DNA of 64,000 nt from contig JAUVXW010000002.1 in assembly GCA_030603385.1 (NCBI GenBank), positions 96,001 through 160,000 on the forward strand. The letters run 5' to 3'. A model generated the notes under the pieces. The model saw only the letters and a program-made list of their open reading frames with translations, was not told the DNA's origin and ran no database searches. Position 1 is the first letter of the stretch. Each line of letters opens with the position of its first letter. Positions 1 to 64,000 of this stretch are shown here, in pieces. Source of the DNA: Promethearchaeota archaeon (GTDB lineage: Archaea; Asgardarchaeota; Lokiarchaeia; Sigyniarchaeales; SOKP01). Made by a program: the position numbers and the translations under genes.

Positions 1-335
1 ACACTTAAAGTTTTAATAAAATATCTGGTTGTATTATTACATTCAAAACATGTTAAAGAAACATGAGAGCCCTTTCCCTTATGGGAGTGCATTCTAATTC
101 TATAATTTAATCCAGGATATAAAAATTTTTTACATTTTTTACATATACGTTTATTCCATTCATAAGGGATTTTAATTCTTGCTCTTTGAGCATAGCGTCT
201 AGCTAAGTAAGTATATCTATTTGCTAATGATTTATTATCAGGGAAGATCTCATGAGCTCTTTGAAATAAATAGATTATCCTATTATTCGCAATTTTTTTT
301 ATTACTACCCTATAATTTCGATTTTTCTTTACCAT
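1..335 (-). CDS. rnp4: RNase P protein component 4 (Rpp21), 3' end runs off the window
   Basis: Manual translation from ATG 335: MVKKNRNYRVVIKKIANNRIIYLFQRA...ANRYTYLARRYAQRARIKIP..NKRICKKC...RIR...TCFECNNTTRY. Two CxxC motifs. Not in the ORF track. Confidence 0.9.
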   Translation of the reverse strand, partial: MVKKNRNYRVVIKKIANNRIIYLFQRAHEIFPDNKSLANRYTYLARRYAQRARIKIPYEWNKRICKKCKKFLYPGLNYRIRMHSHKGKGSHVSLTCFECNNTTRYFIKTLS

Positions 336-357
336 TTAAATTATTTTAGTTATAATT

Positions 358-630
358 TTATTTACCTTTTTTAATGGGATTTAATGAGAGAATGAAAATT
401 TTTCCTCTAACGTCCAATAAATAAGAATTTGTTAGTTTTGAAATTTCAATAGCAATATCTTTAATATTTGATTTGGATGCTATTGTTTTTAATGTCTTGA
501 CTTTAATAATCTTATATCTTTTTAATAATTTGGTGACATGGAGTATAAACTCCTTAGTTATTCCACGCTTTCCCAAGGTACAACGTGGTTGTGATAGTAA
601 CGCTTTTTTAAATTCTTTTTGGTAATCCAT
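358..630 (-). CDS. YhbY/CRM-domain RNA-binding protein
   Basis: LGKRGIT...LKRYKIIKVK..DVRGKIFIL motif; conserved position between rnp4 and rps19e; ATG at 630 preferred. Confidence 0.85.
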   Translation of the reverse strand: MDYQKEFKKALLSQPRCTLGKRGITKEFILHVTKLLKRYKIIKVKTLKTIASKSNIKDIAIEISKLTNSYLLDVRGKIFILSLNPIKKGK

Positions 631-718
631 CGTCCCAAAACTCAAAAAATACAAAAATTTTTAATTTATTCTAGCTTCAAAAACGTATTATATATTATTT
701 ATTTAATGGTGTGAAAAA

Positions 719-1144
719 ATTTCAATATATGTCGTTCAACCAGAAAAACTAGTTGAAGCTATTGCAGAAAAGTTAAAGGAATTTCCCGAAATTTCACCAC
801 CTAAGGGTTCAGAATTTTGGAAGACAGCGTTTTTTAAAGAATTAGCTCCTAGTGATTCAGAAAATTTCTGGTATATCCGATGCGCCTCTTTGCTTAGAAA
901 ATTGAAGAAATTTGGACCTATTGGAGTTAGTAAACTTCGAAAATTTTATGGAGGAAAAAATAGAAAAGGTAAAGGTTTACATCATTCTGCTAGAGGTAGT
1001 GGAAAAATAATAAGAGTAGCACTTCAACAGCTTGAAAAAGCAAACTTAATTAAAATGAAAGAAAAAAAAGGAAGAGTTCTTTCTTCTGAAGGAACTAGTC
1101 TATTGGAACGAACGGCATATGTGATTATGAGAAGTAAAGATTAA
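719..1144 (+). CDS. rps19e: 30S ribosomal protein S19e (probable ATT start)
   Basis: Frame is open from the stop at 704-706: (I)SIYVVQPEKLVEAIAEKLK..PP..FWKTAFFKELAP..NFWYIRCASLLRK...GSGKIIRVALQQLE. No ATG/GTG/TTG before 890. Confidence 0.93.
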   Translation: MSIYVVQPEKLVEAIAEKLKEFPEISPPKGSEFWKTAFFKELAPSDSENFWYIRCASLLRKLKKFGPIGVSKLRKFYGGKNRKGKGLHHSARGSGKIIRVALQQLEKANLIKMKEKKGRVLSSEGTSLLERTAYVIMRSKD

Positions 1145-1178
1145 TAATACCAAAAGGTGTAATTTTTAGGGGTTTAGA

Positions 1179-1520
1179 TTGAGCAACGACGAGGAATTAG
1201 AAATTATAAGAAGGAGAAAGTTGGAAGAATTAAGACAACAAGCAGCACAACAACAAATTGGAGAAGCTCAACAACAAGAATTTGAAGAAAAAAAATATTT
1301 AATAATGAGAAAAATCTTAAGTGTCGAAGGGAGACAAAGGCTAGAAAATATTCGAATTGTCAAACCACAATTTGCTGAACAAATAGAAATACAATTAATT
1401 CAATTATTTCAAAGCGGGAAGTTAAAAGGAGCAACACCTCTACCAGATAAAGCATTTAAAAAGCTCCTAGAACAGTTAACAACATTCGAAAGGAAGAAAG
1501 AATTTAAAATCAAAAAATAA
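1179..1520 (+). CDS. PDCD5-family dsDNA-binding protein
   Basis: DEELEIIRRRKLEELR...ILSVEGRQRLENIRIVKPQFAEQIEIQLIQL; standard synteny. Confidence 0.92.
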   Translation: MSNDEELEIIRRRKLEELRQQAAQQQIGEAQQQEFEEKKYLIMRKILSVEGRQRLENIRIVKPQFAEQIEIQLIQLFQSGKLKGATPLPDKAFKKLLEQLTTFERKKEFKIKK

Positions 1521-1541
1521 TTATAACAGAAGGAATTTAAA

Positions 1542-1703
1542 ATGGCTCGTAATAAAGATTTACCATCAAAATTGCGTAGAGCGAATAGAATGAAAAAAAA
1601 TAAGTCAGTACCTAATTGGGTAATTCAGAGAACCGCAGGAAAGGTTAGAACTAGCCCATATTCCAGAAGAACATGGAGGAATGCAAAGTTAAAGCGAGAC
1701 TAA
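1542..1703 (+). CDS. rpl39e: 50S ribosomal protein L39e
   Basis: Manual translation MARNKDLPSKLRRANRMKKNKSVPNWVIQRTAGKVRTSPYSRRTWRNAKLKRD (53 aa, below ORF cutoff). Confidence 0.95.
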   Translation: MARNKDLPSKLRRANRMKKNKSVPNWVIQRTAGKVRTSPYSRRTWRNAKLKRD

Positions 1704-1738
1704 ATATATTAATTTAATAAAAATTAATCTGAACGAAA

Positions 1739-2188
1739 ATGGCTAAAAAAGAAAAAGAAATTAATTTAGACGATTTAGAAGAGGAATTAGGAGAATCGGA
1801 AGAAGAAATTGAAGAAAAGATCGAAGAAATTGAAGAATTTAGCTTAGATGAAATTTCTGAAGAAGAAGAAATAAGTGAAATTTTTGAAGAGGAAGTTGGG
1901 GTTATTGAAGAAGCTGAAGAAGAAGCCCCTAAAGAAGAAATTATTGATGAGAGGATTTATATTATACCTCTTGCGAAAGCAAGAAAAGGACCTAGAAACA
2001 AATGGGCTAAGAAATCAATTCGATATTTAAGAGAGTTCATGACCCGCCATTTTAAACCCGAATCATTAATAATTTCTCAAGAAGTAAATGAACGAATATG
2101 GGAACGTGGAATTCAGAAACCACCGAGGAAATTAAAAGTCAGGGTGACAAAGAATATAGATGGACTCTGTGTCGTATATTTAGCATAA
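1739..2188 (+). CDS. rpl31e: 50S ribosomal protein L31e with acidic N-terminal extension
   Basis: ERIYIIPL...IWERGIQKPPRKLKVRV motif. Confidence 0.95.
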   Translation: MAKKEKEINLDDLEEELGESEEEIEEKIEEIEEFSLDEISEEEEISEIFEEEVGVIEEAEEEAPKEEIIDERIYIIPLAKARKGPRNKWAKKSIRYLREFMTRHFKPESLIISQEVNERIWERGIQKPPRKLKVRVTKNIDGLCVVYLA

Positions 2189-2270
2189 TGTTTTATTAAT
2201 TAATTTTAAGGTTTGTATTCTTTTTTTATTATAAATTACTGGAAAAGGTATAGATTTATCAAAGCTTCGA

Positions 2271-2951
2271 ATGGCAATTTTAAGATCTCAAGTTTTTGGA
2301 CGTAGTTTAATTGGAGTGTATCTCGCTGCTAATAACTCATACGTCCTTTATCCTCCTACATTACTAAAACCATTACTTAAGAAGTATAGAAACACCTTCA
2401 TTGAACCTTTTCATCCTCTTACAATCAATAGTTCTGATCTATTAGGTGTGTATACTGCTTCTAATAAATATGGAATAATAGTCCCCCACATTATAAAAGA
2501 TGACGAATTAGAAAAATTAAAAGAATTTTTAAAAGAGGGAACCAACTCTTCTCAAGTAAATGTTCTAAAATCCATAGATAATGCATTTGGAAACTTGATT
2601 CTTTGTAATGATAAAGGAGCTATTATTAGTTCATTTTTAAAAGATCATAAAGAAGATATCGAAAATACTTTGAATGTTGAGACTGTTGTTTATGAATTTG
2701 CTAATAATTATCTTCCTGGCTCAATTTCATTAGTTAATAATAATGGTTGTGTTGTACATCCTCTCTCCACCGACGATGAAATTGATTTTATATCTTCTAT
2801 TTTGAAAGTTGATGAGGTTGATGTTTCAACAGTAAATCGTGGTGTTCCATATTTAAGTTCAGGAGCAATTGTAAATGATAAGAGTGGAATTTTTGGAGTT
2901 GGTTGTACGGGACCAGAATTAATACGAATTACGACTGTTCTACAATTGTAA
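2271..2951 (+). CDS. eif6: Translation initiation factor 6 (aIF6/eIF6)
   Basis: IGVY..ANN, GNLILCNDKGA, STVNRGVPYLSSGAIVND, TGPELIRI. Confidence 0.95.
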   Translation: MAILRSQVFGRSLIGVYLAANNSYVLYPPTLLKPLLKKYRNTFIEPFHPLTINSSDLLGVYTASNKYGIIVPHIIKDDELEKLKEFLKEGTNSSQVNVLKSIDNAFGNLILCNDKGAIISSFLKDHKEDIENTLNVETVVYEFANNYLPGSISLVNNNGCVVHPLSTDDEIDFISSILKVDEVDVSTVNRGVPYLSSGAIVNDKSGIFGVGCTGPELIRITTVLQL

Positions 2952-3043
2952 AGAAATTCTATGTATTTGTAAAAAGCAAAATTTAATAATTTCTTAAATA
3001 TTATCCTTTTTTAAAAGCTTTGATTCAATGGATCTAAATAGCA

Positions 3044-3271
3044 ATGTCAGAGATTAAAATTTATAGAATCATTGGTAATTACAATAAAAATCATAAGAAA
3101 TATTTATTCCGTAAAGAAGTTCGTGCTTTGAAAGAGGAAGATGCTCTTGAAAAAGTATTAAGCCAAATAACATCTATAGGAATTTACAGACGCCAAATTA
3201 ATATTCAAGAAGTTAAAGAAATAACTTTAGATGAAACACAAGACTATCTTATAAGGGAATTATCAGAATAA
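3044..3271 (+). CDS. rpl18a: 50S ribosomal protein L18Ae/LX (eL20)
   Basis: FRKEVRALKEEDALEKV...RRQINIQEVKEI; synteny. Confidence 0.9.
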   Translation: MSEIKIYRIIGNYNKNHKKYLFRKEVRALKEEDALEKVLSQITSIGIYRRQINIQEVKEITLDETQDYLIRELSE

Positions 3272-3299
3272 TTAATATTTTAAATGGATTTGATAGAAT

Positions 3300-3716
3300 T
3301 TGGAATCTTCTCAAGATTATCAGGAGCAATTACAAATATTTAGAATATTGAAGGAACAACGAGATATATTCCAAGGTCAACTTGAAATTCTTAATGTGTC
3401 TCGAGCAAATATAGTGAATACAAAGATTACTATTGAAAATTTAAAAGAAGGCGTAGAAGTAAATGATGAAATTTTAATACCTATTGGAGGAATGGCAAAT
3501 ATTAAAGCCTCTATTAAGGATCCTGAGAAAATTTTACTAGCAGTTACTCAAGATGTTATAATTGAAAAAGATTTAGATGGAGCAATTGAACTTCTTGATA
3601 TGAGAATTGAACAGCATGATAAGGAAATCCAATTCATAAGAACTCAATTGCAAAATATAGAGATTAATTTACAAAAAACTACTCAAACCATTCAGAAAGG
3701 TTATCTTCAAAAATAG
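3300..3716 (+). CDS. pfdA: Prefoldin alpha subunit
   Basis: Coiled coils flanking an EILIPIGG hairpin; synteny. Confidence 0.9.
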   Translation: MESSQDYQEQLQIFRILKEQRDIFQGQLEILNVSRANIVNTKITIENLKEGVEVNDEILIPIGGMANIKASIKDPEKILLAVTQDVIIEKDLDGAIELLDMRIEQHDKEIQFIRTQLQNIEINLQKTTQTIQKGYLQK

Positions 3717-3777
3717 ATCTTATTTGGGCAATATAATTAAATTTCCTTAAACAATGCTAATTTTTGTGGAGAAATAA

Positions 3778-4677
3778 ATGCTTGAAAAGCTAAAAAATGT
3801 GTTTTCTACTTTTGTTAAAAAGAGCTTGACAGAAAAAAAGATAGATGAGGCCATAAATGATTTAAGAATACTCCTTATTAGTAATGATGTTGCAATAGAC
3901 ACTGCTGATGAAATCTGTAAAAGTATTATTGAATCTTTTAAAGGTCAACAAATTACTCGATTAACATCAACTAAAAAAATGCTATTCGATACATTAAAAG
4001 AAGTTATGATTGAAATCTTAACACCTGAAAAGGAAATTGATATAATTAAAGAAATTAAAACTAAAAAGTCGTTAGGTTTACCATATGTATTTGTTTTTTT
4101 TGGAATAAACGGAACAGGAAAAACCACTACAATTGCTAAAGTAGCTAATTTCCTAAAAGAAAGTAACATCAGTTCTGTCGCAGCTGCTTCAGATACATTC
4201 CGAGCTGGAGCTATTGAACAACTAACTAAACATATGAATAATGTTGGAATTAATGTTATAAAGCATGGATATAAATCTGATCCTGCTTCAGTTGCTTATG
4301 ATGCAATTGAGCATGCTAAGGCTAAAGAAATAGATGTAGTTTTAGTAGACACATCTGGAAGGCAGACAACAAACCGAAACTTAATGCTGGAAATGCAGAA
4401 AATCTGTAGAGTTACAAATCCGGATCTTAAAATTTTCATAGGAGACAGCCTTGCGGGAAATGATGTTTTATACCAAGCTAGAGAATTTGACAGACACGTT
4501 GGAATTGACGCTAATATCTTAACTAAACTTGATGCAGATGCGAAAGGTGGCGCTGCATTATCAATTTCGTTTGAAACTAAAAAGCCGATTCTATTCATTG
4601 GAACAGGGATAGGTTATGATGATTTAGAGCCGTTTGATCGAGATATATTTCTTTCAAATATTCTTGACATCAATTAA
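3778..4677 (+). CDS. ftsY: SRP receptor GTPase FtsY
   Basis: GINGTGKTTTIAK, DTFRAGAIEQL, DTSGR, TKLDADAKGG. Confidence 0.97.
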   Translation: MLEKLKNVFSTFVKKSLTEKKIDEAINDLRILLISNDVAIDTADEICKSIIESFKGQQITRLTSTKKMLFDTLKEVMIEILTPEKEIDIIKEIKTKKSLGLPYVFVFFGINGTGKTTTIAKVANFLKESNISSVAAASDTFRAGAIEQLTKHMNNVGINVIKHGYKSDPASVAYDAIEHAKAKEIDVVLVDTSGRQTTNRNLMLEMQKICRVTNPDLKIFIGDSLAGNDVLYQAREFDRHVGIDANILTKLDADAKGGAALSISFETKKPILFIGTGIGYDDLEPFDRDIFLSNILDIN

Positions 4678-4738
4678 GATATGAATTAATATTGTTTTAG
4701 GTAGATAAATTAAAATAGCTTTCTTAATTTAATTAGAT

Positions 4739-4984
4739 GTGTCAAGCTACCCAAAATATGAGAAGTATTCAAAACTAGATCGGAAAAAGAAACCTGGCCT
4801 TTATGAAAGATTTATAACTTTCCTTCGAAATGCCAAAAGAATTCTAAAAATAGCGAATAAACCTAATCGGAAGGATTATTTTCTGGTTTTTAAAATTTGT
4901 GGAATAGGTCTCTTACTTTTAGGTGCTCTATCATTTGTTATACAATTAATCCTCACTGTAACTTTACCTATCGCTAAGGTTTAA
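4739..4984 (+). CDS. secE: Protein translocase SecE/Sec61-gamma
   Basis: RILKIANKPNRKDY followed by one TM helix. Confidence 0.92.
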   Translation: MSSYPKYEKYSKLDRKKKPGLYERFITFLRNAKRILKIANKPNRKDYFLVFKICGIGLLLLGALSFVIQLILTVTLPIAKV

Positions 4985-5004
4985 AATCTAACATAAAATA
5001 GATA

Positions 5005-6189
5005 CTAGATATAAAAGATATCAATATGATTAGGTATCTTTAGATCATCTTCCTTATTTTTGCATGCAATAAATTTGATTTTCATATTTACCGAGATTGA
5101 AAGAAGTCTTTTTGTTAAAATTCCATCAATTATTAAATATAGAGTATTTTTAAAGTTTTTAATCTTTTCAAAAATTTCACCAACAGGCATATCAAATAAC
5201 TTCTCAAGACTTTTATTAAAACCAATACTATGACCTGTTTTTATAGTATTAATTGCCTCTATAATTATTGATTCATCTTTTATTTTTACTTTTTTCAAAT
5301 ATTTCTGAAGCGACCCCTCTTTACGATCATATTTCTTTTCTTCTGCATAATATTTTTTATTATTTTTTAATTGTTTTGCTGGTCGCTTGTTTTGTAGTGC
5401 TTTAATCATTTGTTTTCTAGTTAATTCTTCAACCTCGTACCCATCAGGTGCTCTAGTAACATAATCTAACTTTAATACTTGCATCAATTCATTTAAAATA
5501 ATAGTACCACCACGATCTCCATCAAGAAAACATGTTACAGTTTTTTTCTTTTTTGCTAAAACTACAACTGATTTAGGTACTTGAGTTCCTTGAACAGCAA
5601 TTGTATTTTTAATTCCAATTCGTAATAAATTTAAAACATCAGCTCGTCCTTCTACAATAATGAGATCTGGGTTTTTATCTACTTCTGGACCTGCTGGAAG
5701 TTTATCAGCTCCCCATGCTATGATTTCTCCAAGTTTGATATCTTTATCTATCTTTTCTTCAATTTCACTTTGTTCTAACGATTTTTGATCCCACTCTTTT
5801 AAAAGTTCAGCAGCCCTTTCTATAATTTGCTGACGTTTTGTTTCGCGAACATCTCGAATTTCAACAAGAGAAATTTCAGCCTCACATGGACCAACTCGAG
5901 ATACAGTTTCAACAGTCGCCGCCAATAGTGCAGTCTCCTTTCTTGTTAAAGAGGATGGAATTTTAATACTCCCTTCTGATATTCCCTCTTTGGAACTATT
6001 TTCTACTTCAATCCGTCCAATTCGTCCGGATTTTTGGAGATCTCTTAAATCTAGATCCAAAAGAAGACCTTCTGTTTGCCCAAAGATAGCCCCCACGATG
6101 TCTGATTTTTCAACCACGCCTTTAATTGTAAATTTTACTTCTATAATATATTTAGTTGTGAATTCATTTTGATTTGTAATCTTAACCAC
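5005..6189 (-). CDS. dnaG: Archaeal DnaG-type primase / exosome-associated protein
   Basis: GVVEKSDIVGAIFGQTEGLL, VEGRADV, DGDRGG (TOPRIM). Confidence 0.96.
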   Translation of the reverse strand: MVKITNQNEFTTKYIIEVKFTIKGVVEKSDIVGAIFGQTEGLLLDLDLRDLQKSGRIGRIEVENSSKEGISEGSIKIPSSLTRKETALLAATVETVSRVGPCEAEISLVEIRDVRETKRQQIIERAAELLKEWDQKSLEQSEIEEKIDKDIKLGEIIAWGADKLPAGPEVDKNPDLIIVEGRADVLNLLRIGIKNTIAVQGTQVPKSVVVLAKKKKTVTCFLDGDRGGTIILNELMQVLKLDYVTRAPDGYEVEELTRKQMIKALQNKRPAKQLKNNKKYYAEEKKYDRKEGSLQKYLKKVKIKDESIIIEAINTIKTGHSIGFNKSLEKLFDMPVGEIFEKIKNFKNTLYLIIDGILTKRLLSISVNMKIKFIACKNKEDDLKIPNHIDIFYI

Positions 6190-6756
6190 ATCCTATTTTT
6201 TTTTTATTTATTTTATATTTTCAATAAATCAATATTTTAGGGTGAACTTATAAAATAGAAGTAGAATTTAGCACTTTTAATTAGAAACATTACAAAATTA
6301 ATTGTTTCCAACTAAAAGCTTGAATATTTAGTCTGTTGATAAAATATTATGATTTTTATTAAACTTGGATTATTACACTACTTCTTATATCTTATTATAA
6401 GTCTGAACAACAATTTTGATTTACTGAACTGATTATAATTTTTATTATTTGGTTGTTTGATTTATTCCATTAGTTATTTAATTTAGTTAATGATAATCTT
6501 TGATAAGTTTATACATTGATTCCTTATTTCTATTGTGAGAGTTAAATAATAACGTGGATAATTTTGATTTATATAATATTTTTTATTTTTTATTTGTAAA
6601 TTTGAACTTAAAATCATCTTGATTTTGATGATTATAATGTATTTAATTAATTAACCAATATATTTTTTGCTAATTTTTAGAATTTTTGATTAGTTTTTTA
6701 TGTCATATTTGTTTTTGCAATATAAATTTTAACTATATAAATTATTTAATTAGGTT

Positions 6757-7770
6757 ATGGAGAAAATTATAGTTCTTGGGGGGAAAGGAGGAGTAGGAAA
6801 GAGTACAATAAGCGCCGCCACTGCTGTAGTCTTATCAGATCATCTTCCTGAAAAAAAAATACTTCTTATATCCTTTGATATGGCACATAACCTTACCGAT
6901 TTATTTAATTCTGAGATTGGAAATAAACTAACACCTATAACTGATAATCTTTGGGCAATTGAACCAGATCCTAATGAATATGCCAAGAAATACACAAATA
7001 ATTTAATAACTAAGATGAAAGCTTTAATGAAAGAAATGCCAATAGTGGGGTTAATTCCACAATTAGAGAAATTTATGGATACAACATTTACAGCAGATTC
7101 TATCCCACTTGCACTGAAAAATGCTATGTTTTTTCAAGAAATTTTAGATGCTGAGGGTGGACAATCTATGCAATTTGATATAATAATCGCAGATTTCCCC
7201 CCCACGGCAAATATGATTACTCTTTTTGAGATTCCCGAAGACCAAGTAAAAGTACTACTAAAGTATTCATTAAATTTTTATAATTCTATTAAAGAGGCAG
7301 TTAGAAAATTTTCTAAAATGTTTAGAACATTAATTAAGCCATTTGATAACTATGAGAAAAGAAAAGAATTAGGGAAAGAGATTTTTCAAATGTTGGTAGA
7401 TCTTGAAGAGAGAGGAGAAAGAATAACTGAATTAATTCATACGGTAGGGTCATTAAGACTTGTTTCTATTGCAGAAAAACCAAGTTTTGAAGAAATTAAA
7501 AGAGCTAGAGACTTAACTAAGAAATATATTAAACTTGAAGGAGTTCATATTAATATGATAACACCTCAATCTAAAAAATGTGATTTTTGTAATAACATTC
7601 GATCAATTCAACTTAACTACGTTGAAAAAATAAGAAATGAATTTAGTAATTTAAAGATATGGGAGTCAAATCGGCTTGAAAAAGAACCTTTTGGTTTGAA
7701 TGGACTTAAATCCTTAGCATACGAAGTCTATGGAAAATCTATAAAGGCAGAAGATATTTTAAATCCCTAA
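6757..7770 (+). CDS. ArsA/Get3-family ATPase
   Basis: GGKGGVGKST P-loop, DMAHNL, C-terminal CDFC, EPFGLNGL. Confidence 0.88.
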   Translation: MEKIIVLGGKGGVGKSTISAATAVVLSDHLPEKKILLISFDMAHNLTDLFNSEIGNKLTPITDNLWAIEPDPNEYAKKYTNNLITKMKALMKEMPIVGLIPQLEKFMDTTFTADSIPLALKNAMFFQEILDAEGGQSMQFDIIIADFPPTANMITLFEIPEDQVKVLLKYSLNFYNSIKEAVRKFSKMFRTLIKPFDNYEKRKELGKEIFQMLVDLEERGERITELIHTVGSLRLVSIAEKPSFEEIKRARDLTKKYIKLEGVHINMITPQSKKCDFCNNIRSIQLNYVEKIRNEFSNLKIWESNRLEKEPFGLNGLKSLAYEVYGKSIKAEDILNP

Positions 7771-7929
7771 GGTTAATAAGTACAGAAAATTTTATTAGAA
7801 ACATGAGACTTAGGATAGAATTACTGAGGTTTAATGGGTTAATTGCACCTCACAATTCTAATAGAGCTGCATGTTTTAGACACCTCAAAATGTCTATTCA
7901 CCTAATTAAAAGAACAAGGAACGATAAAA

Positions 7930-9702
7930 ATGCCTCTTTCTTCACATAAGTTCCCGCATATTGAACATAAAGTGGATTTTTGCGTTGTTGGTGGAGGTAT
8001 GGCAGGACTTGTTGCATCTATAGCTGCTGCACGGCATGGAACTAAAGTTCTTCTTATGCATGACCGTCCCGTGCTTGGTGGTAACGCTTCAAGTGAATGT
8101 CGTATTCACATCTGCGGGGCCGACCGTCATAACCGGATTCCTAACATGCGTGAGACTGGTATTCTTGAGGAGATCCGCCTCGAGAATCTGCACTGCAACC
8201 CAAATCGCAATTATTCAGTATGGGATATGGTGCTCTATGATTTAGCCGAGAGGACATCAAACTTGACAGTATTGCTGAACTGCTCATGTATGGACGCCAC
8301 ATTGGATGATAATTATATCAAGTCTATATCGGGTTGGCAAACTACATCACAGACTCGCCACACAGTGTGGGCACAGATTTTTGCTGACTGCTCAGGAGAC
8401 TCAGTACTTGCCCCTCTCACGGGAGCAGAATATCGTATGGGGCGCGAGGGACGTGATGAAACAGGTGAGACGATCGCTCCAGAAAAAGCAGACGCAGGAA
8501 CAATGGGGATGACATGCCTCTTTCAAGCTCGTGATTTCGGTACACCACAGACCTTTAAATCCCCTAAATGGGCTAATATTTATACACGGGACGAAGACCT
8601 TCCCTACGGAACCAGAGGTCACAACCATGGGGAGTGGTGGGGACTGGGATATTGGTGGGTAGAATTAGGAGGAGTTTGTCACTCCATCCATGACACGGAG
8701 CGGATGCGTCGTGATCTTTTGAAGATTGCCCTTGGGGTATGGGATCACATCAAAAACCAAGGTGATCATGGCGCGGAAAATTGGGGACTTGAATGGCTAC
8801 AATTTCTCCCAGGTAAGCGGGAAAGTCGGCGATACATCGGTGATTATGTCCTTACGCAACAAGATATCGAGGAGGGTGGTAAGTTCGATGATATAGTGGC
8901 TTATGGGGGGTGGTCGATGGATGATCATCACCCAGCGGGTTTCGAAGCAGTGAGGTTTGGTTCTCCCCCTACGATTTACCACCCGGCGCCGTCACCCTAT
9001 GGCATTCCCTATCGCTCACTCTACTCACGCAATGTGGGTAACCTGATGTTCGCGGGACGGAATGTAAGCGTGACGCATGCAGCTCTTAGTTCAACACGTG
9101 TTATGGGTACCTGCATCAGTATGGGCCAGGCTATGGGTACGGCGGTAGCAATGGCTGTGCGTCACTCGTTGACACCACGCGAAGTGAGTGAACGTGTAAA
9201 CGAACTCCAGCAACTGCTTTTGCTTGACGATTGCTACTTACCGTGGATTCCGCAGAAGTTCTCGTCCCTAACCATAAATGCAAGACTAAAGGCATCGAAT
9301 GGTGTTGATCCTGAGCCAGTGCGGGATGGGTGGAATAGACAAATTGGTGATGATCCTCACGCATGGACAGCTCGATCAGGTGACTCGATTACTTATCTGT
9401 TTGAAACACCGTCCCATGTATCAGAGGTGAAGCTTCTTCTCGACACAGCAATGGATAGAGATCTGGCGCTCAGTTTACACTACAGGGATCATGGGATGAC
9501 ACATATTCCCGAAGAAACACCTCGTAGGTTTCGCATCGACGTGATGAAAGACGGGGAATGGCACAAGTTTAGAGTAGTGGAAGGGAACTACCAGCGACAG
9601 GTGTGTGTTGGCATAGGTGAGGTGGTAGAGGGTGTACGCTATACACTTACTGAGACCCATGGTGCAGAAACATCTCGAGTATACGGATTTTATGTTCGGT
9701 AG
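7930..9702 (+). CDS. FAD-dependent oxidoreductase with C-terminal beta domain; anomalously GC-rich
   Basis: VVGGGMAG, DRPVLGGNASSE, GKRESRR, YGIPYRSL, SSTRVMGT. Confidence 0.9.
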   Translation: MPLSSHKFPHIEHKVDFCVVGGGMAGLVASIAAARHGTKVLLMHDRPVLGGNASSECRIHICGADRHNRIPNMRETGILEEIRLENLHCNPNRNYSVWDMVLYDLAERTSNLTVLLNCSCMDATLDDNYIKSISGWQTTSQTRHTVWAQIFADCSGDSVLAPLTGAEYRMGREGRDETGETIAPEKADAGTMGMTCLFQARDFGTPQTFKSPKWANIYTRDEDLPYGTRGHNHGEWWGLGYWWVELGGVCHSIHDTERMRRDLLKIALGVWDHIKNQGDHGAENWGLEWLQFLPGKRESRRYIGDYVLTQQDIEEGGKFDDIVAYGGWSMDDHHPAGFEAVRFGSPPTIYHPAPSPYGIPYRSLYSRNVGNLMFAGRNVSVTHAALSSTRVMGTCISMGQAMGTAVAMAVRHSLTPREVSERVNELQQLLLLDDCYLPWIPQKFSSLTINARLKASNGVDPEPVRDGWNRQIGDDPHAWTARSGDSITYLFETPSHVSEVKLLLDTAMDRDLALSLHYRDHGMTHIPEETPRRFRIDVMKDGEWHKFRVVEGNYQRQVCVGIGEVVEGVRYTLTETHGAETSRVYGFYVR

Positions 9703-9776
9703 GAAGTATTAATGTATAGGAAATTAAAAAAATAAAAAACAAAAATTAGAAAAACACTTTACTCAATTTTTTTAAA

Positions 9777-11045
9777 TTATGTGCCCGCTTCATATCCGTG
9801 TATATAATTATATTGCTCTTCCGTTAAAGTATCCATCTCAACGCCCATTGATTCTAATTTGAGAAATCCAACCTTGTCGTCAATGTCAATTGGAACGTCA
9901 ACCATACCTGGCTTTAACTTAGTCTTGTTTTTAATTATATACTCAGACATTAGAGATTGTAAACCAAAGGACATATCCATTACTTCACTAGGGTGCCCCT
10001 CTGATAAGACTAAATTTGCTAGACGCCCTTTTGCTAATAAATAAACCTTTTTGCCATCGGGAAACATAAGTTCTTCCACATTACTTCTAATGGGTTTAAT
10101 TTCTTGGGCGTATTCGTAAAGTTCTTTTGTTGGAATTTCGATATCGAAATGCCCTAAATTACCCAAAATAACCCCATCTTTAAGTAAGTTAAACATTTCT
10201 GTAGTAGGTGCTATAACATGTTTACAACCTGTAGCGGTCAAAATAATGTCTGCGGTTGGAAGTGCTTTAGCAATTGGCATGACATTAAATCCAGCAAATT
10301 TAGCTTGTAGCGCCTTAATTGGATCAACTTCAGTTACAGTAACATTGGCACCCAATCCTCGTGCTCTAAGTGCCATACCACTACTACAATGACCATATCC
10401 TGCAATAACAACACTCTTGCCAGCAAAAAGAACGTGCATTCCATAAATTGCGGAGACAATACCCTGACCTGTGCCTAATTCATTATCAAAATGATTTTTA
10501 CATCGAGCATCATTGACAGGGAATAGAGGTACTTTTAAAACTCCTTTTTTCTCCATAGCTTTGAATCTTTTAACACCTGTGGTGGTTTCTTCTTGACATG
10601 CGATAATGGTTCCCAATTTTATTAGATCTTCATATTCCTGATGAGCAGTAACAATCATGTCAGCACCATCATCAATTAAGATATTTGGTTTGGCATTTAA
10701 GCACTGTCTTATACACCAATAGAATTCTTCATCTGTATTACCATGCCAAGCGAAGACATTGATCCCTTCTTGTACTAATGCTGCTGCTACATCATCTTGA
10801 GTTGATAATGGATTACTACCACAGAGATATACTTCTGCTCCACCAGCCTTAAGGGTTCTAGCAAGGATACCCGTTTCTTTTGTTATATGTAAACAACCAG
10901 CGATTATTATGCCATCTAATGGTTTTTCTTTTTGAAATCTTTCACGAATAACTTTAGCGGTCACCGGCATTTTACTTTCTGCGAGGTATAAGGCTTCTTT
11001 TCCTTTCTCTGCTAAACTTTCATCTGCTACTTTATAATTTGTCAT
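9777..11045 (-). CDS. ahcY: Adenosylhomocysteinase
   Basis: GCLHITKET, SNPLSTQDDVAAAL, EETTTG, GHPSEVMDMSF. Confidence 0.97.
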   Translation of the reverse strand: MTNYKVADESLAEKGKEALYLAESKMPVTAKVIRERFQKEKPLDGIIIAGCLHITKETGILARTLKAGGAEVYLCGSNPLSTQDDVAAALVQEGINVFAWHGNTDEEFYWCIRQCLNAKPNILIDDGADMIVTAHQEYEDLIKLGTIIACQEETTTGVKRFKAMEKKGVLKVPLFPVNDARCKNHFDNELGTGQGIVSAIYGMHVLFAGKSVVIAGYGHCSSGMALRARGLGANVTVTEVDPIKALQAKFAGFNVMPIAKALPTADIILTATGCKHVIAPTTEMFNLLKDGVILGNLGHFDIEIPTKELYEYAQEIKPIRSNVEELMFPDGKKVYLLAKGRLANLVLSEGHPSEVMDMSFGLQSLMSEYIIKNKTKLKPGMVDVPIDIDDKVGFLKLESMGVEMDTLTEEQYNYIHGYEAGT

Positions 11046-11164
11046 TTAATTTCACTTTTCAATTTATAAGAATAATAATTTTAATTAATTAATAAAGCTA
11101 TTTTTGGTCAAGTGCAAATATTTATATGTAAAACCTAACATTTAATTAATATTGATTAAAAAAT

Positions 11165-12139
11165 TTGCAAAATTGTACTAATATGAGTTATATTAATGAT
11201 CAAGTAGAATCCCAACGCTATATAAAAAATTTAAGTGGAAAAACCAAATTTATTGTTTCAAAAAATTCACGTGCTATAGGACTTTCTAGACAAACGTATC
11301 AAAACAAACTTGATGGTATGAGAGATCAAAAAATAATTACAAATTTTACAATAAACATTAATCCAAACATTCGCCCAAATAACTTGAAATATGTAATGCT
11401 TGAAATTAAAACCAACCCAAAAGAACCTGAATTGGTCAAAGAATTGCTTGAGATCCCCCAATTAAGAATGCTGGATGGGATAATTGGAGATTTTTCTCTA
11501 TTCGCCTTATTTATCTTCAAATCCCCTGAAGAATATTATCAGATATTAAATACAATTGATAAAATAATGGCTAAATCATATTTTAAAAAATATCAAATTA
11601 TTGAAACTATTAAGGTTTTTAAAACAAATGGGATTAATATGAAGAAGTCAGAAATATCCTTTGACATAGACGATGTCGATTATACAATTTTGAATATATT
11701 ACGTGATGGTCAAGGAATTAAACCAATATCTACATATGATATAAGAAAAATTTTTAAAGAACGACTTAAAATGGAAATTTCACAATCAACTATTCATAAC
11801 AGAATTAAAAAGCTCGAAAGACAAGGTGTAATTTTAAATTATATTGTAAATTTTAATCCAAAAAAAATAGGTTTTAAAGGAAAATATCTGCTTCGAATTA
11901 AACCAAAAGATCCGTCAAAATACAACGAACTTGCCTTTAGGTTGAGTATGAATAGAAATATTACCGATTTATTTCGAATAGGCGAACAATATGGACTATT
12001 TACTATTGTTAGAGTAAAAGAGATTGAAGATTATGCGAATTTTATCAGGGATCTATATATTTCGGAAGAAATAGAAGATACATATACGAATTTTGTGTTA
12101 GATGAGTTAATATCCTATACAAATTTCATAATTTCGTAG
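11165..12139 (+). CDS. Tandem Lrp/AsnC-family regulator (two HTH+RAM units)
   Basis: GLSRQTYQNKLDGM and ISQSTIHNRIKKLERQGVI HTHs; divergent from ahcY. Confidence 0.8.
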   Translation: MQNCTNMSYINDQVESQRYIKNLSGKTKFIVSKNSRAIGLSRQTYQNKLDGMRDQKIITNFTININPNIRPNNLKYVMLEIKTNPKEPELVKELLEIPQLRMLDGIIGDFSLFALFIFKSPEEYYQILNTIDKIMAKSYFKKYQIIETIKVFKTNGINMKKSEISFDIDDVDYTILNILRDGQGIKPISTYDIRKIFKERLKMEISQSTIHNRIKKLERQGVILNYIVNFNPKKIGFKGKYLLRIKPKDPSKYNELAFRLSMNRNITDLFRIGEQYGLFTIVRVKEIEDYANFIRDLYISEEIEDTYTNFVLDELISYTNFIIS

Positions 12140-12268
12140 AGAAATAGAGATAAGACTATGATTTTTTTAAGATTTTCTACAAATTAGTATTTACTAAATT
12201 CTTAATAATTTTGGGTTATTAGAGAACTTAAAGTGAATAAATTTAATTCTACAAATTAATCCTTCTTA

Positions 12269-14359
12269 TTGAAAAGAATGAGCAATTTTTTTGAATTATT
12301 AGAAAATAGAATTGGTTTTTCAAGAATAGGACGGATGAGTTTATCTAAAGAAAAGAAGCTCTTTATAAGAACTCCAAATGTTACTATTCCAATTAAAAAT
12401 GTTTTGATGAAACAGTTTAGTTTTATACAGGAATTTGAAGATCATGAGCTATTTATTATTTCCAAAGAGATATTCTTGAAAATAGGGTTCCTTCGAGAAA
12501 AATTTAAAGATACCGGATTTGTTTTTTCACATCAAGGAACTTTAGAAAAATTTGAAAGCATTTTGCAAAGGAATTTAGAAATTTTCACAAAAGATAATAT
12601 CTTATCAATTATTCCATTCAATATCCCTACCACTACTATTGGTAGAAATTTTGCAGAGAGAGAGATTAAAAATTACCTAAATAATGCTATTAGAATATTG
12701 GAAAAATATCCAAATATTAACTTTGGGTTGTCAATAAGACTTTTCAATTATTCAGAATTAATTGATTTGTATTTTCCTGTAATTGAGGGAAATGAAAATA
12801 TTAAAGTTCTTAACCTCATTGAAATTTTTAATAATTTTGGTAATTTTAGGAAAATTATTGGTACGATAATAAAATTAAAAAGTAATTTAGATAATAATCT
12901 TGTTATAATGGCTTCTGGTAGAATCCTTCCTAAATTTTACCCTATTCTGGTTTATCTAGGTGTAGATTTAATTGATTCCACATATTTATTATATTTATCT
13001 GCAAAAAACTTCTATGATACAATAGAACATTTACTCCCAATCTACAAAGTTAAATATTTACCTTGTTCTTGTGTTGCTTGTAAAGGAAATCTAAAAGAAT
13101 TATATGGAGTAAAACATTCATCAGAGAAAATAGACTTACTTAGCTTACATAATTTGATATCGGCGAATAATTATATGATGAAAATAAAACAGTATCTTCA
13201 ATATGAGGATTATCGTGCGTTTGTTGAAAAGTCATCTCTTGACGATACGACAATAATTTCAACATTAAAAATCTTAGATAGAGAATATTTTAATCTTATT
13301 AGATACGAGACTCCAATTACTCAAAAAGACAAAAAAATTAAATGTTTGGGTCCTACATCATATGATCGACCTGATTTTAGAGAATTTAGGGGGAGAACTA
13401 TAGAAAATTTTGAACCAGAAGCATGGACTACTTTAATCGTTTTAATTCCATGCTCTGCGAAAAAACCTTATTCTAGCTCTAAATCACATAAATTATTTTA
13501 CAAAGCGATTAGAAAATTTCCGGAATTTCCCAATTTTCAAGAAATAATTATAACTTCGCCTCTTGGAGCAATTCCTAGACAGTTGGAAAATATTTATCCA
13601 GTGAAGTCATATGATATTTCTGTTACTGGTGAATGGGACAATGAAGAAAAAGAAATCACTTCAAATATGCTTACAAACCTTTTGAAAAAATATAATAAAT
13701 CAATTCCTATTATTTGTCATCTTGAAGGTGAGTATTTTGAAATTATCAAAAACCTCGAATCCAAATTACCTCATAGCTTTTTTTTCTCAGATATTAAAGG
13801 TCAACCTACTTCAAAAGAAGCTCTTGAGTCGCTTGAAAAATTAATACAACAGCACAAGAATGACTTTAAACCAAAAAAAATTCTATCTAAAGGTGATTAT
13901 TTATTAAAAACTTGGATACGAAAATTTATAAAAATATTAGATTATCAATTTGGTATAGGATCGGGAAAGAAGATAATTACTAACGATTTAGTAATAAGAA
14001 AAATTAAATCTAATTCTCAAATTGATTTAGTAGATTTTAAGACAAAGGAAAAATTGGGAACTTATAAAGACATAACAGGTCAAATAGGTTTAACCATTAC
14101 AGGATCGAAAAAATTAGCTCAAAAACCGTTTTCCATAGATTCAAATATTATAGTTTTTGATGGACAAAGCATTCGAGGAAATACCTTATTTCGAATCGGT
14201 GTTTTAGATTATAGCATAAATTTAATCCCTAATAATCATGTTATTATCATTAATAAAGAAAAAAGCAATATAATAGGTGTTGGAAAACTAATAGTTGGAA
14301 CAAATTTTATTAAAAATTCTAAAACTGGAAGAATTGTTGAAATCTATGAAAAAAGTTAG
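12269..14359 (+). CDS. arcS: Archaeosine synthase subunit alpha (ArcS/TgtA2)
   Basis: TGT-like N-terminus with CSCVAC..H Zn site, PCSAKKPYSSSKSH, TSPLG, YDISVTGEW, C-terminal PUA-like domain. Confidence 0.9.
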   Translation: MKRMSNFFELLENRIGFSRIGRMSLSKEKKLFIRTPNVTIPIKNVLMKQFSFIQEFEDHELFIISKEIFLKIGFLREKFKDTGFVFSHQGTLEKFESILQRNLEIFTKDNILSIIPFNIPTTTIGRNFAEREIKNYLNNAIRILEKYPNINFGLSIRLFNYSELIDLYFPVIEGNENIKVLNLIEIFNNFGNFRKIIGTIIKLKSNLDNNLVIMASGRILPKFYPILVYLGVDLIDSTYLLYLSAKNFYDTIEHLLPIYKVKYLPCSCVACKGNLKELYGVKHSSEKIDLLSLHNLISANNYMMKIKQYLQYEDYRAFVEKSSLDDTTIISTLKILDREYFNLIRYETPITQKDKKIKCLGPTSYDRPDFREFRGRTIENFEPEAWTTLIVLIPCSAKKPYSSSKSHKLFYKAIRKFPEFPNFQEIIITSPLGAIPRQLENIYPVKSYDISVTGEWDNEEKEITSNMLTNLLKKYNKSIPIICHLEGEYFEIIKNLESKLPHSFFFSDIKGQPTSKEALESLEKLIQQHKNDFKPKKILSKGDYLLKTWIRKFIKILDYQFGIGSGKKIITNDLVIRKIKSNSQIDLVDFKTKEKLGTYKDITGQIGLTITGSKKLAQKPFSIDSNIIVFDGQSIRGNTLFRIGVLDYSINLIPNNHVIIINKEKSNIIGVGKLIVGTNFIKNSKTGRIVEIYEKS

Positions 14360-15446
14360 CAATCCTATTGAACATGATTTATGGTTTTTAGGGAGAATAA
14401 AGTCTATGAGGCAAAAGGCTTTAAAAAGAAGGAAAAACTTGAGTACGTTCCAATTAGAACGACCTATTAGTTTTTGGATAAAAAAAGATAGGTTAGTCAA
14501 TGAAATAGGAAAGGAATTCACCATTATTCTAAGGACAAAAGGTTGCAGTTGGGCATTAGGCGAATCTGGTGGATGTACCATGTGTGGATATATACAAGAT
14601 GCAACTATTGAAGATGTTGATCAAGACCAAATCATAAAACAATTTGATTATGCATTTAACAACAAAATTAAAGATATAACAGATGATGAAGAGAATTATA
14701 TCTTAAAAATATTCAATTCTGGAAGTTTTTTCGATGATAATGAGATATCTGATAAAATTAGAATGCATATTTATGAAAAAGTTGCAAATATTAAAAATAT
14801 AAAGGAGTTTGTTATAGAAAGTCGATTAAAATATATAAATTTTGAAAAACTTAAAGAGTTAAAAGAGAATCTTAAAAAAAAACATATAGAGATCGCAATA
14901 GGGCTTGAAACTGTAAACGATTATATCAGGAATTATTATATCAATAAAGGAATGTTATTTAATGATTTTAAAACTGTTTTGAACATGTGTAAAGAAAATG
15001 ATATCGGTGTGAAGTCCTATCTATTATTGAAACCACCATTTCTCAATGAACAAGGAGCAATTGATGATTGCATTAACTCTATTACTAATTTAATAAATTT
15101 AAAAGTAAACACAATATCAATTAATCCAGTAAATATTCAAAAAGGAACTCTATTAGAATATCTATATCTACAAAAAAGATATAGACCTCCTTGGTACTAT
15201 TCACTCTTTAAAGTCTTAAAAAAATCTGTAAATCAAGATGATTTAAAGTATGTACGAATAGTATCAGATCCATCGGGAGCAGGGACTAAAAAGGGTATTC
15301 ATAACTGCTTAAAAAGGGAATGTGAGGTCTCTGCTAAAAAAACGCTTAGAAATTTTGTACTTTCTCAAGATTTAACTACTTTAGATCAATCAGAATTTGA
15401 ATGTGAGTGTAAAAGACAATATCCATTTGAAAAACTATTTCATTGA
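14346..15446 (+). CDS. Archaeosine biosynthesis radical SAM protein RaSEA
   Basis: LRTKGCSWALGESGGCTMCGY, FNSGSFFD, YRPPW; directly after arcS; ATG 14346 preferred. Confidence 0.9.
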   Translation: MKKVSNPIEHDLWFLGRIKSMRQKALKRRKNLSTFQLERPISFWIKKDRLVNEIGKEFTIILRTKGCSWALGESGGCTMCGYIQDATIEDVDQDQIIKQFDYAFNNKIKDITDDEENYILKIFNSGSFFDDNEISDKIRMHIYEKVANIKNIKEFVIESRLKYINFEKLKELKENLKKKHIEIAIGLETVNDYIRNYYINKGMLFNDFKTVLNMCKENDIGVKSYLLLKPPFLNEQGAIDDCINSITNLINLKVNTISINPVNIQKGTLLEYLYLQKRYRPPWYYSLFKVLKKSVNQDDLKYVRIVSDPSGAGTKKGIHNCLKRECEVSAKKTLRNFVLSQDLTTLDQSEFECECKRQYPFEKLFH

Positions 15447-15685
15447 ATTATAATAATGTTTGTAGAAAGCCCTATATTAAGATTTTACACCATTCTCTTT
15501 GAATTCAGCAAGATAAATTTAAGTTTTGCTTAAAAAATTCATTCTAATTTGAGCTTATTTTGATTTGAGAAGACTATTGAATTCATTTATGTCTTAATTG
15601 CCATTTTTGTAAGAAAAACCATTATGTTTAAATATTACCTACCATCTTTTATTTTAATTTTCAACCCCCAAAGTAAGGGAATCTC

Positions 15686-15937
15686 TTGAAAAAAAACTGG
15701 GTTAAATTAAATCTATTCTATATTGGAAAATCTAAAAAACATCAAATCTTTAGAGCAAAACAGTGGAATAGTAACTTTGAAAAAATACTCAAACAACCTG
15801 TTTATAATGAAAAATATGAAAAAATTGGTTATATTAAGGATATATTTGGTCCAATTAACATACCTTTCATTTCAATCAAAGCCTTGCCTAACCAACTATT
15901 TGACCGCAATGTAAAGGTTTATACTAAACTAGCCTAG
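15686..15937 (+). CDS. gar1: H/ACA RNP protein Gar1
   Basis: KIGYIKDIFGPINIPFISIK; gar1-tfb synteny. Confidence 0.85.
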   Translation: MKKNWVKLNLFYIGKSKKHQIFRAKQWNSNFEKILKQPVYNEKYEKIGYIKDIFGPINIPFISIKALPNQLFDRNVKVYTKLA

Positions 15938-15993
15938 TTCTCAAAAAAGTCTTTTGAAACAAACGAATAATTTTAGAAAAGAAGGTGTAATCT

Positions 15994-16962
15994 ATTTCAA
16001 GTTGGAGAGAATTAAAACAAGAATCCGATGAAGTTTTGAGTATACAGACTAATCTGTGTACAGAATGCGGGAACACTATATTTTTTGATGAAAATAGAGG
16101 TTTATTAGTTTGTGAAGAATGCGGTTTAGTACATTCTGAGAAACATATTGATAGAGGTCCGGAATGGAGGGCTTTTAATGCAGATCAAAAAAAGAAGAGA
16201 ACTAGAACTGGTGCACCTATGACATATATGATACATGATAAGGGTCTTAGTACTATGATAGACTGGAGAAATAGAGATATTTTTGGTAAGGAAATACCTG
16301 CTAAATTGAGAGGTCAAATATATAGACTTCGAAAGTGGCAAAGTCGTATCAGAGTTTCTGATGCTACTGAGAGAAACCTTACATTTGCACTAAGTGAACT
16401 TGATAGAATGGCTTCAAACTTAGAGCTTCAAAAAAATTTAAGAGAATGTGCTGCAAAAATTTACCGTGATGCTGTTGAGGCTCATCTTATTCGCGGTAGA
16501 AGCATTGAGGGGGTGGCCGCTGCTAGTTTATATGCTGCATGTAGAATGTTTAAAGTACCACGTACATTAAACGAGATTGCTGAAGTAGCTCGTGTAGATA
16601 AAAAGGAGATCAGCAGATCTTTTCGATTTATTTCGAATGAACTAGAATTAAACTTAAACCCAACTAAACCAATCGATTTTCTTACTAGATTCATTTCAGA
16701 GTTAAAACTAACATCTAACTGCCAAAAAATGGCAAAAGCGATTATTAGAATGGCAGAAAGACGAGGATTAACTTCAGGAAGAGGTCCTACAGGAGTATGT
16801 GCAGCTGCAATTTATGCTTCAAGTATTTTATCAAATGAACGTAGAACTCAGAGAAGTATTGCTCGAGTTAGTTGTGTGACCGAAGTTACAGTCCGAAATC
16901 GTTTTAGTGAACTTGTAGAGAATCTAAATCTTGGCATATCTTTAAAGAGGAATAATAAATAA
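15994..16962 (+). CDS. tfb: Transcription initiation factor IIB (probable ATT start 15994; ORF track uses TTG 16036)
   Basis: CxxC..CxxC ribbon, GPEWRAF, cyclin repeats, [14 protein letters not shown] lies 6 nt before the in-frame ATT. Confidence 0.96.
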
Positions 16963-17156
16963 AGATTAGTACTAAATAACAGTGATAGGAAAGACTTTTT
17001 CTCAAACAGTGTTTTTAATTTCTTAATTTTAAATCCAATTTATATATTAATCTTGAATTCTAAACATATTATCTTCATAATATATCATTTAATGTTATAT
17101 TATCTTCATAATTATCCTATCGATTTGATAAAATTGGTTGGTTAGGTGTTATAAAA

Positions 17157-17492
17157 TTGGGTAATATACTAAATCAAGATGAAGTTAATTACTTTTTATA
17201 TAGGGTGGAAAAAAATTTCCCTAATTTTGTAGCAGGAATTATTACAGATAAACATGGATTTCCTGTCGGTTCAAAGATTTCAAAGAAATTGTGGGTTCTA
17301 GAAAACACTCTAGCATTATCTGCTATTACAAAAAAACGCGACTTTATAGAAGATTCAAAACTGATTAAAATAAAGCGTGATTTAGATAAGAATAAAAACT
17401 ACAAGTTATTAGTTTTACTTGAGAAATCAAGAGATTACAAAAGTCGTTTAAAGCCACTGAAAAACCTAATTAAAGCACAGGAACTTTTCTAA
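17157..17492 (+). CDS. Roadblock/LC7-like protein (divergent)
   Basis: AGIITDKHGFPVGS motif. Confidence 0.55.
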   Translation: MGNILNQDEVNYFLYRVEKNFPNFVAGIITDKHGFPVGSKISKKLWVLENTLALSAITKKRDFIEDSKLIKIKRDLDKNKNYKLLVLLEKSRDYKSRLKPLKNLIKAQELF

Positions 17493-17701
17493 GGTTTAAA
17501 AATCATAGAAATTAAGAAAAACTATTTTTTATCGCGAACAGTAGAAAAACAATCAGTTTACTTAAATTTTTATACAATTAATTTCTTCTAATACTAAAAT
17601 AGGTATGAGCTAAAAATATAAAGTTAAGTTTAAATAACTATTTTTATAATCTAAAAACGACTGTTAATTAAAGATATAATAGTTAATAGGTTGACTGATA
17701 T

Positions 17702-18172
17702 TTGAGTTATTCTGAAGATGAGATTAAATTAAAGAGAATACTTAGTGCTATTATAAATAGTACTCCTGGATTAAAGTATGCGATATTAACTGATGATACA
17801 GGAATAACTATTATGAGTCAATCAAAATTTACTTTTTCTGAAAAAAATAACATTTCGGTAGAAAAAATTGGTGCGATAGGTGGAGCAGTTTTTATTGCTG
17901 GTGAGGAGCAAGGTCATATTCTAGGATATGGAAATATTTCACTACAAATTACTGAATATTTCGAAGGAATGATATTTTCAATGAAAGTTGGCAAAGGAGT
18001 ATTATGTATAAGCACTGACAAGAAAGTTCAAATAGGATTTATTATTGCTACGATGAAAAAGTGGGCTCTAAAAATCACAATGATTCTAAATCGATATTTA
18101 CAAGACGACCAAGGAGAATTGAGTAAAGAGATTAAAGAACTGTTTAGATCTGATACTGTAGGGTTATTATAA
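17702..18172 (+). CDS. Roadblock/LC7 domain protein
   Basis: PGLKYAILTDDTGITI, KIGAIGGAVF, QITEYFEGMIF. Confidence 0.85.
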   Translation: MSYSEDEIKLKRILSAIINSTPGLKYAILTDDTGITIMSQSKFTFSEKNNISVEKIGAIGGAVFIAGEEQGHILGYGNISLQITEYFEGMIFSMKVGKGVLCISTDKKVQIGFIIATMKKWALKITMILNRYLQDDQGELSKEIKELFRSDTVGLL

Positions 18173-18205
18173 CCCAATAATCTAATAAACTTATGGTGAG
18201 TCGTC

Positions 18206-18700
18206 ATTCACTTAGTAATAACTTACTTTAACCAAATATTAGGACCAAGTGTTTTGTTATCTTATCCTGATGAATTGTTAGAGGAAAATCTCATAAATAA
18301 ATTAAAAAAGTTTTTTGATTTAGAAATTGATGAGACCTTCTTCGAAATAATCCTTATTACTAAGAAAAAGAAAATTATCAATTTTCATTTCGAAATTCCG
18401 TCTAAGTGGGCACGTGGGGAAAAGGAGGATGCCATGCTCTCCCTAATAATAAAGAAAGAATATGAAAGTTCTCAATTTTATGCATTTCTAGTAGATTCAT
18501 CGTATAAAATCTTAAAAACTGAAAATGTGTACAAAGCTTTTTATAAAGATGATGAATTTCACGATAATGATATTGAAATTGATATGACGTATGAAATAAT
18601 AAGAAAAATTCTTTTTAACTGTGTATCAAGTCTTATATTACGGATAGAAGATAAAATTAAAGGAGTAGATAAAAAAGAACCGTTTCCTTTCTCTTCGTAA
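18206..18700 (+). CDS. Longin/uDENN-like protein (probable ATT start)
   Basis: The in-frame extension gives (I)HLVITYFNQILGPSVLLSYP, the typical YFx3-4GP N-terminus; also FEIPSKWARG..E..MLS. GGTGAG SD at 18195. Confidence 0.6.
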   Translation: MHLVITYFNQILGPSVLLSYPDELLEENLINKLKKFFDLEIDETFFEIILITKKKKIINFHFEIPSKWARGEKEDAMLSLIIKKEYESSQFYAFLVDSSYKILKTENVYKAFYKDDEFHDNDIEIDMTYEIIRKILFNCVSSLILRIEDKIKGVDKKEPFPFSS

Positions 18701-18701
18701 T

Positions 18702-18716
18702 GAAAATCTTTATAAT
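18702..18716 (+). promoter_or_regulatory. BRE/TATA promoter of the putative ncRNA
   Basis: GAAAATC-TTTATAAT about 24 nt upstream of GGGAG at 18739. Confidence 0.6.
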
Positions 18717-18738
18717 CTTATTTTCCTATTATAATAAT

Positions 18739-19049
18739 GGGAGAACAATGATGGAATAAACTGCGTTTTCGAGGACTCATACGACTAAAAAATGAGTATG
18801 CAGTGCAAAGTGACGCGAAAATTCGGAGTTAATTAGTCCGTTATAATCCTGTACAAATGGGCTCTTAGTCTAGCAAAGGTGATTACCAAAGCGATGAAGC
18901 TTGAGTCAGTACGCAGGAGACATGACTATGTTCCCAATAGCGCATAGAGATTTTTGCCTAGCACGAGAGAACATGTTTGATTTTAAAGGTATTTCCCTAA
19001 AATGAGAATATAGTGTTAGTGTCATTAGGCGAAATCTATGCCATTTTTT
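18739..19049 (+). ncRNA. Unclassified ~305-nt structured RNA
   Basis: ORF-free and GC-enriched; many complementary segments (see findings); TATA upstream and T-tract downstream. Confidence 0.72.
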
Positions 19050-19063
19050 AATATTATCTTAAT

Positions 19064-19819
19064 TTATTTTTCTTTTTTAATTAGTGAGAGAATGTCATTG
19101 TATGAACCCAGTAATTCCCTAACATTTGAATTATTTAATCCCTCAAGAGGAGTACCTTCAAAAGCAATCCTACCATCGTTTAAAACCAATATTTTCTCTG
19201 CCCAATTTTCAACAAAAAATAGATTATGTGTAGTGAAGAAAATTGTAATGTTATTCTCTTTTCTTAACTTCTCAATAATTTTTAAATGATTATATATCGA
19301 TTTAAAATCAAGGTTAGCAAAAGGTTCGTCTAATATTAGCAAATTAGGTTTCATTACTAAAACTCCTGCTAATGCTGCTCTCTTTTTTTGACCCCATGAA
19401 AGGTTAAATGGTGAATAATTTCTAAAATCTTCTAAATCAACTGCTTTCAAAGCCCAGCTAACTCTTTCCTTTACTTCGTCATCACCTAATTTTAAGTTTC
19501 TTGCTCCAAAGCTGATATCTTCTTCAATAGTTGGCGCAAAAAGTTGATCATCTGGGTTTTGAAATAAAAAACCAACCGATTGTCTAATTTCCCATAGATC
19601 TCGTTTATTTCTTGTAACATTTTTCTCAAAAATCCTAATTGAACCAGATTTTGGTTTCAATAATCCTACTAATAATCTTAATAAAGTTGTCTTACCTGAT
19701 CCATTATTTCCTGTTAATGCATAAATTGAGTTGTCTTCAATTTTAAAAGAGAGATCGTTAATTTTAAACCGATTATCATAGCTAAAATTTAGATTTTCAA
19801 CTTCTACGGCAAAAATAAT
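19064..19819 (-). CDS. ECF transporter ATPase (NikO/CbiO type), probable ATT start
   Basis: Walker A GNNGSGKTT lies upstream of the first TTG (19660); also FQNPDDQLF, LSWGQKKR, LDEP. Confidence 0.92.
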   Translation of the reverse strand: MIFAVEVENLNFSYDNRFKINDLSFKIEDNSIYALTGNNGSGKTTLLRLLVGLLKPKSGSIRIFEKNVTRNKRDLWEIRQSVGFLFQNPDDQLFAPTIEEDISFGARNLKLGDDEVKERVSWALKAVDLEDFRNYSPFNLSWGQKKRAALAGVLVMKPNLLILDEPFANLDFKSIYNHLKIIEKLRKENNITIFFTTHNLFFVENWAEKILVLNDGRIAFEGTPLEGLNNSNVRELLGSYNDILSLIKKEK

Positions 19820-20607
19820 GTAATTACACCTTGATATATTGATTGCAAATTTAATATAAAAATCATAAAAACCATGATTACACTGAAAAGAGTAAAAAAA
19901 CTTAAATCAATTAATGTAAATTTTTTAGGAGCAAATGTTATTTTACCTGTAAAACCTCGCATTTTCAAACTTTCGTATAGTTTTTCACTTTTCTCCATAT
20001 TTATTACAATACTCTTTCCCATAATAAAAGCGTGTGATTTTAATTTCTGATAATATGATGCGATATTTTTACCACGCATTTCTTGTGCTTCTAGTATCTT
20101 TCTATTTGAGTTTGCTAAGATTGGAATATAATGCAACATAATTATTAAGGATCCTACAAAAATGGATGGGATTCTTAACTTTGTTAAAGCTTCTATGAAT
20201 TCAGAATAAGTTAAAGTTGAGAAAAAGGACATAAATACAAATAATGCCCCAAGAACTCTTAAAATTGTTAGAGAAGCTAAAATTAATCCTTCCTTAAAAA
20301 TTGTTATCGTAATTCCCATATTGAATTGATAAAGAACAATATCTCCAACGTATAAAGGAATGAATATCGTTAGTAGAAATATAAAGGGAATGACTATTCT
20401 TAATCTTGAGAGTATTTCTATTATGTTTAATCTAAATATTAAATCAATAATAAAAATAATTAATAGAATAGAAACTATCAGATAAATATCATCTATAATG
20501 ATAAAAGGTATTACAAAAATAAACGGTAAAATTAAACGAGTTAAAGGGTGACTTTTTTTTAAATAAATTTTCTCATCTTCAAGTCTAAAAGGTAAGTTTA
20601 TCTTCAA
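19804..20607 (-). CDS. ECF transporter T component (NikQ/CbiQ type)
   Basis: Hydrophobic; AQEMRG and SLKMRGF motifs. Confidence 0.9.
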   Translation of the reverse strand: MKINLPFRLEDEKIYLKKSHPLTRLILPFIFVIPFIIIDDIYLIVSILLIIFIIDLIFRLNIIEILSRLRIVIPFIFLLTIFIPLYVGDIVLYQFNMGITITIFKEGLILASLTILRVLGALFVFMSFFSTLTYSEFIEALTKLRIPSIFVGSLIIMLHYIPILANSNRKILEAQEMRGKNIASYYQKLKSHAFIMGKSIVINMEKSEKLYESLKMRGFTGKITFAPKKFTLIDLSFFTLFSVIMVFMIFILNLQSIYQGVITLFLP

Positions 20608-20651
20608 AATTTAATCAACTTAACAAAAAATTTAAACAATTCAATCCGTCT

Positions 20652-20720
20652 TTTTCATACTTTTTTTTAAAAAAAGTAATATTTAATAATTTTCATACTT
20701 TTTTATAATATAGTAACATT
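20652..20720. promoter_or_regulatory. Tandem operator-like repeats between divergent ECF genes
   Basis: TTTCATAC-N15-GTAAT and TTTCATAC-N14-GTAAC. Confidence 0.45.
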
Positions 20721-20763
20721 TTAATATATCATTACAAAAAAAATTAACTATTGTGTTTTAAAA

Positions 20764-21783
20764 ATGCATATACCAGATGGTTTATTAAATCCAACCACAA
20801 TTATTTTCCTTTGGGTTATTGTTATAGTGGTAATGATTCTTGGATATTTTAAAATAGGGAAAATCTTTGAGAAAGAAGATTCTGAAAAATTAGTTCCCTA
20901 TATTGGAGTATTGGCAGCAGTTATTTTTGCATTTCAATTTGTTAACTATCCTGTTCCTGGAGGAACTTCTGGTCATTTAATTGGAGGAACACTTATTGCT
21001 ATTATATTGGGACCATGGGCTTCTGTTATAATTCTCTTCTTGGTTTTAGTTGTACAGAGCTTATTTGGAGATGGAGGAATTCTTGCCATGGGAGCAAATG
21101 CTTTCAATATGGGAATAATTGGGGGAATAGTTGGATTCTATATTGTTGTATTTATTGTAAAAATCTTAAATAAAACATCTATTAGAAAAGAATTAAAAGT
21201 TTCTATTGCAACAGCGATTGGTGCGTATATTTCTATCATTTTAGCTGCGTTTATATGTGCTATTGAATTAGGTGTTTCTGGAGCAGTCCCTTATGGGATA
21301 GCAATTCCTGCAATGGTTTATTGGCACCTTTTGATTGGCATTGGTGAAGCAATTATATCTTCTTTAATAATATTCTATATTTATAGAGTGAAACCAGATC
21401 TTATTACAACAGAACCAATAATGATGAATAAAGTTATACTTATCAATATTTCTAAATATAAAAGACCTATTACTTCAACATTAGCTGTTACTGGGTTATT
21501 AATGCTGATGATAGCAGTTGGATTCACTATTGGGATATTATCTGGTGCGCCAGATGGATTAGAACGTGTATTGATCGATCAAAATGGTGAATCATGGTTA
21601 GATAATTTAGCATCTCCGTGGATACCTCTATTAAGTTGGATTACAAATGATTATGGTGCCGCAATTATAGGTATTGTTATTTCTATTCTTATAATATCTT
21701 CTACTTTCTACTTAATCATCCGATATAAAAAAAAGAATACAAATAATTCGTCTGCTTCTCACGATTTAATGAAAAATGCATGA
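20764..21783 (+). CDS. ECF substrate component NikM/CbiM fused to NikN-like (PDGLE) domain
   Basis: MHIPDG N-terminus, GTSGHLIG, PDGLE. Confidence 0.92.
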   Translation: MHIPDGLLNPTTIIFLWVIVIVVMILGYFKIGKIFEKEDSEKLVPYIGVLAAVIFAFQFVNYPVPGGTSGHLIGGTLIAIILGPWASVIILFLVLVVQSLFGDGGILAMGANAFNMGIIGGIVGFYIVVFIVKILNKTSIRKELKVSIATAIGAYISIILAAFICAIELGVSGAVPYGIAIPAMVYWHLLIGIGEAIISSLIIFYIYRVKPDLITTEPIMMNKVILINISKYKRPITSTLAVTGLLMLMIAVGFTIGILSGAPDGLERVLIDQNGESWLDNLASPWIPLLSWITNDYGAAIIGIVISILIISSTFYLIIRYKKKNTNNSSASHDLMKNA

Positions 21784-21957
21784 TCTTAATTTGAATTGTG
21801 GTTCTTAGGTTTCATTTCTATCTTTCTTTTTTTTATTTTTAATAATTAATAAGATATTATTGAATAATTTAGAGCCCTATATTCAACTTTAAAATATCTA
21901 AATTAATTAATAAGAAAATTCTTGTTAATATAATAAAATTTACTTTAATTTCCTTCG

Positions 21958-22554
21958 ATGAATTTAATATTTTTTATTAAATCTGGAACAGTTAATCTCG
22001 ATAACTATACTATTAAAGATATTCCAGGGTCTTCTGGCAGATTAGATGTAATTTCAAGGTGTATTCTAGCGGCTATACTAAGTACAGGAGATTTTGAAAA
22101 AAAAATTCAAATTTGGGTCTTTTTAGACAATTATGGTACATTCGTTTTTAACCCAGAATTATTAGATTATAGAAATTTTCCTAAAACTGAATTAATGTTA
22201 ACAGACCATTTTGTAACCTTCCTATTAAAATCAAATTTAGGAGAAAAACCAAATTATAATCCACTTAATTCTGTTATAACATCAAACATGAGTATTATAG
22301 AAGCTATAAAAAAATTTCAAAAAATAAATTATAGGATATTTGCTTTAAAAGAAGATGGTAATGATTTTTTCAAGGTAAAAAGCAAAATTCAAGAGAAGAG
22401 GGAGATCTTATTTATTATTGGTAGTCAGGAAGATGAATTTCTTAATTCAAAGGAATTATTAGCATTAAAAATTCCAACCATAAGTATTGGAAATCAATCA
22501 TATTTAGCTTCTTCAGTTATTAGGTTGTTGAAATTACACATATTATTATTATAA
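21958..22554 (+). CDS. trmY: tRNA (pseudouridine54-N1)-methyltransferase TrmY-like
   Basis: DIPGSSGRLDVISRC and a SPOUT-type C-terminus. Confidence 0.8.
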   Translation: MNLIFFIKSGTVNLDNYTIKDIPGSSGRLDVISRCILAAILSTGDFEKKIQIWVFLDNYGTFVFNPELLDYRNFPKTELMLTDHFVTFLLKSNLGEKPNYNPLNSVITSNMSIIEAIKKFQKINYRIFALKEDGNDFFKVKSKIQEKREILFIIGSQEDEFLNSKELLALKIPTISIGNQSYLASSVIRLLKLHILLL

Positions 22555-22625
22555 TAAATTTTTTATTAGAGAGAAATTTTAAAAATATTAATCTAAATTA
22601 TAGGATTTTAGGATTCAAAAAGGAA

Positions 22626-23321
22626 TTGAATGAGATAGAAGATTCAAATAAAAGAGCTCGACAGAGAGAATTTTCAAGTAGATTTATTAATCGCCCAGTG
22701 GAATTTTTAATTAAACATAATATTACACCTAATAAGATTTCTTATATAGGATTCATCTGTTCAATAGTTGCATCATTATTAATTGCGATATTTGGATTGT
22801 ATTTTTCTGTATGGCTTTCTTGGATTATTCCTTCTATAATGGGAATAGGTGGTGCTATGGATTTATTTGATGGAGAAGTAGCAAGAAGAACAGATAAAGA
22901 AACTCAAACTGGTGCATTTTTAGATTCGAATTTAGATAGACTTTCTGATGCTATTTGTGTTTTGGGTTTAATTTATGGAGGTTTGCTAAACTATTTATTA
23001 GGTTATATTATTTTATTTTTAGTTATTATGATTTCTTATGTACGTTCAAGAGCTGAAAATGAGGGTGTTAATATGAAAGGAATCGGTTTTATGGAACGAG
23101 CTGAACGGGTCCTATTTTTACTTTTTGCTATAATTGGAGAACTAATATTTTATTTTGTAACATCCCTTTCATTAGGTAAACCTATAACAATTGCTATCCC
23201 TTTTATCACTAGAGTAGCAGTCACACCAGTTTTTCTTATCAGCATAATCATTTATACTTTTACCTTAATTTATACGGTCCTACAAAGATTAAGTTATACT
23301 TTTAAGAATTTAGACAGCTAA
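22626..23321 (+). CDS. CDP-alcohol phosphatidyltransferase
   Basis: DLFDGEVARR...GAFLDSNLDRLSD, SYVRSRAE. Confidence 0.93.
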   Translation: MNEIEDSNKRARQREFSSRFINRPVEFLIKHNITPNKISYIGFICSIVASLLIAIFGLYFSVWLSWIIPSIMGIGGAMDLFDGEVARRTDKETQTGAFLDSNLDRLSDAICVLGLIYGGLLNYLLGYIILFLVIMISYVRSRAENEGVNMKGIGFMERAERVLFLLFAIIGELIFYFVTSLSLGKPITIAIPFITRVAVTPVFLISIIIYTFTLIYTVLQRLSYTFKNLDS

Positions 23322-23484
23322 AATCCAAATCATACTAAGATATAGTCAAATCTATAAAATTTTTTACCTCCTATTCATTTTCGAAATTTACTATGCTTAA
23401 GGATAAATTTTTTAAGTTTTATCTAATTCAATTTCATTAGAGATATTAAAAATAATAAGATAAAATTAAAACTAGCTGATTTAT

Positions 23485-23757
23485 ATTCCGAAAAAAAGAA
23501 AAAGTGGCGGAAAAACAGGAAGCCGGAAGGGCCAGGATCATAAAGTTCAATGCTATAAATGTGGTCGATTTGTTGCTCGTAGTAAAGCTAAAGCTGTTAC
23601 AAGAAGAACATCTTTAGTTGATGGTAGAATGTATGCTGAATTAAAAAAAGCAGGTACAATAATAATGGGTTCTTCTTCGACTAAATACTACTGTATTAGC
23701 TGCGCAATTCACAGCCATCAAATAAGCCAACGAGATAAAAGTTTAAGAAAACAATAA
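23485..23757 (+). CDS. rps26e: Ribosomal protein S26e (ATT start; absent from ORF track)
   Basis: (I)PKKRKSGGKTGSRKGQDHKVQCYKCGRFVARSKAK...KYYCISCAIHSHQISQRDKSLRKQ*. Confidence 0.95.
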   Translation: MPKKRKSGGKTGSRKGQDHKVQCYKCGRFVARSKAKAVTRRTSLVDGRMYAELKKAGTIIMGSSSTKYYCISCAIHSHQISQRDKSLRKQ

Positions 23758-23809
23758 CAGTTATAAAGTTAACTTTATTTTTTATTGCTTTTTTTGACAG
23801 AAAAACTTT

Positions 23810-25801
23810 TCACAAATTCAATTGTTTAAAGAAAGTTGGAAGAGTATAGTTAATCTTAACTTGATTTTTTTGAGTAGTTTCAATAATAGCGCGGATTAAA
23901 TAATCGTTTTTCAAATCTTCATCAGGTTCATAAATTTTTACTTTTGCTGTCGGTTTTATTTTGAGAGTATAATTTTCTGCTATTCCAGTAACATTTTCAT
24001 TTGTCTTTACTATAACTCCTAATAAACCTAATTCATAATGAGACACTATAAAAAGTATTTGGTTTTGATTACTAGAGCTTTTTTCAAAATAGACTACTTC
24101 AAGGAAATCTTCTTTAAGTTCTTTAGGTAATTTTGAAAAGGGGATAACTTTCTTCTTCCCGGTGATATAAGGGAATGGTGTATAAAATAATTGATTAAAA
24201 CTTGAGATTTTTTTTATTTGTTCATTATATTTTTCCACATCTTTAATTGAATATGCCTTATCTAATAAAAGATCCAACTTATCAACCATATCTTCTGCTG
24301 AATAACCGGCTAATACGGTGGCAATATATGATCTCTTGAGTTTCTCAATTAAAATTTCGCTTTTTAATGTCAATTTATAATCAATAGAGACTTCTAATGC
24401 TTGATTATATAAATTTGCCGCAATTTGAGAATGTCCTAAAGCTAAGAAGTAATCACCGAGTTCACTAAATACTATAATAGCATCAAGAAAGTTTTCATCT
24501 AGATCCATGTTTGAAATTTCTTCCATTATTAGCATTGCTGTTTCTTTATCTTCACCTTGCATGTATAGAGCTATAGCTTTTCCTATTAAACATTTTAATT
24601 TTAATCTGTCATCTTCATAAATTTCTGCTAACTCCTCGGTAAAGTTGTATTGCATGATTGCATTTCTATACAATCCGTGAAAAATGTAGATTAAAGCTTT
24701 AACATAATTAAGAGTTAAACATGTTTTATGATTATGGATAATTGTTGAAAATAAAGCTGCTCTATCAAGTGAGCTGATAGCCGAATTAATTCTACCAAGT
24801 GATACTAATAAAAATGCTCGTAAAAACTCCATTTTGCTGATCTCTGAGCAAATAAGTTGTTCAACGACTTCATAATCTTTAGTTTTTGTTAACTGCCCTG
24901 ACGCAACTTGAAGTAACGATATTAAAAACCTATTTCCCTTTTTCAAATGTTTTACTGCTTCTTTTGATTCACTTTTTACGATAGCGTCTTTTGCTCTGTT
25001 CATGTATTCTCTAGAAATTTTTAAATTCTCAAGGAATTTTATAATACCCAGTACTTGCTCTTCTTCACTCTTGGGGAGATCTTGGTTAGTGATAAACTTT
25101 TCAGCAATATTAATCTCTTCTAAATACCTAGAGGCACCAATTTCAAATTTCATACCAACATCTGGGTTCTCTAATTCAACATCTTGCGTCAATATCGAGT
25201 CTTCGGTAACCGTAATTGCTTTTTCAATTAGCCAAGTAATCTTTTGTTCAGCAGGATAGGTTTTAGAACGTTCAATCATATAGGATAATGTATAATTTAG
25301 ACTTCTCTTCCAAATATCTTTGAAATATTTTCTCATTTGAGAATTAGTGGTTGTTCTCTGTATCTTTAGAAGGAAACTCGAAAGAGATAATATATTAATT
25401 CTTCCTTTGTAGAGTAAGCTAGTATTTTTTACAAGCTTAAAATCGTCTGTTACTAGGTGAATAGGAAAGGATTCTCCATCATCTATTAAATTTTTCGCAA
25501 TGTAAACCAATGAAAGATCTGGATCCTGGGCGGGAAATCTTATGTTATATGGAATGAGATCATTCTTTATATCATCAATTTCTATAGGTAATATCTCTTT
25601 TACATTCAACATTTGCCGTAGTTTGTCTTTATAGGTGTGCGGAGCTTTTATTTCATTAAATACTACTTCAGAGATATAATATTCATAACCTAACTCTTTC
25701 GCTGCTTTTTCTAAATTTCCTAAAATATTTCGAGCTCTAATTTGAAGCATACAAATGAAGAAATTAGCATCAAATACAACGTATTCTTTTTTGTCGGGCA
25801 T
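23810..25801 (-). CDS. PIN-domain + TPR/helical-repeat protein
   Basis: VVFDANFFI, SEVVFNE, QDPDLSL, LVTDDFKL; TPR-like helices downstream. Confidence 0.7.
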   Translation of the reverse strand: MPDKKEYVVFDANFFICMLQIRARNILGNLEKAAKELGYEYYISEVVFNEIKAPHTYKDKLRQMLNVKEILPIEIDDIKNDLIPYNIRFPAQDPDLSLVYIAKNLIDDGESFPIHLVTDDFKLVKNTSLLYKGRINILSLSSFLLKIQRTTTNSQMRKYFKDIWKRSLNYTLSYMIERSKTYPAEQKITWLIEKAITVTEDSILTQDVELENPDVGMKFEIGASRYLEEINIAEKFITNQDLPKSEEEQVLGIIKFLENLKISREYMNRAKDAIVKSESKEAVKHLKKGNRFLISLLQVASGQLTKTKDYEVVEQLICSEISKMEFLRAFLLVSLGRINSAISSLDRAALFSTIIHNHKTCLTLNYVKALIYIFHGLYRNAIMQYNFTEELAEIYEDDRLKLKCLIGKAIALYMQGEDKETAMLIMEEISNMDLDENFLDAIIVFSELGDYFLALGHSQIAANLYNQALEVSIDYKLTLKSEILIEKLKRSYIATVLAGYSAEDMVDKLDLLLDKAYSIKDVEKYNEQIKKISSFNQLFYTPFPYITGKKKVIPFSKLPKELKEDFLEVVYFEKSSSNQNQILFIVSHYELGLLGVIVKTNENVTGIAENYTLKIKPTAKVKIYEPDEDLKNDYLIRAIIETTQKNQVKINYTLPTFFKQLNL

Positions 25802-25949
25802 CTGCGCTCGATAGTATTTTGAATTCTACATAAAAATCTTAATTAAATAAATATATATTAAATAGTAAAATATTATAATGTTTTTTTATTGCTAAGAATA
25901 AAAATAATTAAGAAAACTTGAATTTTATTTGTAGATTAAATTTACAAAT

Positions 25950-26465
25950 GTGGTTATTATTAGAATTATTGATGTTATAGGATATTCTGGCACGGGGAAG
26001 ACATACTTTATTAAGAATGCGATAAAATTGTTCAAAGACAGGTTGGGTAATAACGTTACAGTAATTAAAAATATTAAACACCATCAAATTGATAAGAAAG
26101 GAAAGGATTCCCATATATTCACAGAATCTGGAGCATCTTATTCAATAATTCAAAACCTCAATAAAGAAATGGCTATTTTTTTAAATGCAGAAGAGATTAG
26201 ATTAGACGAATTTATTAATTGGTTGGATCGAGGTCCTTATGAAATTGATATAATGTTTACTGAAGGATTTAGGGATTTGAACCATCCCACAGTTCTATGT
26301 ATAAGCAACATAGATGAGATTGAACCTCAATTAACAGATAACGTGAAAATGATTTCTGGAATTATTTGTGGAAAAAATGTTATTGAAAACATAACTTTGG
26401 GTGTACCTATTATTAATATAGAAGAAGACTTTCAGAGATTTTTAGAAATTTTTAATATAACATAA
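25950..26465 (+). CDS. mobB: Molybdopterin-guanine dinucleotide biosynthesis protein MobB
   Basis: GYSGTGKT, IDKKGKDSH, TEGFR. Confidence 0.88.
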   Translation: MVIIRIIDVIGYSGTGKTYFIKNAIKLFKDRLGNNVTVIKNIKHHQIDKKGKDSHIFTESGASYSIIQNLNKEMAIFLNAEEIRLDEFINWLDRGPYEIDIMFTEGFRDLNHPTVLCISNIDEIEPQLTDNVKMISGIICGKNVIENITLGVPIINIEEDFQRFLEIFNIT

Positions 26466-26467
26466 GA

Positions 26468-28390
26468 TTATGCAAATTTTTTCCAAAAAGGAGCAATTTG
26501 TTGACAAACAAACTTAAAATCTTTTATTGTTTGCTCATCTTCAATATCTGATATGAAAAATTCACTTAATTTTTCGTATACGTCGATCTCATTTAAGGAT
26601 CTAACAGCGTTTTTAATATTTAAGATAAAATTATTTAATGGAATAATTATTTCATAAATTAGCCATTCTTCGAAAAAGGGTTGATCTGAAAATGATTGAA
26701 TATTATAAGTGATCATAATTTGCAATAGCTCTTCATCAGAGTAAAAATGTTCATCTGAAATCATAATGTTATACTTTTCCATTTCCTTCTTAAGATATTC
26801 TTTATTTAAACTAATTATATAGTCAGGCCATACATCATCTGAGTAGTTTATATCTTGGAAAACAAATAACTCTAATACTCTTAGAGCAATATTTTTACCA
26901 ATATAACGACTCCGGGGATCGATAAAGTTTGAAGAAGCATCATCTGGATTAGATCTAAGAAAAATCTTATCTATTAAAACATAAAGAATTCTACAAATAT
27001 GATCAACAATTTTATTGAATGAGAAAGGTGTATTCTCAGGATTTTCAGAAAGGATGGTATTTTCTTTATCAAGTTTCATTGAAAAATCTGTATTGAAGCT
27101 CTTTAAAAAAGTTTTAAAAAAGCCATAGTTAAGCTCTGATATATTTTTATTAAATAATTTATGAAAAAATAGATCAATGTTTTTAATATTTGATAAAGTA
27201 GAGAAGAAGTCGAGAAATTCTTTTATATTATTAATCGAATTAGCACTAATAACATCTTCAATATTCTTATTATGATTATTCAAATTAGTTTTAAACTTAT
27301 TAGGTAAGAAAAGTAAATCTCCTATTTCTAACGCTTCTAAGCCACTTCCAAAATAATATTTCATATATAGAAAGAATAAGTTTAATTGAGATTTCGGAGA
27401 TGGGAGGTTATTTGCTTGAAATGTTGAATAAAGGGTTGATTTTTTATCAAGATAATTAAAAAATTTAAGTAGAGAATTCTTTTTAGTTTCACTATAATCG
27501 TCCAGATTGGCTAAAAATCCTTTCTTTATAATATCAATTTTAGAAAAGATAGAATCTTCTACTCTAGATCCAACAAAATTAAAGAAGTCTAACAGAGGTG
27601 AAAAACTTTCTAGCAAAATGCATTTTTTGTAAAAATAATAAAGTAAATCAACCAATTTCTCCTTAGCATATATATATTCATCTAAAGCTGTTTGATATAA
27701 CTTTTCTCTTCCTTCTAGTAATATTTTATAATATTTTTCAGGAATGCCTTTAAATCGTCTTAAGAAGTAATAGAGGACCATGTTATAATATTTGTGGAAA
27801 ATTTCATCCTTACTATCCTTTATGATAATCATAAAATTTAGAGTTTCACTATTATTACCTTTCTCAACTTTAACACCATCAAGTAAAATAAAGATTTTTT
27901 CTTGAATTGTCTTTCTAATCACTATTCCTAAGATTCTAACAATGAAATAAAAGTAACCAGTAGGAAATGTAAATCCATTAAGAAGTTCCCCCTCAAAATC
28001 TTTGGAAGTCTTATCAAAATAGTCAATTTCTTCAGAGGATAGGAAATAATTATATTCTAAAAATAAAAATTTCTCAGAGATTTTCTCTTTTATGATTAAT
28101 TCTAATGAGCTCTCGTTAAATCCAAAAAAAAATTGTAGAAAATATCTAAAGAAATCATGAAAATTTTCATAGAAAAAAGTTGTAAAGGTTTTTTTTATTA
28201 CTCTTTTTTGGTTCTTTTGATTAAATTCATCCCATCTTAACCTTATATCATCTTGAAAGTCTTTAAATTTCTCTTTTTTCCTTTCTAATATTTCCAAAAA
28301 CACATTTGTCTCAAATCTTAGGCCAAAATCTTGACCTTTAATTTTTTCTTCTAGGAAATCTAAGATATCGCTTAGTTTTTTGTTAACCAA
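26468..28390 (-). CDS. Hypothetical protein (640 aa)
   Basis: Long ORF with no recognisable family. Confidence 0.75.
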   Translation of the reverse strand: MVNKKLSDILDFLEEKIKGQDFGLRFETNVFLEILERKKEKFKDFQDDIRLRWDEFNQKNQKRVIKKTFTTFFYENFHDFFRYFLQFFFGFNESSLELIIKEKISEKFLFLEYNYFLSSEEIDYFDKTSKDFEGELLNGFTFPTGYFYFIVRILGIVIRKTIQEKIFILLDGVKVEKGNNSETLNFMIIIKDSKDEIFHKYYNMVLYYFLRRFKGIPEKYYKILLEGREKLYQTALDEYIYAKEKLVDLLYYFYKKCILLESFSPLLDFFNFVGSRVEDSIFSKIDIIKKGFLANLDDYSETKKNSLLKFFNYLDKKSTLYSTFQANNLPSPKSQLNLFFLYMKYYFGSGLEALEIGDLLFLPNKFKTNLNNHNKNIEDVISANSINNIKEFLDFFSTLSNIKNIDLFFHKLFNKNISELNYGFFKTFLKSFNTDFSMKLDKENTILSENPENTPFSFNKIVDHICRILYVLIDKIFLRSNPDDASSNFIDPRSRYIGKNIALRVLELFVFQDINYSDDVWPDYIISLNKEYLKKEMEKYNIMISDEHFYSDEELLQIMITYNIQSFSDQPFFEEWLIYEIIIPLNNFILNIKNAVRSLNEIDVYEKLSEFFISDIEDEQTIKDFKFVCQQIAPFWKKFA

Positions 28391-28540
28391 ATTTAATCAT
28401 TTATTTATTCAATCTCAATATATATTCGAAACTATATAACCCTAAAAAAATAAAGTTAATTATTAATAAAATAAAAATATGAAAATAAAAATATTGGTTA
28501 ATGATAGAATTGTACTAAAATAGGTCCATTTTGTTATAAT

Positions 28541-29569
28541 TTAAAAAATTTTTGTTATCTCATCAGTTTCAGAATAAAATAATGGATTTAACTTTCCATC
28601 ATTCTCTTTAATCATCAAACCTTTCTCTTTATTGATGAAATTGCCAATTTTTTCAGCATTAATTTGATTGTTTCTCAATAAATCAATTAAGTCCTGACTT
28701 AAATCATCATCTATAGCAATTAATAGTGATCCTGATGAAATGGTACCCATAGGCTCCAAATCAAAAATTTTACTTAATATTGAAGGTTCAGGGAGAATAG
28801 TAACCTTTTCTCTTTCAATTAATATTCCTGTATTTGATGCGATGGCCATTTCAGCGAGGCCCGTAGCGAGTCCCCCTTCAGTTGGATCATGAAAGGCTTT
28901 AATATTAAAGCTTTTATTAGCCAATAATGCTTCTTTAAATACACTTATTCCTGGTTCGTAAAGATATTTCTTACATTTTTCTATAAAAGTTGAATTAAGT
29001 CCCTTTTCTTTGAGCTTACTTTCTCTTTCACGACTAATTATTGAAGTCCCCTCAATAAAAATACCTTTTGTGAGAATTATTGCATCCCCTAGCTCTGCTC
29101 CAGATGTTCGAACAAGTTTTTCTTTTTCAACCTCTCCTAATAAAGAACCAATTACCATTGGCCTATCAAGTTTAGGTGTAATTTCCGTATGTCCCCCGAT
29201 TACAGCTATTCCCATAGATTTACAAGTATCATGAATATCTTTAAATATCTTCTCAATTAGGCTATTCGTTGTATTTTTTTGAGGTAATAAAATTGTTGCC
29301 TGGAACCATTTAGGTTTAGCTCCAGTGCAAACAACATCATTAACATTAACATGTACGACATAATACCCAATTTGATCAGTAGCAAAAGTAATTGGATCAG
29401 TTTTAGCAACTAAATAGTTATTACCGGGTATGTCAATAACAGCAGCATCTTCTCCAATTTTAGAGCCTAATACTACTCTATCGTCATTAATTTCTAAATT
29501 TGAAAGTAGTTTAACTAAATATTCATGTTTAAGCTTCCCAAGAGCAAATTTTTTACTATTTCTTCTCAT
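28541..29569 (-). CDS. AIR synthase/HypE-like family protein
   Basis: IGEDAAV, KTDPIT, NVNDV, IGGHTE, HDPTEGGL. Confidence 0.9.
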   Translation of the reverse strand: MRRNSKKFALGKLKHEYLVKLLSNLEINDDRVVLGSKIGEDAAVIDIPGNNYLVAKTDPITFATDQIGYYVVHVNVNDVVCTGAKPKWFQATILLPQKNTTNSLIEKIFKDIHDTCKSMGIAVIGGHTEITPKLDRPMVIGSLLGEVEKEKLVRTSGAELGDAIILTKGIFIEGTSIISRERESKLKEKGLNSTFIEKCKKYLYEPGISVFKEALLANKSFNIKAFHDPTEGGLATGLAEMAIASNTGILIEREKVTILPEPSILSKIFDLEPMGTISSGSLLIAIDDDLSQDLIDLLRNNQINAEKIGNFINKEKGLMIKENDGKLNPLFYSETDEITKIF

Positions 29570-29942
29570 TAATTGGTCAATATAATAAGAGAAGATAAAT
29601 ATTTAAATTTTGGAGGTGTAATTTGAAATGTGATAATCGTCCATTTAATTCTCTTCTAACATTTTTAAAATATTAAAATAATTTCAATATATTTTTTTAG
29701 TGTGTTAGGGTAAAGTTGAATTTTAATACTATAAAGCCCTTATCCAAATGGATATTTAAGAATAATTTTAAATAGAAATTAATTAAATCTTTGATTTAGC
29801 AAGAAATTGAACATTGATTTCAAAAAACGTGAATTTGCCTTTTATCCTACACTAAAATTTAAAAATAAATTACATTTATATCATAATAAAATGCATTCTT
29901 AATCAAATATAATTAATAGAAAAGATCATTTAAAAAACGAGT

Positions 29943-30479
29943 TTGAAAAAAATGGGATTTGGAAAATCATTCTTATTAAGTTTAGTAGCTTTTATTGGAT
30001 TAAATTTTATAGTTTCAATATTGTATTTTGCATTAGATGTGGGATTTGATACTTTAATGGATAATATTCAAAATGCTCCTTTAATGATAATTTATTATCT
30101 TTTCGGTTCAGTTACGAGTGTGCCATCTAATAACATGGATTGGGCAATAGTTCAACCTCTTTTTAATGAAGACAATACCTTTTTGATACTCAGTTTGGGT
30201 TATCTAGTTGCACCGATAATCGCAGCTATTCTTGCTGGAAAATTTGCTGAAAGTAAATTTCAAGGTTTTGCGGGATGGCTATTAACTGTTATTGTTAGTA
30301 CAGTCGCAGTGGTTATCGGAGTGTTTTTAAGTCCAACTTTAGAATTAGAATTTGGTAAATTATTTTATAACTGGACTGGTTTTGAATTAATTCTAATATA
30401 TATTATAATTAGCTGTGTTGTAAATATTGTTTTTTACAGCTTCTTCGCATTACTAGTATCAAAAACAGAATACTATTGA
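29943..30479 (+). CDS. Hypothetical membrane protein (~4 TM)
   Basis: Hydrophobic segments. Confidence 0.75.
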   Translation: MKKMGFGKSFLLSLVAFIGLNFIVSILYFALDVGFDTLMDNIQNAPLMIIYYLFGSVTSVPSNNMDWAIVQPLFNEDNTFLILSLGYLVAPIIAAILAGKFAESKFQGFAGWLLTVIVSTVAVVIGVFLSPTLELEFGKLFYNWTGFELILIYIIISCVVNIVFYSFFALLVSKTEYY

Positions 30480-30576
30480 TTTCAATCATCAAAATTCAAT
30501 TTCTTTTTTTTTTTCTTGAAAATAGAATATAATCCTAATTATTTTGCCTATTGAATTAAAAAGAGAATTTAATTTA

Positions 30577-32012
30577 TTATTTCTTATAAGAGGATTTTAG
30601 GAATTGAGAATAATCACATAATAGAGTCATACTTTGAGCAGCATCTCTTAGAGATAAGTAATATAAAGCTCGTTTTTTATGTAAAAATTTTTTGATTGTA
30701 TCAAATCTTTTAGCAAGATTTCCATTATCTGCCAAAGTGGGTAAACAAATGGCAAAAGGTTTTGAAGTTCGGTCTCGAATGTTAATCAATCGTTTAAAAA
30801 CATGGCGATATACATGTTCAGACCAAAGTGGAATAATAACAATATCAATATTAGGATCTTTAATTACAACTTCTATACATTCAGTAAAAATATTTAAAAT
30901 GAAACCTGAAGCGCCAAGATCAATTGGATTTTTAATATTTACATTCACATCTGGTAGAATATTTGCAATTTTAGATTGTGATTCTAATGTCAATTCAGGA
31001 ACGTGTAGATTTAGATTAGCAAATAAATCAGTTAGATTCACAGAAGCTCCACCACCAGGAGTTACTATTCCAATATTTCGTCCTTTAGGAAGATGATCTG
31101 GAGATAATAATTCAAAAGTTTTTATGGCATGCCAAAATTCTTCATTATCTTTTACAATAACAGTGCCTGTTTGCTTAGCCATTGATCTCCATAAGCGATT
31201 ATCTGAAAAAATTGCACCTGTATGCGAAAAGGCGGCTCTTAATCCGTCTTTTGTATATCCTCCCTTCCACAGAATTACGGGTTTAATTTTTGTAGTTCTT
31301 TTAAGTTCCAAGAATAACTGTTTACCTGTAGCCGATCCAAATGATTCTAAATATGCTGCTATTAATTTTGTTTTTGGATCCTGCCGATAAAATCTAAAAA
31401 AGTCAACACAGTTTAAGTCAATTTGATTACCAAAACTCACACCAAAATGAAATCTGATATCACGTTTAAACCCAACATCCACTAACTGAGTTAAATGACC
31501 TCCCGATTGAGACATAAATGATACTCCACCATAATTCCCTCTTTGAGAAGCAAAAGAAAAAGCCATCCCTGATTCTGCATTTATGGGTCCTAAGCAATTA
31601 GGTCCAATTATTCTTGTATTTGAACTTTTGATTATATCTAATATTTCGTTCTCTAGCTCTTTTCCCTGAGAATCACTGTTTCTGAAAACCCGGATGCGAA
31701 TATAATTACCCATTTAATACCCTTCTTTACACATTCTTTCAAAATTTTCGGAATAAATTTTGTCTTTAAAGAGATGTATGCTGTATCAATAGGATATGGC
31801 ACATCTAAAACTGATGGATAACATCTCCAATCTAAAATTTTTTCATGATTCGGATTGATTGGATAAAAATTGTTTGCCCATTTAGATTCTTTGAAGACAT
31901 TTAAATACAGCATTGAGCCTAAGGTTGAGTTCTCTGATGCCCCAATAAAAGCAATATTTTTAGGGTAAAATAATGAGGTTAGATCCTCAAAATGTTTTTG
32001 ATCCATGGCCAT
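30577..32012 (-). pseudogene. Acyl-CoA synthetase (ADP-forming) alpha subunit, split by an apparent 1-bp deletion near 31676
   Basis: IAFIGAS...ASGFSET continues in another frame as (G)DSQGKELENE..RIIGPNCLG, SQSGG, SHTGA, NPIDL. Confidence 0.85.
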
Positions 32013-32182
32013 TAACTACAAGAAATTAAGAAATTTTTTTATAATTTTCTAGTACGAAAAATTAAGAGATAATTAGGTGTTGATTCATAATAGTTCTGAA
32101 AAAACCAAATTTTTAATTTAATTTACAATTAGACTACACATACTTATTCAATGAAAAAAATAATCTATTTGGAGAAAATAAA

Positions 32183-33637
32183 ATGGCAAGACCAAGTCCA
32201 CTAGAAGTCTATGCACTTTTAGATAAAAGCAATTGTAAAGAGTGTGGATACGATACATGCATGGCTTTTGCGACAGATATCCTGGAAAGGAAGGTTATAG
32301 TTCAAGATTGCATACATCTAGTGCAAGATCCTAAGCAGGCAAAGAATCGAGAGAAATTGATAAAACTAATAACACCTCCTCAAAGGCCAATAACTGTTGG
32401 CACTGGTGATAGAGTTGCTATAATCGGGGGTGAGGAAGTATTTTACCGTCATCAATTAACTTTTTATAACCAGACATCAATTTTTATTGAAATCGCAGAT
32501 GATGATGGTGATTTAGAGGAAATTGTTAGATATCTTACAGATCTAAAGATAGAACGGATTGGTGATGTACTTACTCTAGATGGCATTGCATTAAGAAACG
32601 TATCTGGAGATAAGGAGCAATTCAAATTAGCTGCGAGTAAAATAGCAGAACTCTCAAATCTTCCAATTATGTTATGTACTTTTGATGTCGACATTTTGCT
32701 ATATGCTGCGGAAGCAATTAAAAACAAAAAACCTTTATTATATGCCGTAACAAAAGATTCTTGGGAACAAATCGGTAAATTTGCTGTGCAAAATAGTTTG
32801 CCTGTAGCTGTTTTTTCAAACGAATTAGATGAATTAATGTCTCTAAGTGCAACACTACAGAAACTGGGAGTTAAAGAAATGATATTAGATTCAGGGACGT
32901 TTTTTGGTCCTGGTAATCTCTCAGCAACATATGATAAGATTATGCAGTTAAGAACTGCTGCCATCAATAAAGGGGATGTCAATGCGGGATGGCCAGTAAT
33001 GGGTGTTCCTGCAGTTTATTGGAATCTAGTTAAAATTGGGGATGATAAAGAACTTTGGGAACAACAATTTCAAGAAATAATCATGGGGGCAATTATGGAA
33101 TCTATAGATACGAATTTAATAGTTTTACACACAGGGCAGAAAAAAGAAGAAATTTGGGCGCTTCTAGCTCTAATGACATTGCGTCAGAGTGTATTTTCCG
33201 ATCCTAGAATTTATCCTGCGGTTGATGCTGGTATTTATAAAATTGGAGAACCAGATGAAATGGCACCAATTTTTGTTACAAGTAATTATAGAATGACAAA
33301 AATTCCTGTTGAGCAAGATTTATTGGGCGCAAATTTGAATTGCTGGCTTTTGGTGGTCGACACAGAAGGTATTGGGATTGAAAGTGCAGTAGCAGGAGGG
33401 CAATTTAATGCTGGAGGCATAGCAGAAGCAGTTAAAGAATTCAAGGCTTTTGAAAATGTAAAACATCGAGTTCTTATTCTTCCTGGAATGGCTGCTCGAT
33501 TAAGTGGAGCACTAGAAGATGAAGCAGATGCTTTTGTAGTTGTTGGGCCTCGTGATAGTTCAGGAATTCCTAAATATATGGACACTCTATGGAAGCCTAA
33601 GGAATTCATGAAAGAATATGAATCCTGGGAGAAATAA
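32183..33637 (+). CDS. cdhE: Acetyl-CoA decarbonylase/synthase gamma subunit (corrinoid Fe-S protein large subunit)
   Basis: NCKECGYDTCMAFA, IGGEEV, LRQSVFSDP, LPGMAARLSG, VGPRDSSGI. Confidence 0.93.
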   Translation: MARPSPLEVYALLDKSNCKECGYDTCMAFATDILERKVIVQDCIHLVQDPKQAKNREKLIKLITPPQRPITVGTGDRVAIIGGEEVFYRHQLTFYNQTSIFIEIADDDGDLEEIVRYLTDLKIERIGDVLTLDGIALRNVSGDKEQFKLAASKIAELSNLPIMLCTFDVDILLYAAEAIKNKKPLLYAVTKDSWEQIGKFAVQNSLPVAVFSNELDELMSLSATLQKLGVKEMILDSGTFFGPGNLSATYDKIMQLRTAAINKGDVNAGWPVMGVPAVYWNLVKIGDDKELWEQQFQEIIMGAIMESIDTNLIVLHTGQKKEEIWALLALMTLRQSVFSDPRIYPAVDAGIYKIGEPDEMAPIFVTSNYRMTKIPVEQDLLGANLNCWLLVVDTEGIGIESAVAGGQFNAGGIAEAVKEFKAFENVKHRVLILPGMAARLSGALEDEADAFVVVGPRDSSGIPKYMDTLWKPKEFMKEYESWEK

Positions 33638-33776
33638 AGATTTTTATTCTTTTTTTATCTTTTTTTATTATATTTATTCGAACTTGCATTTTATAAAAGT
33701 GAATAAATCATATCAATTGTAATACTTTTAACCTTTTTTACAATTAGAGTCTGGATCTCATTTTCTCTAGCTTGTT

Positions 33777-35429
33777 TCAATTTATTTTAAATCCTTTAAA
33801 CAATTTTAAAAGAAACATAATTTCTTCAGATCTCTCAATTATTCTTCTTAATGGAAAGGGGAAATTGTTTAACTCGACTTGGTTTCCTTTAGATACTTGT
33901 TCGATCATTATTTTTATTATTTCCTTGTATTTATTAACAGTTGGGCCTTCATATTCAATCTCAGATATAACTTTCCAAGCTTTATCTAATTTACCATTTA
34001 AAATGCATGATATTGAAGCCAAAACATAGCTAAGAACAATGTGAGAATACCCAACTTTCTTTAAATTGGCTGCTCGATAATAATAACGATAAACATTATT
34101 AACCATTTCTCGTAAAAGAAAGTCTTTGGCAGTATCAAGCTGTTCATAAAATTTTATACTCTCCAAAATAAGTGTTGCGGCCGTATAAAACTGTTTGTTT
34201 TTCAGACCTTCTTTGGCAATTTTATTCAATCCCCTTATTATTTGACTAAATATCCCAAACCTATTATATTCTAAACGCCCTTCTATAGCAATATCATACG
34301 CATTCAAATAACTCTCCGTAGACTCATTTATACGCCCTATCTTCCAATAGTTATCTCCAGCCTTTACAAAATGTTTATAAGCCATTTCTAAATTATTCAA
34401 TTCCTTAAATACATTTGCACCATCGAAAAAATTCATCGCTGCTTGACTAAAATCTTCTAGTTTTTCTGAAAAGTTTCCAGCTAATAAAAAACATGAAGCA
34501 CACTCAATTAAATTATTTTTTATCTCTTGATAACATAATCCAGCACCACGATAATATCTAGCGATTTTATGATAGTTTTCTGTTATCTTTTCAAGTTTTT
34601 CTGCCAAATCTATATAAGCTCCAGCTTCTCTTTTAGAGTAATTTATATATTGATCGTCTTCAGCTAAAATTTTATAAAGATTTTTCAATATCTGATATAT
34701 TTGAGCTAATGTTAAGCTCTCATTCTTCTCTTCTAAGGTAGTTACTAAGTTTAAGAAAAACTCTACTCCCTCCAAAATTGATTCCTGGGATTTGCCATAA
34801 TCATCTAATTCTTCATAGCACGTACCGATTTGTTGATAAGAGAAAGATAATATATCATAAAAATGATGAGACTTTGAAATTTTGATAACTTTTTCGTAAT
34901 ACTTAATAGCGTTTTTAAAATCAGAAGATTTCGAATACAATTCAGCTATATTTTGGTAGTTTTGAGCATGTTTCCTTGTCTCATCAAATTCTTTTAAAAG
35001 AGTACTTTCTTGTTTTAGGAACTTAATACTATTTAAGATATTTTTTTTTTCTGAAAGTGTATCTTGAAATTTCTCGAAAAAAATCTCAGCAATCCTTAAA
35101 TACAACTCAGCAACTTCATGTAATTTTGCCTGCAATTTATAGTCAATAATCTGTTTTTTATATAATTCTATGATTTGGTTATATAAATCAAGTGATTCTG
35201 AAAAATCAAGATCTTCAATTATCACTGCTACAGAATATAAAAATTCTCCTGCATCAAAAAATTCCCCTGATTGGGCAATATTTTTAGAAAAATTAATTGA
35301 TGCCGAGATTACTTCTTTTATTGATTTATTCCGTTCTACTGGATCATCGATCCTTTTAATTTTAGACTCAGAAGCTCTGATTTTCTCTAAAAACTCTGCA
35401 TAATCAATGAATTCTTCTTCTTCGATAAT
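33777..35429 (-). CDS. SNAP-like/TPR solenoid protein (probable ATT start 35429)
   Basis: Repeated A..Y..AG/AA..F helix pairs; frame stays open 68 codons upstream of the GTG, to an ATT after GAGGAG. Confidence 0.7.
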   Translation of the reverse strand: MIEEEEFIDYAEFLEKIRASESKIKRIDDPVERNKSIKEVISASINFSKNIAQSGEFFDAGEFLYSVAVIIEDLDFSESLDLYNQIIELYKKQIIDYKLQAKLHEVAELYLRIAEIFFEKFQDTLSEKKNILNSIKFLKQESTLLKEFDETRKHAQNYQNIAELYSKSSDFKNAIKYYEKVIKISKSHHFYDILSFSYQQIGTCYEELDDYGKSQESILEGVEFFLNLVTTLEEKNESLTLAQIYQILKNLYKILAEDDQYINYSKREAGAYIDLAEKLEKITENYHKIARYYRGAGLCYQEIKNNLIECASCFLLAGNFSEKLEDFSQAAMNFFDGANVFKELNNLEMAYKHFVKAGDNYWKIGRINESTESYLNAYDIAIEGRLEYNRFGIFSQIIRGLNKIAKEGLKNKQFYTAATLILESIKFYEQLDTAKDFLLREMVNNVYRYYYRAANLKKVGYSHIVLSYVLASISCILNGKLDKAWKVISEIEYEGPTVNKYKEIIKIMIEQVSKGNQVELNNFPFPLRRIIERSEEIMFLLKLFKGFKIN

Positions 35430-35622
35430 CTTATGATCTCCTCAGAAAAAAATAACAACTATGTAGAGAAATTAAATTGAAAATAAAAAATTTAGTGATT
35501 TTGTGTCCTAAATTGAAAATGCATCTTCATAAATTATGTAGTTAAGATTATAGGAGACATATTTTACTAAGGAAATAATGTTAAATATGATCGAGATTAT
35601 AATATAAATAATTAAAAAAAAG

Positions 35623-35838
35623 GTGTTTGTTATAAAACAAATTTCAGAATTGTTAGATACCGGATTGTATGAGACATTTAGCCCCGAGAGATCTATGACT
35701 GTTGCAGATCTACTAAAAGAATTAAATTTAGAAGGAAAATTCTTCGGAATATTAGTAGATGGCAAGAAAGCGGACCCAGAGACTAATATATCCCCCAAGT
35801 CGGAGGTTATAATACTTCCACACATCGCTGGCGGTTAA
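35623..35838 (+). CDS. MoaD/ThiS ubiquitin-like sulfur carrier
   Basis: TVADLLKEL, ILVDG, C-terminal ILPHIAGG. Confidence 0.88.
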   Translation: MFVIKQISELLDTGLYETFSPERSMTVADLLKELNLEGKFFGILVDGKKADPETNISPKSEVIILPHIAGG

Positions 35839-35903
35839 TAATAAAGAAATAATTAGTTTTTTTGATTTTCTCTTTTTTTATAAATAGTGCTCTCTTGGAT
35901 GAT

Positions 35904-35999
35904 TTATTTTAGTTCAATTTTGAGTAGATCTTCAGCTAAAATAGTATTAGGAAATATTTCTTTTGCTTCTGCAAGAACTTTCGACGCATCTTCTTGGTG
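35904..35999 (-). repeat. Diverged duplicate of the RNase Z 3' end (~31 codons)
   Basis: HQEDASKVLAEAKEIFPNTILAEDLLKIELK* versus YQDDASKLLEEAKEIFPNTILAEDLLKIELK* at 36618-36713; 48 bp identical core. Confidence 0.9.
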
Positions 36000-36058
36000 C
36001 TTGTAAAAATGCGTAGAAATGCAAGATTTTAGTAAATAAAAATGTTTAAAAGAAATTC

Positions 36059-36376
36059 TTAATATGTATCAGGCATTAAACCCGACATTATGTCTCGCAT
36101 AGCATCAACCATTACTGCGTATCCAAAAATGAAGTAAAAAATTGTACCTACTATATAAATAACTATAGCTGTAATTGATTTCCATTTATGTTCTGTTTCG
36201 TTATATCCAAGAATTCCTAATATTAACCCTATTAACCCAGTACCGCTTACTGCAAATGTACCAAGAATAGCTATTTTTGGTAGTATTTCTTGGCTAGTTA
36301 AAATTGATAATATAGGGCTTACTAAGCTTAAAAGAGCCAAAATAAGAGCTATATCCGCATATTTTGATTTTTCCAT
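36059..36376 (-). CDS. Small membrane protein (~3 TM)
   Basis: Three hydrophobic helices; lies between the two rnz 3' copies. Confidence 0.75.
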   Translation of the reverse strand: MEKSKYADIALILALLSLVSPILSILTSQEILPKIAILGTFAVSGTGLIGLILGILGYNETEHKWKSITAIVIYIVGTIFYFIFGYAVMVDAMRDIMSGLMPDTY

Positions 36377-36617
36377 TTATTTTCAAATTAACTATTAGAT
36401 TAATTAAAGAAATATAAGATACATTAGTATTTATATTTAAAATCGTCTATAGAATATCTTTTTCTTGTATTTTACGTTAAAGAAGAAATCAATTAACAAA
36501 ATTGCTATTTCCTTGTTACGAAAAAGAGATGAACTTGGTGGGACATTAGCTGGAGGATCTTAACATAAAAAAAAATTCTATTCTTCATTTTAAGTGTACT
36601 TAGATACCATCAGTTAA

Positions 36618-37604
36618 CTATTTTAGCTCAATTTTTAGTAGATCTTCAGCTAAAATAGTATTAGGAAATATTTCTTTTGCTTCTTCCAGAAGTTTTGATG
36701 CGTCATCTTGATACCTAGATGATATATGTGTAAGGATTAATTGTTTTGCATTCATTTGTTTAGCATCAAGTGCAGCATCAATAGAAGTTGAATGCTTCTT
36801 TTCTTGGGCAGTTTCTGCTAACTTTTTGGCAAAAGTTGCTTCATGAACTAAAATATCAGAGTCTTTTCCTAGCTCAATTATAGATTTGCCTGGTATTAAG
36901 TCTCCAGAATAGGTGATTTTTCTTCCTGGTTTTTTTGGCCCAATTATCCCTTCTTTTATAGGATCAATCTTTTTTCCTTGATACTCAATAATTTCTCCTT
37001 CCTGTAATTTCTTCCAGAGATGACTTTCGGGAATCCCTAATGCTTTTGCCTTTTCAGGTTCAAATTTTCCAAAACGAGGTTTTTCAATGAATGCATAGGC
37101 ATAAGTTATTACAGAATGTTCAACCAAGGCATATTTTATTGTATAATATTTGGAGTCATAAATTATGTTATCTTGAATCTTGATTTTATTCTTAGGCTCT
37201 TCAGAATCTAATCCTTCAAATTCAATCAATTCCTTAGTTAAATGATCTATTTCATATATCTTAATTGGATAATTAGCTTTTAGACCAAGGATTTTTCTAT
37301 GAAGAAGTAGATAAAGAAAAAGATTCCTCGGCCCAAACATCACAATCGGGGCGGTTCTATCATTTAAGCTTAATCGAAATAAAAATCCAGGCAATCCAAT
37401 GATATGATCTCCATGAAAATGGGATATAAAAATCATTAAAGGTTTATTAAATTTTAATCCCGCTTCAGCAAATCGGCGTTGGAAGTCTTCACCACAATCA
37501 AATAAGAGAATTTTATTTCGATACCTAATTGCAATTGAAGATAAATTGCGTTCTCTAGTAGGAGTAGCTGCGGAACTTCCTAAAATATGCAATGTGAGTT
37601 CCAT
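36618..37604 (-). CDS. rnz: Ribonuclease Z
   Basis: HFHGDH, YSGD, HEATF, HST, LTHISSRY, exosite. Confidence 0.96.
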   Translation of the reverse strand: MELTLHILGSSAATPTRERNLSSIAIRYRNKILLFDCGEDFQRRFAEAGLKFNKPLMIFISHFHGDHIIGLPGFLFRLSLNDRTAPIVMFGPRNLFLYLLLHRKILGLKANYPIKIYEIDHLTKELIEFEGLDSEEPKNKIKIQDNIIYDSKYYTIKYALVEHSVITYAYAFIEKPRFGKFEPEKAKALGIPESHLWKKLQEGEIIEYQGKKIDPIKEGIIGPKKPGRKITYSGDLIPGKSIIELGKDSDILVHEATFAKKLAETAQEKKHSTSIDAALDAKQMNAKQLILTHISSRYQDDASKLLEEAKEIFPNTILAEDLLKIELK

Positions 37605-37712
37605 AATTAGATTAACCTATTAAAATATTTAAAATAACCTTCTCTTATTCAAAAATAACAAGAAAAATAGTCAATTTTCTGGTAACTAATCAGTAAAGGT
37701 TAGCAATAGTGC

Positions 37713-38993
37713 TTATTTTTTTCGTAATTGCGCGAGTTCCATTCTTTGTTCAGTATTCTGTTTTTGTAAGTCATCAATAATACCTTTAAGTTCTCTCAAT
37801 CTTAGTGCTAAATGAGGATTCTCTTGAGTTTGAGCTGGCGCTCGCAGAGTATGGCTTTCTATTTGTTTTTGTAAGTCATTAAATTTTTGATCTCTTGTTT
37901 TTAATTGGTTTTCCAATTGTCTATATCTTTTTTTAATTTGCACTGCTTCGTTTTTTATTGTTTCGATTTCCCCCTCTTTAGCCTCTAATTGTTTCTGTAA
38001 AAATATAGCCATCTCTCTTTGCATTTTTAATTTTCCTTCAATTTCTTTTTGTGATTCACCTGTTTCTGATAAAGCACCAGTTTTGTATTTCTTAAGTTGT
38101 TCTTGGAGTGATTTTACTTCCAATTTTGATTTATTCAATTTATTCTGTAATTCATCTTTTAATGTATGAATCATTTCTGATGATGCCATGTCAGCTTGAT
38201 CTGAATCTGTGGTAATTGTTCCTTTTTTCAAAGATTTTATTTCATTTTTCAATTTTTCAATTTCTACGTCTTTTTTATCTTTTTTTTTGCTTTTTTTCTC
38301 ATATTTCGTAAGTTTTTGTTTTAAATCAAGTATTTGTCTCTTAGATTTGTTTAATTGTTTTTGAAGATCTTCAATTAATTTTTTCGTTATTGAATCACTA
38401 CTTTCATTCTGGGACGCAGAACTCAATTCATTTATTTTCTGGTTTAATTCATTGATTTCTGATTTGTAGATTTCAATTGTATTATCTTTTTCATTTAATT
38501 TTTCTTCAAATTCTTCCGCAACTTTGAGTTGATATTCTAATTTTTTTATGATTGCTTTCTGTTTGTTTACTTTATCCTGTAAATCTGCTACTAATGCATT
38601 TAGTGGAGGTTTTTCCCTTAAATCTTCTACTCTAATAACAGATGTTTTTTTATGTTTATTCTTAAATTTTTCAAACTCCTGTTGGAGTTGAGTATAGTCT
38701 TTTCTTAATATGCCCATACTATTCTTTAGATCACGGATATATTTATCTTTCTCTCCAAGTTCATATGCAAATCTAGATTCTGCAGCTTGTATTTTTTTAC
38801 TTTTGGATTTAGCTCCTTCTTCTAATTCTTTTATAGCTTCTAATTCCATAATTTTATCTTCGCGTTCTTCGATGATATCTTCAAGTTGGTCGATTTCATT
38901 ATCTGTTTTCTCTAATTTTAACTCTAGTTCTCCGATTTTTTTTTCTAATTCTCTGATTTTATCTTTTAATGCAGCTTCTGACATATTGAACAA
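37713..38993 (-). CDS. Long coiled-coil protein
   Basis: Continuous K/E/L heptads. Confidence 0.8.
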   Translation of the reverse strand: MFNMSEAALKDKIRELEKKIGELELKLEKTDNEIDQLEDIIEEREDKIMELEAIKELEEGAKSKSKKIQAAESRFAYELGEKDKYIRDLKNSMGILRKDYTQLQQEFEKFKNKHKKTSVIRVEDLREKPPLNALVADLQDKVNKQKAIIKKLEYQLKVAEEFEEKLNEKDNTIEIYKSEINELNQKINELSSASQNESSDSITKKLIEDLQKQLNKSKRQILDLKQKLTKYEKKSKKKDKKDVEIEKLKNEIKSLKKGTITTDSDQADMASSEMIHTLKDELQNKLNKSKLEVKSLQEQLKKYKTGALSETGESQKEIEGKLKMQREMAIFLQKQLEAKEGEIETIKNEAVQIKKRYRQLENQLKTRDQKFNDLQKQIESHTLRAPAQTQENPHLALRLRELKGIIDDLQKQNTEQRMELAQLRKK

Positions 38994-39082
38994 TCATCTA
39001 TTAATTAATTTATTAATAAAATTATAGATTTTAAAATTTAACTCATTATTTTTAATAATATCTCACAATAAGTTAAAAATCC

Positions 39083-40996
39083 TTAATATATTTCAAAATC
39101 CTTAATCGAAAACTTATTGATTTTTCTCATGATAGGGAATAAGCTTAGAAAATTAAAAAAAGTAAAAGTAACTAACAGTATAGCAAAAACAGTAAATGGA
39201 ATGTATAATGGGGGCAAATATACGCGACCAAAGATAACAATTGAATTTAGAATCATACCTATACTAAAACTTATTAAAAGTGAAGGAATGATAACAAAAG
39301 TAGATTCCAAGAAAAGAATTCTTTTTAATGCTTTGTTCCTAGAGCCCAAAGCTCTCATAATTAAGAAATCTCTTGCTTTTTCCATTATTCCACTTTTTTG
39401 ATAATTATAAAGGGATAAGATCCCAAGAATTGCTATAATAATCATTAAAAACATTGGGTATAATGATAAATTTAATAAGAAATTCAGATTCTTTTTAAAT
39501 ACTCCATCCAGTTTCATATGAGCAAAGTCAGTTCCCAAATTAGATTCAATAAAGATTTCTAAATCTGTTTTTATGTTGTTATACGACCCACTTTTCAATT
39601 TTAATAAAACAAGATTAATTGCCTGATTTGAGAATAATAATTTATTCTGAAAAGACTCTAAACTTATATAACCCGCATATCCATTATAAAAACTATCAAT
39701 AACTACTCCAGTTATCTCAAATTCATGAGATTCATTGCCTATATTTTTGATTTTAAGATTTTGTATTAATGCTTTATCAAAATAATTATAAGCTAAACCA
39801 TCCCCTACAATCATCTCATAATCAAGGGTAGAATAATTTCCTTCAATCTCAAAATTTTGGATCATCTTACTCAGATTTACTCCAATAATAGGAATATTTT
39901 CTGTCCTATGTTTTCCATAAGTTATATATTCCCCATCAACAATAACAATTTTGCTCATTTCTTCTATATCACAGAAGTTTATTAATCTCTCATCAACTTT
40001 TTCGATATCGCCTACAGTTTCTTTAATATTGCTCACATTGTTGATACTAAATAAGTATTTTGAATCTGTAAAATTAATATCTGTATGGTTAATAACAATT
40101 CTTGGATTTGAGAACATCTCATACATCAGTGAATAATTTTGGATCACATCTTCATGACCGATTATTACAATATTTTCACCTTGCGCCTTACGAATCCACT
40201 CCTCCGATGATGTTCTTAAAACGATTGTACCTAATCCAAGTGTGAATATTATTAAACAAATTAATGAAAACACTATAATATATCTTTTAAACTCACCCTT
40301 TCTTCTTAAAGTATTAATTATTGACAATTTGATATTAATTCCTAATGAAGAAAGCCATTTTGGGATGAACTGAATTTTTTTTGAAGCATCGTAATCATGA
40401 GGAATATCTTTAGAAAATGTTTTTATTATTTTTTCTTTCCCTATTCTTCTTAAGGCATACCCTGATACAAAAAATATCCCAAAAATACAAGAAACAAATA
40501 GTATTGAAGTAAATATAACATCTATTTGAAACTCAATAGAAAAATAGAAAGAATTCATTATTAAACTAAATATTCCAAAGGAAAGAACTCCACACATTAT
40601 ACCAAAGAAGAACCCAATGAAAAAAATGATATAAACCTCGAGAAGATAAAAACTATAAAGCTTACGGGGTAATGTACCTAAAGCTTTCATTATTCCAATA
40701 TCCTTTTTTTTATTAATAATATGAGTAGTAGAAATCGCGACTACTATAAAAACAGCCAATATCATTAATAAAATCTGGATTATTGTAATGAACTGTTTAT
40801 AAACAATACTAATACTCCCTGAGAAGAAAAATTCATTTGAAAAATCGGACTGAATAAATACATTTAAACCCAAAGAAGATGTAAAGTAAATTAAGAATTC
40901 TGTTATGGCTACAACTAAAGTAATGATTATTAAATAAGGAATTGTTTGGTTCTTTTTACGATAAAAATCCTTTAGGGCAAAATCAAAAGATGACAT
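39083..40996 (-). CDS. FtsX/MacB-like ABC exporter permease
   Basis: Two DIGIMKALG / IMRALGS FtsX motifs. Confidence 0.88.
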   Translation of the reverse strand: MSSFDFALKDFYRKKNQTIPYLIIITLVVAITEFLIYFTSSLGLNVFIQSDFSNEFFFSGSISIVYKQFITIIQILLMILAVFIVVAISTTHIINKKKDIGIMKALGTLPRKLYSFYLLEVYIIFFIGFFFGIMCGVLSFGIFSLIMNSFYFSIEFQIDVIFTSILFVSCIFGIFFVSGYALRRIGKEKIIKTFSKDIPHDYDASKKIQFIPKWLSSLGINIKLSIINTLRRKGEFKRYIIVFSLICLIIFTLGLGTIVLRTSSEEWIRKAQGENIVIIGHEDVIQNYSLMYEMFSNPRIVINHTDINFTDSKYLFSINNVSNIKETVGDIEKVDERLINFCDIEEMSKIVIVDGEYITYGKHRTENIPIIGVNLSKMIQNFEIEGNYSTLDYEMIVGDGLAYNYFDKALIQNLKIKNIGNESHEFEITGVVIDSFYNGYAGYISLESFQNKLLFSNQAINLVLLKLKSGSYNNIKTDLEIFIESNLGTDFAHMKLDGVFKKNLNFLLNLSLYPMFLMIIIAILGILSLYNYQKSGIMEKARDFLIMRALGSRNKALKRILFLESTFVIIPSLLISFSIGMILNSIVIFGRVYLPPLYIPFTVFAILLVTFTFFNFLSLFPIMRKINKFSIKDFEIY

Positions 40997-41018
40997 ATCA
41001 GACTTTAAAATTTGTTTT

Positions 41019-41777
41019 TTAATTTGGTTGTTGTTTTTCTTCTACTATTTTCCCCTCATCAAATGAAATTATACGATCTGCCAATGCTATTAAGTCATCA
41101 TCATGAGTAGCAATAATTATGGTTTTTTCGCTTGATTTTAATTCTTTAAAAAGATCTCTAATAAAGAGACTGGTCTTTTTATCCAGATTAGCAGTTGGTT
41201 CATCAGCTAAAATGATTGGAGGATTATTTGCCAACGCTCTAGCGATAGCAACTCTTTGTTGTTCACCAGCAGATAACTGAAATGGCAAATGTTCTCTTCT
41301 ATCACCTAATCTCATTTTTTTTAACAGTTTTACAGCATGACTTCTCTGTTCTTCAAATTTCATACCAGAGAGATTCATAGGGAACATTATGTTTTCTTCG
41401 GCTGTAAGAGTACTGATTAGATTATAATTTTGAAATATAAATCCCGAATTTATTAAACGAAATAAAGCTAAAGATTCTTGATCCATATCAGTAATTTTGA
41501 CTCCTTGGTTATAAATTGTTCCTGAATTAGGAGAATCCAAACCACCTATTAAATTTAATAATGTGGTCTTACCAGCACCACTCGGACCTTCAATAACAAC
41601 AAATTCACCATCATTTACGTCTAATGATACATTATCAACTGCCTTTACAATAAAATCTCCAATTTCATAATTTTTAACAAGATTTTTGCAAAAAATTAAT
41701 ATACCTTGTTCAGTAAGTTCCTTTGCCAAATTAATTTTATCTAATTCTTGATATTCTTCAACGGAATTTTCCTTCAT
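41019..41777 (-). CDS. ABC exporter ATP-binding protein (LolD-like)
   Basis: GPSGAGKTT, LSAGEQQRVAIARAL, DEPTANLD. Confidence 0.93.
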   Translation of the reverse strand: MKENSVEEYQELDKINLAKELTEQGILIFCKNLVKNYEIGDFIVKAVDNVSLDVNDGEFVVIEGPSGAGKTTLLNLIGGLDSPNSGTIYNQGVKITDMDQESLALFRLINSGFIFQNYNLISTLTAEENIMFPMNLSGMKFEEQRSHAVKLLKKMRLGDRREHLPFQLSAGEQQRVAIARALANNPPIILADEPTANLDKKTSLFIRDLFKELKSSEKTIIIATHDDDLIALADRIISFDEGKIVEEKQQPN

Positions 41778-41968
41778 TTTTAATTCAACGCTATTTTGTT
41801 CTACTCGTAAGTTTATTCACGAATCTGTTAACATTAATCTTGTTACTCTTAGATGTTTGATGAAAATGACGAATAATTTAAAATTCTATGTAAAGAATTA
41901 ATATTGTATTTTAATAATTTATGTTAGATTTTAAAATAAATTTAAATATTAAAGTATCATAATATTCT

Positions 41969-42122
41969 TGAGGGAGATTGAGAAACTAAAAAATATCCCC
42001 TATACATGTGTGAATTCCACTAAATGTGAGGAAATTTCCTAATTAAAATGGTAACTAAATAAATTTTGTTGTGAAATCTTAAACTTCCTTTTTAAGATTT
42101 TAATTTTTTCTCATCTCCCTCA
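41969..42122 (+). ncRNA. Candidate ~155-nt structured RNA / leader element
   Basis: 16-bp terminal inverted repeat, internal hairpins, TTTAAATA at 41941. Confidence 0.45.
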
Positions 42123-42258
42123 TTCTAGTTCTTAAATTATCGCATTCATTAGAGATTGACCCTTACTATCTTTTTTATAAAATAAACTTTAAAGGATTTA
42201 TTTAATTACAAATTATAATTTTATTAGGGAATATTAATAATTAAAAGTGTAGATCTTT

Positions 42259-42891
42259 ATGGATTTTGAAAAATTAACTGAACTAGTAATTGAATTAGAA
42301 GTTGACGATATTGCTGACGCTGTAAAAGAAGCATTAGGTGAGGATAAAGATCCTTTTGATATATTAAACGCTTTAACGAAGGGAATGGATGAAGTTGGAC
42401 ATCGATATGAGGAAAAAGAATACTATTTAACTGAACTTGTGCTAGCTGGTGAAACCATGAAAGAAGCATTTGCTATTTTACAGCCTGCGTTAGCCGCAGC
42501 AGATACATCTTCAGAAAAAGTAAAAGTAATTCTAGCTACTGTTAAGGGAGATAACCATGATATTGGAAAAAATATTCTTGGCTCTCTCCTATTAAGTTCT
42601 GGGTTTGAACTTCATGATTTAGGTATGGATGTGGATGAAAACACAATTGTAGAAAAAGTTAAAGAAATAGGTACATCTATTATAGCATTAAGTTCATTAC
42701 TTACAATGACGGTAGAACAAATTAAAGTCGTTCACGAAGCTTTAATAACTGCTGGTCTTCGAGATAGTGTTAAATTAATAGTCGGAGGTGCTCCTTTAAA
42801 TGAGGAACTTGCTAAAAAACTTGGAGCAGATGATTTTGCTGATGACGCAGTAGATGGAGTGAGGCATATCAAAGAATTAGCTAAAAAGTAA
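42259..42891 (+). CDS. Corrinoid (B12-binding) methyltransferase protein, MtbC/MttC-like
   Basis: GDNHDIGKN, SSLLT, VGGAP. Confidence 0.92.
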   Translation: MDFEKLTELVIELEVDDIADAVKEALGEDKDPFDILNALTKGMDEVGHRYEEKEYYLTELVLAGETMKEAFAILQPALAAADTSSEKVKVILATVKGDNHDIGKNILGSLLLSSGFELHDLGMDVDENTIVEKVKEIGTSIIALSSLLTMTVEQIKVVHEALITAGLRDSVKLIVGGAPLNEELAKKLGADDFADDAVDGVRHIKELAKK

Positions 42892-43127
42892 AAAAATTAC
42901 TAAAAAGCTATTTTTATTTTAATCATAATCTTACTTTTTTTAGATTGTTTTGATTATTGATTTATAGATTATAAGTTCCTTTTTTTAACTATTTTATATC
43001 TGTTTTATGTTTATTATTGAATTTGATTAAATTATAATGAGAATATTTATACTTCTTAGTATTCGTTTATGTCCTAAGAACCAATAAAATAAAACGAGTA
43101 GTATAAAATTATATGGAGGATTAAATT

Positions 43128-43373
43128 TTGACTGAAAATGAAATTAAATATGATAGTTCCCTCGACACTAGAGGGCTTTTCTGCCCGGAACCTTTATTTG
43201 AAGTTAGGAATTTAAGTGAGACTCTTGAAATTGGACAATGCTTTAAAGTACTCGCAGATGATCCCGCTGCTGAAGAAGATTTAAAGAGATGGGCTAAGAG
43301 GACAGATACTAAATTAGTTGAATTCCTTAAGGATGGCGATGATTTAGTATTCTATTTTAAGAAAATGAAATGA
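43128..43373 (+). CDS. TusA/SirA sulfurtransferase
   Basis: LDTRGLFCPEP, ADDPAA. Confidence 0.9.
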   Translation: MTENEIKYDSSLDTRGLFCPEPLFEVRNLSETLEIGQCFKVLADDPAAEEDLKRWAKRTDTKLVEFLKDGDDLVFYFKKMK

Positions 43374-43392
43374 AAAAAGAGAGGATAAAAGG

Positions 43393-44586
43393 ATGAGTGT
43401 TTATTTAGATCATCAAGCAGCGAAGCCTGTCGATTCTAGGGTTATTTCAGAGATGACAATTTATTTAAATCAAAAATTTGCTAACCCAGCATCACTGCAT
43501 TGTGATGGGGACGAAGCTACTGATGCATTAAGCGAATTTCGACGTAAGGTTGCCGATTTTATTAACGCCCCAGATCCAGACTCTATAATTTTCACATCCG
43601 GAGCAACTGAGTCTAATAATCTTGCTTTAATCGGGGCTGCAATGAGAAATAAAAAGAAAGGGAATCATATAATAATTTCAGAGATAGAACATATTTCGAT
43701 TTTAAATATTGCTAAGTATTTGGAACGGCAAGGTTTTGAAGTTAGTAGAGTTCCAGTAGATCAATACGGAATTGTAAGACTCGACAAGCTTGAACGGTTA
43801 ATTACTGATAAAACAATACTAGTCTCGATTTCTATGGCAAGCAATGAAGTTGGATCCATTCAACCTATTAAAAAAATTAGTGATCTCGCAGTTAAGCATA
43901 AAATATTATTTCATACTGATGCTGTTGCTAGTGAAAGTGTTATGCCAATCGATGTTCAACAAATTCCAGTTGATATGTTAACATTATCTTCAAACGATAT
44001 TTATGGACCAAGAGGAGTCGGTGCTTTATACTTGAAAAAAGGTGTACGAGTAAATCCAATCATAATTGGTGGAGGTCAGGAAAGAGGTTTTAGATCTGGT
44101 TCAGAGAACATACCAGGTATAGTTGGATTTGGAAAAGCTGCTGAGATAATGAAAGCAGAAATAAATGAAGAAGCGGCTAGACTAAAAGTTTTAAGGGATA
44201 AATTAATTAAAGGGATATTAGAAACAATTCCAAAGTCGTACTTAAATGGTCATCCAGAAAAGAGACTTCCTCATAATGCTCATTTTAGATTTGACTATAT
44301 TGAGGGTGAATCGTTAATTTTAGGTTTAAAAGATGAGAAAATTGCGGCTGCGACAGGATCTGCGTGTTCATCAAAAACTCTAGAGCCTTCTCATACATTA
44401 ATTGCCATGGGGTTGTTGCATCAAGAAGCTCATGGAAGCTTAATGATTACTTTTGGTCGAGATACGAAAGAAGAACATGTTAATAAATTATTAGATAAAC
44501 TGCCAGTTATTGTAAAAAGATTAAGATTATTATCTCCCCTAACTCCTCCTGATTTAATAAAAAAAAATAATGAGGTGAATGAATAG
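43393..44586 (+). CDS. iscS: IscS/NifS-like protein (PLP Lys replaced by Asp)
   Basis: FTSGATESNN, GGGQERGFRSGSEN, TGSACSS; SSNDIYGP in place of SxHKxxGP. Confidence 0.9.
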   Translation: MSVYLDHQAAKPVDSRVISEMTIYLNQKFANPASLHCDGDEATDALSEFRRKVADFINAPDPDSIIFTSGATESNNLALIGAAMRNKKKGNHIIISEIEHISILNIAKYLERQGFEVSRVPVDQYGIVRLDKLERLITDKTILVSISMASNEVGSIQPIKKISDLAVKHKILFHTDAVASESVMPIDVQQIPVDMLTLSSNDIYGPRGVGALYLKKGVRVNPIIIGGGQERGFRSGSENIPGIVGFGKAAEIMKAEINEEAARLKVLRDKLIKGILETIPKSYLNGHPEKRLPHNAHFRFDYIEGESLILGLKDEKIAAATGSACSSKTLEPSHTLIAMGLLHQEAHGSLMITFGRDTKEEHVNKLLDKLPVIVKRLRLLSPLTPPDLIKKNNEVNE

Positions 44587-44587
44587 A

Positions 44588-45391
44588 ATGAAAGGAACCC
44601 AATATTCCGAAAAGGTATTGGAACATTTCCGTAACCCTAGAAATGTAGGAGTAATAGAGAAGCCTGATGGGTATGGACGCGTTGGAAATCCTATTTGTGG
44701 CGATTTAATGGATATTTACATCAAAGTTGGAAAAAATGAAGCTGGTGAAGATATAATTGATGATGTAAAATTTAGAACTTTTGGTTGTGGGTCAGCTGTT
44801 GCCACATCATCAATGGTGACGACAATGGCTAAGGGAATGAAAGTTGATGATGCTTATGAAATTACTCGGAAAGATGTTGCTGAAGAATTAGATGGACTAC
44901 CCCCAATAAAGATGCATTGTTCTAATTTAGCCGCTGATGCTCTAAAAGCAGCAATTGATAATTATAGAGGTAAGGCAGAAACATATGTAGAGGTAGAACA
45001 TAGAACCTGCGAAGCATCAGAACTCAAGGTAATTCTAGGTATTGATGAATTTCTTGGTAAAGGGGTTTATAAGAAGAAAGTTAAAGATTTATCCGAGTTT
45101 AGTAATAAAAGAGTGTTAGTGATTGATACAGGGGATGAATCTTTAGAATATGCTTTAGAATTGACGAATCATACAGGTAGAGTCATTGCGGTAACGTCTG
45201 CGAAATCTATACCCGGTTCTGAAAACTTACGGAAAAAAATAAAAATGTCTGATGTAAAGATGATACATCAATCTGAACTTTTAGAAGTTATAGGGACAGA
45301 TGATGTTGAAAAAATTAAACTGCATGATTTTGATGAAGATGAAAATTATGAGCTCTTTGTCGATGTAGTAATAATTCTTGAAGAAAATTAA
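44588..45391 (+). CDS. iscU: IscU/NifU scaffold fused to a thioredoxin-reductase-like NAD-binding domain
   Basis: HFRNPRNVG, GNPICGD, FGCGSA, LPPIKMHCS, plus ~130 extra C-terminal residues. Confidence 0.9.
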   Translation: MKGTQYSEKVLEHFRNPRNVGVIEKPDGYGRVGNPICGDLMDIYIKVGKNEAGEDIIDDVKFRTFGCGSAVATSSMVTTMAKGMKVDDAYEITRKDVAEELDGLPPIKMHCSNLAADALKAAIDNYRGKAETYVEVEHRTCEASELKVILGIDEFLGKGVYKKKVKDLSEFSNKRVLVIDTGDESLEYALELTNHTGRVIAVTSAKSIPGSENLRKKIKMSDVKMIHQSELLEVIGTDDVEKIKLHDFDEDENYELFVDVVIILEEN

Positions 45392-45431
45392 GGATTAGGT
45401 TTTCAAAAGATTTAATTAATACTTTTTCTCT

Positions 45432-46565
45432 CTATTTTTTCATAGATTCTAAAATGTAGTCAGTTATATATTTACTATCTTTGTCTGTTTGATTCTTATA
45501 ATTCACATATCTAAAATTGAAAACACATAGAGGACAGGACGAGATTATTTCTTTTGTTTCCATTTTATTAAATAATTTTTTGCCAATACTAATACAAATA
45601 CTACTATCAACACCTCGTATTCCGGAGCCCGATCCACAACATGGTGTTTCTTTAGGGTTAGATGACATCTCTTTTATCTCCAAACCACACTTATTTAGAA
45701 GTTCTCTAGGCTCAGAGAAAAGAGGACCATTTTTGTATTTTCTCCCAAGTCGACATGGATCATGATAAGTAATTGTCCTATTCAAGGGTTTTAAGTTAAT
45801 TTTACCTTCTCTTTCTAAATCATAAATAACGTCAACTATATGTTTCACAGTTAAATCAAAATCCTTAAAGTATTTCCGATAAACCTTATCGAAAGCGTAT
45901 AAACAACCACCGCAAGTTACGATCAAATTCTTTACGCCAATTTTCTTAAATAACTCAATGTTTTCTTTAAAGATTTTTTTCGCAATATCGATGTTTCCGG
46001 CAGAATATACATATTCACCGCAACAAGGTTCATTTTCTAAAATCTTAAAATCATAACCTGCAAGCTTTAAAATCTCATATGGTGCACTCGCACTTTCTTT
46101 AACCCGAAATGAAGACATACATCCTAAAAATAAGAGTGTATCCGAATTCTTCTTTTCAAACATTTCTGTTTCTTTATAATTTTCTGCTAACCAATTCAAT
46201 CTTTCTTCTGGATTTCCATTAACAGAATTATCTTTCTCAATAATTCCATTAATAATTTTATTATGGATATCTAACGGCGCTTTATTTTCCTTTACTAACT
46301 TAACTTTTGATGAATAGATAACCTCTGATATTTGTATCATTTGGGGGCAAATCGAATCACATAATGCGCATAAAGTACAAGTATAAAGACTAGTAAGTTC
46401 TTCTTGAGAGATTTCATTGTTATTAAACACTTTTTGAGCAATCTTTAATCTTCCATTCGGAGATTTTAAAAGATCATTTGTAACGATATAAGTATCACAT
46501 ACTTCTAAACAATTCTTACAATCTAAGCATTTTTCTATTTCTTCTATAACTTTGTTTTCATCCAT
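45432..46565 (-). CDS. HdrD/GlcF-like Fe-S oxidoreductase (CCG domains)
   Basis: Two CxxCxxCxxxC motifs, PCCGE, HDPCRLGR, CCGSG. Confidence 0.88.
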   Translation of the reverse strand: MDENKVIEEIEKCLDCKNCLEVCDTYIVTNDLLKSPNGRLKIAQKVFNNNEISQEELTSLYTCTLCALCDSICPQMIQISEVIYSSKVKLVKENKAPLDIHNKIINGIIEKDNSVNGNPEERLNWLAENYKETEMFEKKNSDTLLFLGCMSSFRVKESASAPYEILKLAGYDFKILENEPCCGEYVYSAGNIDIAKKIFKENIELFKKIGVKNLIVTCGGCLYAFDKVYRKYFKDFDLTVKHIVDVIYDLEREGKINLKPLNRTITYHDPCRLGRKYKNGPLFSEPRELLNKCGLEIKEMSSNPKETPCCGSGSGIRGVDSSICISIGKKLFNKMETKEIISSCPLCVFNFRYVNYKNQTDKDSKYITDYILESMKK

Positions 46566-46697
46566 GGTGATATCATTTTTCTTAATATTAGATTATATAC
46601 TAAGTTTTCTAACTTATAGTAACCAGATTTAAATTATACGCTTTATTAAGAATAGGATAAGATAATTATATAATTCAAATAAGATTTTAGGTTAATT

Positions 46698-49085
46698 ATG
46701 ATGAGAGTTGTAATTGTTGGGGGCGTTGCAGGTGGAGCTTCTGCAGCTGCTCGTTTAAGAAGATTAAAAGAAGATTTTGAAATTGTCATGTTAGATAAAG
46801 GCCCGTATGTTAGCTTTGCCAACTGTGGGCTTCCATATTATATATCGAATATAATAAAGGATCGTGAGTCTTTAGAACTAGTAACTCCAGATAGATTTCT
46901 TGAAAGGTTCAATATTGATGTACGGGTAAACAACGAGGTAATATCGATAGATAAAGCGAAAAAACAGATTAAAGTCAGAGATTTAAAGAAAAATGAAGAG
47001 TATGATCTCGATTATAACTACTTAATCTTAGCAACTGGATCAAAACCTATAGTTCCACCCTTCTTAGGTCTTGACGATGTTCCACATTTTACTGTGCGGA
47101 CAATTCCAGATGCTGTAAAAATAAGAGAGTATGTTGAAAAATTTCATATAAAAAATGCTGTTATTGTTGGTGGAGGGTTTATTGGTTTAGAGATGGCAGA
47201 AAACTTAGCAGAGAAAGGCATTAGAGTAAAAATCGTTGAAATGTTAGATCAGGTTATGCCCCCTATTGATAAAGAAATGGCACAGTTTATTCATCAAGAA
47301 TTAATATTGAATGGAGTATGTCTTGTTTTAGAAGATCCAGTTGATTCTTTCGGAAGGACTGATGACGATAAACCTTTTGTTAAAACTAAAAGTGGTCGAA
47401 TAATAGAAACAGATTTAATTATTTTATCTATTGGTATTAGACCAGAAAATATCTTAGCTAAAGATGCTGGTTTAGAATTAACAGAGAGAGGCTATGTCAA
47501 TGTCAATAATATAATGCAAACATCTGATCCAAATATTTATGCTGTAGGTGATATTGTTCAAGTTCAACATCTTCAAACCAAAAAACCAATATCCTTAGCA
47601 TTAGCTGGCCCAGCAAATAAACAAGGAAGAGTAGCAGCAGATAATATTGCTGGAAGAAATTCAGAATATAAAGGGGTTTTAGGGGCTTCTGTCGTAAAAG
47701 TTTTTGATTTAACAGTTGCATCTGTAGGATTAACAGAAAAACAATTAAAAATGTTAGATTTCAATTATGAAAAAATATACATTCATCCCAATAATCATGC
47801 AGGGTACTATCCCGGAGCTATTCCAATAACTCTAAAATTAATTTTTGAAATTCCAAGTGGTAAAATTCTTGGAGCTCAAGCTGTTGGAGGTCCAGGTACA
47901 GAAAAGAGAATTGATGTTATTTCAACTGTAATAAAATTTAATGGCACAGTGTTTGATTTGGAAGAATTAGAATTGACTTATGCTCCACCATATGGTTCCG
48001 CAAAGGATCCTGTAAATATGGCTGGATTCGTTGCTGCTAATTATCTTAAAGAAGATATGCCTATTTGGCATTGGCATGATTTTCCTGATATTACAAATAA
48101 TGGGGGTGTTTTGTTGGACGTTAGAACTAAAGAAGAATTTGCTGCTAGAACCATTGATGGCTCAATAAACATACCAATTGAGGAAATTAGGAACCGATTA
48201 GATGATATTCCTAATGATAAATCAATCTATGTTTACTGTGAAGTAGGATATAGGAGTTATTTAGCATTAAGAATTCTACTGCAAAGTGGGTATAATGAAG
48301 TCTATGAATTAACAGGGGGATTTAAAATCTTTGAGATGGCAAATGCTACAACAGAAGAAATAATGGCTGCATGTGGAGGATCCGAAAATGTTATCGAAGA
48401 ATTTGTTCACGAAAAAGCTACTGAAAGCGAAGATTATATAGAAGTCGATGCAGGTGGATTATCCTGTCCAGGACCTCTTAATGCATTAATTAAATCTCTT
48501 GATACATTACCTGAAAATAAAAAATTAAAGATTTTTGCTACTGACCCCGGATTTAAATCTAGCGTTGAGGCATATTCCAAATTAAATGACGCTGTAGAAT
48601 TGTTAAGTCTTGGAAAACAACAAGGAAAATTAGTGGCTATTTTAGAAAAAGTCCAACCTACGGTGGAAGTAATAACACCTATAAAAAAGAAAACTAGGAA
48701 AGAATTAAGACCACTTGATGCTCCTCCAGTTTCAGATATCAGTGTTGATGAGTTATATGAACGCCTTGATACTGAGGATGAGCCACCACTTCTAATCGAT
48801 GTTCGAACACCACAGGAATATAATGGTCCCGCTGGTCATATTAAAAATGCCAAATTGATTCCATTAGGAGAGCTTTTAAGTAATACAGATGTTATAAATG
48901 ATTTTAAAGTAGAGGAAATAATCGCAATCTGTCACTCTGGTTCTCGATCTATGATGGCTGCTCAAATACTAGCTCAAGCGGGATTTAAAGATATAAGAAA
49001 TTTAACAGGTGGAATGATGATGTGGCATAGAAAAGGATATCCCATCGAGTTAGAAGAAAGTAGAATGGTAGAAACTTATTATTAA
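46698..49085 (+). CDS. CoA-disulfide/persulfide reductase fused to rhodanese, TusA and a second rhodanese domain
   Basis: SFANCGLPY, YAPPYG, CEVGYRS, GLSCPGP, CHSGSRS. Confidence 0.9.
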   Translation: MMRVVIVGGVAGGASAAARLRRLKEDFEIVMLDKGPYVSFANCGLPYYISNIIKDRESLELVTPDRFLERFNIDVRVNNEVISIDKAKKQIKVRDLKKNEEYDLDYNYLILATGSKPIVPPFLGLDDVPHFTVRTIPDAVKIREYVEKFHIKNAVIVGGGFIGLEMAENLAEKGIRVKIVEMLDQVMPPIDKEMAQFIHQELILNGVCLVLEDPVDSFGRTDDDKPFVKTKSGRIIETDLIILSIGIRPENILAKDAGLELTERGYVNVNNIMQTSDPNIYAVGDIVQVQHLQTKKPISLALAGPANKQGRVAADNIAGRNSEYKGVLGASVVKVFDLTVASVGLTEKQLKMLDFNYEKIYIHPNNHAGYYPGAIPITLKLIFEIPSGKILGAQAVGGPGTEKRIDVISTVIKFNGTVFDLEELELTYAPPYGSAKDPVNMAGFVAANYLKEDMPIWHWHDFPDITNNGGVLLDVRTKEEFAARTIDGSINIPIEEIRNRLDDIPNDKSIYVYCEVGYRSYLALRILLQSGYNEVYELTGGFKIFEMANATTEEIMAACGGSENVIEEFVHEKATESEDYIEVDAGGLSCPGPLNALIKSLDTLPENKKLKIFATDPGFKSSVEAYSKLNDAVELLSLGKQQGKLVAILEKVQPTVEVITPIKKKTRKELRPLDAPPVSDISVDELYERLDTEDEPPLLIDVRTPQEYNGPAGHIKNAKLIPLGELLSNTDVINDFKVEEIIAICHSGSRSMMAAQILAQAGFKDIRNLTGGMMMWHRKGYPIELEESRMVETYY

Positions 49086-49211
49086 ACGAAGCCTATTTTG
49101 GTTTTTCTTTAATTTATAAGTGAAAAAGTTAAAATTAAGGCGAAATAATTTAAATCCAAATACATTCATATAAATCGAAAATTCCAATTTACAAAAAAGA
49201 GGTACAAAATT

Positions 49212-49802
49212 ATGAAAGAAACTGCTAAAAAATTATATACCGCATATGTGGGAGAATCTCAAGCCCGCAATAGGTATAACTACTTTGCTAAAATCGCAAA
49301 AAAAGAAGGATATATACTAGTGTCAAAAATTTTTGACGAAACATCAGATCAAGAAAAGGAACATGGTAGCTGGTTTTATAAGATGCTTCAAGGGTTCAAG
49401 AAGGAAGAATCCTTTGATGAAATGAAGGTACTCCCCGATGCAGAATTTCCAACAACCCATGGAACTACAGTTGAAAATCTGAAATCTGCGATGGCGGGAG
49501 AAGACATGGAATGGCAAACACTTTATCCTGATATAGCTGAGACTGCCGAAAAAGAAGGATATCCTGATATTGCCACAAGAGTACGCGCTATTATGGTTGC
49601 TGAAAAACATCACTCTGAGAGATATGGGAAACTTTTGAAACTAGTCGGTGATGATGCTTTCTTTAAACGAGGGTCAAAGGTCGTTTGGATATGTTTAGAA
49701 TGCGGCTTTGAAGTAGAAATGGATGAGCTACCTGATAGTTGGGAGTGTCCTAGCTGTGGACATAGTAGAGCATACTTCAGGAAAAAATGTGAAGATTTCT
49801 AA
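49212..49802 (+). CDS. rbr: Rubrerythrin
   Basis: GESQARNRY, EKEH, EKHH, CLECG..CPSC. Confidence 0.95.
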   Translation: MKETAKKLYTAYVGESQARNRYNYFAKIAKKEGYILVSKIFDETSDQEKEHGSWFYKMLQGFKKEESFDEMKVLPDAEFPTTHGTTVENLKSAMAGEDMEWQTLYPDIAETAEKEGYPDIATRVRAIMVAEKHHSERYGKLLKLVGDDAFFKRGSKVVWICLECGFEVEMDELPDSWECPSCGHSRAYFRKKCEDF

Positions 49803-49895
49803 AAAAAGCAATAAATCTTTAATTTAAAATCAAAGTTTTTAAAAATCAAAATAGATGATTTAAAGAACAACAGAATAAGAATCTGTGAATTAAAT

Positions 49896-50288
49896 ATGAA
49901 ACAGAAAGAAGTTTGGAAATGTAATATATGTGGAAAAGTTATTGAAATTCTTAACCCAGCAGCTCCTGAAACGATTTGTTGTGGACAACCAATGGTTTTA
50001 ATGGAGGAGAAGACTGCCGATTGGAAGGGCGAGAAGCATGTTCCTAAGATCACTATCGATGGTAATAAAGTTACTGTCGATGTTGGAATTTCTATGGGAA
50101 CCCCACATCCTATGACGGAAGAACACTATATCATGTGGATTGAGCTTATCTGTAAAGATAACTGTTATAAAAGGCAAATGTTAGCCCCTGGAATGGAACC
50201 TAAAGCAACTTTCGTTGTTGCGGATACAAGCGGGTTAAAGGCCAGGGAATATTGTAATCTCCATGGACTCTGGGTTGGGACAGAATAA
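49896..50288 (+). CDS. dfx: Desulfoferrodoxin (superoxide reductase)
   Basis: CNICG..CCGQPM, EKHVP, HPMTEEHYI, YCNLHGLW. Confidence 0.95.
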   Translation: MKQKEVWKCNICGKVIEILNPAAPETICCGQPMVLMEEKTADWKGEKHVPKITIDGNKVTVDVGISMGTPHPMTEEHYIMWIELICKDNCYKRQMLAPGMEPKATFVVADTSGLKAREYCNLHGLWVGTE

Positions 50289-50412
50289 ATTAAATTCTTT
50301 TTTTTTATTTTATTTTTATTTTTTAAATATTTTAAAATAATGAAGTTTTAAGATGTTTAACCACAATTAAATATATCAAAATCAAATAATTTCTCTGCTG
50401 TTTAAAGGAAGA

Positions 50413-51777
50413 ATGATTTTATTCTTACAATTATTTGTAATCTTTTGTTTTGTTATTGTCATCATTGCGCTTTTTCGTGAAAAAACGGATTTCTTAACTT
50501 ATAGTGTTGCAGCTATGCTTGCTGCAGCCACTGCAACATTTATCTTTTCACCAGAGCCTTTTTCTATTGATGAATTTATCCTTTCAATAGATTGGTCAAT
50601 AATTTTTTTCTTAATATCTCTATTTACAATTGTGGTTATTTTAGAAGAACAACTAATTTTTCAAGAGATATCCTTAAGAATAACGAAAAAATTTAGTACA
50701 AACACTCGTCAGTTTTTTTGGGTGATTTGTTTGATTTCCACCTTAAGTGCTGCTTTTATTGAAGATGTCTCTGTAGCTGTTATATTTATTCCCATGATTA
50801 TTAGGACAAGTGAGAAGATGAGAATTAACCCTGCACCAATTCTTCTAGGAATGACTATATGTATCAACCTTGCCTCAACTCTAACCCCTTTTGGCTCTGC
50901 AGAGAATATATTGATAGCAAACAGATTTAACTTATCTACCAGCTGGTTTTTTACAAATTTATTAGTATATTTCATTATTGGTACATTCCTGACACTCTTT
51001 CTTTTAGATCATTTTGTTCTCAGAAAACATTTAAATGAAATTTGGGTTCCACATTGTGAAGAATATGATGAGCCTTTAGAAAGTGAACATTTGGAAGAGC
51101 ATGAGTTGGTAATCTTAGAAGAGTCAATTAATTCTAAGATTTTTTATCGCAATTTAATCGCTTTATTTTTCTTTTTTATATTGTTAATGGTTATTCCAAA
51201 TATTTTATTCGTTGGGCTTTTAGGAATGTTAATATTTGTGTTTATTAATCCGCGTAGGGGAGAAGCAGGTAAAAAGAAACCAGACATTTCCTATTACTTT
51301 ACTAAAGTTGATTTTAAGTTACCATTCTTTTTTATAAGTCTATTTGTTCTTATATTTTGTTTTGAAGAAGTAGGGCTTATTGGTATTATAGCAGATTTTG
51401 TGGTTACCATAGCACCGGACAATCTCTTCTTACTATGTGTAATCGTATTAATTTTAACGTCTGTTCTCTCAGGATTCCTTGATAATATTCCAGTTACGGT
51501 TCTTTTTATACCGATAATAAATGTTTTAATTGACCCATTAGGGCTTGGCTTTTCACAAATTCCCTTGTTGATAGCGTTTATTTTAGGAATTAATTTAGGG
51601 GGGAATTTCCTGCCTCAAGGTAGTGCAGCTGATATGATGACTTTGGAACTTTCTACTAAATATTGTGTTGATGATTTGAATTATAGAAGATTATTAAAGA
51701 TTGGAGGGCTTTTTGCCTTATTACATATTATGTTAGGAATTGGTTATCTTGCCTTAATAATTTTTATCTTCTTTTGA
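50413..51777 (+). CDS. ArsB/NhaD/SLC13-type ion permease
   Basis: LTPFGSAEN, SGFLDNIP, NLGGNFLPQGSAA. Confidence 0.85.
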   Translation: MILFLQLFVIFCFVIVIIALFREKTDFLTYSVAAMLAAATATFIFSPEPFSIDEFILSIDWSIIFFLISLFTIVVILEEQLIFQEISLRITKKFSTNTRQFFWVICLISTLSAAFIEDVSVAVIFIPMIIRTSEKMRINPAPILLGMTICINLASTLTPFGSAENILIANRFNLSTSWFFTNLLVYFIIGTFLTLFLLDHFVLRKHLNEIWVPHCEEYDEPLESEHLEEHELVILEESINSKIFYRNLIALFFFFILLMVIPNILFVGLLGMLIFVFINPRRGEAGKKKPDISYYFTKVDFKLPFFFISLFVLIFCFEEVGLIGIIADFVVTIAPDNLFLLCVIVLILTSVLSGFLDNIPVTVLFIPIINVLIDPLGLGFSQIPLLIAFILGINLGGNFLPQGSAADMMTLELSTKYCVDDLNYRRLLKIGGLFALLHIMLGIGYLALIIFIFF

Positions 51778-51820
51778 AAACTTCTAAATATAGAACAAAA
51801 AATAAGGATCTCATAAAATA

Positions 51821-52369
51821 ATGAGTAAGAAAAAAGCAATAATACTAGATAGAGATGGTACTTTAATTGAAGATCGAAATTATGCCTATAAGATCGAAGA
51901 TTTAGAGATATTATCTGGTGTAATTGAAGGTTTAAAATATCTTCAGAGCGACTTCGTATTTTTTATAGTTACAAATCAATCCGGTATTGGGAGAGGATAT
52001 TATACTGTTGAGGATTTTGAGAAGTTCAACACTCATTTATTAGAAATTCTTGATAAGAATGATATCAAAATACTTAAAACTTACTATTGTCCTCATTTGA
52101 AAGAGGATAAATGCGATTGTAGGAAACCCAAAACAAAATATATTAATGAAATAATTAATGAATTTAATGTTGACATCAAAGAATCATGGATGGTAGGTGA
52201 TCATCCATCTGATATAGGATTTGGGATAAATGGAGAGTGTAGAACAGTTTTCCTCACTACTGGGCATGGTAATAAACATTTAGATGAATTGGAATCTCTC
52301 GGAATAAATCCAACAATAATAAGTGATAATTTTTTGGCTGCAGCGAAAGAAATTATGACATTTCATTAA
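51821..52369 (+). CDS. HAD-IIIA phosphatase (GmhB/HisB-like)
   Basis: LDRDGTL, TNQSGIGRG, CPH..CDCRKP, MVGD. Confidence 0.92.
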   Translation: MSKKKAIILDRDGTLIEDRNYAYKIEDLEILSGVIEGLKYLQSDFVFFIVTNQSGIGRGYYTVEDFEKFNTHLLEILDKNDIKILKTYYCPHLKEDKCDCRKPKTKYINEIINEFNVDIKESWMVGDHPSDIGFGINGECRTVFLTTGHGNKHLDELESLGINPTIISDNFLAAAKEIMTFH

Positions 52370-52489
52370 TCATAAAAAGCAGGTTTTTAGAATTCTCATT
52401 TTTCTTAACACTAATAAACGATCATTATAAAAATCTAAATTTCTTTTAATCATTTATTATATTAGGTATGAATATAATTTGAGATTGTT

Positions 52490-52978
52490 ATGTACTACAG
52501 AAAATTGAATAATGCTGCAATGTGGAAAAAGATTCAAAAATTAAGAGAGTTTATCAAATTGGAGCATAATTTCAAGGAAAGGGTGTGTTGGGAATGTAGT
52601 AAAGATCTCAATATCTATGATTTTCTCAGTGATAATGTTGATTTTACTCCTGAATATATCTTAAAATTATGGCAAACACCTATTTTAGAATTCCATTGCT
52701 GTGAATGCTTTAGAAATCTCAAAATTGATGAGCTCAAAAAAATTGAGCAAGAATTACCTACACGAATTTGTTTGAAGTGTAATGCTCTAATAGATATTTA
52801 TAAATTTAGCAAATTTCATAACTACTTGAAAATCCACGAGTTAAGAAAATTGTGGTTAGATAAAAACTTTAAAATTTTCTGTGATAATCTATGTCAGCGT
52901 AAATACTTTAAAATATATTATGATTTTCTAAAAAAGAGAAAAATGGAAAAACAAGCAGAATTAAATAGGAAGATATAA
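52490..52978 (+). CDS. Hypothetical Cys-rich protein with internal duplication
   Basis: Two units R.CxxC...IY.F...KLW......C..C. Confidence 0.7.
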   Translation: MYYRKLNNAAMWKKIQKLREFIKLEHNFKERVCWECSKDLNIYDFLSDNVDFTPEYILKLWQTPILEFHCCECFRNLKIDELKKIEQELPTRICLKCNALIDIYKFSKFHNYLKIHELRKLWLDKNFKIFCDNLCQRKYFKIYYDFLKKRKMEKQAELNRKI

Positions 52979-52980
52979 AT

Positions 52981-54468
52981 TCATGATTGGCGCTTCTCTT
53001 CATAATCCTTACGTTTTTGTTCATGCATTATAAGCAATTCTTTTTTCATCTCTTCTACTACTTTTCCTGTTAATGGATAAAATTTCACCCAAACAAGCAA
53101 ACCGATTAAACATGCTATTCCTGGTACAAGGGTCATACTTATATTAACTCCTAAAGAAGCCAAGAACATCCCCTTCGTAGCATCTAATCCATCTACAGCA
53201 TCCACATAAATTAACCCAAATATAGTCATCAATGCGGTTGGGATTGCTAAAGCTACACTTATCATAGGTTTACTTAGCAGTGGACCCACACCCGCATAGA
53301 GTCCTTCTCTCCTCTCTCCTGAGATTTTCCAATAATCAAAATCTATTGTATCTGCTCTCATTGGATTATGCAGAATAAAATCTCCCGCAAAACCAGACAT
53401 AAAAATTGAAAACCCTATCGAAACAAGAATCCAATTTTTTGATAGTCCCGCAAAAAAGCTAAAAAAACTCCCTACAGTTAACATCACGAGATAATATGTT
53501 ATGGAGGCTTTTGTTGAGATTTTTGCTGCAATTCTCAGAATAAGTGGTACTGAAATAAGTAAGCAGAGTATTGGTCCTATCCAAAATAAGATAATATTAA
53601 TTCCTTCCATTTGATCAAGAACCCAAGTTAAGTAGAAAGGTAAACTCACCATTACTATATTGATTAGAAATACTGAAACTCCGTCATAAATTATATAAAC
53701 TCTAAAAGAGGGATTTTTGAACGCAAGTTTTATTGATTTTAATAATGGGGTTTTTTCATCAGGTATATGTTCACTATGCTCACGAACGTATTTTGATAAG
53801 ATTAAATACGGAAATACCCCAAAAATAGCGATAATTACTACAAGCCATTGAAATTGAGTAATCGTTTCTCTAGTTGGATTTGCTAAAAATATAACAGGGA
53901 CAATAAATCCTATTATAATTGCAGGTAAGGTAAAAATAGTGCCTACCAATTGTATTTTTTCTCGTTCTCGTTGATTTAAGGTCATTTGGGGTAGTAAAGC
54001 AACGTGAGCAATTAGAACAAGTGTAAATAGCGTATCATAAGCAATTTGGGTAATGAGATACCAGGTAAAAAGCCAAATTTGAACTGTAAGATCTGATGTT
54101 TGGCCTCTCCAAGCATCTGGGGGAAAAAAAACCAGAGCAAAACATAAACTAAAAATTGGAGCCCCAAATTTAATAAAAGGAATATATCTTTGAAGTTCTC
54201 CTCTCTTCTTGTTATAATATCGAGTATTACCAATTATATTTCCAAAAATTGGATCATTTACTACATTCCAAACGGCATATACAATCAGGGCAATAAATAT
54301 CCATATATTTAATAATCCCATCCATGCAAAATAAAAAGATTGGATTACACCCATGACTCCACCGTAGAAAGTACCTGGCATTTGAGCAAAGCCATAGGAT
54401 AATTTTTCCTTTAAAGGTACTATCTCGGAAGCTCCATTTTCTAACAATTCTGTACTTTTATGAGTCAA
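52981..54468 (-). CDS. MFS/GPH-family transporter
   Basis: WNVVNDPIFG, GERREGLY. Confidence 0.88.
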   Translation of the reverse strand: MTHKSTELLENGASEIVPLKEKLSYGFAQMPGTFYGGVMGVIQSFYFAWMGLLNIWIFIALIVYAVWNVVNDPIFGNIIGNTRYYNKKRGELQRYIPFIKFGAPIFSLCFALVFFPPDAWRGQTSDLTVQIWLFTWYLITQIAYDTLFTLVLIAHVALLPQMTLNQREREKIQLVGTIFTLPAIIIGFIVPVIFLANPTRETITQFQWLVVIIAIFGVFPYLILSKYVREHSEHIPDEKTPLLKSIKLAFKNPSFRVYIIYDGVSVFLINIVMVSLPFYLTWVLDQMEGINIILFWIGPILCLLISVPLILRIAAKISTKASITYYLVMLTVGSFFSFFAGLSKNWILVSIGFSIFMSGFAGDFILHNPMRADTIDFDYWKISGERREGLYAGVGPLLSKPMISVALAIPTALMTIFGLIYVDAVDGLDATKGMFLASLGVNISMTLVPGIACLIGLLVWVKFYPLTGKVVEEMKKELLIMHEQKRKDYEEKRQS

Positions 54469-54610
54469 AATAATTACACTTGTCTAAGCAAAATTTAAAG
54501 TATAATTTCGGAAAATTATTGACGATTTTTCAATATTTTGAAAATGTTGTAAATAAAAAGTAAAAAAATGAAATATATTTAAATTCTAATTTTTACCCAG
54601 ATTTAAGATA

Positions 54611-55789
54611 TTAGCTCCTTTTCTTCCCTAAGTAAGGCATTGCATGTTCATATCTTTTCATAACAAACCTTGAAATAACAATTCTTTGAATTTCACTTGT
54701 TCCCTCGTATATTTGGTATAACTTAGCATCCCTAAATAGTTTTTCAACAGGAAATGTTCTCAAGTAGCCATAACCTCCAAAGATTTGAACTGCTTCAGTT
54801 GTTACATTCATAGCAACATCTGACGCAAAAGCTTTGGCAATAGCTGAACTCAAATTATTATCTATACCTTGATCAGCCTCCCAAGCTGCTTTATATGTTA
54901 AAAGTCGTGCGGCTTCAATATCTTTATACATATTTGCTATTTTTTCTTGAATAACTTGGTAATTTCCGATTGGTCTTCCAAAAGTTTCTCTCTTCTGGGC
55001 ATAATCTATAGAATATTCCATAGCAGAACGAGCACAACCAATAGCAAAGGCACCTATCGCCGGACGAGTATGAGCAAATGTTTGCATACCTAGAATGAAA
55101 CCTCTTCCAGGTCTAGCAAGTATGTTTTCCTTAGGGATCCTTACATTTTTTAGACCCACTGATACAGTGTTAGATGATCTTTGACCTAGTTTAGGAATGT
55201 GTTTGCCTAATTTTACTCCTTCGCTTTTAGTATCCACTATAAAAGTTGCAATTCCTTTATGTTTCTTCTCAGGATCTACTGTTGCAAATACAGTAATGTA
55301 ATCAGCAAAACCCCCATTAGTGATCCAAAATTTATTCCCATTTAAAATGAACTCATCTCCATCTTTTTCTGCTAAACATTTCATTCCAGCTACATCAGAA
55401 CCCATTGTTGGTTCAGATGTTGCAAATGCAATTAACTTAAACTCATTAACTAGTTCAGTCAGAATCCTTTGCTTCTGTTCTTCATTACCCCCAATAATTA
55501 TCGGTTCTGCACCAAGACTGTTATCAAACACAGATGTCGCAATACCAGGACAAGCAGATGAGATTTCTTCAACTACAATACAAGAGTCTACTAAACTGAA
55601 ACCTGGACCACCATACTCTTTAGGGATTCCTAAATTCAATAATCCTTCCTCCCAAGCTTTTTTAATAACAGGAAGGGGGAATTCTTCAGATTCATCATAT
55701 TTTCTCGCAACTGGTAAAACTTCGCGAATTGCAAACTCTCTCGCCTTCTTTTGTAAAGCTTTTTGTTCTTCTGAAAGTATAAAATCCAT
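54611..55789 (-). CDS. Acyl-CoA dehydrogenase
   Basis: SEPTMGSD, LNGNKFWITNG, QIFGGYG, IYEGTSEIQR. Confidence 0.95.
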   Translation of the reverse strand: MDFILSEEQKALQKKAREFAIREVLPVARKYDESEEFPLPVIKKAWEEGLLNLGIPKEYGGPGFSLVDSCIVVEEISSACPGIATSVFDNSLGAEPIIIGGNEEQKQRILTELVNEFKLIAFATSEPTMGSDVAGMKCLAEKDGDEFILNGNKFWITNGGFADYITVFATVDPEKKHKGIATFIVDTKSEGVKLGKHIPKLGQRSSNTVSVGLKNVRIPKENILARPGRGFILGMQTFAHTRPAIGAFAIGCARSAMEYSIDYAQKRETFGRPIGNYQVIQEKIANMYKDIEAARLLTYKAAWEADQGIDNNLSSAIAKAFASDVAMNVTTEAVQIFGGYGYLRTFPVEKLFRDAKLYQIYEGTSEIQRIVISRFVMKRYEHAMPYLGKKRS

Positions 55790-56013
55790 TTTCTTAATCT
55801 CCGTTTAACCTATTTTTTCAATTAACTTATTCTACTATATCTTTAAAGTTATTTTTTAATATTAATACAAATCAAGTTAAAAACTTATATTCTATCGATT
55901 ATAAAATTTTTGTGAGAATATAAGATTCATTGAAAATTAGGAAAAAATGAATAATTTTACTAGAATAATTATACACCAAAGCAAAAAAAAAATTAAGGAA
56001 TGATAAGTTATTA

Positions 56014-56151
56014 TTATTCAATTTTTTCGAACATATCTTTTCCTACGCCACATACTGGACAAGTATAATCGTCAGGTAAATCTTCAAACTTAGTCCCTTC
56101 GGCTTCTTCATCATAAATATATCCACATGCGGTGCATTCCCATTTTCCCAT
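56014..56151 (-). CDS. Rubredoxin
   Basis: Manual translation [45 protein letters not shown] (45 aa). Confidence 0.93.
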
Positions 56152-56317
56152 ATTCAACACTTATTTTTATTTTTAAATTGAGTTATTTGATTTTATGGAT
56201 TGAAATTGAATGTATATTAAAAATATTAATTTAATATTTTATAAATTGTACTAAAAAGAGATTCAATTTAATTTACTAATAATTGAAAAAAAAAGGAATG
56301 ATTAGTTAGTCAATATT

Positions 56318-57700
56318 TCATAAATTAAGTTCTATAATTCTGTCTTGATTTAGCTTTACTTTATCTGGCGTTAGATCATAAAATTTCCAAAAGATTATCG
56401 AAGCTATGAGCATAAGTACTGCTGGAATTAAGGCAAAATGAATGTGTATGCCCCATATTGCTGATCCTGGTTGAATTACACTTCCTTCCACAAATCCAGT
56501 GATTGTATGTACTGATGCGAAACTAATGGCTTGTACTAATATGGCTAATCGTCCAAAGAATTGTAAAAATCCATTGAAAATGCCTTCTTGACGTTTCTGG
56601 TTATTAACTACTGACTCATTTATAACATCCCCGAAAACTGGTGCTAACATCGTCCAAAAACCCCCAAGACCAAAACCCCAGAAAATCATTACAATTAATG
56701 CCATAACAACACTATTAAGGAATATAAAGGGGATTGTGAATATAGTCAACAGAAAGCTGTTTATTAGCATGACTTTCTTATTATTATTAGTCTTTTGGGC
56801 GATATATGCCCATAGTGGCGAGGAAATTAACGCTCCTACAAGAAAGCCTGCAGATAGTAACGTTTGAACCTCTTCCTCTAGTATAAACTCAACAAAAAAT
56901 GGGATCGATGCCTGGAAAGATATTACAAGTGATCTATAAAGTGTATATGTAATTATGAAGAACAAGAATGATTTTTGCTTTAGCGTAAGTTTTAGTGTCT
57001 TAAAGAAGGATTCCCTATCTTTAATATCATGTTTTTCAAGATAGCGATCAATTGTAACTTGATCCTCTCTGCTACCGGGGATAGATAGCATTAACATAAC
57101 TATTCCTATAATTACTACGAACCCTGCGTTTATTACAAACGTCCGAGGTGTGTTATAATCTATTATCATAGGTGGCAATAATGCACCTAGAGCTACTCCA
57201 ACTATTCCAATTGGAGTTTGTATTCCTGTTGCTTTCCTCCGCTCATCTACAGAGCGAAATTTATCAGGAAAAAGAGAGGCAAAATTGACGAAAAATATTG
57301 AATTAAAGGTATCAAAGATGCAAGTAGAGGCTATGAACCATAGGAAAAAAATCCAAGCTCCTGAATGAGGATCTACGTCTGGAGGTGTAAATATTAGAAT
57401 ATAACTCAAAATATATGCGATACCGCCAATCATTATCCATGGAAATCGTCTTCCCCATTTTTTAGTAAATTTAAAAGGACGATTGGTTAGGAACCCAATT
57501 AATGGGTCGTTAACGGCATTCCATATTGCATAGATTACAACTGCTAATCCGATGATTAATGAATCAACACCGATGGTTCTCACATAAAAAGAATATAGCC
57601 ATACAGTAAATGCCATCTCCATAAATTCTGTCAAGAATTTACCAAATCCATACGAAGCCATGTTCAGTTTCGAATGCTCAATTACCATTTCTTCTCCCAT
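56318..57700 (-). CDS. MFS/GPH-family transporter
   Basis: WNAVNDPLIG, WGRRFPW, RQEGIF. Confidence 0.9.
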   Translation of the reverse strand: MGEEMVIEHSKLNMASYGFGKFLTEFMEMAFTVWLYSFYVRTIGVDSLIIGLAVVIYAIWNAVNDPLIGFLTNRPFKFTKKWGRRFPWIMIGGIAYILSYILIFTPPDVDPHSGAWIFFLWFIASTCIFDTFNSIFFVNFASLFPDKFRSVDERRKATGIQTPIGIVGVALGALLPPMIIDYNTPRTFVINAGFVVIIGIVMLMLSIPGSREDQVTIDRYLEKHDIKDRESFFKTLKLTLKQKSFLFFIITYTLYRSLVISFQASIPFFVEFILEEEVQTLLSAGFLVGALISSPLWAYIAQKTNNNKKVMLINSFLLTIFTIPFIFLNSVVMALIVMIFWGFGLGGFWTMLAPVFGDVINESVVNNQKRQEGIFNGFLQFFGRLAILVQAISFASVHTITGFVEGSVIQPGSAIWGIHIHFALIPAVLMLIASIIFWKFYDLTPDKVKLNQDRIIELNL

Positions 57701-57800
57701 ATAGAATCACGATTATTTGATATTTAATTAATTGAATTAACTAGGATTTAGATATTTCCGTTTTTATAGATAATGGGTTTTTTTTAAAGAAAAATCAAGT

Positions 57801-57956
57801 TCAATTCTTTTGAGGAATTTCCTTCTCAACAAAAATTTTTTTTGAAGAACGGCATTTGGGACATTTCCATTCATCTCCAACTTCTTCGAATGGTATCTTC
57901 TGTTCTTCATCAACATACAGATAATTACATCTTTTACATCTATGAATTGTCACCAC
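57801..57956 (-). CDS. Rubredoxin-like protein
   Basis: CKRCNYLY...F..VGDEWKCPKC; GTG start after GGAG. Confidence 0.8.
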   Translation of the reverse strand: MVTIHRCKRCNYLYVDEEQKIPFEEVGDEWKCPKCRSSKKIFVEKEIPQKN

Positions 57957-57981
57957 AAAATCTCCATGGTCTTTTATTCTT

Positions 57982-59328
57982 TCACTCTTTTTTTTTAAAA
58001 TCCTCTTTAGGAGCATTACAACCAGGACATTTAAAATTCTCTGGAAGATCTCTAAAAAGAGTCGTCATTACGGCTTCATCATATCTTTTCCCACAGTTTT
58101 TACAGATGTAGATATACAATCTTAATAGCTCCCTAAGCTCATCTTTATCTACATTCTTATCCAACTTATTATATACGAATGAAACTGCATCAGTATCTCC
58201 AAATAATATAGCTCCTTTGAGTTTACCATCTTTTAAGACTAATTTTTGATAACAACAGTCTTTTTTATCTGCCTTCTTTAAGATTTGCCAACCACCACCT
58301 TGCTCCTTAGGTGTATCTATAATTCCTACTGAGGTCAATTCTAAACCTACAATTTTAAGCGTATTTTTAGGTGTTGTACCTTGGTATTCTACATTCTGCA
58401 ATCCAAGAACAGATGCAGCTGCAATCTTCGATTGCTCCATACATGCCGGTATGATACCCCATATCTGATTATTATATTCGATGCAGTCTCCTACGGCGAA
58501 TATATCTTTTTCACTTGTTTGTAAATATTCATTTACTAGTATACCTCTATTTGTTCTAAGATTTGCATCGTGTGCTATTTTTATTGTTGGTCTAATACCT
58601 GCTTGAATTAATACGACATCAGCAAATAATTCTTTTCCTCCTTTAAGTATAATACTTTTTACTGATCCATTGCCTATAATCTCTTCTGTAGCTGCATCTA
58701 ATACAACTTCAATCCCTTTACTTTCAATTTCTTCTTTTAACATTTCTCCACATTCTAGGTCTAATTGCCTTGGTAATAAACGTGGAAAAAATTCAACTAC
58801 TGTTGTATCCAAACCACTATTTTTTATCTGGTTTGCTAGCTCTAAACCCAGTAATCCACCCCCAATAACAATTGCTTTCTTAATATTCTTATTGTGAATG
58901 AAATTTTTTACTTCTAAAGCATCATCAATACTACGTAATGTGAATACGCCTTTTTTTTCATCTTTCAATTTTACAGCGTTTTTAATAGGAGGAATATTAG
59001 GTGTGCTTCCTAATGCCAAAACAAGCTTATCATAGGAAATTAGATGGTCCTTACCATCAAGTTCTAATGTCTTATTTTTTGGATTTATTTTTTTTATTCG
59101 TGAATTTAGATTTAATTTAATTTGCTTGTTTTCATACCAATCTTGTTTAAATACAATTAAATCATCAACTTTAACTTTTTCAGAGATAAGTTCAGGTAAA
59201 TTGACTCTTGTATAATAGGGATACTTTTCTTGTGTATATATTTCGATTTCTACCTCTTCATTTAGAAGTCTTATATTTTGGGCAGTAAAAGTACCAGAGA
59301 CATTATTTCCAATGATCACAACCTTCAT
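57982..59328 (-). CDS. NAD(P)H:rubredoxin oxidoreductase-like flavoprotein with C-terminal rubredoxin
   Basis: IGGGLLGLE, AVGDC, C-terminal CKNCG..CPGC. Confidence 0.88.
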   Translation of the reverse strand: MKVVIIGNNVSGTFTAQNIRLLNEEVEIEIYTQEKYPYYTRVNLPELISEKVKVDDLIVFKQDWYENKQIKLNLNSRIKKINPKNKTLELDGKDHLISYDKLVLALGSTPNIPPIKNAVKLKDEKKGVFTLRSIDDALEVKNFIHNKNIKKAIVIGGGLLGLELANQIKNSGLDTTVVEFFPRLLPRQLDLECGEMLKEEIESKGIEVVLDAATEEIIGNGSVKSIILKGGKELFADVVLIQAGIRPTIKIAHDANLRTNRGILVNEYLQTSEKDIFAVGDCIEYNNQIWGIIPACMEQSKIAAASVLGLQNVEYQGTTPKNTLKIVGLELTSVGIIDTPKEQGGGWQILKKADKKDCCYQKLVLKDGKLKGAILFGDTDAVSFVYNKLDKNVDKDELRELLRLYIYICKNCGKRYDEAVMTTLFRDLPENFKCPGCNAPKEDFKKKE

Positions 59329-59453
59329 AGAATTATAAGTTTATTCATCTTATTTTAAGGTTTTTATTATGGTTTCTAAATTTTTTGCAGAATTACCATA
59401 AAAAGAACATGTTCGAAATTAAAGATATAAAGCCATTTCTATTTGATTTAACT

Positions 59454-60239
59454 ATGACTGAAGTAGAACAGTTAAAAAAAACTAATAGAAAAATCATCAA
59501 AATTGATGAAGACTTATGTACGGGCTGTGGTAACTGTGTCGTAGCATGTGCTGAAGCTGCATTAGAAGTGATAGATGGAAAGGCAAGGGTAGTCAATGAT
59601 ATTTTTTGCGATGGTTTAGGTGCTTGTATAGGAGAATGCCCCGAAGGCGCACTAGAAATAATCGAAAGAGAAGCTTTAGAATTTGATGAAGAAGAAGTTG
59701 AAAAACGGTTGGAATCATTAAATCATAAAGAATCCATAGAAACAGAACAAGTGAGACAAATTGTTGCTGATCATGCCCAGCAATGTGGTTGTCCTTCAGC
59801 CCAAACTATGGTTTTTGATGAGCCTGAGGTGCAAACAGAATTAGTGGGAAAGATTCCTTCAGCTCTACGACAGTGGCCTGTTCAAATGCATTTAATCAAT
59901 CCTGGAGCACCATATTATCAAGGTGCAGATGTATTACTTTCAGCTGATTGCGTTGGTTTTTCCTATGGCGATTTTCATAGAGATTTCTTAAAGCAAAAAT
60001 CGATTGCGATTGCTTGTCCTAAGCTTGATCAAGGTAAAGAAATTTACATTGAAAAGATTAAATCTTTGATTGACGATGCTAAAATAAACACTCTTACAGT
60101 TGCTATTATGGATGTCCCTTGTTGCTCAGGGCTATTAGGTTTAGCTCAAGAAGGTGCTAAACGAGCAAACCGTAAAGTACCTATTAAGTATATAGTTGTA
60201 GGGATACAAGGAAATATCTTAAAAGAAGAATGGTTATAA
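59454..60239 (+). CDS. 4Fe-4S dicluster protein with Cys-rich C-terminal domain
   Basis: CTGCGNCVVAC, CDGLGACIGECP, QWPVQ, ACPKLD, VPCC. Confidence 0.88.
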   Translation: MTEVEQLKKTNRKIIKIDEDLCTGCGNCVVACAEAALEVIDGKARVVNDIFCDGLGACIGECPEGALEIIEREALEFDEEEVEKRLESLNHKESIETEQVRQIVADHAQQCGCPSAQTMVFDEPEVQTELVGKIPSALRQWPVQMHLINPGAPYYQGADVLLSADCVGFSYGDFHRDFLKQKSIAIACPKLDQGKEIYIEKIKSLIDDAKINTLTVAIMDVPCCSGLLGLAQEGAKRANRKVPIKYIVVGIQGNILKEEWL

Positions 60240-60257
60240 TTTTTTTTATTATTTTTA

Positions 60258-60911
60258 TTATTTTTCGAGCAATACTTTTTTCTTAATGATTTTTCTAAGC
60301 ATTACTGACAAAGCTGATTTAGATTTCCCCATTTGATTAGCCAATTCTTCTAATGAAATTTTTCGTGGAATTTCGAAAAAACCTAAAGAAATTGCTTTGT
60401 CAAGTATATTCAATTCATCCAAGGTTAACTTATTTTTATCATCTTTTATATTATATGGAGAATTTCCAATTCTCAATAATTCAAAATTAATATTTTTTTG
60501 TTCAAAGAGAGTTAATAATTGATCTATACGTTCTCTACTTGATATTAATCTCCAAAAAGCAAATCCATCCTCTACCCTTATAGGGAAGTCAACAAGGACG
60601 CCACACTTAATTATAGCATATAATAGATAAGGATCTTTTGTCTTTACATTAAATTTAACTCTATTTTCCTCCCTTTCCAAAACACCTAGCTCTATAACAG
60701 AAGGATGAATCTTAATATCTTCTATAATTGAATCTATCTTGTAATGCATTATCTCAATTGCAGAATTTCCAATAGATTTCTCAAGATCATATGGAAGAAA
60801 ATGTAAAATTTCCATTTTAATATCAGGGTAATTTTTAAATACTTCCGAGATCCATATCTGTTCTGGAAACTTAATCTTTACTCTTGCTAAACTTGGTTTG
60901 CTTGAATCCAT
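60258..60911 (-). CDS. HTH_10 (bacterio-opsin activator-type) regulator
   Basis: AISLGFFEIPRKISLEELA. Confidence 0.88.
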   Translation of the reverse strand: MDSSKPSLARVKIKFPEQIWISEVFKNYPDIKMEILHFLPYDLEKSIGNSAIEIMHYKIDSIIEDIKIHPSVIELGVLEREENRVKFNVKTKDPYLLYAIIKCGVLVDFPIRVEDGFAFWRLISSRERIDQLLTLFEQKNINFELLRIGNSPYNIKDDKNKLTLDELNILDKAISLGFFEIPRKISLEELANQMGKSKSALSVMLRKIIKKKVLLEK

Positions 60912-60996
60912 CTTTAAATATAAATGTTTTAGATCTTAAAACTTTTTTTTATACGTAATGATTAATTATTAATAAAAACAAGTAAAATGCAATATT

Positions 60997-61602
60997 ATGA
61001 TAGAAAGGAAGAATCTGTTACTTGGAATATGTGGAAGTCCAAGAAGACAAGGGACAGAATACGCCATTAAATACGCTTTAAATTATGCTACTGAAAAATT
61101 TGGATTTGAAACAGAATATTGGACTGTAAGAAATAAAGAAATTAACTTCTGTCTTCATTGTGATTATTGTGTTCGAGAGAAGAAAGGATGTGTAAATAAA
61201 GATGATATGGAAAACCTTTATCCTAAATTGGAACAGGCAAAATTCTTTCTTTTTGGGACTCCAGTATTTCAAGGGAGCTTATCAGGACAACTAAAAACGG
61301 TCTTAGATCGTAATCGTGCCTTGGTTGCGAAGAATGCTAATATATTCAAAGATAAGATTGGAGCTGCGTTAGCAGTAGGGGGTGATAGATCTGGTGGTCA
61401 AGAAATTGCTATTCGGAGTATTTTAGATTTTTTTCAACAGAATCATATACATCCTGTTTCTGGGGGTGCCTTTGGAGCAAATTTAGGAGCAAGTTTGTGG
61501 TCTAGAGATTTAGGAAAGGATGGCGTTGAAAAAGATGTAGAAGGATTAAAAACAATCAGAAAAGTTATAAAAAGATTAGCTGAACTAAAAAAAAATATAT
61601 AG
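60997..61602 (+). CDS. Iron-sulfur flavoprotein (Isf-like flavodoxin)
   Basis: GSPR, CLHCDYC..GC, GGDRSGGQE. Confidence 0.9.
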   Translation: MIERKNLLLGICGSPRRQGTEYAIKYALNYATEKFGFETEYWTVRNKEINFCLHCDYCVREKKGCVNKDDMENLYPKLEQAKFFLFGTPVFQGSLSGQLKTVLDRNRALVAKNANIFKDKIGAALAVGGDRSGGQEIAIRSILDFFQQNHIHPVSGGAFGANLGASLWSRDLGKDGVEKDVEGLKTIRKVIKRLAELKKNI

Positions 61603-61610
61603 AAAAAAAA

Positions 61611-61907
61611 TTACTTAACGTCAAATAATTTCTTCGCTTGCTTTATTCTGAGGCCATTTATGCCCCATAATTCCTTAAACCAGTATTTTCCCTTATGTAA
61701 AATGGCTGGAGTATTCACAATACATCCATCTGCATCACAGAATGTCCCCAGAAAATTTTTATCTTGTAATAATTCATGAACAAACTCCTCATCGTCAATA
61801 TCTCTTTCAATATATTTAACATCATTCTCTTTCATCCACCCTTTGAGTTCAATACATCTGTGACAATCCTCTTTTGTAATAATAATGGGAATATTTGCTT
61901 TAGACAT
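61611..61907 (-). CDS. Glutaredoxin-like protein
   Basis: CHRC, extra CDADGC, TP. Confidence 0.75.
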   Translation of the reverse strand: MSKANIPIIITKEDCHRCIELKGWMKENDVKYIERDIDDEEFVHELLQDKNFLGTFCDADGCIVNTPAILHKGKYWFKELWGINGLRIKQAKKLFDVK

Positions 61908-62130
61908 AATTAAAAGATGAAAAATAAGTTTATAAAATTTTCATCTATAAGTTGTAATAAGAAACATAATGAATACTATGCATTTCAAGAAAATAAAAAA
62001 AAAAATTAATAATTAATAAACTCATTTTAATTTCATTTAGTTTTAAATTTTCATTCTAAGGATTCTTAATAAAATATTAACATTAGATTATTATTAGTTA
62101 AGATTCTTTTAATGAGTAAGGTTGATTATA

Positions 62131-62442
62131 ATGTCAGTAGAAAAATTATTTGAGAAACATGCAAAAAAAATCAATGGAGAAAAAGGTGTTAATGATAACA
62201 TTCTCGTTTTCACTTTATCAACCTGTATGTGGTGTAAAAAATGCAAAAGTTTCTTGAATGACCGGAATATGACATATAGATATATTGAAGTTGATAAAAT
62301 CGAACTACAAGATAAATCGAAAATTCTTGATTATTTAAAAAGTACATATCAAGAGAGAATATCCTATCCTTTTCTTGTTTGTGAAAAAGGTTATGTAGCT
62401 GGATATAATCCAAATAAATATGTGGAATTATTAGAAAATTGA
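62131..62442 (+). CDS. Glutaredoxin (NrdH-like)
   Basis: TLSTCMWCKK, SYP, GYNP; ATG 62131 preferred. Confidence 0.88.
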   Translation: MSVEKLFEKHAKKINGEKGVNDNILVFTLSTCMWCKKCKSFLNDRNMTYRYIEVDKIELQDKSKILDYLKSTYQERISYPFLVCEKGYVAGYNPNKYVELLEN

Positions 62443-62449
62443 GGGGATT

Positions 62450-62821
62450 ATGGTGGATATGGAAACAAAAGAAGGAATGAAAAAATATGTGAAACTAGTA
62501 GCAGACACAAATATTTGGATTTTAAATAAAGATCAACAAATTTTTTATGATTTAATAGAGGGATTGGTTGATAACAAGAAATCGTATGGATATCAATCAT
62601 GCCCATGTCGACTTGCAAGTGGTAAGAGAGATTTAGATCGAGATCTTATTTGCCCATGTGATTATGCCCCCCCTGATATAAAACAATATGGCGCATGCTA
62701 TTGTAATCTATATTTAAGCTCTGATTTCTATGAAAAAAATGTCGATTTTATCGTAGTTCCAGAACGGCGACCTATTGATAAAGAAAATGCAGTGCTGGAA
62801 TATATTAACAATGATAAGTAA
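62450..62821 (+). CDS. Ferredoxin:thioredoxin/glutaredoxin reductase catalytic subunit
   Basis: CPCR, CPC, CYC motifs. Confidence 0.92.
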   Translation: MVDMETKEGMKKYVKLVADTNIWILNKDQQIFYDLIEGLVDNKKSYGYQSCPCRLASGKRDLDRDLICPCDYAPPDIKQYGACYCNLYLSSDFYEKNVDFIVVPERRPIDKENAVLEYINNDK

Positions 62822-62925
62822 ATTAGTTCGGATATATCAATTCTTTTTTTCTTTAAAATGTAGAATCAGAATATCAATATTTCATAATCTATATTTTTAA
62901 ATATTGCACTTCCTCTTTGTTAAAT

Positions 62926-63084
62926 ATGCCAGATAATGAAATAACTGATGATGAGTTAGAGAAGGAACTCGATAAATCATTTAAAGAAAATGAAGCCAAA
63001 CGAGACAACTGTGGAGTTCCAATATCTAGTAATAAAGAGGTTGGAATTCAAAGAACAGATGTCAAACTAAAAAAAGATAAATAA
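62926..63084 (+). CDS. Small hypothetical protein (52 aa)
   Basis: MPDNEITDDELEKELDKSFKENEAKRDNCGVP...; TATA-like box ~25 nt upstream. Confidence 0.45.
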   Translation: MPDNEITDDELEKELDKSFKENEAKRDNCGVPISSNKEVGIQRTDVKLKKDK

Positions 63085-63137
63085 GTTTAATTAACAAAAA
63101 ATATTTTTTATTCTTTCTTACTATGAATATATTTATT

Positions 63138-64000
63138 TCAGTTCAATTCTGGAATCAATATAACAAAATTACTACCTTGTTCATAATCATCTTTAATACG
63201 ATTTTCAACCCAAATTTTCCCATTGTAGCTTTTGATAATTTTTTTCACAAGAGATAAGCCAATACCCATCCCTCTAACTTTCTTATCTCTTTTATAGCCT
63301 TTTTGAAATACTGATTCTTTATTTTCATCAAATATTCCAATACCGTTATCCATAAATTCTAATTTAATGAATTTATTTTTGTTAATTTCTTCTCTAAAGA
63401 TATTAATTTGAATTTCTATAGTCTCATTCTTATTATATTTAATTGCATTATGTAGGATGTTTTCGAATACATCTAATAAAAATTCATTTGCCATAACAAT
63501 GATCGCTTCACCTGTTTTATTGATTTTAATATCCAGTTTCTTTCCTCGTGAACTTCTATCTGCAAAAATAATTGCTTCATCTAAGGATTTATAAAGATTA
63601 ACTTTCTTTAAGTTAATTTCTGTTTCTTGAATTTTTGAAAGTTTATACACATTATCAATTAATTTTACACCCCGATTAATTTGATTGTCTATGATTTGAA
63701 AAAGGTCTTCAAGTTTATCTAAATCTTTTGAGCTTTCTCTTAAAATTGAGATTAATTCGGCTGATGACAGTATATTATGAAAGATGTTATTCATGTCATG
63801 TGTAAAAATATCTTTATAAAATTCAGCTCTTTCAAAGGCATCACGATATTTTTTCTCTGATTTACGTAATTCCTGTTCAGCATGTTGATGCTCAGTTATA
63901 TCTTTAAAACTCCATACTCGCCCCACATTTCTCCCGTCATGGAATAATGGACAAGAATATTGTTCAAAAATTCTCCCATCCTTAAAAAAAATCATGTCAT
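63138..64000 (-). CDS. PAS-domain sensor histidine kinase (5' part outside the window)
   Basis: THDMNN H-box, NAIKY, DNGIG, GMGIGL, GSNF. Confidence 0.92.
   Translation of the reverse strand, partial: DMIFFKDGRIFEQYSCPLFHDGRNVGRVWSFKDITEHQHAEQELRKSEKKYRDAFERAEFYKDIFTHDMNNIFHNILSSAELISILRESSKDLDKLEDLFQIIDNQINRGVKLIDNVYKLSKIQETEINLKKVNLYKSLDEAIIFADRSSRGKKLDIKINKTGEAIIVMANEFLLDVFENILHNAIKYNKNETIEIQINIFREEINKNKFIKLEFMDNGIGIFDENKESVFQKGYKRDKKVRGMGIGLSLVKKIIKSYNGKIWVENRIKDDYEQGSNFVILIPELN

Follow-up and report, generated by a model that had tools for sequence, protein, structure and literature searches.

Conserved ATT, ATC and ATA codons at gene starts in a Loki-type Asgard archaeon and its relatives suggest near-cognate translation initiation

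Translation from AUU is an established rarity in bacteria: the Escherichia coli genes infC, encoding initiation factor IF3, and pcnB both start at this codon, and NCBI genetic code table 11 lists ATT, ATC and ATA among the starts. The factors that police start codon choice can themselves be controlled in this way, as infC is autoregulated via its AUU start and eukaryotic eIF1 via a poor start context, and the orthologous aIF1 of Saccharolobus (Sulfolobus) solfataricus discriminates against AUU in vitro (PMC4705826). Accounts of archaeal initiation in Sulfolobus, Pyrococcus, Haloferax and Prometheoarchaeum describe AUG, GUG and UUG as the canonical starts, with no others in reviews, and of the putative alternative starts that ribosome profiling detected in Haloferax, about 30% were near-cognate and were set aside to keep false positives down (PMC7531240; PMC7261190). 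Searching the literature for AUU or ATT starts in Asgard archaea or Lokiarchaeota, we found no paper describing them.

Here, we examine a 64,000-nt window (JAUVXW010000002.1:96001-160000) from the metagenome-assembled genome (MAG) of an uncultured Loki-type Asgard archaeon (Promethearchaeota archaeon GCA_030603385.1; estimated contamination 7%), together with orthologues from 25–40 related genomes, of which about 25 are species-level and independently assembled and two of these are single-contig. Sequence comparison indicates that, almost certainly, several percent of genes throughout the genus have no ATG, GTG or TTG start and begin instead at ATT, ATC or ATA (hereafter ATH, or AUH in RNA). 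A handful of bacterial genes start at AUU, whereas here the affected set, roughly 5% of genes (range 2–10%), includes tfb, ribosomal protein genes and, in congeners, aIF1. Eukaryotic near-cognate starts mostly serve upstream open reading frames or protein extensions, while those described here would be the sole start of essential genes. As in canonical archaea, SD-led and leaderless-looking genes are mixed; unlike in canonical archaeal accounts, the ATH starts are backed by conservation across a genus.

Our starting point was an original prediction that at least six genes in the window begin at ATT behind a Shine-Dalgarno (SD)-like motif. All six sites are present in the sequence at their predicted positions, and two of the genes, for which no strand had been given, lie on the minus strand:

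704..1144, plus strand: rps19e; in-frame TAA at 704-706, GGTG at 708-711, putative ATT start at 719, stop at 1142-1144.
15983..16962, plus strand: tfb (TFIIB-type); AGGTG at 15983-15987, in-frame TAA at 15988-15990, putative ATT start at 15994.
18195..18700, plus strand: longin-like gene; GGTGA at 18195-18199, its TGA in frame, putative ATT start at 18206.
19064..19831, minus strand: ECF/ABC-type ATPase; AGGTG at 19831-19827, ATT codons at 19819 and 19816.
23473..23757, plus strand: rps26e; TAG at 23473-23475, weak SD GCTGAT at 23475-23480, putative ATT start at 23485.
33777..35444, minus strand: TPR/SNAP-like gene; in-frame TGA at 35444-35442, GAGGAG at 35443-35438, putative ATT start at 35429.

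In five of the six genes an in-frame stop lies 0–4 codons upstream of the ATT, and in the ATPase of this genome about 30 codons upstream. An SD-like AGGTG, GGTGA or GAGGAG(AT) precedes the ATT by 6–8 nt in five genes, with the weak GCTGAT in rps26e. These motifs are complementary to the 3’ end of a congener's 16S rRNA (GGATCACCTCC), which we used for the comparison as no 16S rRNA was found in this MAG. Pfam searches bore out the proposed identities S19e, S26e, ABC_tran, TFIIB and TPR/SNAP and returned no match for the product called longin-like. Between the upstream stop and the sequence that the family requires (the Walker A motif of the ATPase, the S19e domain and the S26e profile) there is no in-frame ATG, GTG or TTG.

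This arrangement bears directly on one alternative, that translation begins at the first downstream ATG, GTG or TTG and the conserved upstream stretch is an untranslated leader. Such codons do occur close by in places, 6–14 codons downstream of the ATT in the tfb of some genomes and 16 codons past it in the longin-like gene, and public gene callers pick them. In the ATPase, however, the first TTG (19660) comes after the codons for the Walker A motif GNNGSGKT. The first canonical codon of rps19e is TTG 890, 57 codons after the ATT, so that initiation there would remove 57 residues of a 137-position domain whose profile positions 2–136 are matched from residue 3 of the product. In 9 of 26 genomes, tfb has no canonical codon until 37–75 codons downstream, by which point the Zn ribbon (residues 22–61, confirmed by Pfam) has been entered or passed. 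Relatives moreover carry ATG exactly at the ATT position, and the upstream stretches diverge as coding sequence does (see below); we consider a downstream start extremely unlikely.

Orthologue alignment, suggested as a check on the prediction, revealed start codons that are either conserved in the genus or interchange with ATG, TTG or GTG at the same position. Of the 26 genus genomes, 23 have ATT and 3 have ATC at this codon of tfb, and none has a canonical one. The TPR/SNAP-like gene has ATT in 25 of 25 genomes, its first canonical codon in this genome being GTG 35225, 68 codons further on. For the ATPase, 18 of 19 orthologues have ATT at one or other of two neighbouring codons at the start position, and none has a canonical codon there; the predicted ATT at 19819 exists, but the one conserved in the genus is the second, at 19816, which in two orthologues has an in-frame stop one codon before it. 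The ATT of rps26e sits at the family's Met position, yielding I-PKKRK with the S26e profile matched from its position 1, and is shared by this genome and 22 of 22 informative congeners; ATA behind GAGGT replaces it in genome G012, and other families of the order have ATG or GTG. Three codons upstream lies a CTG (TTG in one genome), a possible weaker alternative start.

The longin-like gene displays the widest exchange, with ATT, ATC, ATA, TTG, GTG and ATG all found at one position among 24 orthologues. Every non-ATG version carries tGGTGA 6–8 nt upstream, and those with ATG are mostly without an SD. Exchange of this kind fits a single tRNA that tolerates one mismatch. It argues against a dedicated tRNA reading AUH, whether an initiator-like species with a GAU, AAU or UAU anticodon or an elongator Ile-tRNA, which would give N-terminal Ile or Met from a special tRNA. 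Positive support for such a tRNA was absent from what we searched, the tRNA set of this MAG being incomplete (13–18 tRNAs by aragorn, none for Met or Ile). In a closed congener, searching with the Rfam tRNA model gave at least 20 matches (150 of 278 candidates scored), and when we scanned 26 genus genomes for the initiator-type anticodon arm GGGCT-NNN-AACCC, four of them had the normal CAT arm. The one AAT hit of that scan that we inspected falls inside a protein-coding frame; it is not a tRNA. A dedicated tRNA is very unlikely.

The rps19e start differs from the others in that ATT is confined to this genome, with 24 of 24 congeners having ATG at the same codon (MSIYVV). Given its uniqueness and the estimated contamination of the MAG, we considered whether ATT codons might be sequencing or assembly errors, or the genes pseudogenes. 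Metagenome contigs from three separate studies (X1, X2 and X6) cover the rps19e leader: X1 has zero differences at 700-725, and X2 and X6 span the ATT site, with 1 and 3 of their differences, respectively, not displayed. Two or three independent assemblies therefore share the sequence, making an assembly error unlikely at this site. Elsewhere the same ATT codons recur in the roughly 25 independently assembled genomes, and the uninterrupted reading frames diverge in the manner of coding sequence, which leaves error or decay a negligible probability. Assembled RNA contigs (run X15) cover rps19e from 744 onward and are uninformative on the transcript start or the ATT at 719.

The same leader raises the question of how the ribosome would reach the codon. 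An out-of-frame mini-ORF, ATG GTG TGA (706-714), ends 5 nt ahead of the rps19e ATT, and several orthologue pairs likewise have an ATG- or GTG-initiated mini-ORF ending at the ATH, for example GTG ATG GTG TTT TAA ATT in dapL; some ATH starts could thus be used by coupling, through reinitiation after a mini-ORF of 2–5 codons whose ATG or GTG overlaps the SD. Leaderless initiation is the other route. The congeners' rps19e leader differs from that of this genome and has no SD, and the TATA-to-start distance in relatives predicts transcription to begin about 2 nt before the ATT. By that promoter geometry the GGTG might precede the transcription start and fall outside the mRNA, and rps19e would have an unusual leaderless AUU start. 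Against coupling as a wider account, mini-ORFs of this kind are absent from tfb, the TPR/SNAP-like gene, the ATPase and the majority of longin-like orthologues, and in an AT-rich genome ATGGTG is possibly just GGTG that happens to follow AT. We regard coupling or leaderless initiation at some ATH starts as unlikely.

Turning to the whole genome, we considered in-frame ATH codons that precede the first canonical start and observed that their SD signal peaks at a spacing of 7 nt, as it does for ATG starts. At this spacing the SD rate per 1000 codons is 12.0 for ATT, 9.2 for ATA and 14.9 for ATC versus 2.1 for other codons, a 4–7-fold elevation. Only this spacing-resolved count is informative. 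A tally of ORFs with any 4-mer SD plus ATH did not exceed that for other codons, since genes commonly contain SD-like words, and G content ahead of all early ATT codons revealed only a faint SD signal.

Coding-like sequence precedes the first canonical start in about 220–280 of 3291 ORFs. Comparing this genome with a 1.2-Mb stretch of congener G023, we found that 42 of 570 orthologue pairs (7.4%) align over at least 10 codons upstream of that start, and in the window 6 of about 57 genes have conserved protein that far upstream, in keeping with the sizeable share of genes originally proposed. ATH stands at the alignment start in 27 of the 42 pairs; before the codon-position filter, 18 of 48 such pairs opened with ATH as the first aligned codon, where the background is 10% (p = 4e-7). 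Judged by mismatches of 0.15, 0.16 and 0.43 at the three codon positions and 71% amino-acid identity, the upstream stretches evolve like coding sequence. Antisense shadow ORFs were filtered by a first- versus second-position criterion; third-position divergence failed as a filter, as one antisense register mimics it.

Together, the retention of ATT across about 25 species-level genomes and the genome-wide SD peak uphold non-canonical start use at the level of the lineage, including in the essential genes tfb, rps19e and rps26e and, in congeners, aIF1. They support reading the six ATT starts as a habit of the lineage and disfavor chance accidents, and by sequence comparison the habit is common to the whole genus and related Lokiarchaeia. 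The proposal that these starts are SD-anchored fits the six genes and a genome-wide subset but not the many other ATH candidates without a strong SD. Strong SDs were not enriched in ATH-starting orthologue pairs (a 5-mer or longer in 4%, versus 15% of ATG/ATG pairs), so that SD anchoring explains only a subset or the ATH class is rich in false positives.

We consider near-cognate initiation very probably the best explanation. AUU, or AUC or AUA, would be the translation start of these genes, and in most of them an SD duplex with the 16S 3’ end (GGAUCACCUCC) would set the codon in the P site 6–8 nt downstream. Despite the third-position mismatch, the usual initiator Met-tRNA (anticodon CAU) would be accepted, and the protein would begin with Met. 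Bacterial infC and pcnB offer the closest parallel, with a near-cognate AUU behind an SD, presumably read by initiator tRNA, and a codon conserved in orthologues; unlike bacteria, this archaeon has eukaryote-type aIF1, aIF1A and aIF2 and no IF3.

The start of aIF1 itself points to a further element of this mechanism. In 22 of 23 congeners the gene reads TGA TAA GAG AGT ATT AAA ... ICPxC with no canonical start, and across the class the start is ATT, ATC or ATA in three families and TTG in two. As aIF1 was not found in this MAG and the initiator tRNA is likewise missing, the evidence for these two components comes from congeners. A start-proofreading factor gene that is itself AUU-initiated, as with IF3 in bacteria, allows autoregulation (PMC4705826). 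Because aIF1 rejects AUU in Sulfolobus in vitro, we propose that AUU-initiated aIF1 would form a negative feedback loop like that of infC, which would set the efficiency with which all AUH starts are used; the infC feedback is known, while the aIF1 counterpart is predicted. Eukaryotic eIF1 similarly carries a weak initiation signal on its own mRNA, and an eIF1-type factor sets the use of eukaryotic near-cognate starts (CUG, ACG, AUU), but eukaryotic ribosomes reach the start by scanning from the cap and eIF1 retains AUG, whereas here the SD would position the ribosome and the codon is non-AUG. This lineage may have the relaxed start fidelity and the regulatory layer of the original prediction. 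A stronger version, in which Lokiarchaeal aIF1, made from its own AUU or AUA start, sets cell-wide stringency and jointly tunes an AUH regulon of about 5% of genes (TFB, ribosomal proteins, L7Ae), is a tentative proposal that we think may well not hold.

If true, aIF1 would join IF3 and eIF1 as the third independent fidelity factor with control over a weak start of its own. A lineage relying on AUU, AUC or AUA for essential genes would be a natural system for eIF1-type stringency control, and cultured Lokiarchaeia make the AUH-start mechanism directly testable. The habit also matters for annotation. Standard gene callers accept only ATG, GTG and TTG, so several percent of proteins would be truncated or misplaced, among them TFB, ribosomal proteins and ATPases deprived of their P-loop. 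Work on eukaryote origins draws heavily on Asgard proteomes, and wrong N-termini distort domain calls, signal peptides and structure predictions. The truncation anticipated by the original prediction is visible in the TPR/SNAP-like gene, whose public protein models are mostly 477–537 aa long, versus 550 aa from the ATT.

The original prediction placed ATT starts in six genes of the window, behind motifs resembling a Shine-Dalgarno sequence (SD) and, in five of the genes, upstream of any canonical start (ATG, GTG or TTG), and all six were found in the sequence as claimed (window positions):

rps19e, + strand: TAA at 704, GGTG at 708, ATT at 719; first canonical codon 57 codons downstream of the ATT
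tfb, + strand: ATT at 15994; order AGGTG, TAA, ATT
longin-like gene, + strand: ATT at 18206; GGTGA upstream, the TGA within it being an in-frame stop
ECF/ABC ATPase, - strand: ATT at 19819 and ATT at 19816; AGGTG upstream; Walker A precedes the first TTG
rps26e, + strand: ATT at 23485, occupying the family's Met position
TPR gene, - strand: ATT at 35429; order TGA, GAGGAG, ATT; first canonical codon 68 codons downstream

Pfam confirmed the identity of five of these genes, and a Pfam search with the longin-like gene gave no match. The motifs upstream of ATT can be taken as genuine SD sequences because in a congener (another species of the genus) the 16S 3' end reads GGATCACCTCC. The source genome, G000, is a metagenome-assembled genome of 3.89 Mb with 31% G+C, 94% complete with 7% contamination. 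Its proteins have public relatives assigned to Promethearchaeota or Lokiarchaeota, which makes it a Loki-type Asgard archaeon, and 11 studies of cold-seep or marine-sediment metagenomes contain near-identical DNA.

Following the orthologue check suggested with that prediction, we collected orthologues from 24–26 species-level congener genomes and from other families of the same order, and noted which codon each of them has opposite the ATT. In five genes, this codon is either kept as ATT or interchanged with canonical codons or with other ATH codons (ATT, ATC or ATA). The TPR gene has ATT in 25 of 25, preceded by tGAGGAGAT, and tfb has ATT in 23/26 and ATC in the other three, always with AGGTG 6–7 nt 5' of the start and frequently with stops 0–3 codons upstream; in 9 of the 26 the first canonical codon of tfb lies 37–75 codons downstream, within or past the Zn ribbon. 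For rps26e, ATT is present in all 22 informative congeners, the most divergent congener has ATA preceded by GAGGT, and in other families ATG or GTG, preceded by GGTGA, occupies this position. Of 19 ATPase orthologues, 18 have ATT at either of two neighbouring start-position codons, 14 of them at the second, which aligns to 19816, and none has a canonical codon there; in two genomes a stop lies one codon upstream of the start-position ATT.

A single codon of the longin-like gene varies by species among ATT, ATC, ATA, TTG, GTG and ATG. All non-ATG versions have tGGTGA 6–8 nt upstream, whereas the ATG versions mostly lack an SD and look leaderless. This covariation of start and leader suggests that weak start codons require an SD and ATG does not. 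Across these orthologues (loci L091–L114), leader type tracks start type, and the ATG versions mostly have an A/T-rich TATA-like box ~30 nt upstream.

The exception is rps19e: 24 of 24 congeners have ATG (MSIYVV) behind a leader without an SD, and SD plus ATT recurs in two genomes from another family. Among genus genomes, only G000 has the leader swapped, over ~25 nt that carry GGTG and ATT. Contigs from three metagenome studies (X1, X2 and X6) span this start, making an assembly error unlikely; the four listed differences in X1 (591, 841, 902 and 957) are all away from it, and one X2 and three X6 differences fall outside those listed. A mini-ORF, ATG GTG TGA, ends 5 nt before ATT 719 (window 706–721). 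Short mini-ORFs whose ATG or GTG start overlaps the SD terminate at the ATH start or immediately before it in several orthologue pairs between G000 and G023, a single-contig congener; in the dapL pair (GTG ATG GTG TTT TAA ATT) the mini-ORF abuts the ATH codon. These could reflect termination-reinitiation or merely the AT-rich surroundings of GGTG.

Genome-wide, the SD at trusted ATG starts in G000 peaks at an aligned spacing of 7, and ~16% of these starts have an SD of at least 5 nt at spacing 5–10. A matching peak appears for in-frame ATH codons that precede the first canonical start by five codons or more, with 12.0 (ATT), 9.2 (ATA) and 14.9 (ATC) per 1000 versus 2.1 for all other codons, and for a 6-mer SD the ATH excess is more than 10-fold. 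This corresponds to ~50 strong-SD ATH starts in excess, compared with 382 canonical first starts that carry such an SD. Orthologue pairs from G000 and G023 that begin with ATH showed no enrichment for a strong SD; either chance Ile codons dilute this class, or ATH initiation often proceeds with a weak SD or none.

A sizeable share of genes had been predicted to be affected, and two further counts bear this out. A hexamer coding score applied immediately upstream of the first canonical start found coding-like sequence in ~220–280 of 3291 likely genes. By homology, we paired stop-to-stop ORFs from 1.2 Mb of G023 with those of G000 and excluded antisense shadow ORFs by divergence at first versus second codon position; in 42 (7.4%) of the 570 pairs left, the alignment extended 10 or more codons upstream beyond the first canonical start, and 27 of these had ATH at −3 to +2 codons relative to the point where the alignment begins. 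In an earlier overlap-filtered set, the first aligned codon was ATH in 18 of 48 upstream-extended pairs versus a 10% background (p = 4e-7). Twelve G000/G023 pairs swap ATH in one genome for ATG, TTG or GTG in the other. We estimate that about 5% of G000 genes have an ATH start (range 2–10%); in the window, 6 of ~57 are affected. Other near-cognate start codons seem to serve a few genes (pairs a907, a2478 and a2019): ACG stands opposite ATG of the congener in a907, and CTG opens the conserved protein of a2478 after GGTGA/GGGTG in both genomes.

Gene callers do truncate such proteins, as anticipated. For the TPR protein, most public models have 477–537 aa versus 550 (~13–73 residues short), among them the window's own and those of both genus members assembled as a single contig; a few reach full length or exceed it.

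AUU starts are textbook knowledge for a few bacterial genes, and ATT, ATC and ATA are listed in table 11. Reviews of archaeal initiation give only AUG, GUG and UUG, and Haloferax ribosome profiling put near-cognate sites aside (PMC7531240, PMC7261190); our literature search turned up nothing published on AUH initiation in Asgard archaea. AUH initiation in this Asgard lineage, which would be a variant of the known AUU starts, is well supported by comparative genomics.

How such codons might be selected is suggested by aIF1, whose Sulfolobus solfataricus homologue discriminates against AUU in vitro (PMC4705826). The gene was not found in the G000 assembly. In 22 of 23 congeners its start region reads aaAGGTTGTGATAA GAG AGT ATT AAA GAC GAC ... 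ATT TGT CCx, with 2–3 in-frame stops upstream and no canonical codon before the CPxC zinc knuckle. Across the class, aIF1 starts with ATT or ATC in three genera of the source family, ATA in two other families and TTG in two families. The leader, aaAGGTTGTGATAAGAGAGT-ATT-AAAGACGACGA (L173–L197, L288–L311), is near-invariant genus-wide, conserved far above other leaders, perhaps marking a regulatory RNA element or a site where a protein binds. The AUU-initiated IF3 gene is controlled by IF3 itself, and eIF1 regulates its own poorly placed AUG (PMC4705826). A scan of 26 genus genomes for initiator-type anticodon arms gave no sign of a dedicated initiator tRNA that reads AUU, though, the tRNA inventory being incomplete, one may still exist. 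Most likely, we infer, the SD would place the AUH codon, ordinary Met-tRNAi would pair with it through a mismatch, and an autoregulated aIF1 would set the stringency.

Among other features, aragorn predicted tRNA-Pyl (CTA) and tRNA-SeC (TCA) in the whole-genome contigs of G000, and the tRNA-SeC anticodon arm GGGCTTCAAACCC is present again in nearly all congeners. Window positions 7930–11045, encoding an FAD-dependent oxidoreductase and S-adenosylhomocysteine hydrolase, have 39% G+C versus a 29% background; one contig from another metagenome skips 6501–9728, so part of this region may be variable or acquired.

Follow-up and report, generated by a model that had tools for sequence, protein, structure and literature searches.

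What is encoded between positions 18739 and 19049 of the window, by which we mean the whole 64,000-nt stretch that was analysed? The GC content there is 0.38-0.44 against 0.20-0.30 in the surroundings, and no open reading frame of 40 aa or more lies within 18739-19037. A sequence-only reading of the same DNA had proposed a stand-alone gene for a structured non-coding RNA. Judging from homologous sequences, we hold with good confidence that the locus encodes a three-hairpin box H/ACA guide sRNA of Loki-type Asgard archaea, which would direct the formation of pseudouridine in the large subunit (LSU) rRNA.

A conserved and independent RNA gene

The gene of about 310 nt extends from GGGAG at 18739 to a run of six T at 19044-19049 (plus strand, like all features below), and homologs are conserved over its full length. 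An archaeal promoter (18702-18716) can be read directly upstream and is composed of a purine-rich BRE-like stretch and the TATA-like box TTTATAAT at 18709-18716; A/T-rich TATA-like boxes were present at the matching distance in the homologs. The T6 tract, also read directly, is likely an archaeal terminator, and T-rich runs were found 3' of the gene in many homologs. Promoter, start at GGGAG, T6 tract, missing reading frame and raised GC had all been pointed out in the sequence-only reading, and all were confirmed by reading or computation.

Metatranscriptomes were searched for the locus, as had been suggested together with that reading. Contigs from RNA libraries (three metatranscriptomic runs from two studies) covered 18739-18976 and left the flanking genes uncovered, and in a probable DNA run from one of the same studies the whole 1.4 kb was covered, flanks included. 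The contigs of two runs began at 18739, that is 23 nt past the TATA box, these being assembled contigs that prove neither the ends of the RNA nor its strand. The RNA-library contigs stop at a U-run, and 18977-19049 were uncovered.

The surroundings of the gene comprise a longin/roadblock cluster and an ECF transporter. In many species the RNA and the upstream gene for a 148-aa protein are inverted as a block relative to the flanks, and we therefore regard the RNA as the product of an independent gene, which is neither a leader nor a 3' UTR.

One full-length copy was found by blastn in 33 of 36 genomes of the genus, with 67-97% identity. A covariance model built on the 3' domain (the region of hairpin C, see below) detected one copy in 118 of 131 sampled genomes, from 13 genera, of the Promethearchaeia (Lokiarchaeia) family; the same model was positive in 24 of the 25 family genomes of a phylum-wide sample and gave weak matches in a sister family. 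When 185,579 species genomes were scanned with a pattern, the carriers were Promethearchaeota/Promethearchaeia MAGs, including CR_4 and Loki_b32, and Candidatus Atabeyarchaeum deiterrae was also found. Full-length relatives are encoded in a GC-rich sister family (L102, L103, L110) as well as in Atabeyarchaeum and a similar MAG (L139, L159); the ~310-nt RNA was not found in sister family f2. Other MAGs encode variants with the 3' hairpin alone or with a differing 5' domain, and in one family member such a version (3'-hairpin-only or with a different 5' domain) is present as a second copy. The structured RNA gene that had been proposed is real and stand-alone, and it is conserved: its homologs are single-copy, its fold is 95% paired, and contigs from RNA libraries cover it.

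Overall fold and closing helices

Folding of the single sequence was no better than that of shuffled sequences (z = -1.5 for the plus strand and -1.2 for the minus strand), and the claim of a structure must therefore rest on comparative evidence. Covariation among homologs, another check named with the sequence-only reading, was analysed in 30 sequences of the genus. The 52 proposed pairs were 95.0% paired, against 30-44% in controls slid by 1-3 columns, and compensatory changes occurred at 13 pairs, a number reached by 0 of 500 shuffles. The 3' domain alone was 94% paired with six compensatory pairs. A family alignment of 71 sequences recovered the same helices.

The resulting fold contains three hairpins of like design (A, B and C), each with a lower stem, an internal loop, an upper stem, a tandem G.A and an apical loop or hairpin, and three further helices that enclose them. 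Helix P1, with the 5' strand GGGAGAACA at 18739-18747 and the partner UGUUCCC at 18929-18935, encloses hairpins A and B. It was 97% paired in the 30 genus sequences, and in the GC-rich family it is lengthened to GCGGGA/..CCCGC. Helix P3 (UAGUCC at 18834-18839, partner UGACUA at 18923-18928) encloses hairpin B together with its ACA and was 96-97% paired in the alignments; it reads UAAUCA/UGAUUA in the family and is replaced in other lineages by the fully compensatory AAGCUG/CGGCUU, AAACCG/CGGUUU and CAGCC/GGCUG. Helix H1 (GCAUAG at 18942-18947, partner CUAUGC at 19036-19041) encloses hairpin C and its ANA box. Five modelled pairs of H1 were 100% paired in the genus alignment, the sixth (G18947/C19036) showed G-C, U-A and A-U variants plus eight unpaired cells, and the helix is missing in some genera of the family. 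The ACA of hairpin B directly abuts P3, and in the window H1 pairs with the AAA box of hairpin C.

The closing helix GGGA../..UCCC (our P1) and the long 3' hairpin had both been recognised from the single sequence, and both hold up in 30-71 homologs, the 3' hairpin being conserved or compensatorily changed. The inner helices listed in the same reading fared unequally. ACUCAU/AUGAGU, GGCUC/GAGUC and GGU/ACC are supported by the homologs, whereas CTGCGT(18761)/ACGCAG(18911), TTTTCG/CGAAAA, CGGA/TCCG and CCTGT/ATGGG are specific to the window sequence; in place of these unsupported pairings the family keeps GCGU(18763)/ACGC(18813), CCUG(18848)/CAGG(18914) and UAGUC(18834)/GACUA(18924).

After the 5' strand of P1 follows a single-stranded and conserved motif that resembles box C, AAUGAUGG (18747-18754); across 30 sequences its UGA is invariant and one G is conserved. 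In the sister family it is replaced by CUGACGAG or UUGACGAA, and Atabeyarchaeum has CGAUGAAGG. No pairing partner for this motif was found in the comparison of homologs.

Hallmarks of box H/ACA RNAs in all three hairpins

Archaeal H/ACA RNAs consist of one to three hairpins each (PMC7991803; PMC2377435), with a K-turn or K-loop above the pocket, a ruler distance of 14-16 nt, and AUA, AAA and AGA as allowed variants of the box (PMC7991803). All three hairpins of the Loki RNA carry, by their sequence geometry, near-invariant G.A/A.G pairs in the upper stem, and an ANA box stands 0-2 nt past each lower stem, with AAA, AUA or AGA wherever it is not ACA. The stems of hairpins A and C were 88-100% paired with compensatory changes, and the stems of hairpin B were supported. 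Hairpins A and B have short lower stems of 4-6 bp, compared with at least 7 bp in the descriptor for P. abyssi (PMC2377435). Each ANA box precedes an extra helix (P3, H1) or, in the window, partly pairs into it.

Tandem-GA motifs of archaeal H/ACA RNAs bind L7Ae. The tandem-GA and K-turn-like motifs that had been noticed in the single sequence are present and nearly invariant among homologs, and by analogy they may well bind L7Ae, as had been supposed. A gene for Cbf5 was found in the same genome (419 bits), and a gene for Gar1 is located at 15785-15925 of the window, beside TFB and 2.8 kb upstream of the RNA.

From the established mechanism of this RNA family we infer how the RNA would act. 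In each hairpin the K-loop or K-turn would recruit L7Ae, and Cbf5-Nop10-Gar1 would sit on the lower stem and the ANA box; rRNA would then be held by the two internal-loop strands on both sides of a uridine, which Cbf5 would isomerise to pseudouridine. The extra helices P1, P3 and H1 would tie the three units together.

Hairpin A and its predicted LSU target

Motif A (18763-18821) comprises the lower stem GCGU(18763)/ACGC(18813), the pocket, the upper stem ACUCAU/AUGAGU, a K-loop, a spacer and the ANA box, and its stems were 92-99% paired with four compensatory pairs. The K-loop (18783-18795) is built from GA at 18783-84, a loop of 9 nt and GA at 18794-95, in the order stem, U.U-type position, G.A/A.G and variable loop. 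Among 71 homologs the 5' GA is present in 64 and the 3' GA in all; the loop is variable. The ANA box is ACA in 58 of the 71 and AAA in the window sequence, and in 59 of them its distance to the top of the pocket is 14 nt.

This MAG has no rRNA genes, so the rRNAs of relatives were used to search for targets. In the scan of LSU and SSU rRNAs of family members the top match of the hairpin A pocket was the LSU site GCUUGC-UU-CCUCGAUG, with the target U within GCUUGC-U-UCCUCGAUG, and the only other match was the same site shifted by one base; rRNA complementarity had been among the suggested checks. The 5' pocket strand UUUCGAGG (18767-18774), in which UCGAGG is nearly invariant, pairs with LSU CCUCGA(UG), and the 3' pocket strand GCAAA (18805-18809), in which GCA is invariant, pairs with (CU)UGC just 5' of the target U. 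This amounts to 5+8 Watson-Crick pairs for the genus consensus and 4+6 for the window's own sequence, and to 9-13 pairs overall, a pairing that was matched by 4 of 200 shuffled pockets. Every LSU gene that was fetched for the family, sister family f2 or Atabeyarchaeum had the identical site; it was altered in one outlying MAG whose RNA is without a hairpin-A-like domain.

The best weak Rfam match in the region was snR46 (RF01253), which scored 15 bits where the gathering score is 43. The 5' hairpin of this model aligns stem-for-stem on hairpin A, with the model pockets UUCGAAG/UCAAAGC placed on UUUCGAGG/GCAAAGUG. In yeast, snR46 guides Psi2865 of 25S rRNA in the peptidyl-transferase centre, a site that is conserved in human (PMC8307265). 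Three pseudouridines of P. abyssi 23S rRNA, Psi2549, Psi2588 and Psi2603, are conserved with eukaryotes, and the guide for Psi2588 is motif 1 of the three-motif sRNA Pab40/Pf7 (PMC2377435). Their spacings of 39 and 15 equal those of yeast Psi2826, Psi2865 and Psi2880. Hairpin A would guide the LSU uridine in GCUUGC-U-U-CCUCGAUG, in the peptidyl-transferase region, and we take this uridine to be the counterpart of yeast Psi2865 and of P. abyssi Psi2588. In our own numbering it is position 2496 of the E. coli LSU rRNA.

Hairpin C and its probable target, helix 69

Motif C (18956-19034) has a lower stem (GCCU..GCAC/GUGU..AGGC), a pocket, an upper stem, a tandem G.A, an apical hairpin and an ANA box (AAA at 19032-34). 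Of its pocket strands, GAGAGAAC on the 5' side (18965-18972) is identical in 62 of 71 sequences and GUUAGUG on the 3' side (19015-19021) in 69 of 71, and both are retained in Atabeyarchaeum and in hairpin-only relatives. The tandem G.A is formed between 18979-18980 and GA at 19004-19005, with GA on the 5' strand in 61 of 71 (AA in the other 10) and AUGA on the 3' strand in 62 of 71; its bulge measures 1 nt in the family but 3 nt in the GC-rich relatives. The ANA box is AAA in the window and ACA in 53 of 69 sequences, and its distance from G19015, 16-17 nt in 64 of 69, is slightly long.

When hairpin C was required to pair in the canonical geometry no rRNA site stood out, and 156 of 200 shuffles did as well. 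A plausible though atypical match of another geometry, which likewise does not outscore shuffles, is offered by helix 69, GUAAC-UAUAA-CUCUCUU, where GUUA can pair with UAAC and GAGAG with CUCUC. The canonical U-N geometry is a misfit at this helix and was rejected; only the form with 4-5 bases unpaired works. Helix 69 showed no differences among the fetched LSU genes of the family, sister family f2, Atabeyarchaeum and the outlying MAG that has hairpin C only.

Such a geometry has a precedent in H. volcanii, where the hairpin SL2 of sR-h45 guides two pseudouridines of helix 69 with more than two, namely four, unpaired target bases and with long rulers of 17 and 19 nt (PMC7075261), compared with 16-17 nt in hairpin C. 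Hairpin C would leave five target bases (UAUAA) and three guide bases (AAC) unpaired, compared with the four target bases of SL2. Motif 3 of Pab40 guides a conserved site in domain IV, Psi2016 (PMC2377435), and by distance we place this site in helix 69. We give about even chances that the target of hairpin C is one or more uridines in the helix-69 loop, with the pairing UAAC-UAUAA-CUCUC.

A site in the H35 region (UUAGC-UG-GUUCUC) was also considered for hairpin C, to which it pairs with 5+6 bases in one genome. It is disfavoured, as the target varies (GUUCCU, GUUCCC) while the guide is unchanged.

Hairpin B, possibly an orphan guide or a scaffold

Motif B (18848-18922) is H/ACA-like and consists of the lower stem CCUG/CAGG, a loop, GGCUC/GAGUC, a K-turn-like GAUGA, an apical GGU/ACC hairpin, and AG followed by ACA (18920-22). 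The lower stem P4, CCUG(18848)/CAGG(18914), shows three compensatory pairs and is found elsewhere as GGGCA/UGCUC and GAAGAU/AUCUUC. The K-turn bulge with its G.A (GAUGA, 18893-18897) reads (A/G)AUGA in 63 of 71 sequences; the opposing A is conserved and the 2n base variable. In the relative L159 the counterpart is a canonical K-turn with a 3-nt bulge, as can be read directly. The box is ACA in the window and in 57 of 70 sequences, two nt past the stem, and lies mostly 14-17 nt from P5 (16 nt in 31 of them).

Scans of the rRNAs of relatives revealed no target for hairpin B, and the scan of tRNAs took in only 13 intron-less tRNAs. A site at the A-loop (GCCCAUU) was rejected on two grounds, since most family members have A at the position to be modified and the sister-family guide differs; a site by H35 (CUGGGU) is not conserved, and a strong match in the relative L159 sits in a variable region of the LSU. 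By analogy with motif 2 of Pab40, the region 84 nt upstream of helix 69 was compared with hairpin B, and no match was seen. The loop residues ..AYGG and ..ACCC (in strands ..GGG and ..CCC) are conserved and are able to pair with each other. Hairpin B may be an orphan guide, or it may be a non-guiding module or assembly scaffold.

Alternative explanations

These observations on hairpins B and C bear on the possibility of a composite RNA, in which only hairpin A is a working guide while B, C or both serve as K-turn scaffolds or in another role such as RNP assembly, stability or rRNA chaperoning. We consider this rather unlikely. It would account for the missing target of hairpin B and the ability of its loop strands to pair mutually, as well as for the best rRNA matches of hairpin C being no better than those of shuffles, and in H. 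volcanii sR-h45, too, the two guide hairpins are set apart by a large structured spacer (PMC7075261). However, B and C keep ACA at ruler distance together with the G.A pairs across distant lineages. Hairpin C has invariant loop strands all the way from Lokiarchaeia to Atabeyarchaeum and also occurs stand-alone with its ACA. Such constancy is what one would expect of a guide whose target does not change, and the sequence of helix 69 is invariant.

That the transcript belongs to a new class of structured RNAs bound by L7Ae, or of ribozymes, with a function unrelated to H/ACA guides, appears highly improbable. This explanation corresponds to the novel and possibly catalytic large RNA of the sequence-only reading and could draw on the complex nested architecture with its extra helices, on the conserved AAUGAUGG motif and on Rfam. 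In the whole window Rfam 15 gave no match at the gathering thresholds, and matches with E up to 10 were at chance level only; the GC-rich homologs had no match to Rfam either. Under this explanation, however, three independent ANA boxes at ruler distance would be a coincidence. So would the K-loop and K-turn-like motifs, which are placed as in archaeal H/ACA RNAs, and the specific match of hairpin A, through pocket strands like those of snR46, to a known and conserved pseudouridylation site. The pseudoknot or two-state switch proposed between the loop GACUAA and two copies of UUAGUC is not conserved, as the loop is variable and does not consistently track P3, of which one UUAGUC copy is a strand. 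The loose resemblance of UAGUC/GACUA to P7 of group I introns is explained by helix P3, which covaries as an ordinary helix.

In box C/D sRNAs, box C (RUGAUGA) and box D (CUGA) together form a terminal K-turn. The Loki RNA could be read as a long RNA of this type, with AUGAUGG near the 5' end as box C, the box D-like AUGA near 18922, and a terminal K-turn for Nop5 and fibrillarin. This is hardly tenable, even though AUGAUG stands right past the P1 5' strand, AUGA stands just ahead of the P1 3' strand, and weak matches to C/D snoRNAs were obtained (E of 3-6). The AUGA at 18922-18925, which the sequence-only reading had offered as box D-like, overlaps the 3' strand of P3 (18923-28); in the sister family this strand becomes CGGCUU or CGGUUU, the partner compensates, and no UGA is left. 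Neither a CUGA box D nor an antisense element in the D+5 geometry was seen.

A divergent RNase P/MRP or SRP RNA, to which the size of ~300 nt and the raised GC would be suited and which could appeal to the SRP RNA undetected in this MAG, can be dismissed, since the region matches neither RNase P nor SRP models, a full-length RNase P RNA (129 bits) is encoded on another contig of the same genome, and SRP RNA was detected at separate loci in 26 of 36 genus relatives in which the ~310-nt RNA is present too; that the gene is none of RNase P, SRP, tmRNA or tRNA had been stated from the single sequence, and it agrees with the absence of Rfam matches and with the other loci.

Relation to known guide RNAs

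In the papers that were searched, H/ACA guide RNAs of Asgard archaea are not described. The closest parallel to the three-hairpin guide proposed here is Pab40/Pf7, which likewise combines three H/ACA motifs in a single RNA, every one of them with an ANA box and a K-turn or K-loop (PMC2377435). The Pab40 motif 1 site, Psi2588, is the position predicted for hairpin A, and the region of motif 3 is the probable region of hairpin C. The Loki RNA differs by its shorter lower stems and its three closing helices (P1, P3, H1), and whereas motif 2 of Pab40 guides U1932 of 23S rRNA, the middle motif of the Loki RNA has no recognisable target. We note this as a likeness of layout and targets and make no claim of orthology; the archaeal H/ACA models of Rfam gave no match. 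The sRNA sR-h45 is similar in that it is an archaeal H/ACA RNA of more than one hairpin and includes a large structured spacer (PMC7075261), and differs in having two hairpins, of which the 5' hairpin targets Psi2605.

The nested design, with P1 around A and B, P3 around B and its ACA, and H1 around C and its ANA box, might represent a new architectural variant of the H/ACA RNP, with the middle hairpin, which bears a K-turn and ACA but lacks a usable pocket, as a non-guiding assembly module by analogy with eukaryotic bipartite H/ACA RNPs or the H/ACA domain of telomerase. We regard this as speculative and rather doubtful. If it were true, and taken together with the snR46-like pocket, the Asgard RNA would be an intermediate between the single-hairpin guides of archaea and the two-hairpin snoRNAs of eukaryotes.

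A Loki H/ACA guide would not overturn current knowledge. The RNA escapes Rfam, and its annotation puts a name to a conserved gene of ~310 nt. It predicts pseudouridines in the Loki-type ribosome, in the peptidyl-transferase region and probably in helix 69, at sites common to Pyrococcus and eukaryotes, and it supplies a covariance-ready alignment for finding more guides. The closing helices and the target-less middle hairpin might be a modest curiosity for specialists in H/ACA RNPs and in the origin of the two-hairpin eukaryotic snoRNAs.

The likeness to snR46 (RF01253, clan CL00021) lies in its being the guide for Psi2865, the LSU position equivalent to that of hairpin A. It differs as a eukaryotic two-hairpin snoRNA with H box and ACA and without K-turns, and its similarity to hairpin A may reflect the shared target rather than common descent.

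Sequence motifs within the RNA

Among the single-stranded segments of the RNA, AAUGAUGG follows the 5' strand of helix P1 (window 18747-18754) and is kept from Lokiarchaeia to Atabeyarchaeum. Across lineages the motif occurred in variant forms, each with a central GA. Neither a pairing partner nor a role was found for it.

Most members of the window's family carried two copies of the 9-mer AUGAUUAUG (family consensus; window 18792-18800 and 18921-18929), the first forming the 3' side of the K-loop in hairpin A and the second located at the P3/P1 junction, and UAAUCA is able to pair with either of them. Since the doubled 9-mer was absent from the GC-rich relatives in the sister family, this duplication is probably coincidental.

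Hairpin C outside the full gene

One family member encoded a second copy consisting of hairpin C only (L104:1501-1605, minus strand), about 600 nt from its full gene at L104:2081-2440. The ACA was kept in this copy and the 5' pocket strand was changed (GAGAAUGG versus the usual GAGAGAAC), and it may be a guide paralogue in the course of divergence or a copy undergoing decay. Hairpin C-like elements with unchanged pocket strands and an ACA, but without hairpins A or B, were also found at L150:5327-5420 (minus strand) and L119:7290-7389 (plus strand), in MAGs labelled Bathyarchaeia and Woesearchaeota. In the Woesearchaeota-labelled MAG the LSU site predicted as the hairpin A target also differs, reading CAUCGUUG.

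Genomic context

Comparison with homologous loci L009-L031 showed that the 148-aa gene and the RNA form one block (window 18254-19049), and in many species of the genus this block has the opposite orientation with respect to cbiO and the roadblock genes. Four species (L012, L017, L018, L020) encoded the RNA without an adjoining 148-aa gene. A gene fragment for Gar1, an H/ACA RNP protein, was found at window 15785-15925 (plus strand) with a Pfam match exactly at cut-off; a TFB gene (16036-16962) follows shortly downstream, and the H/ACA-like RNA lies 2.8 kb downstream of Gar1.

Genome and record labels

Neither SSU and LSU rRNA genes nor an SRP RNA match were detected in the whole MAG containing the window, despite a completeness of 94% by marker genes. 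Strong copies of the RNA were present on four contigs (L149, L120, L162, L165) submitted under the names Nanopelagicaceae bacterium, Hermodarchaeota, Odinarchaeota and Hodarchaeota. These labels look unreliable, because several of the contigs correspond to genomes that genome classification groups in the window's own family.
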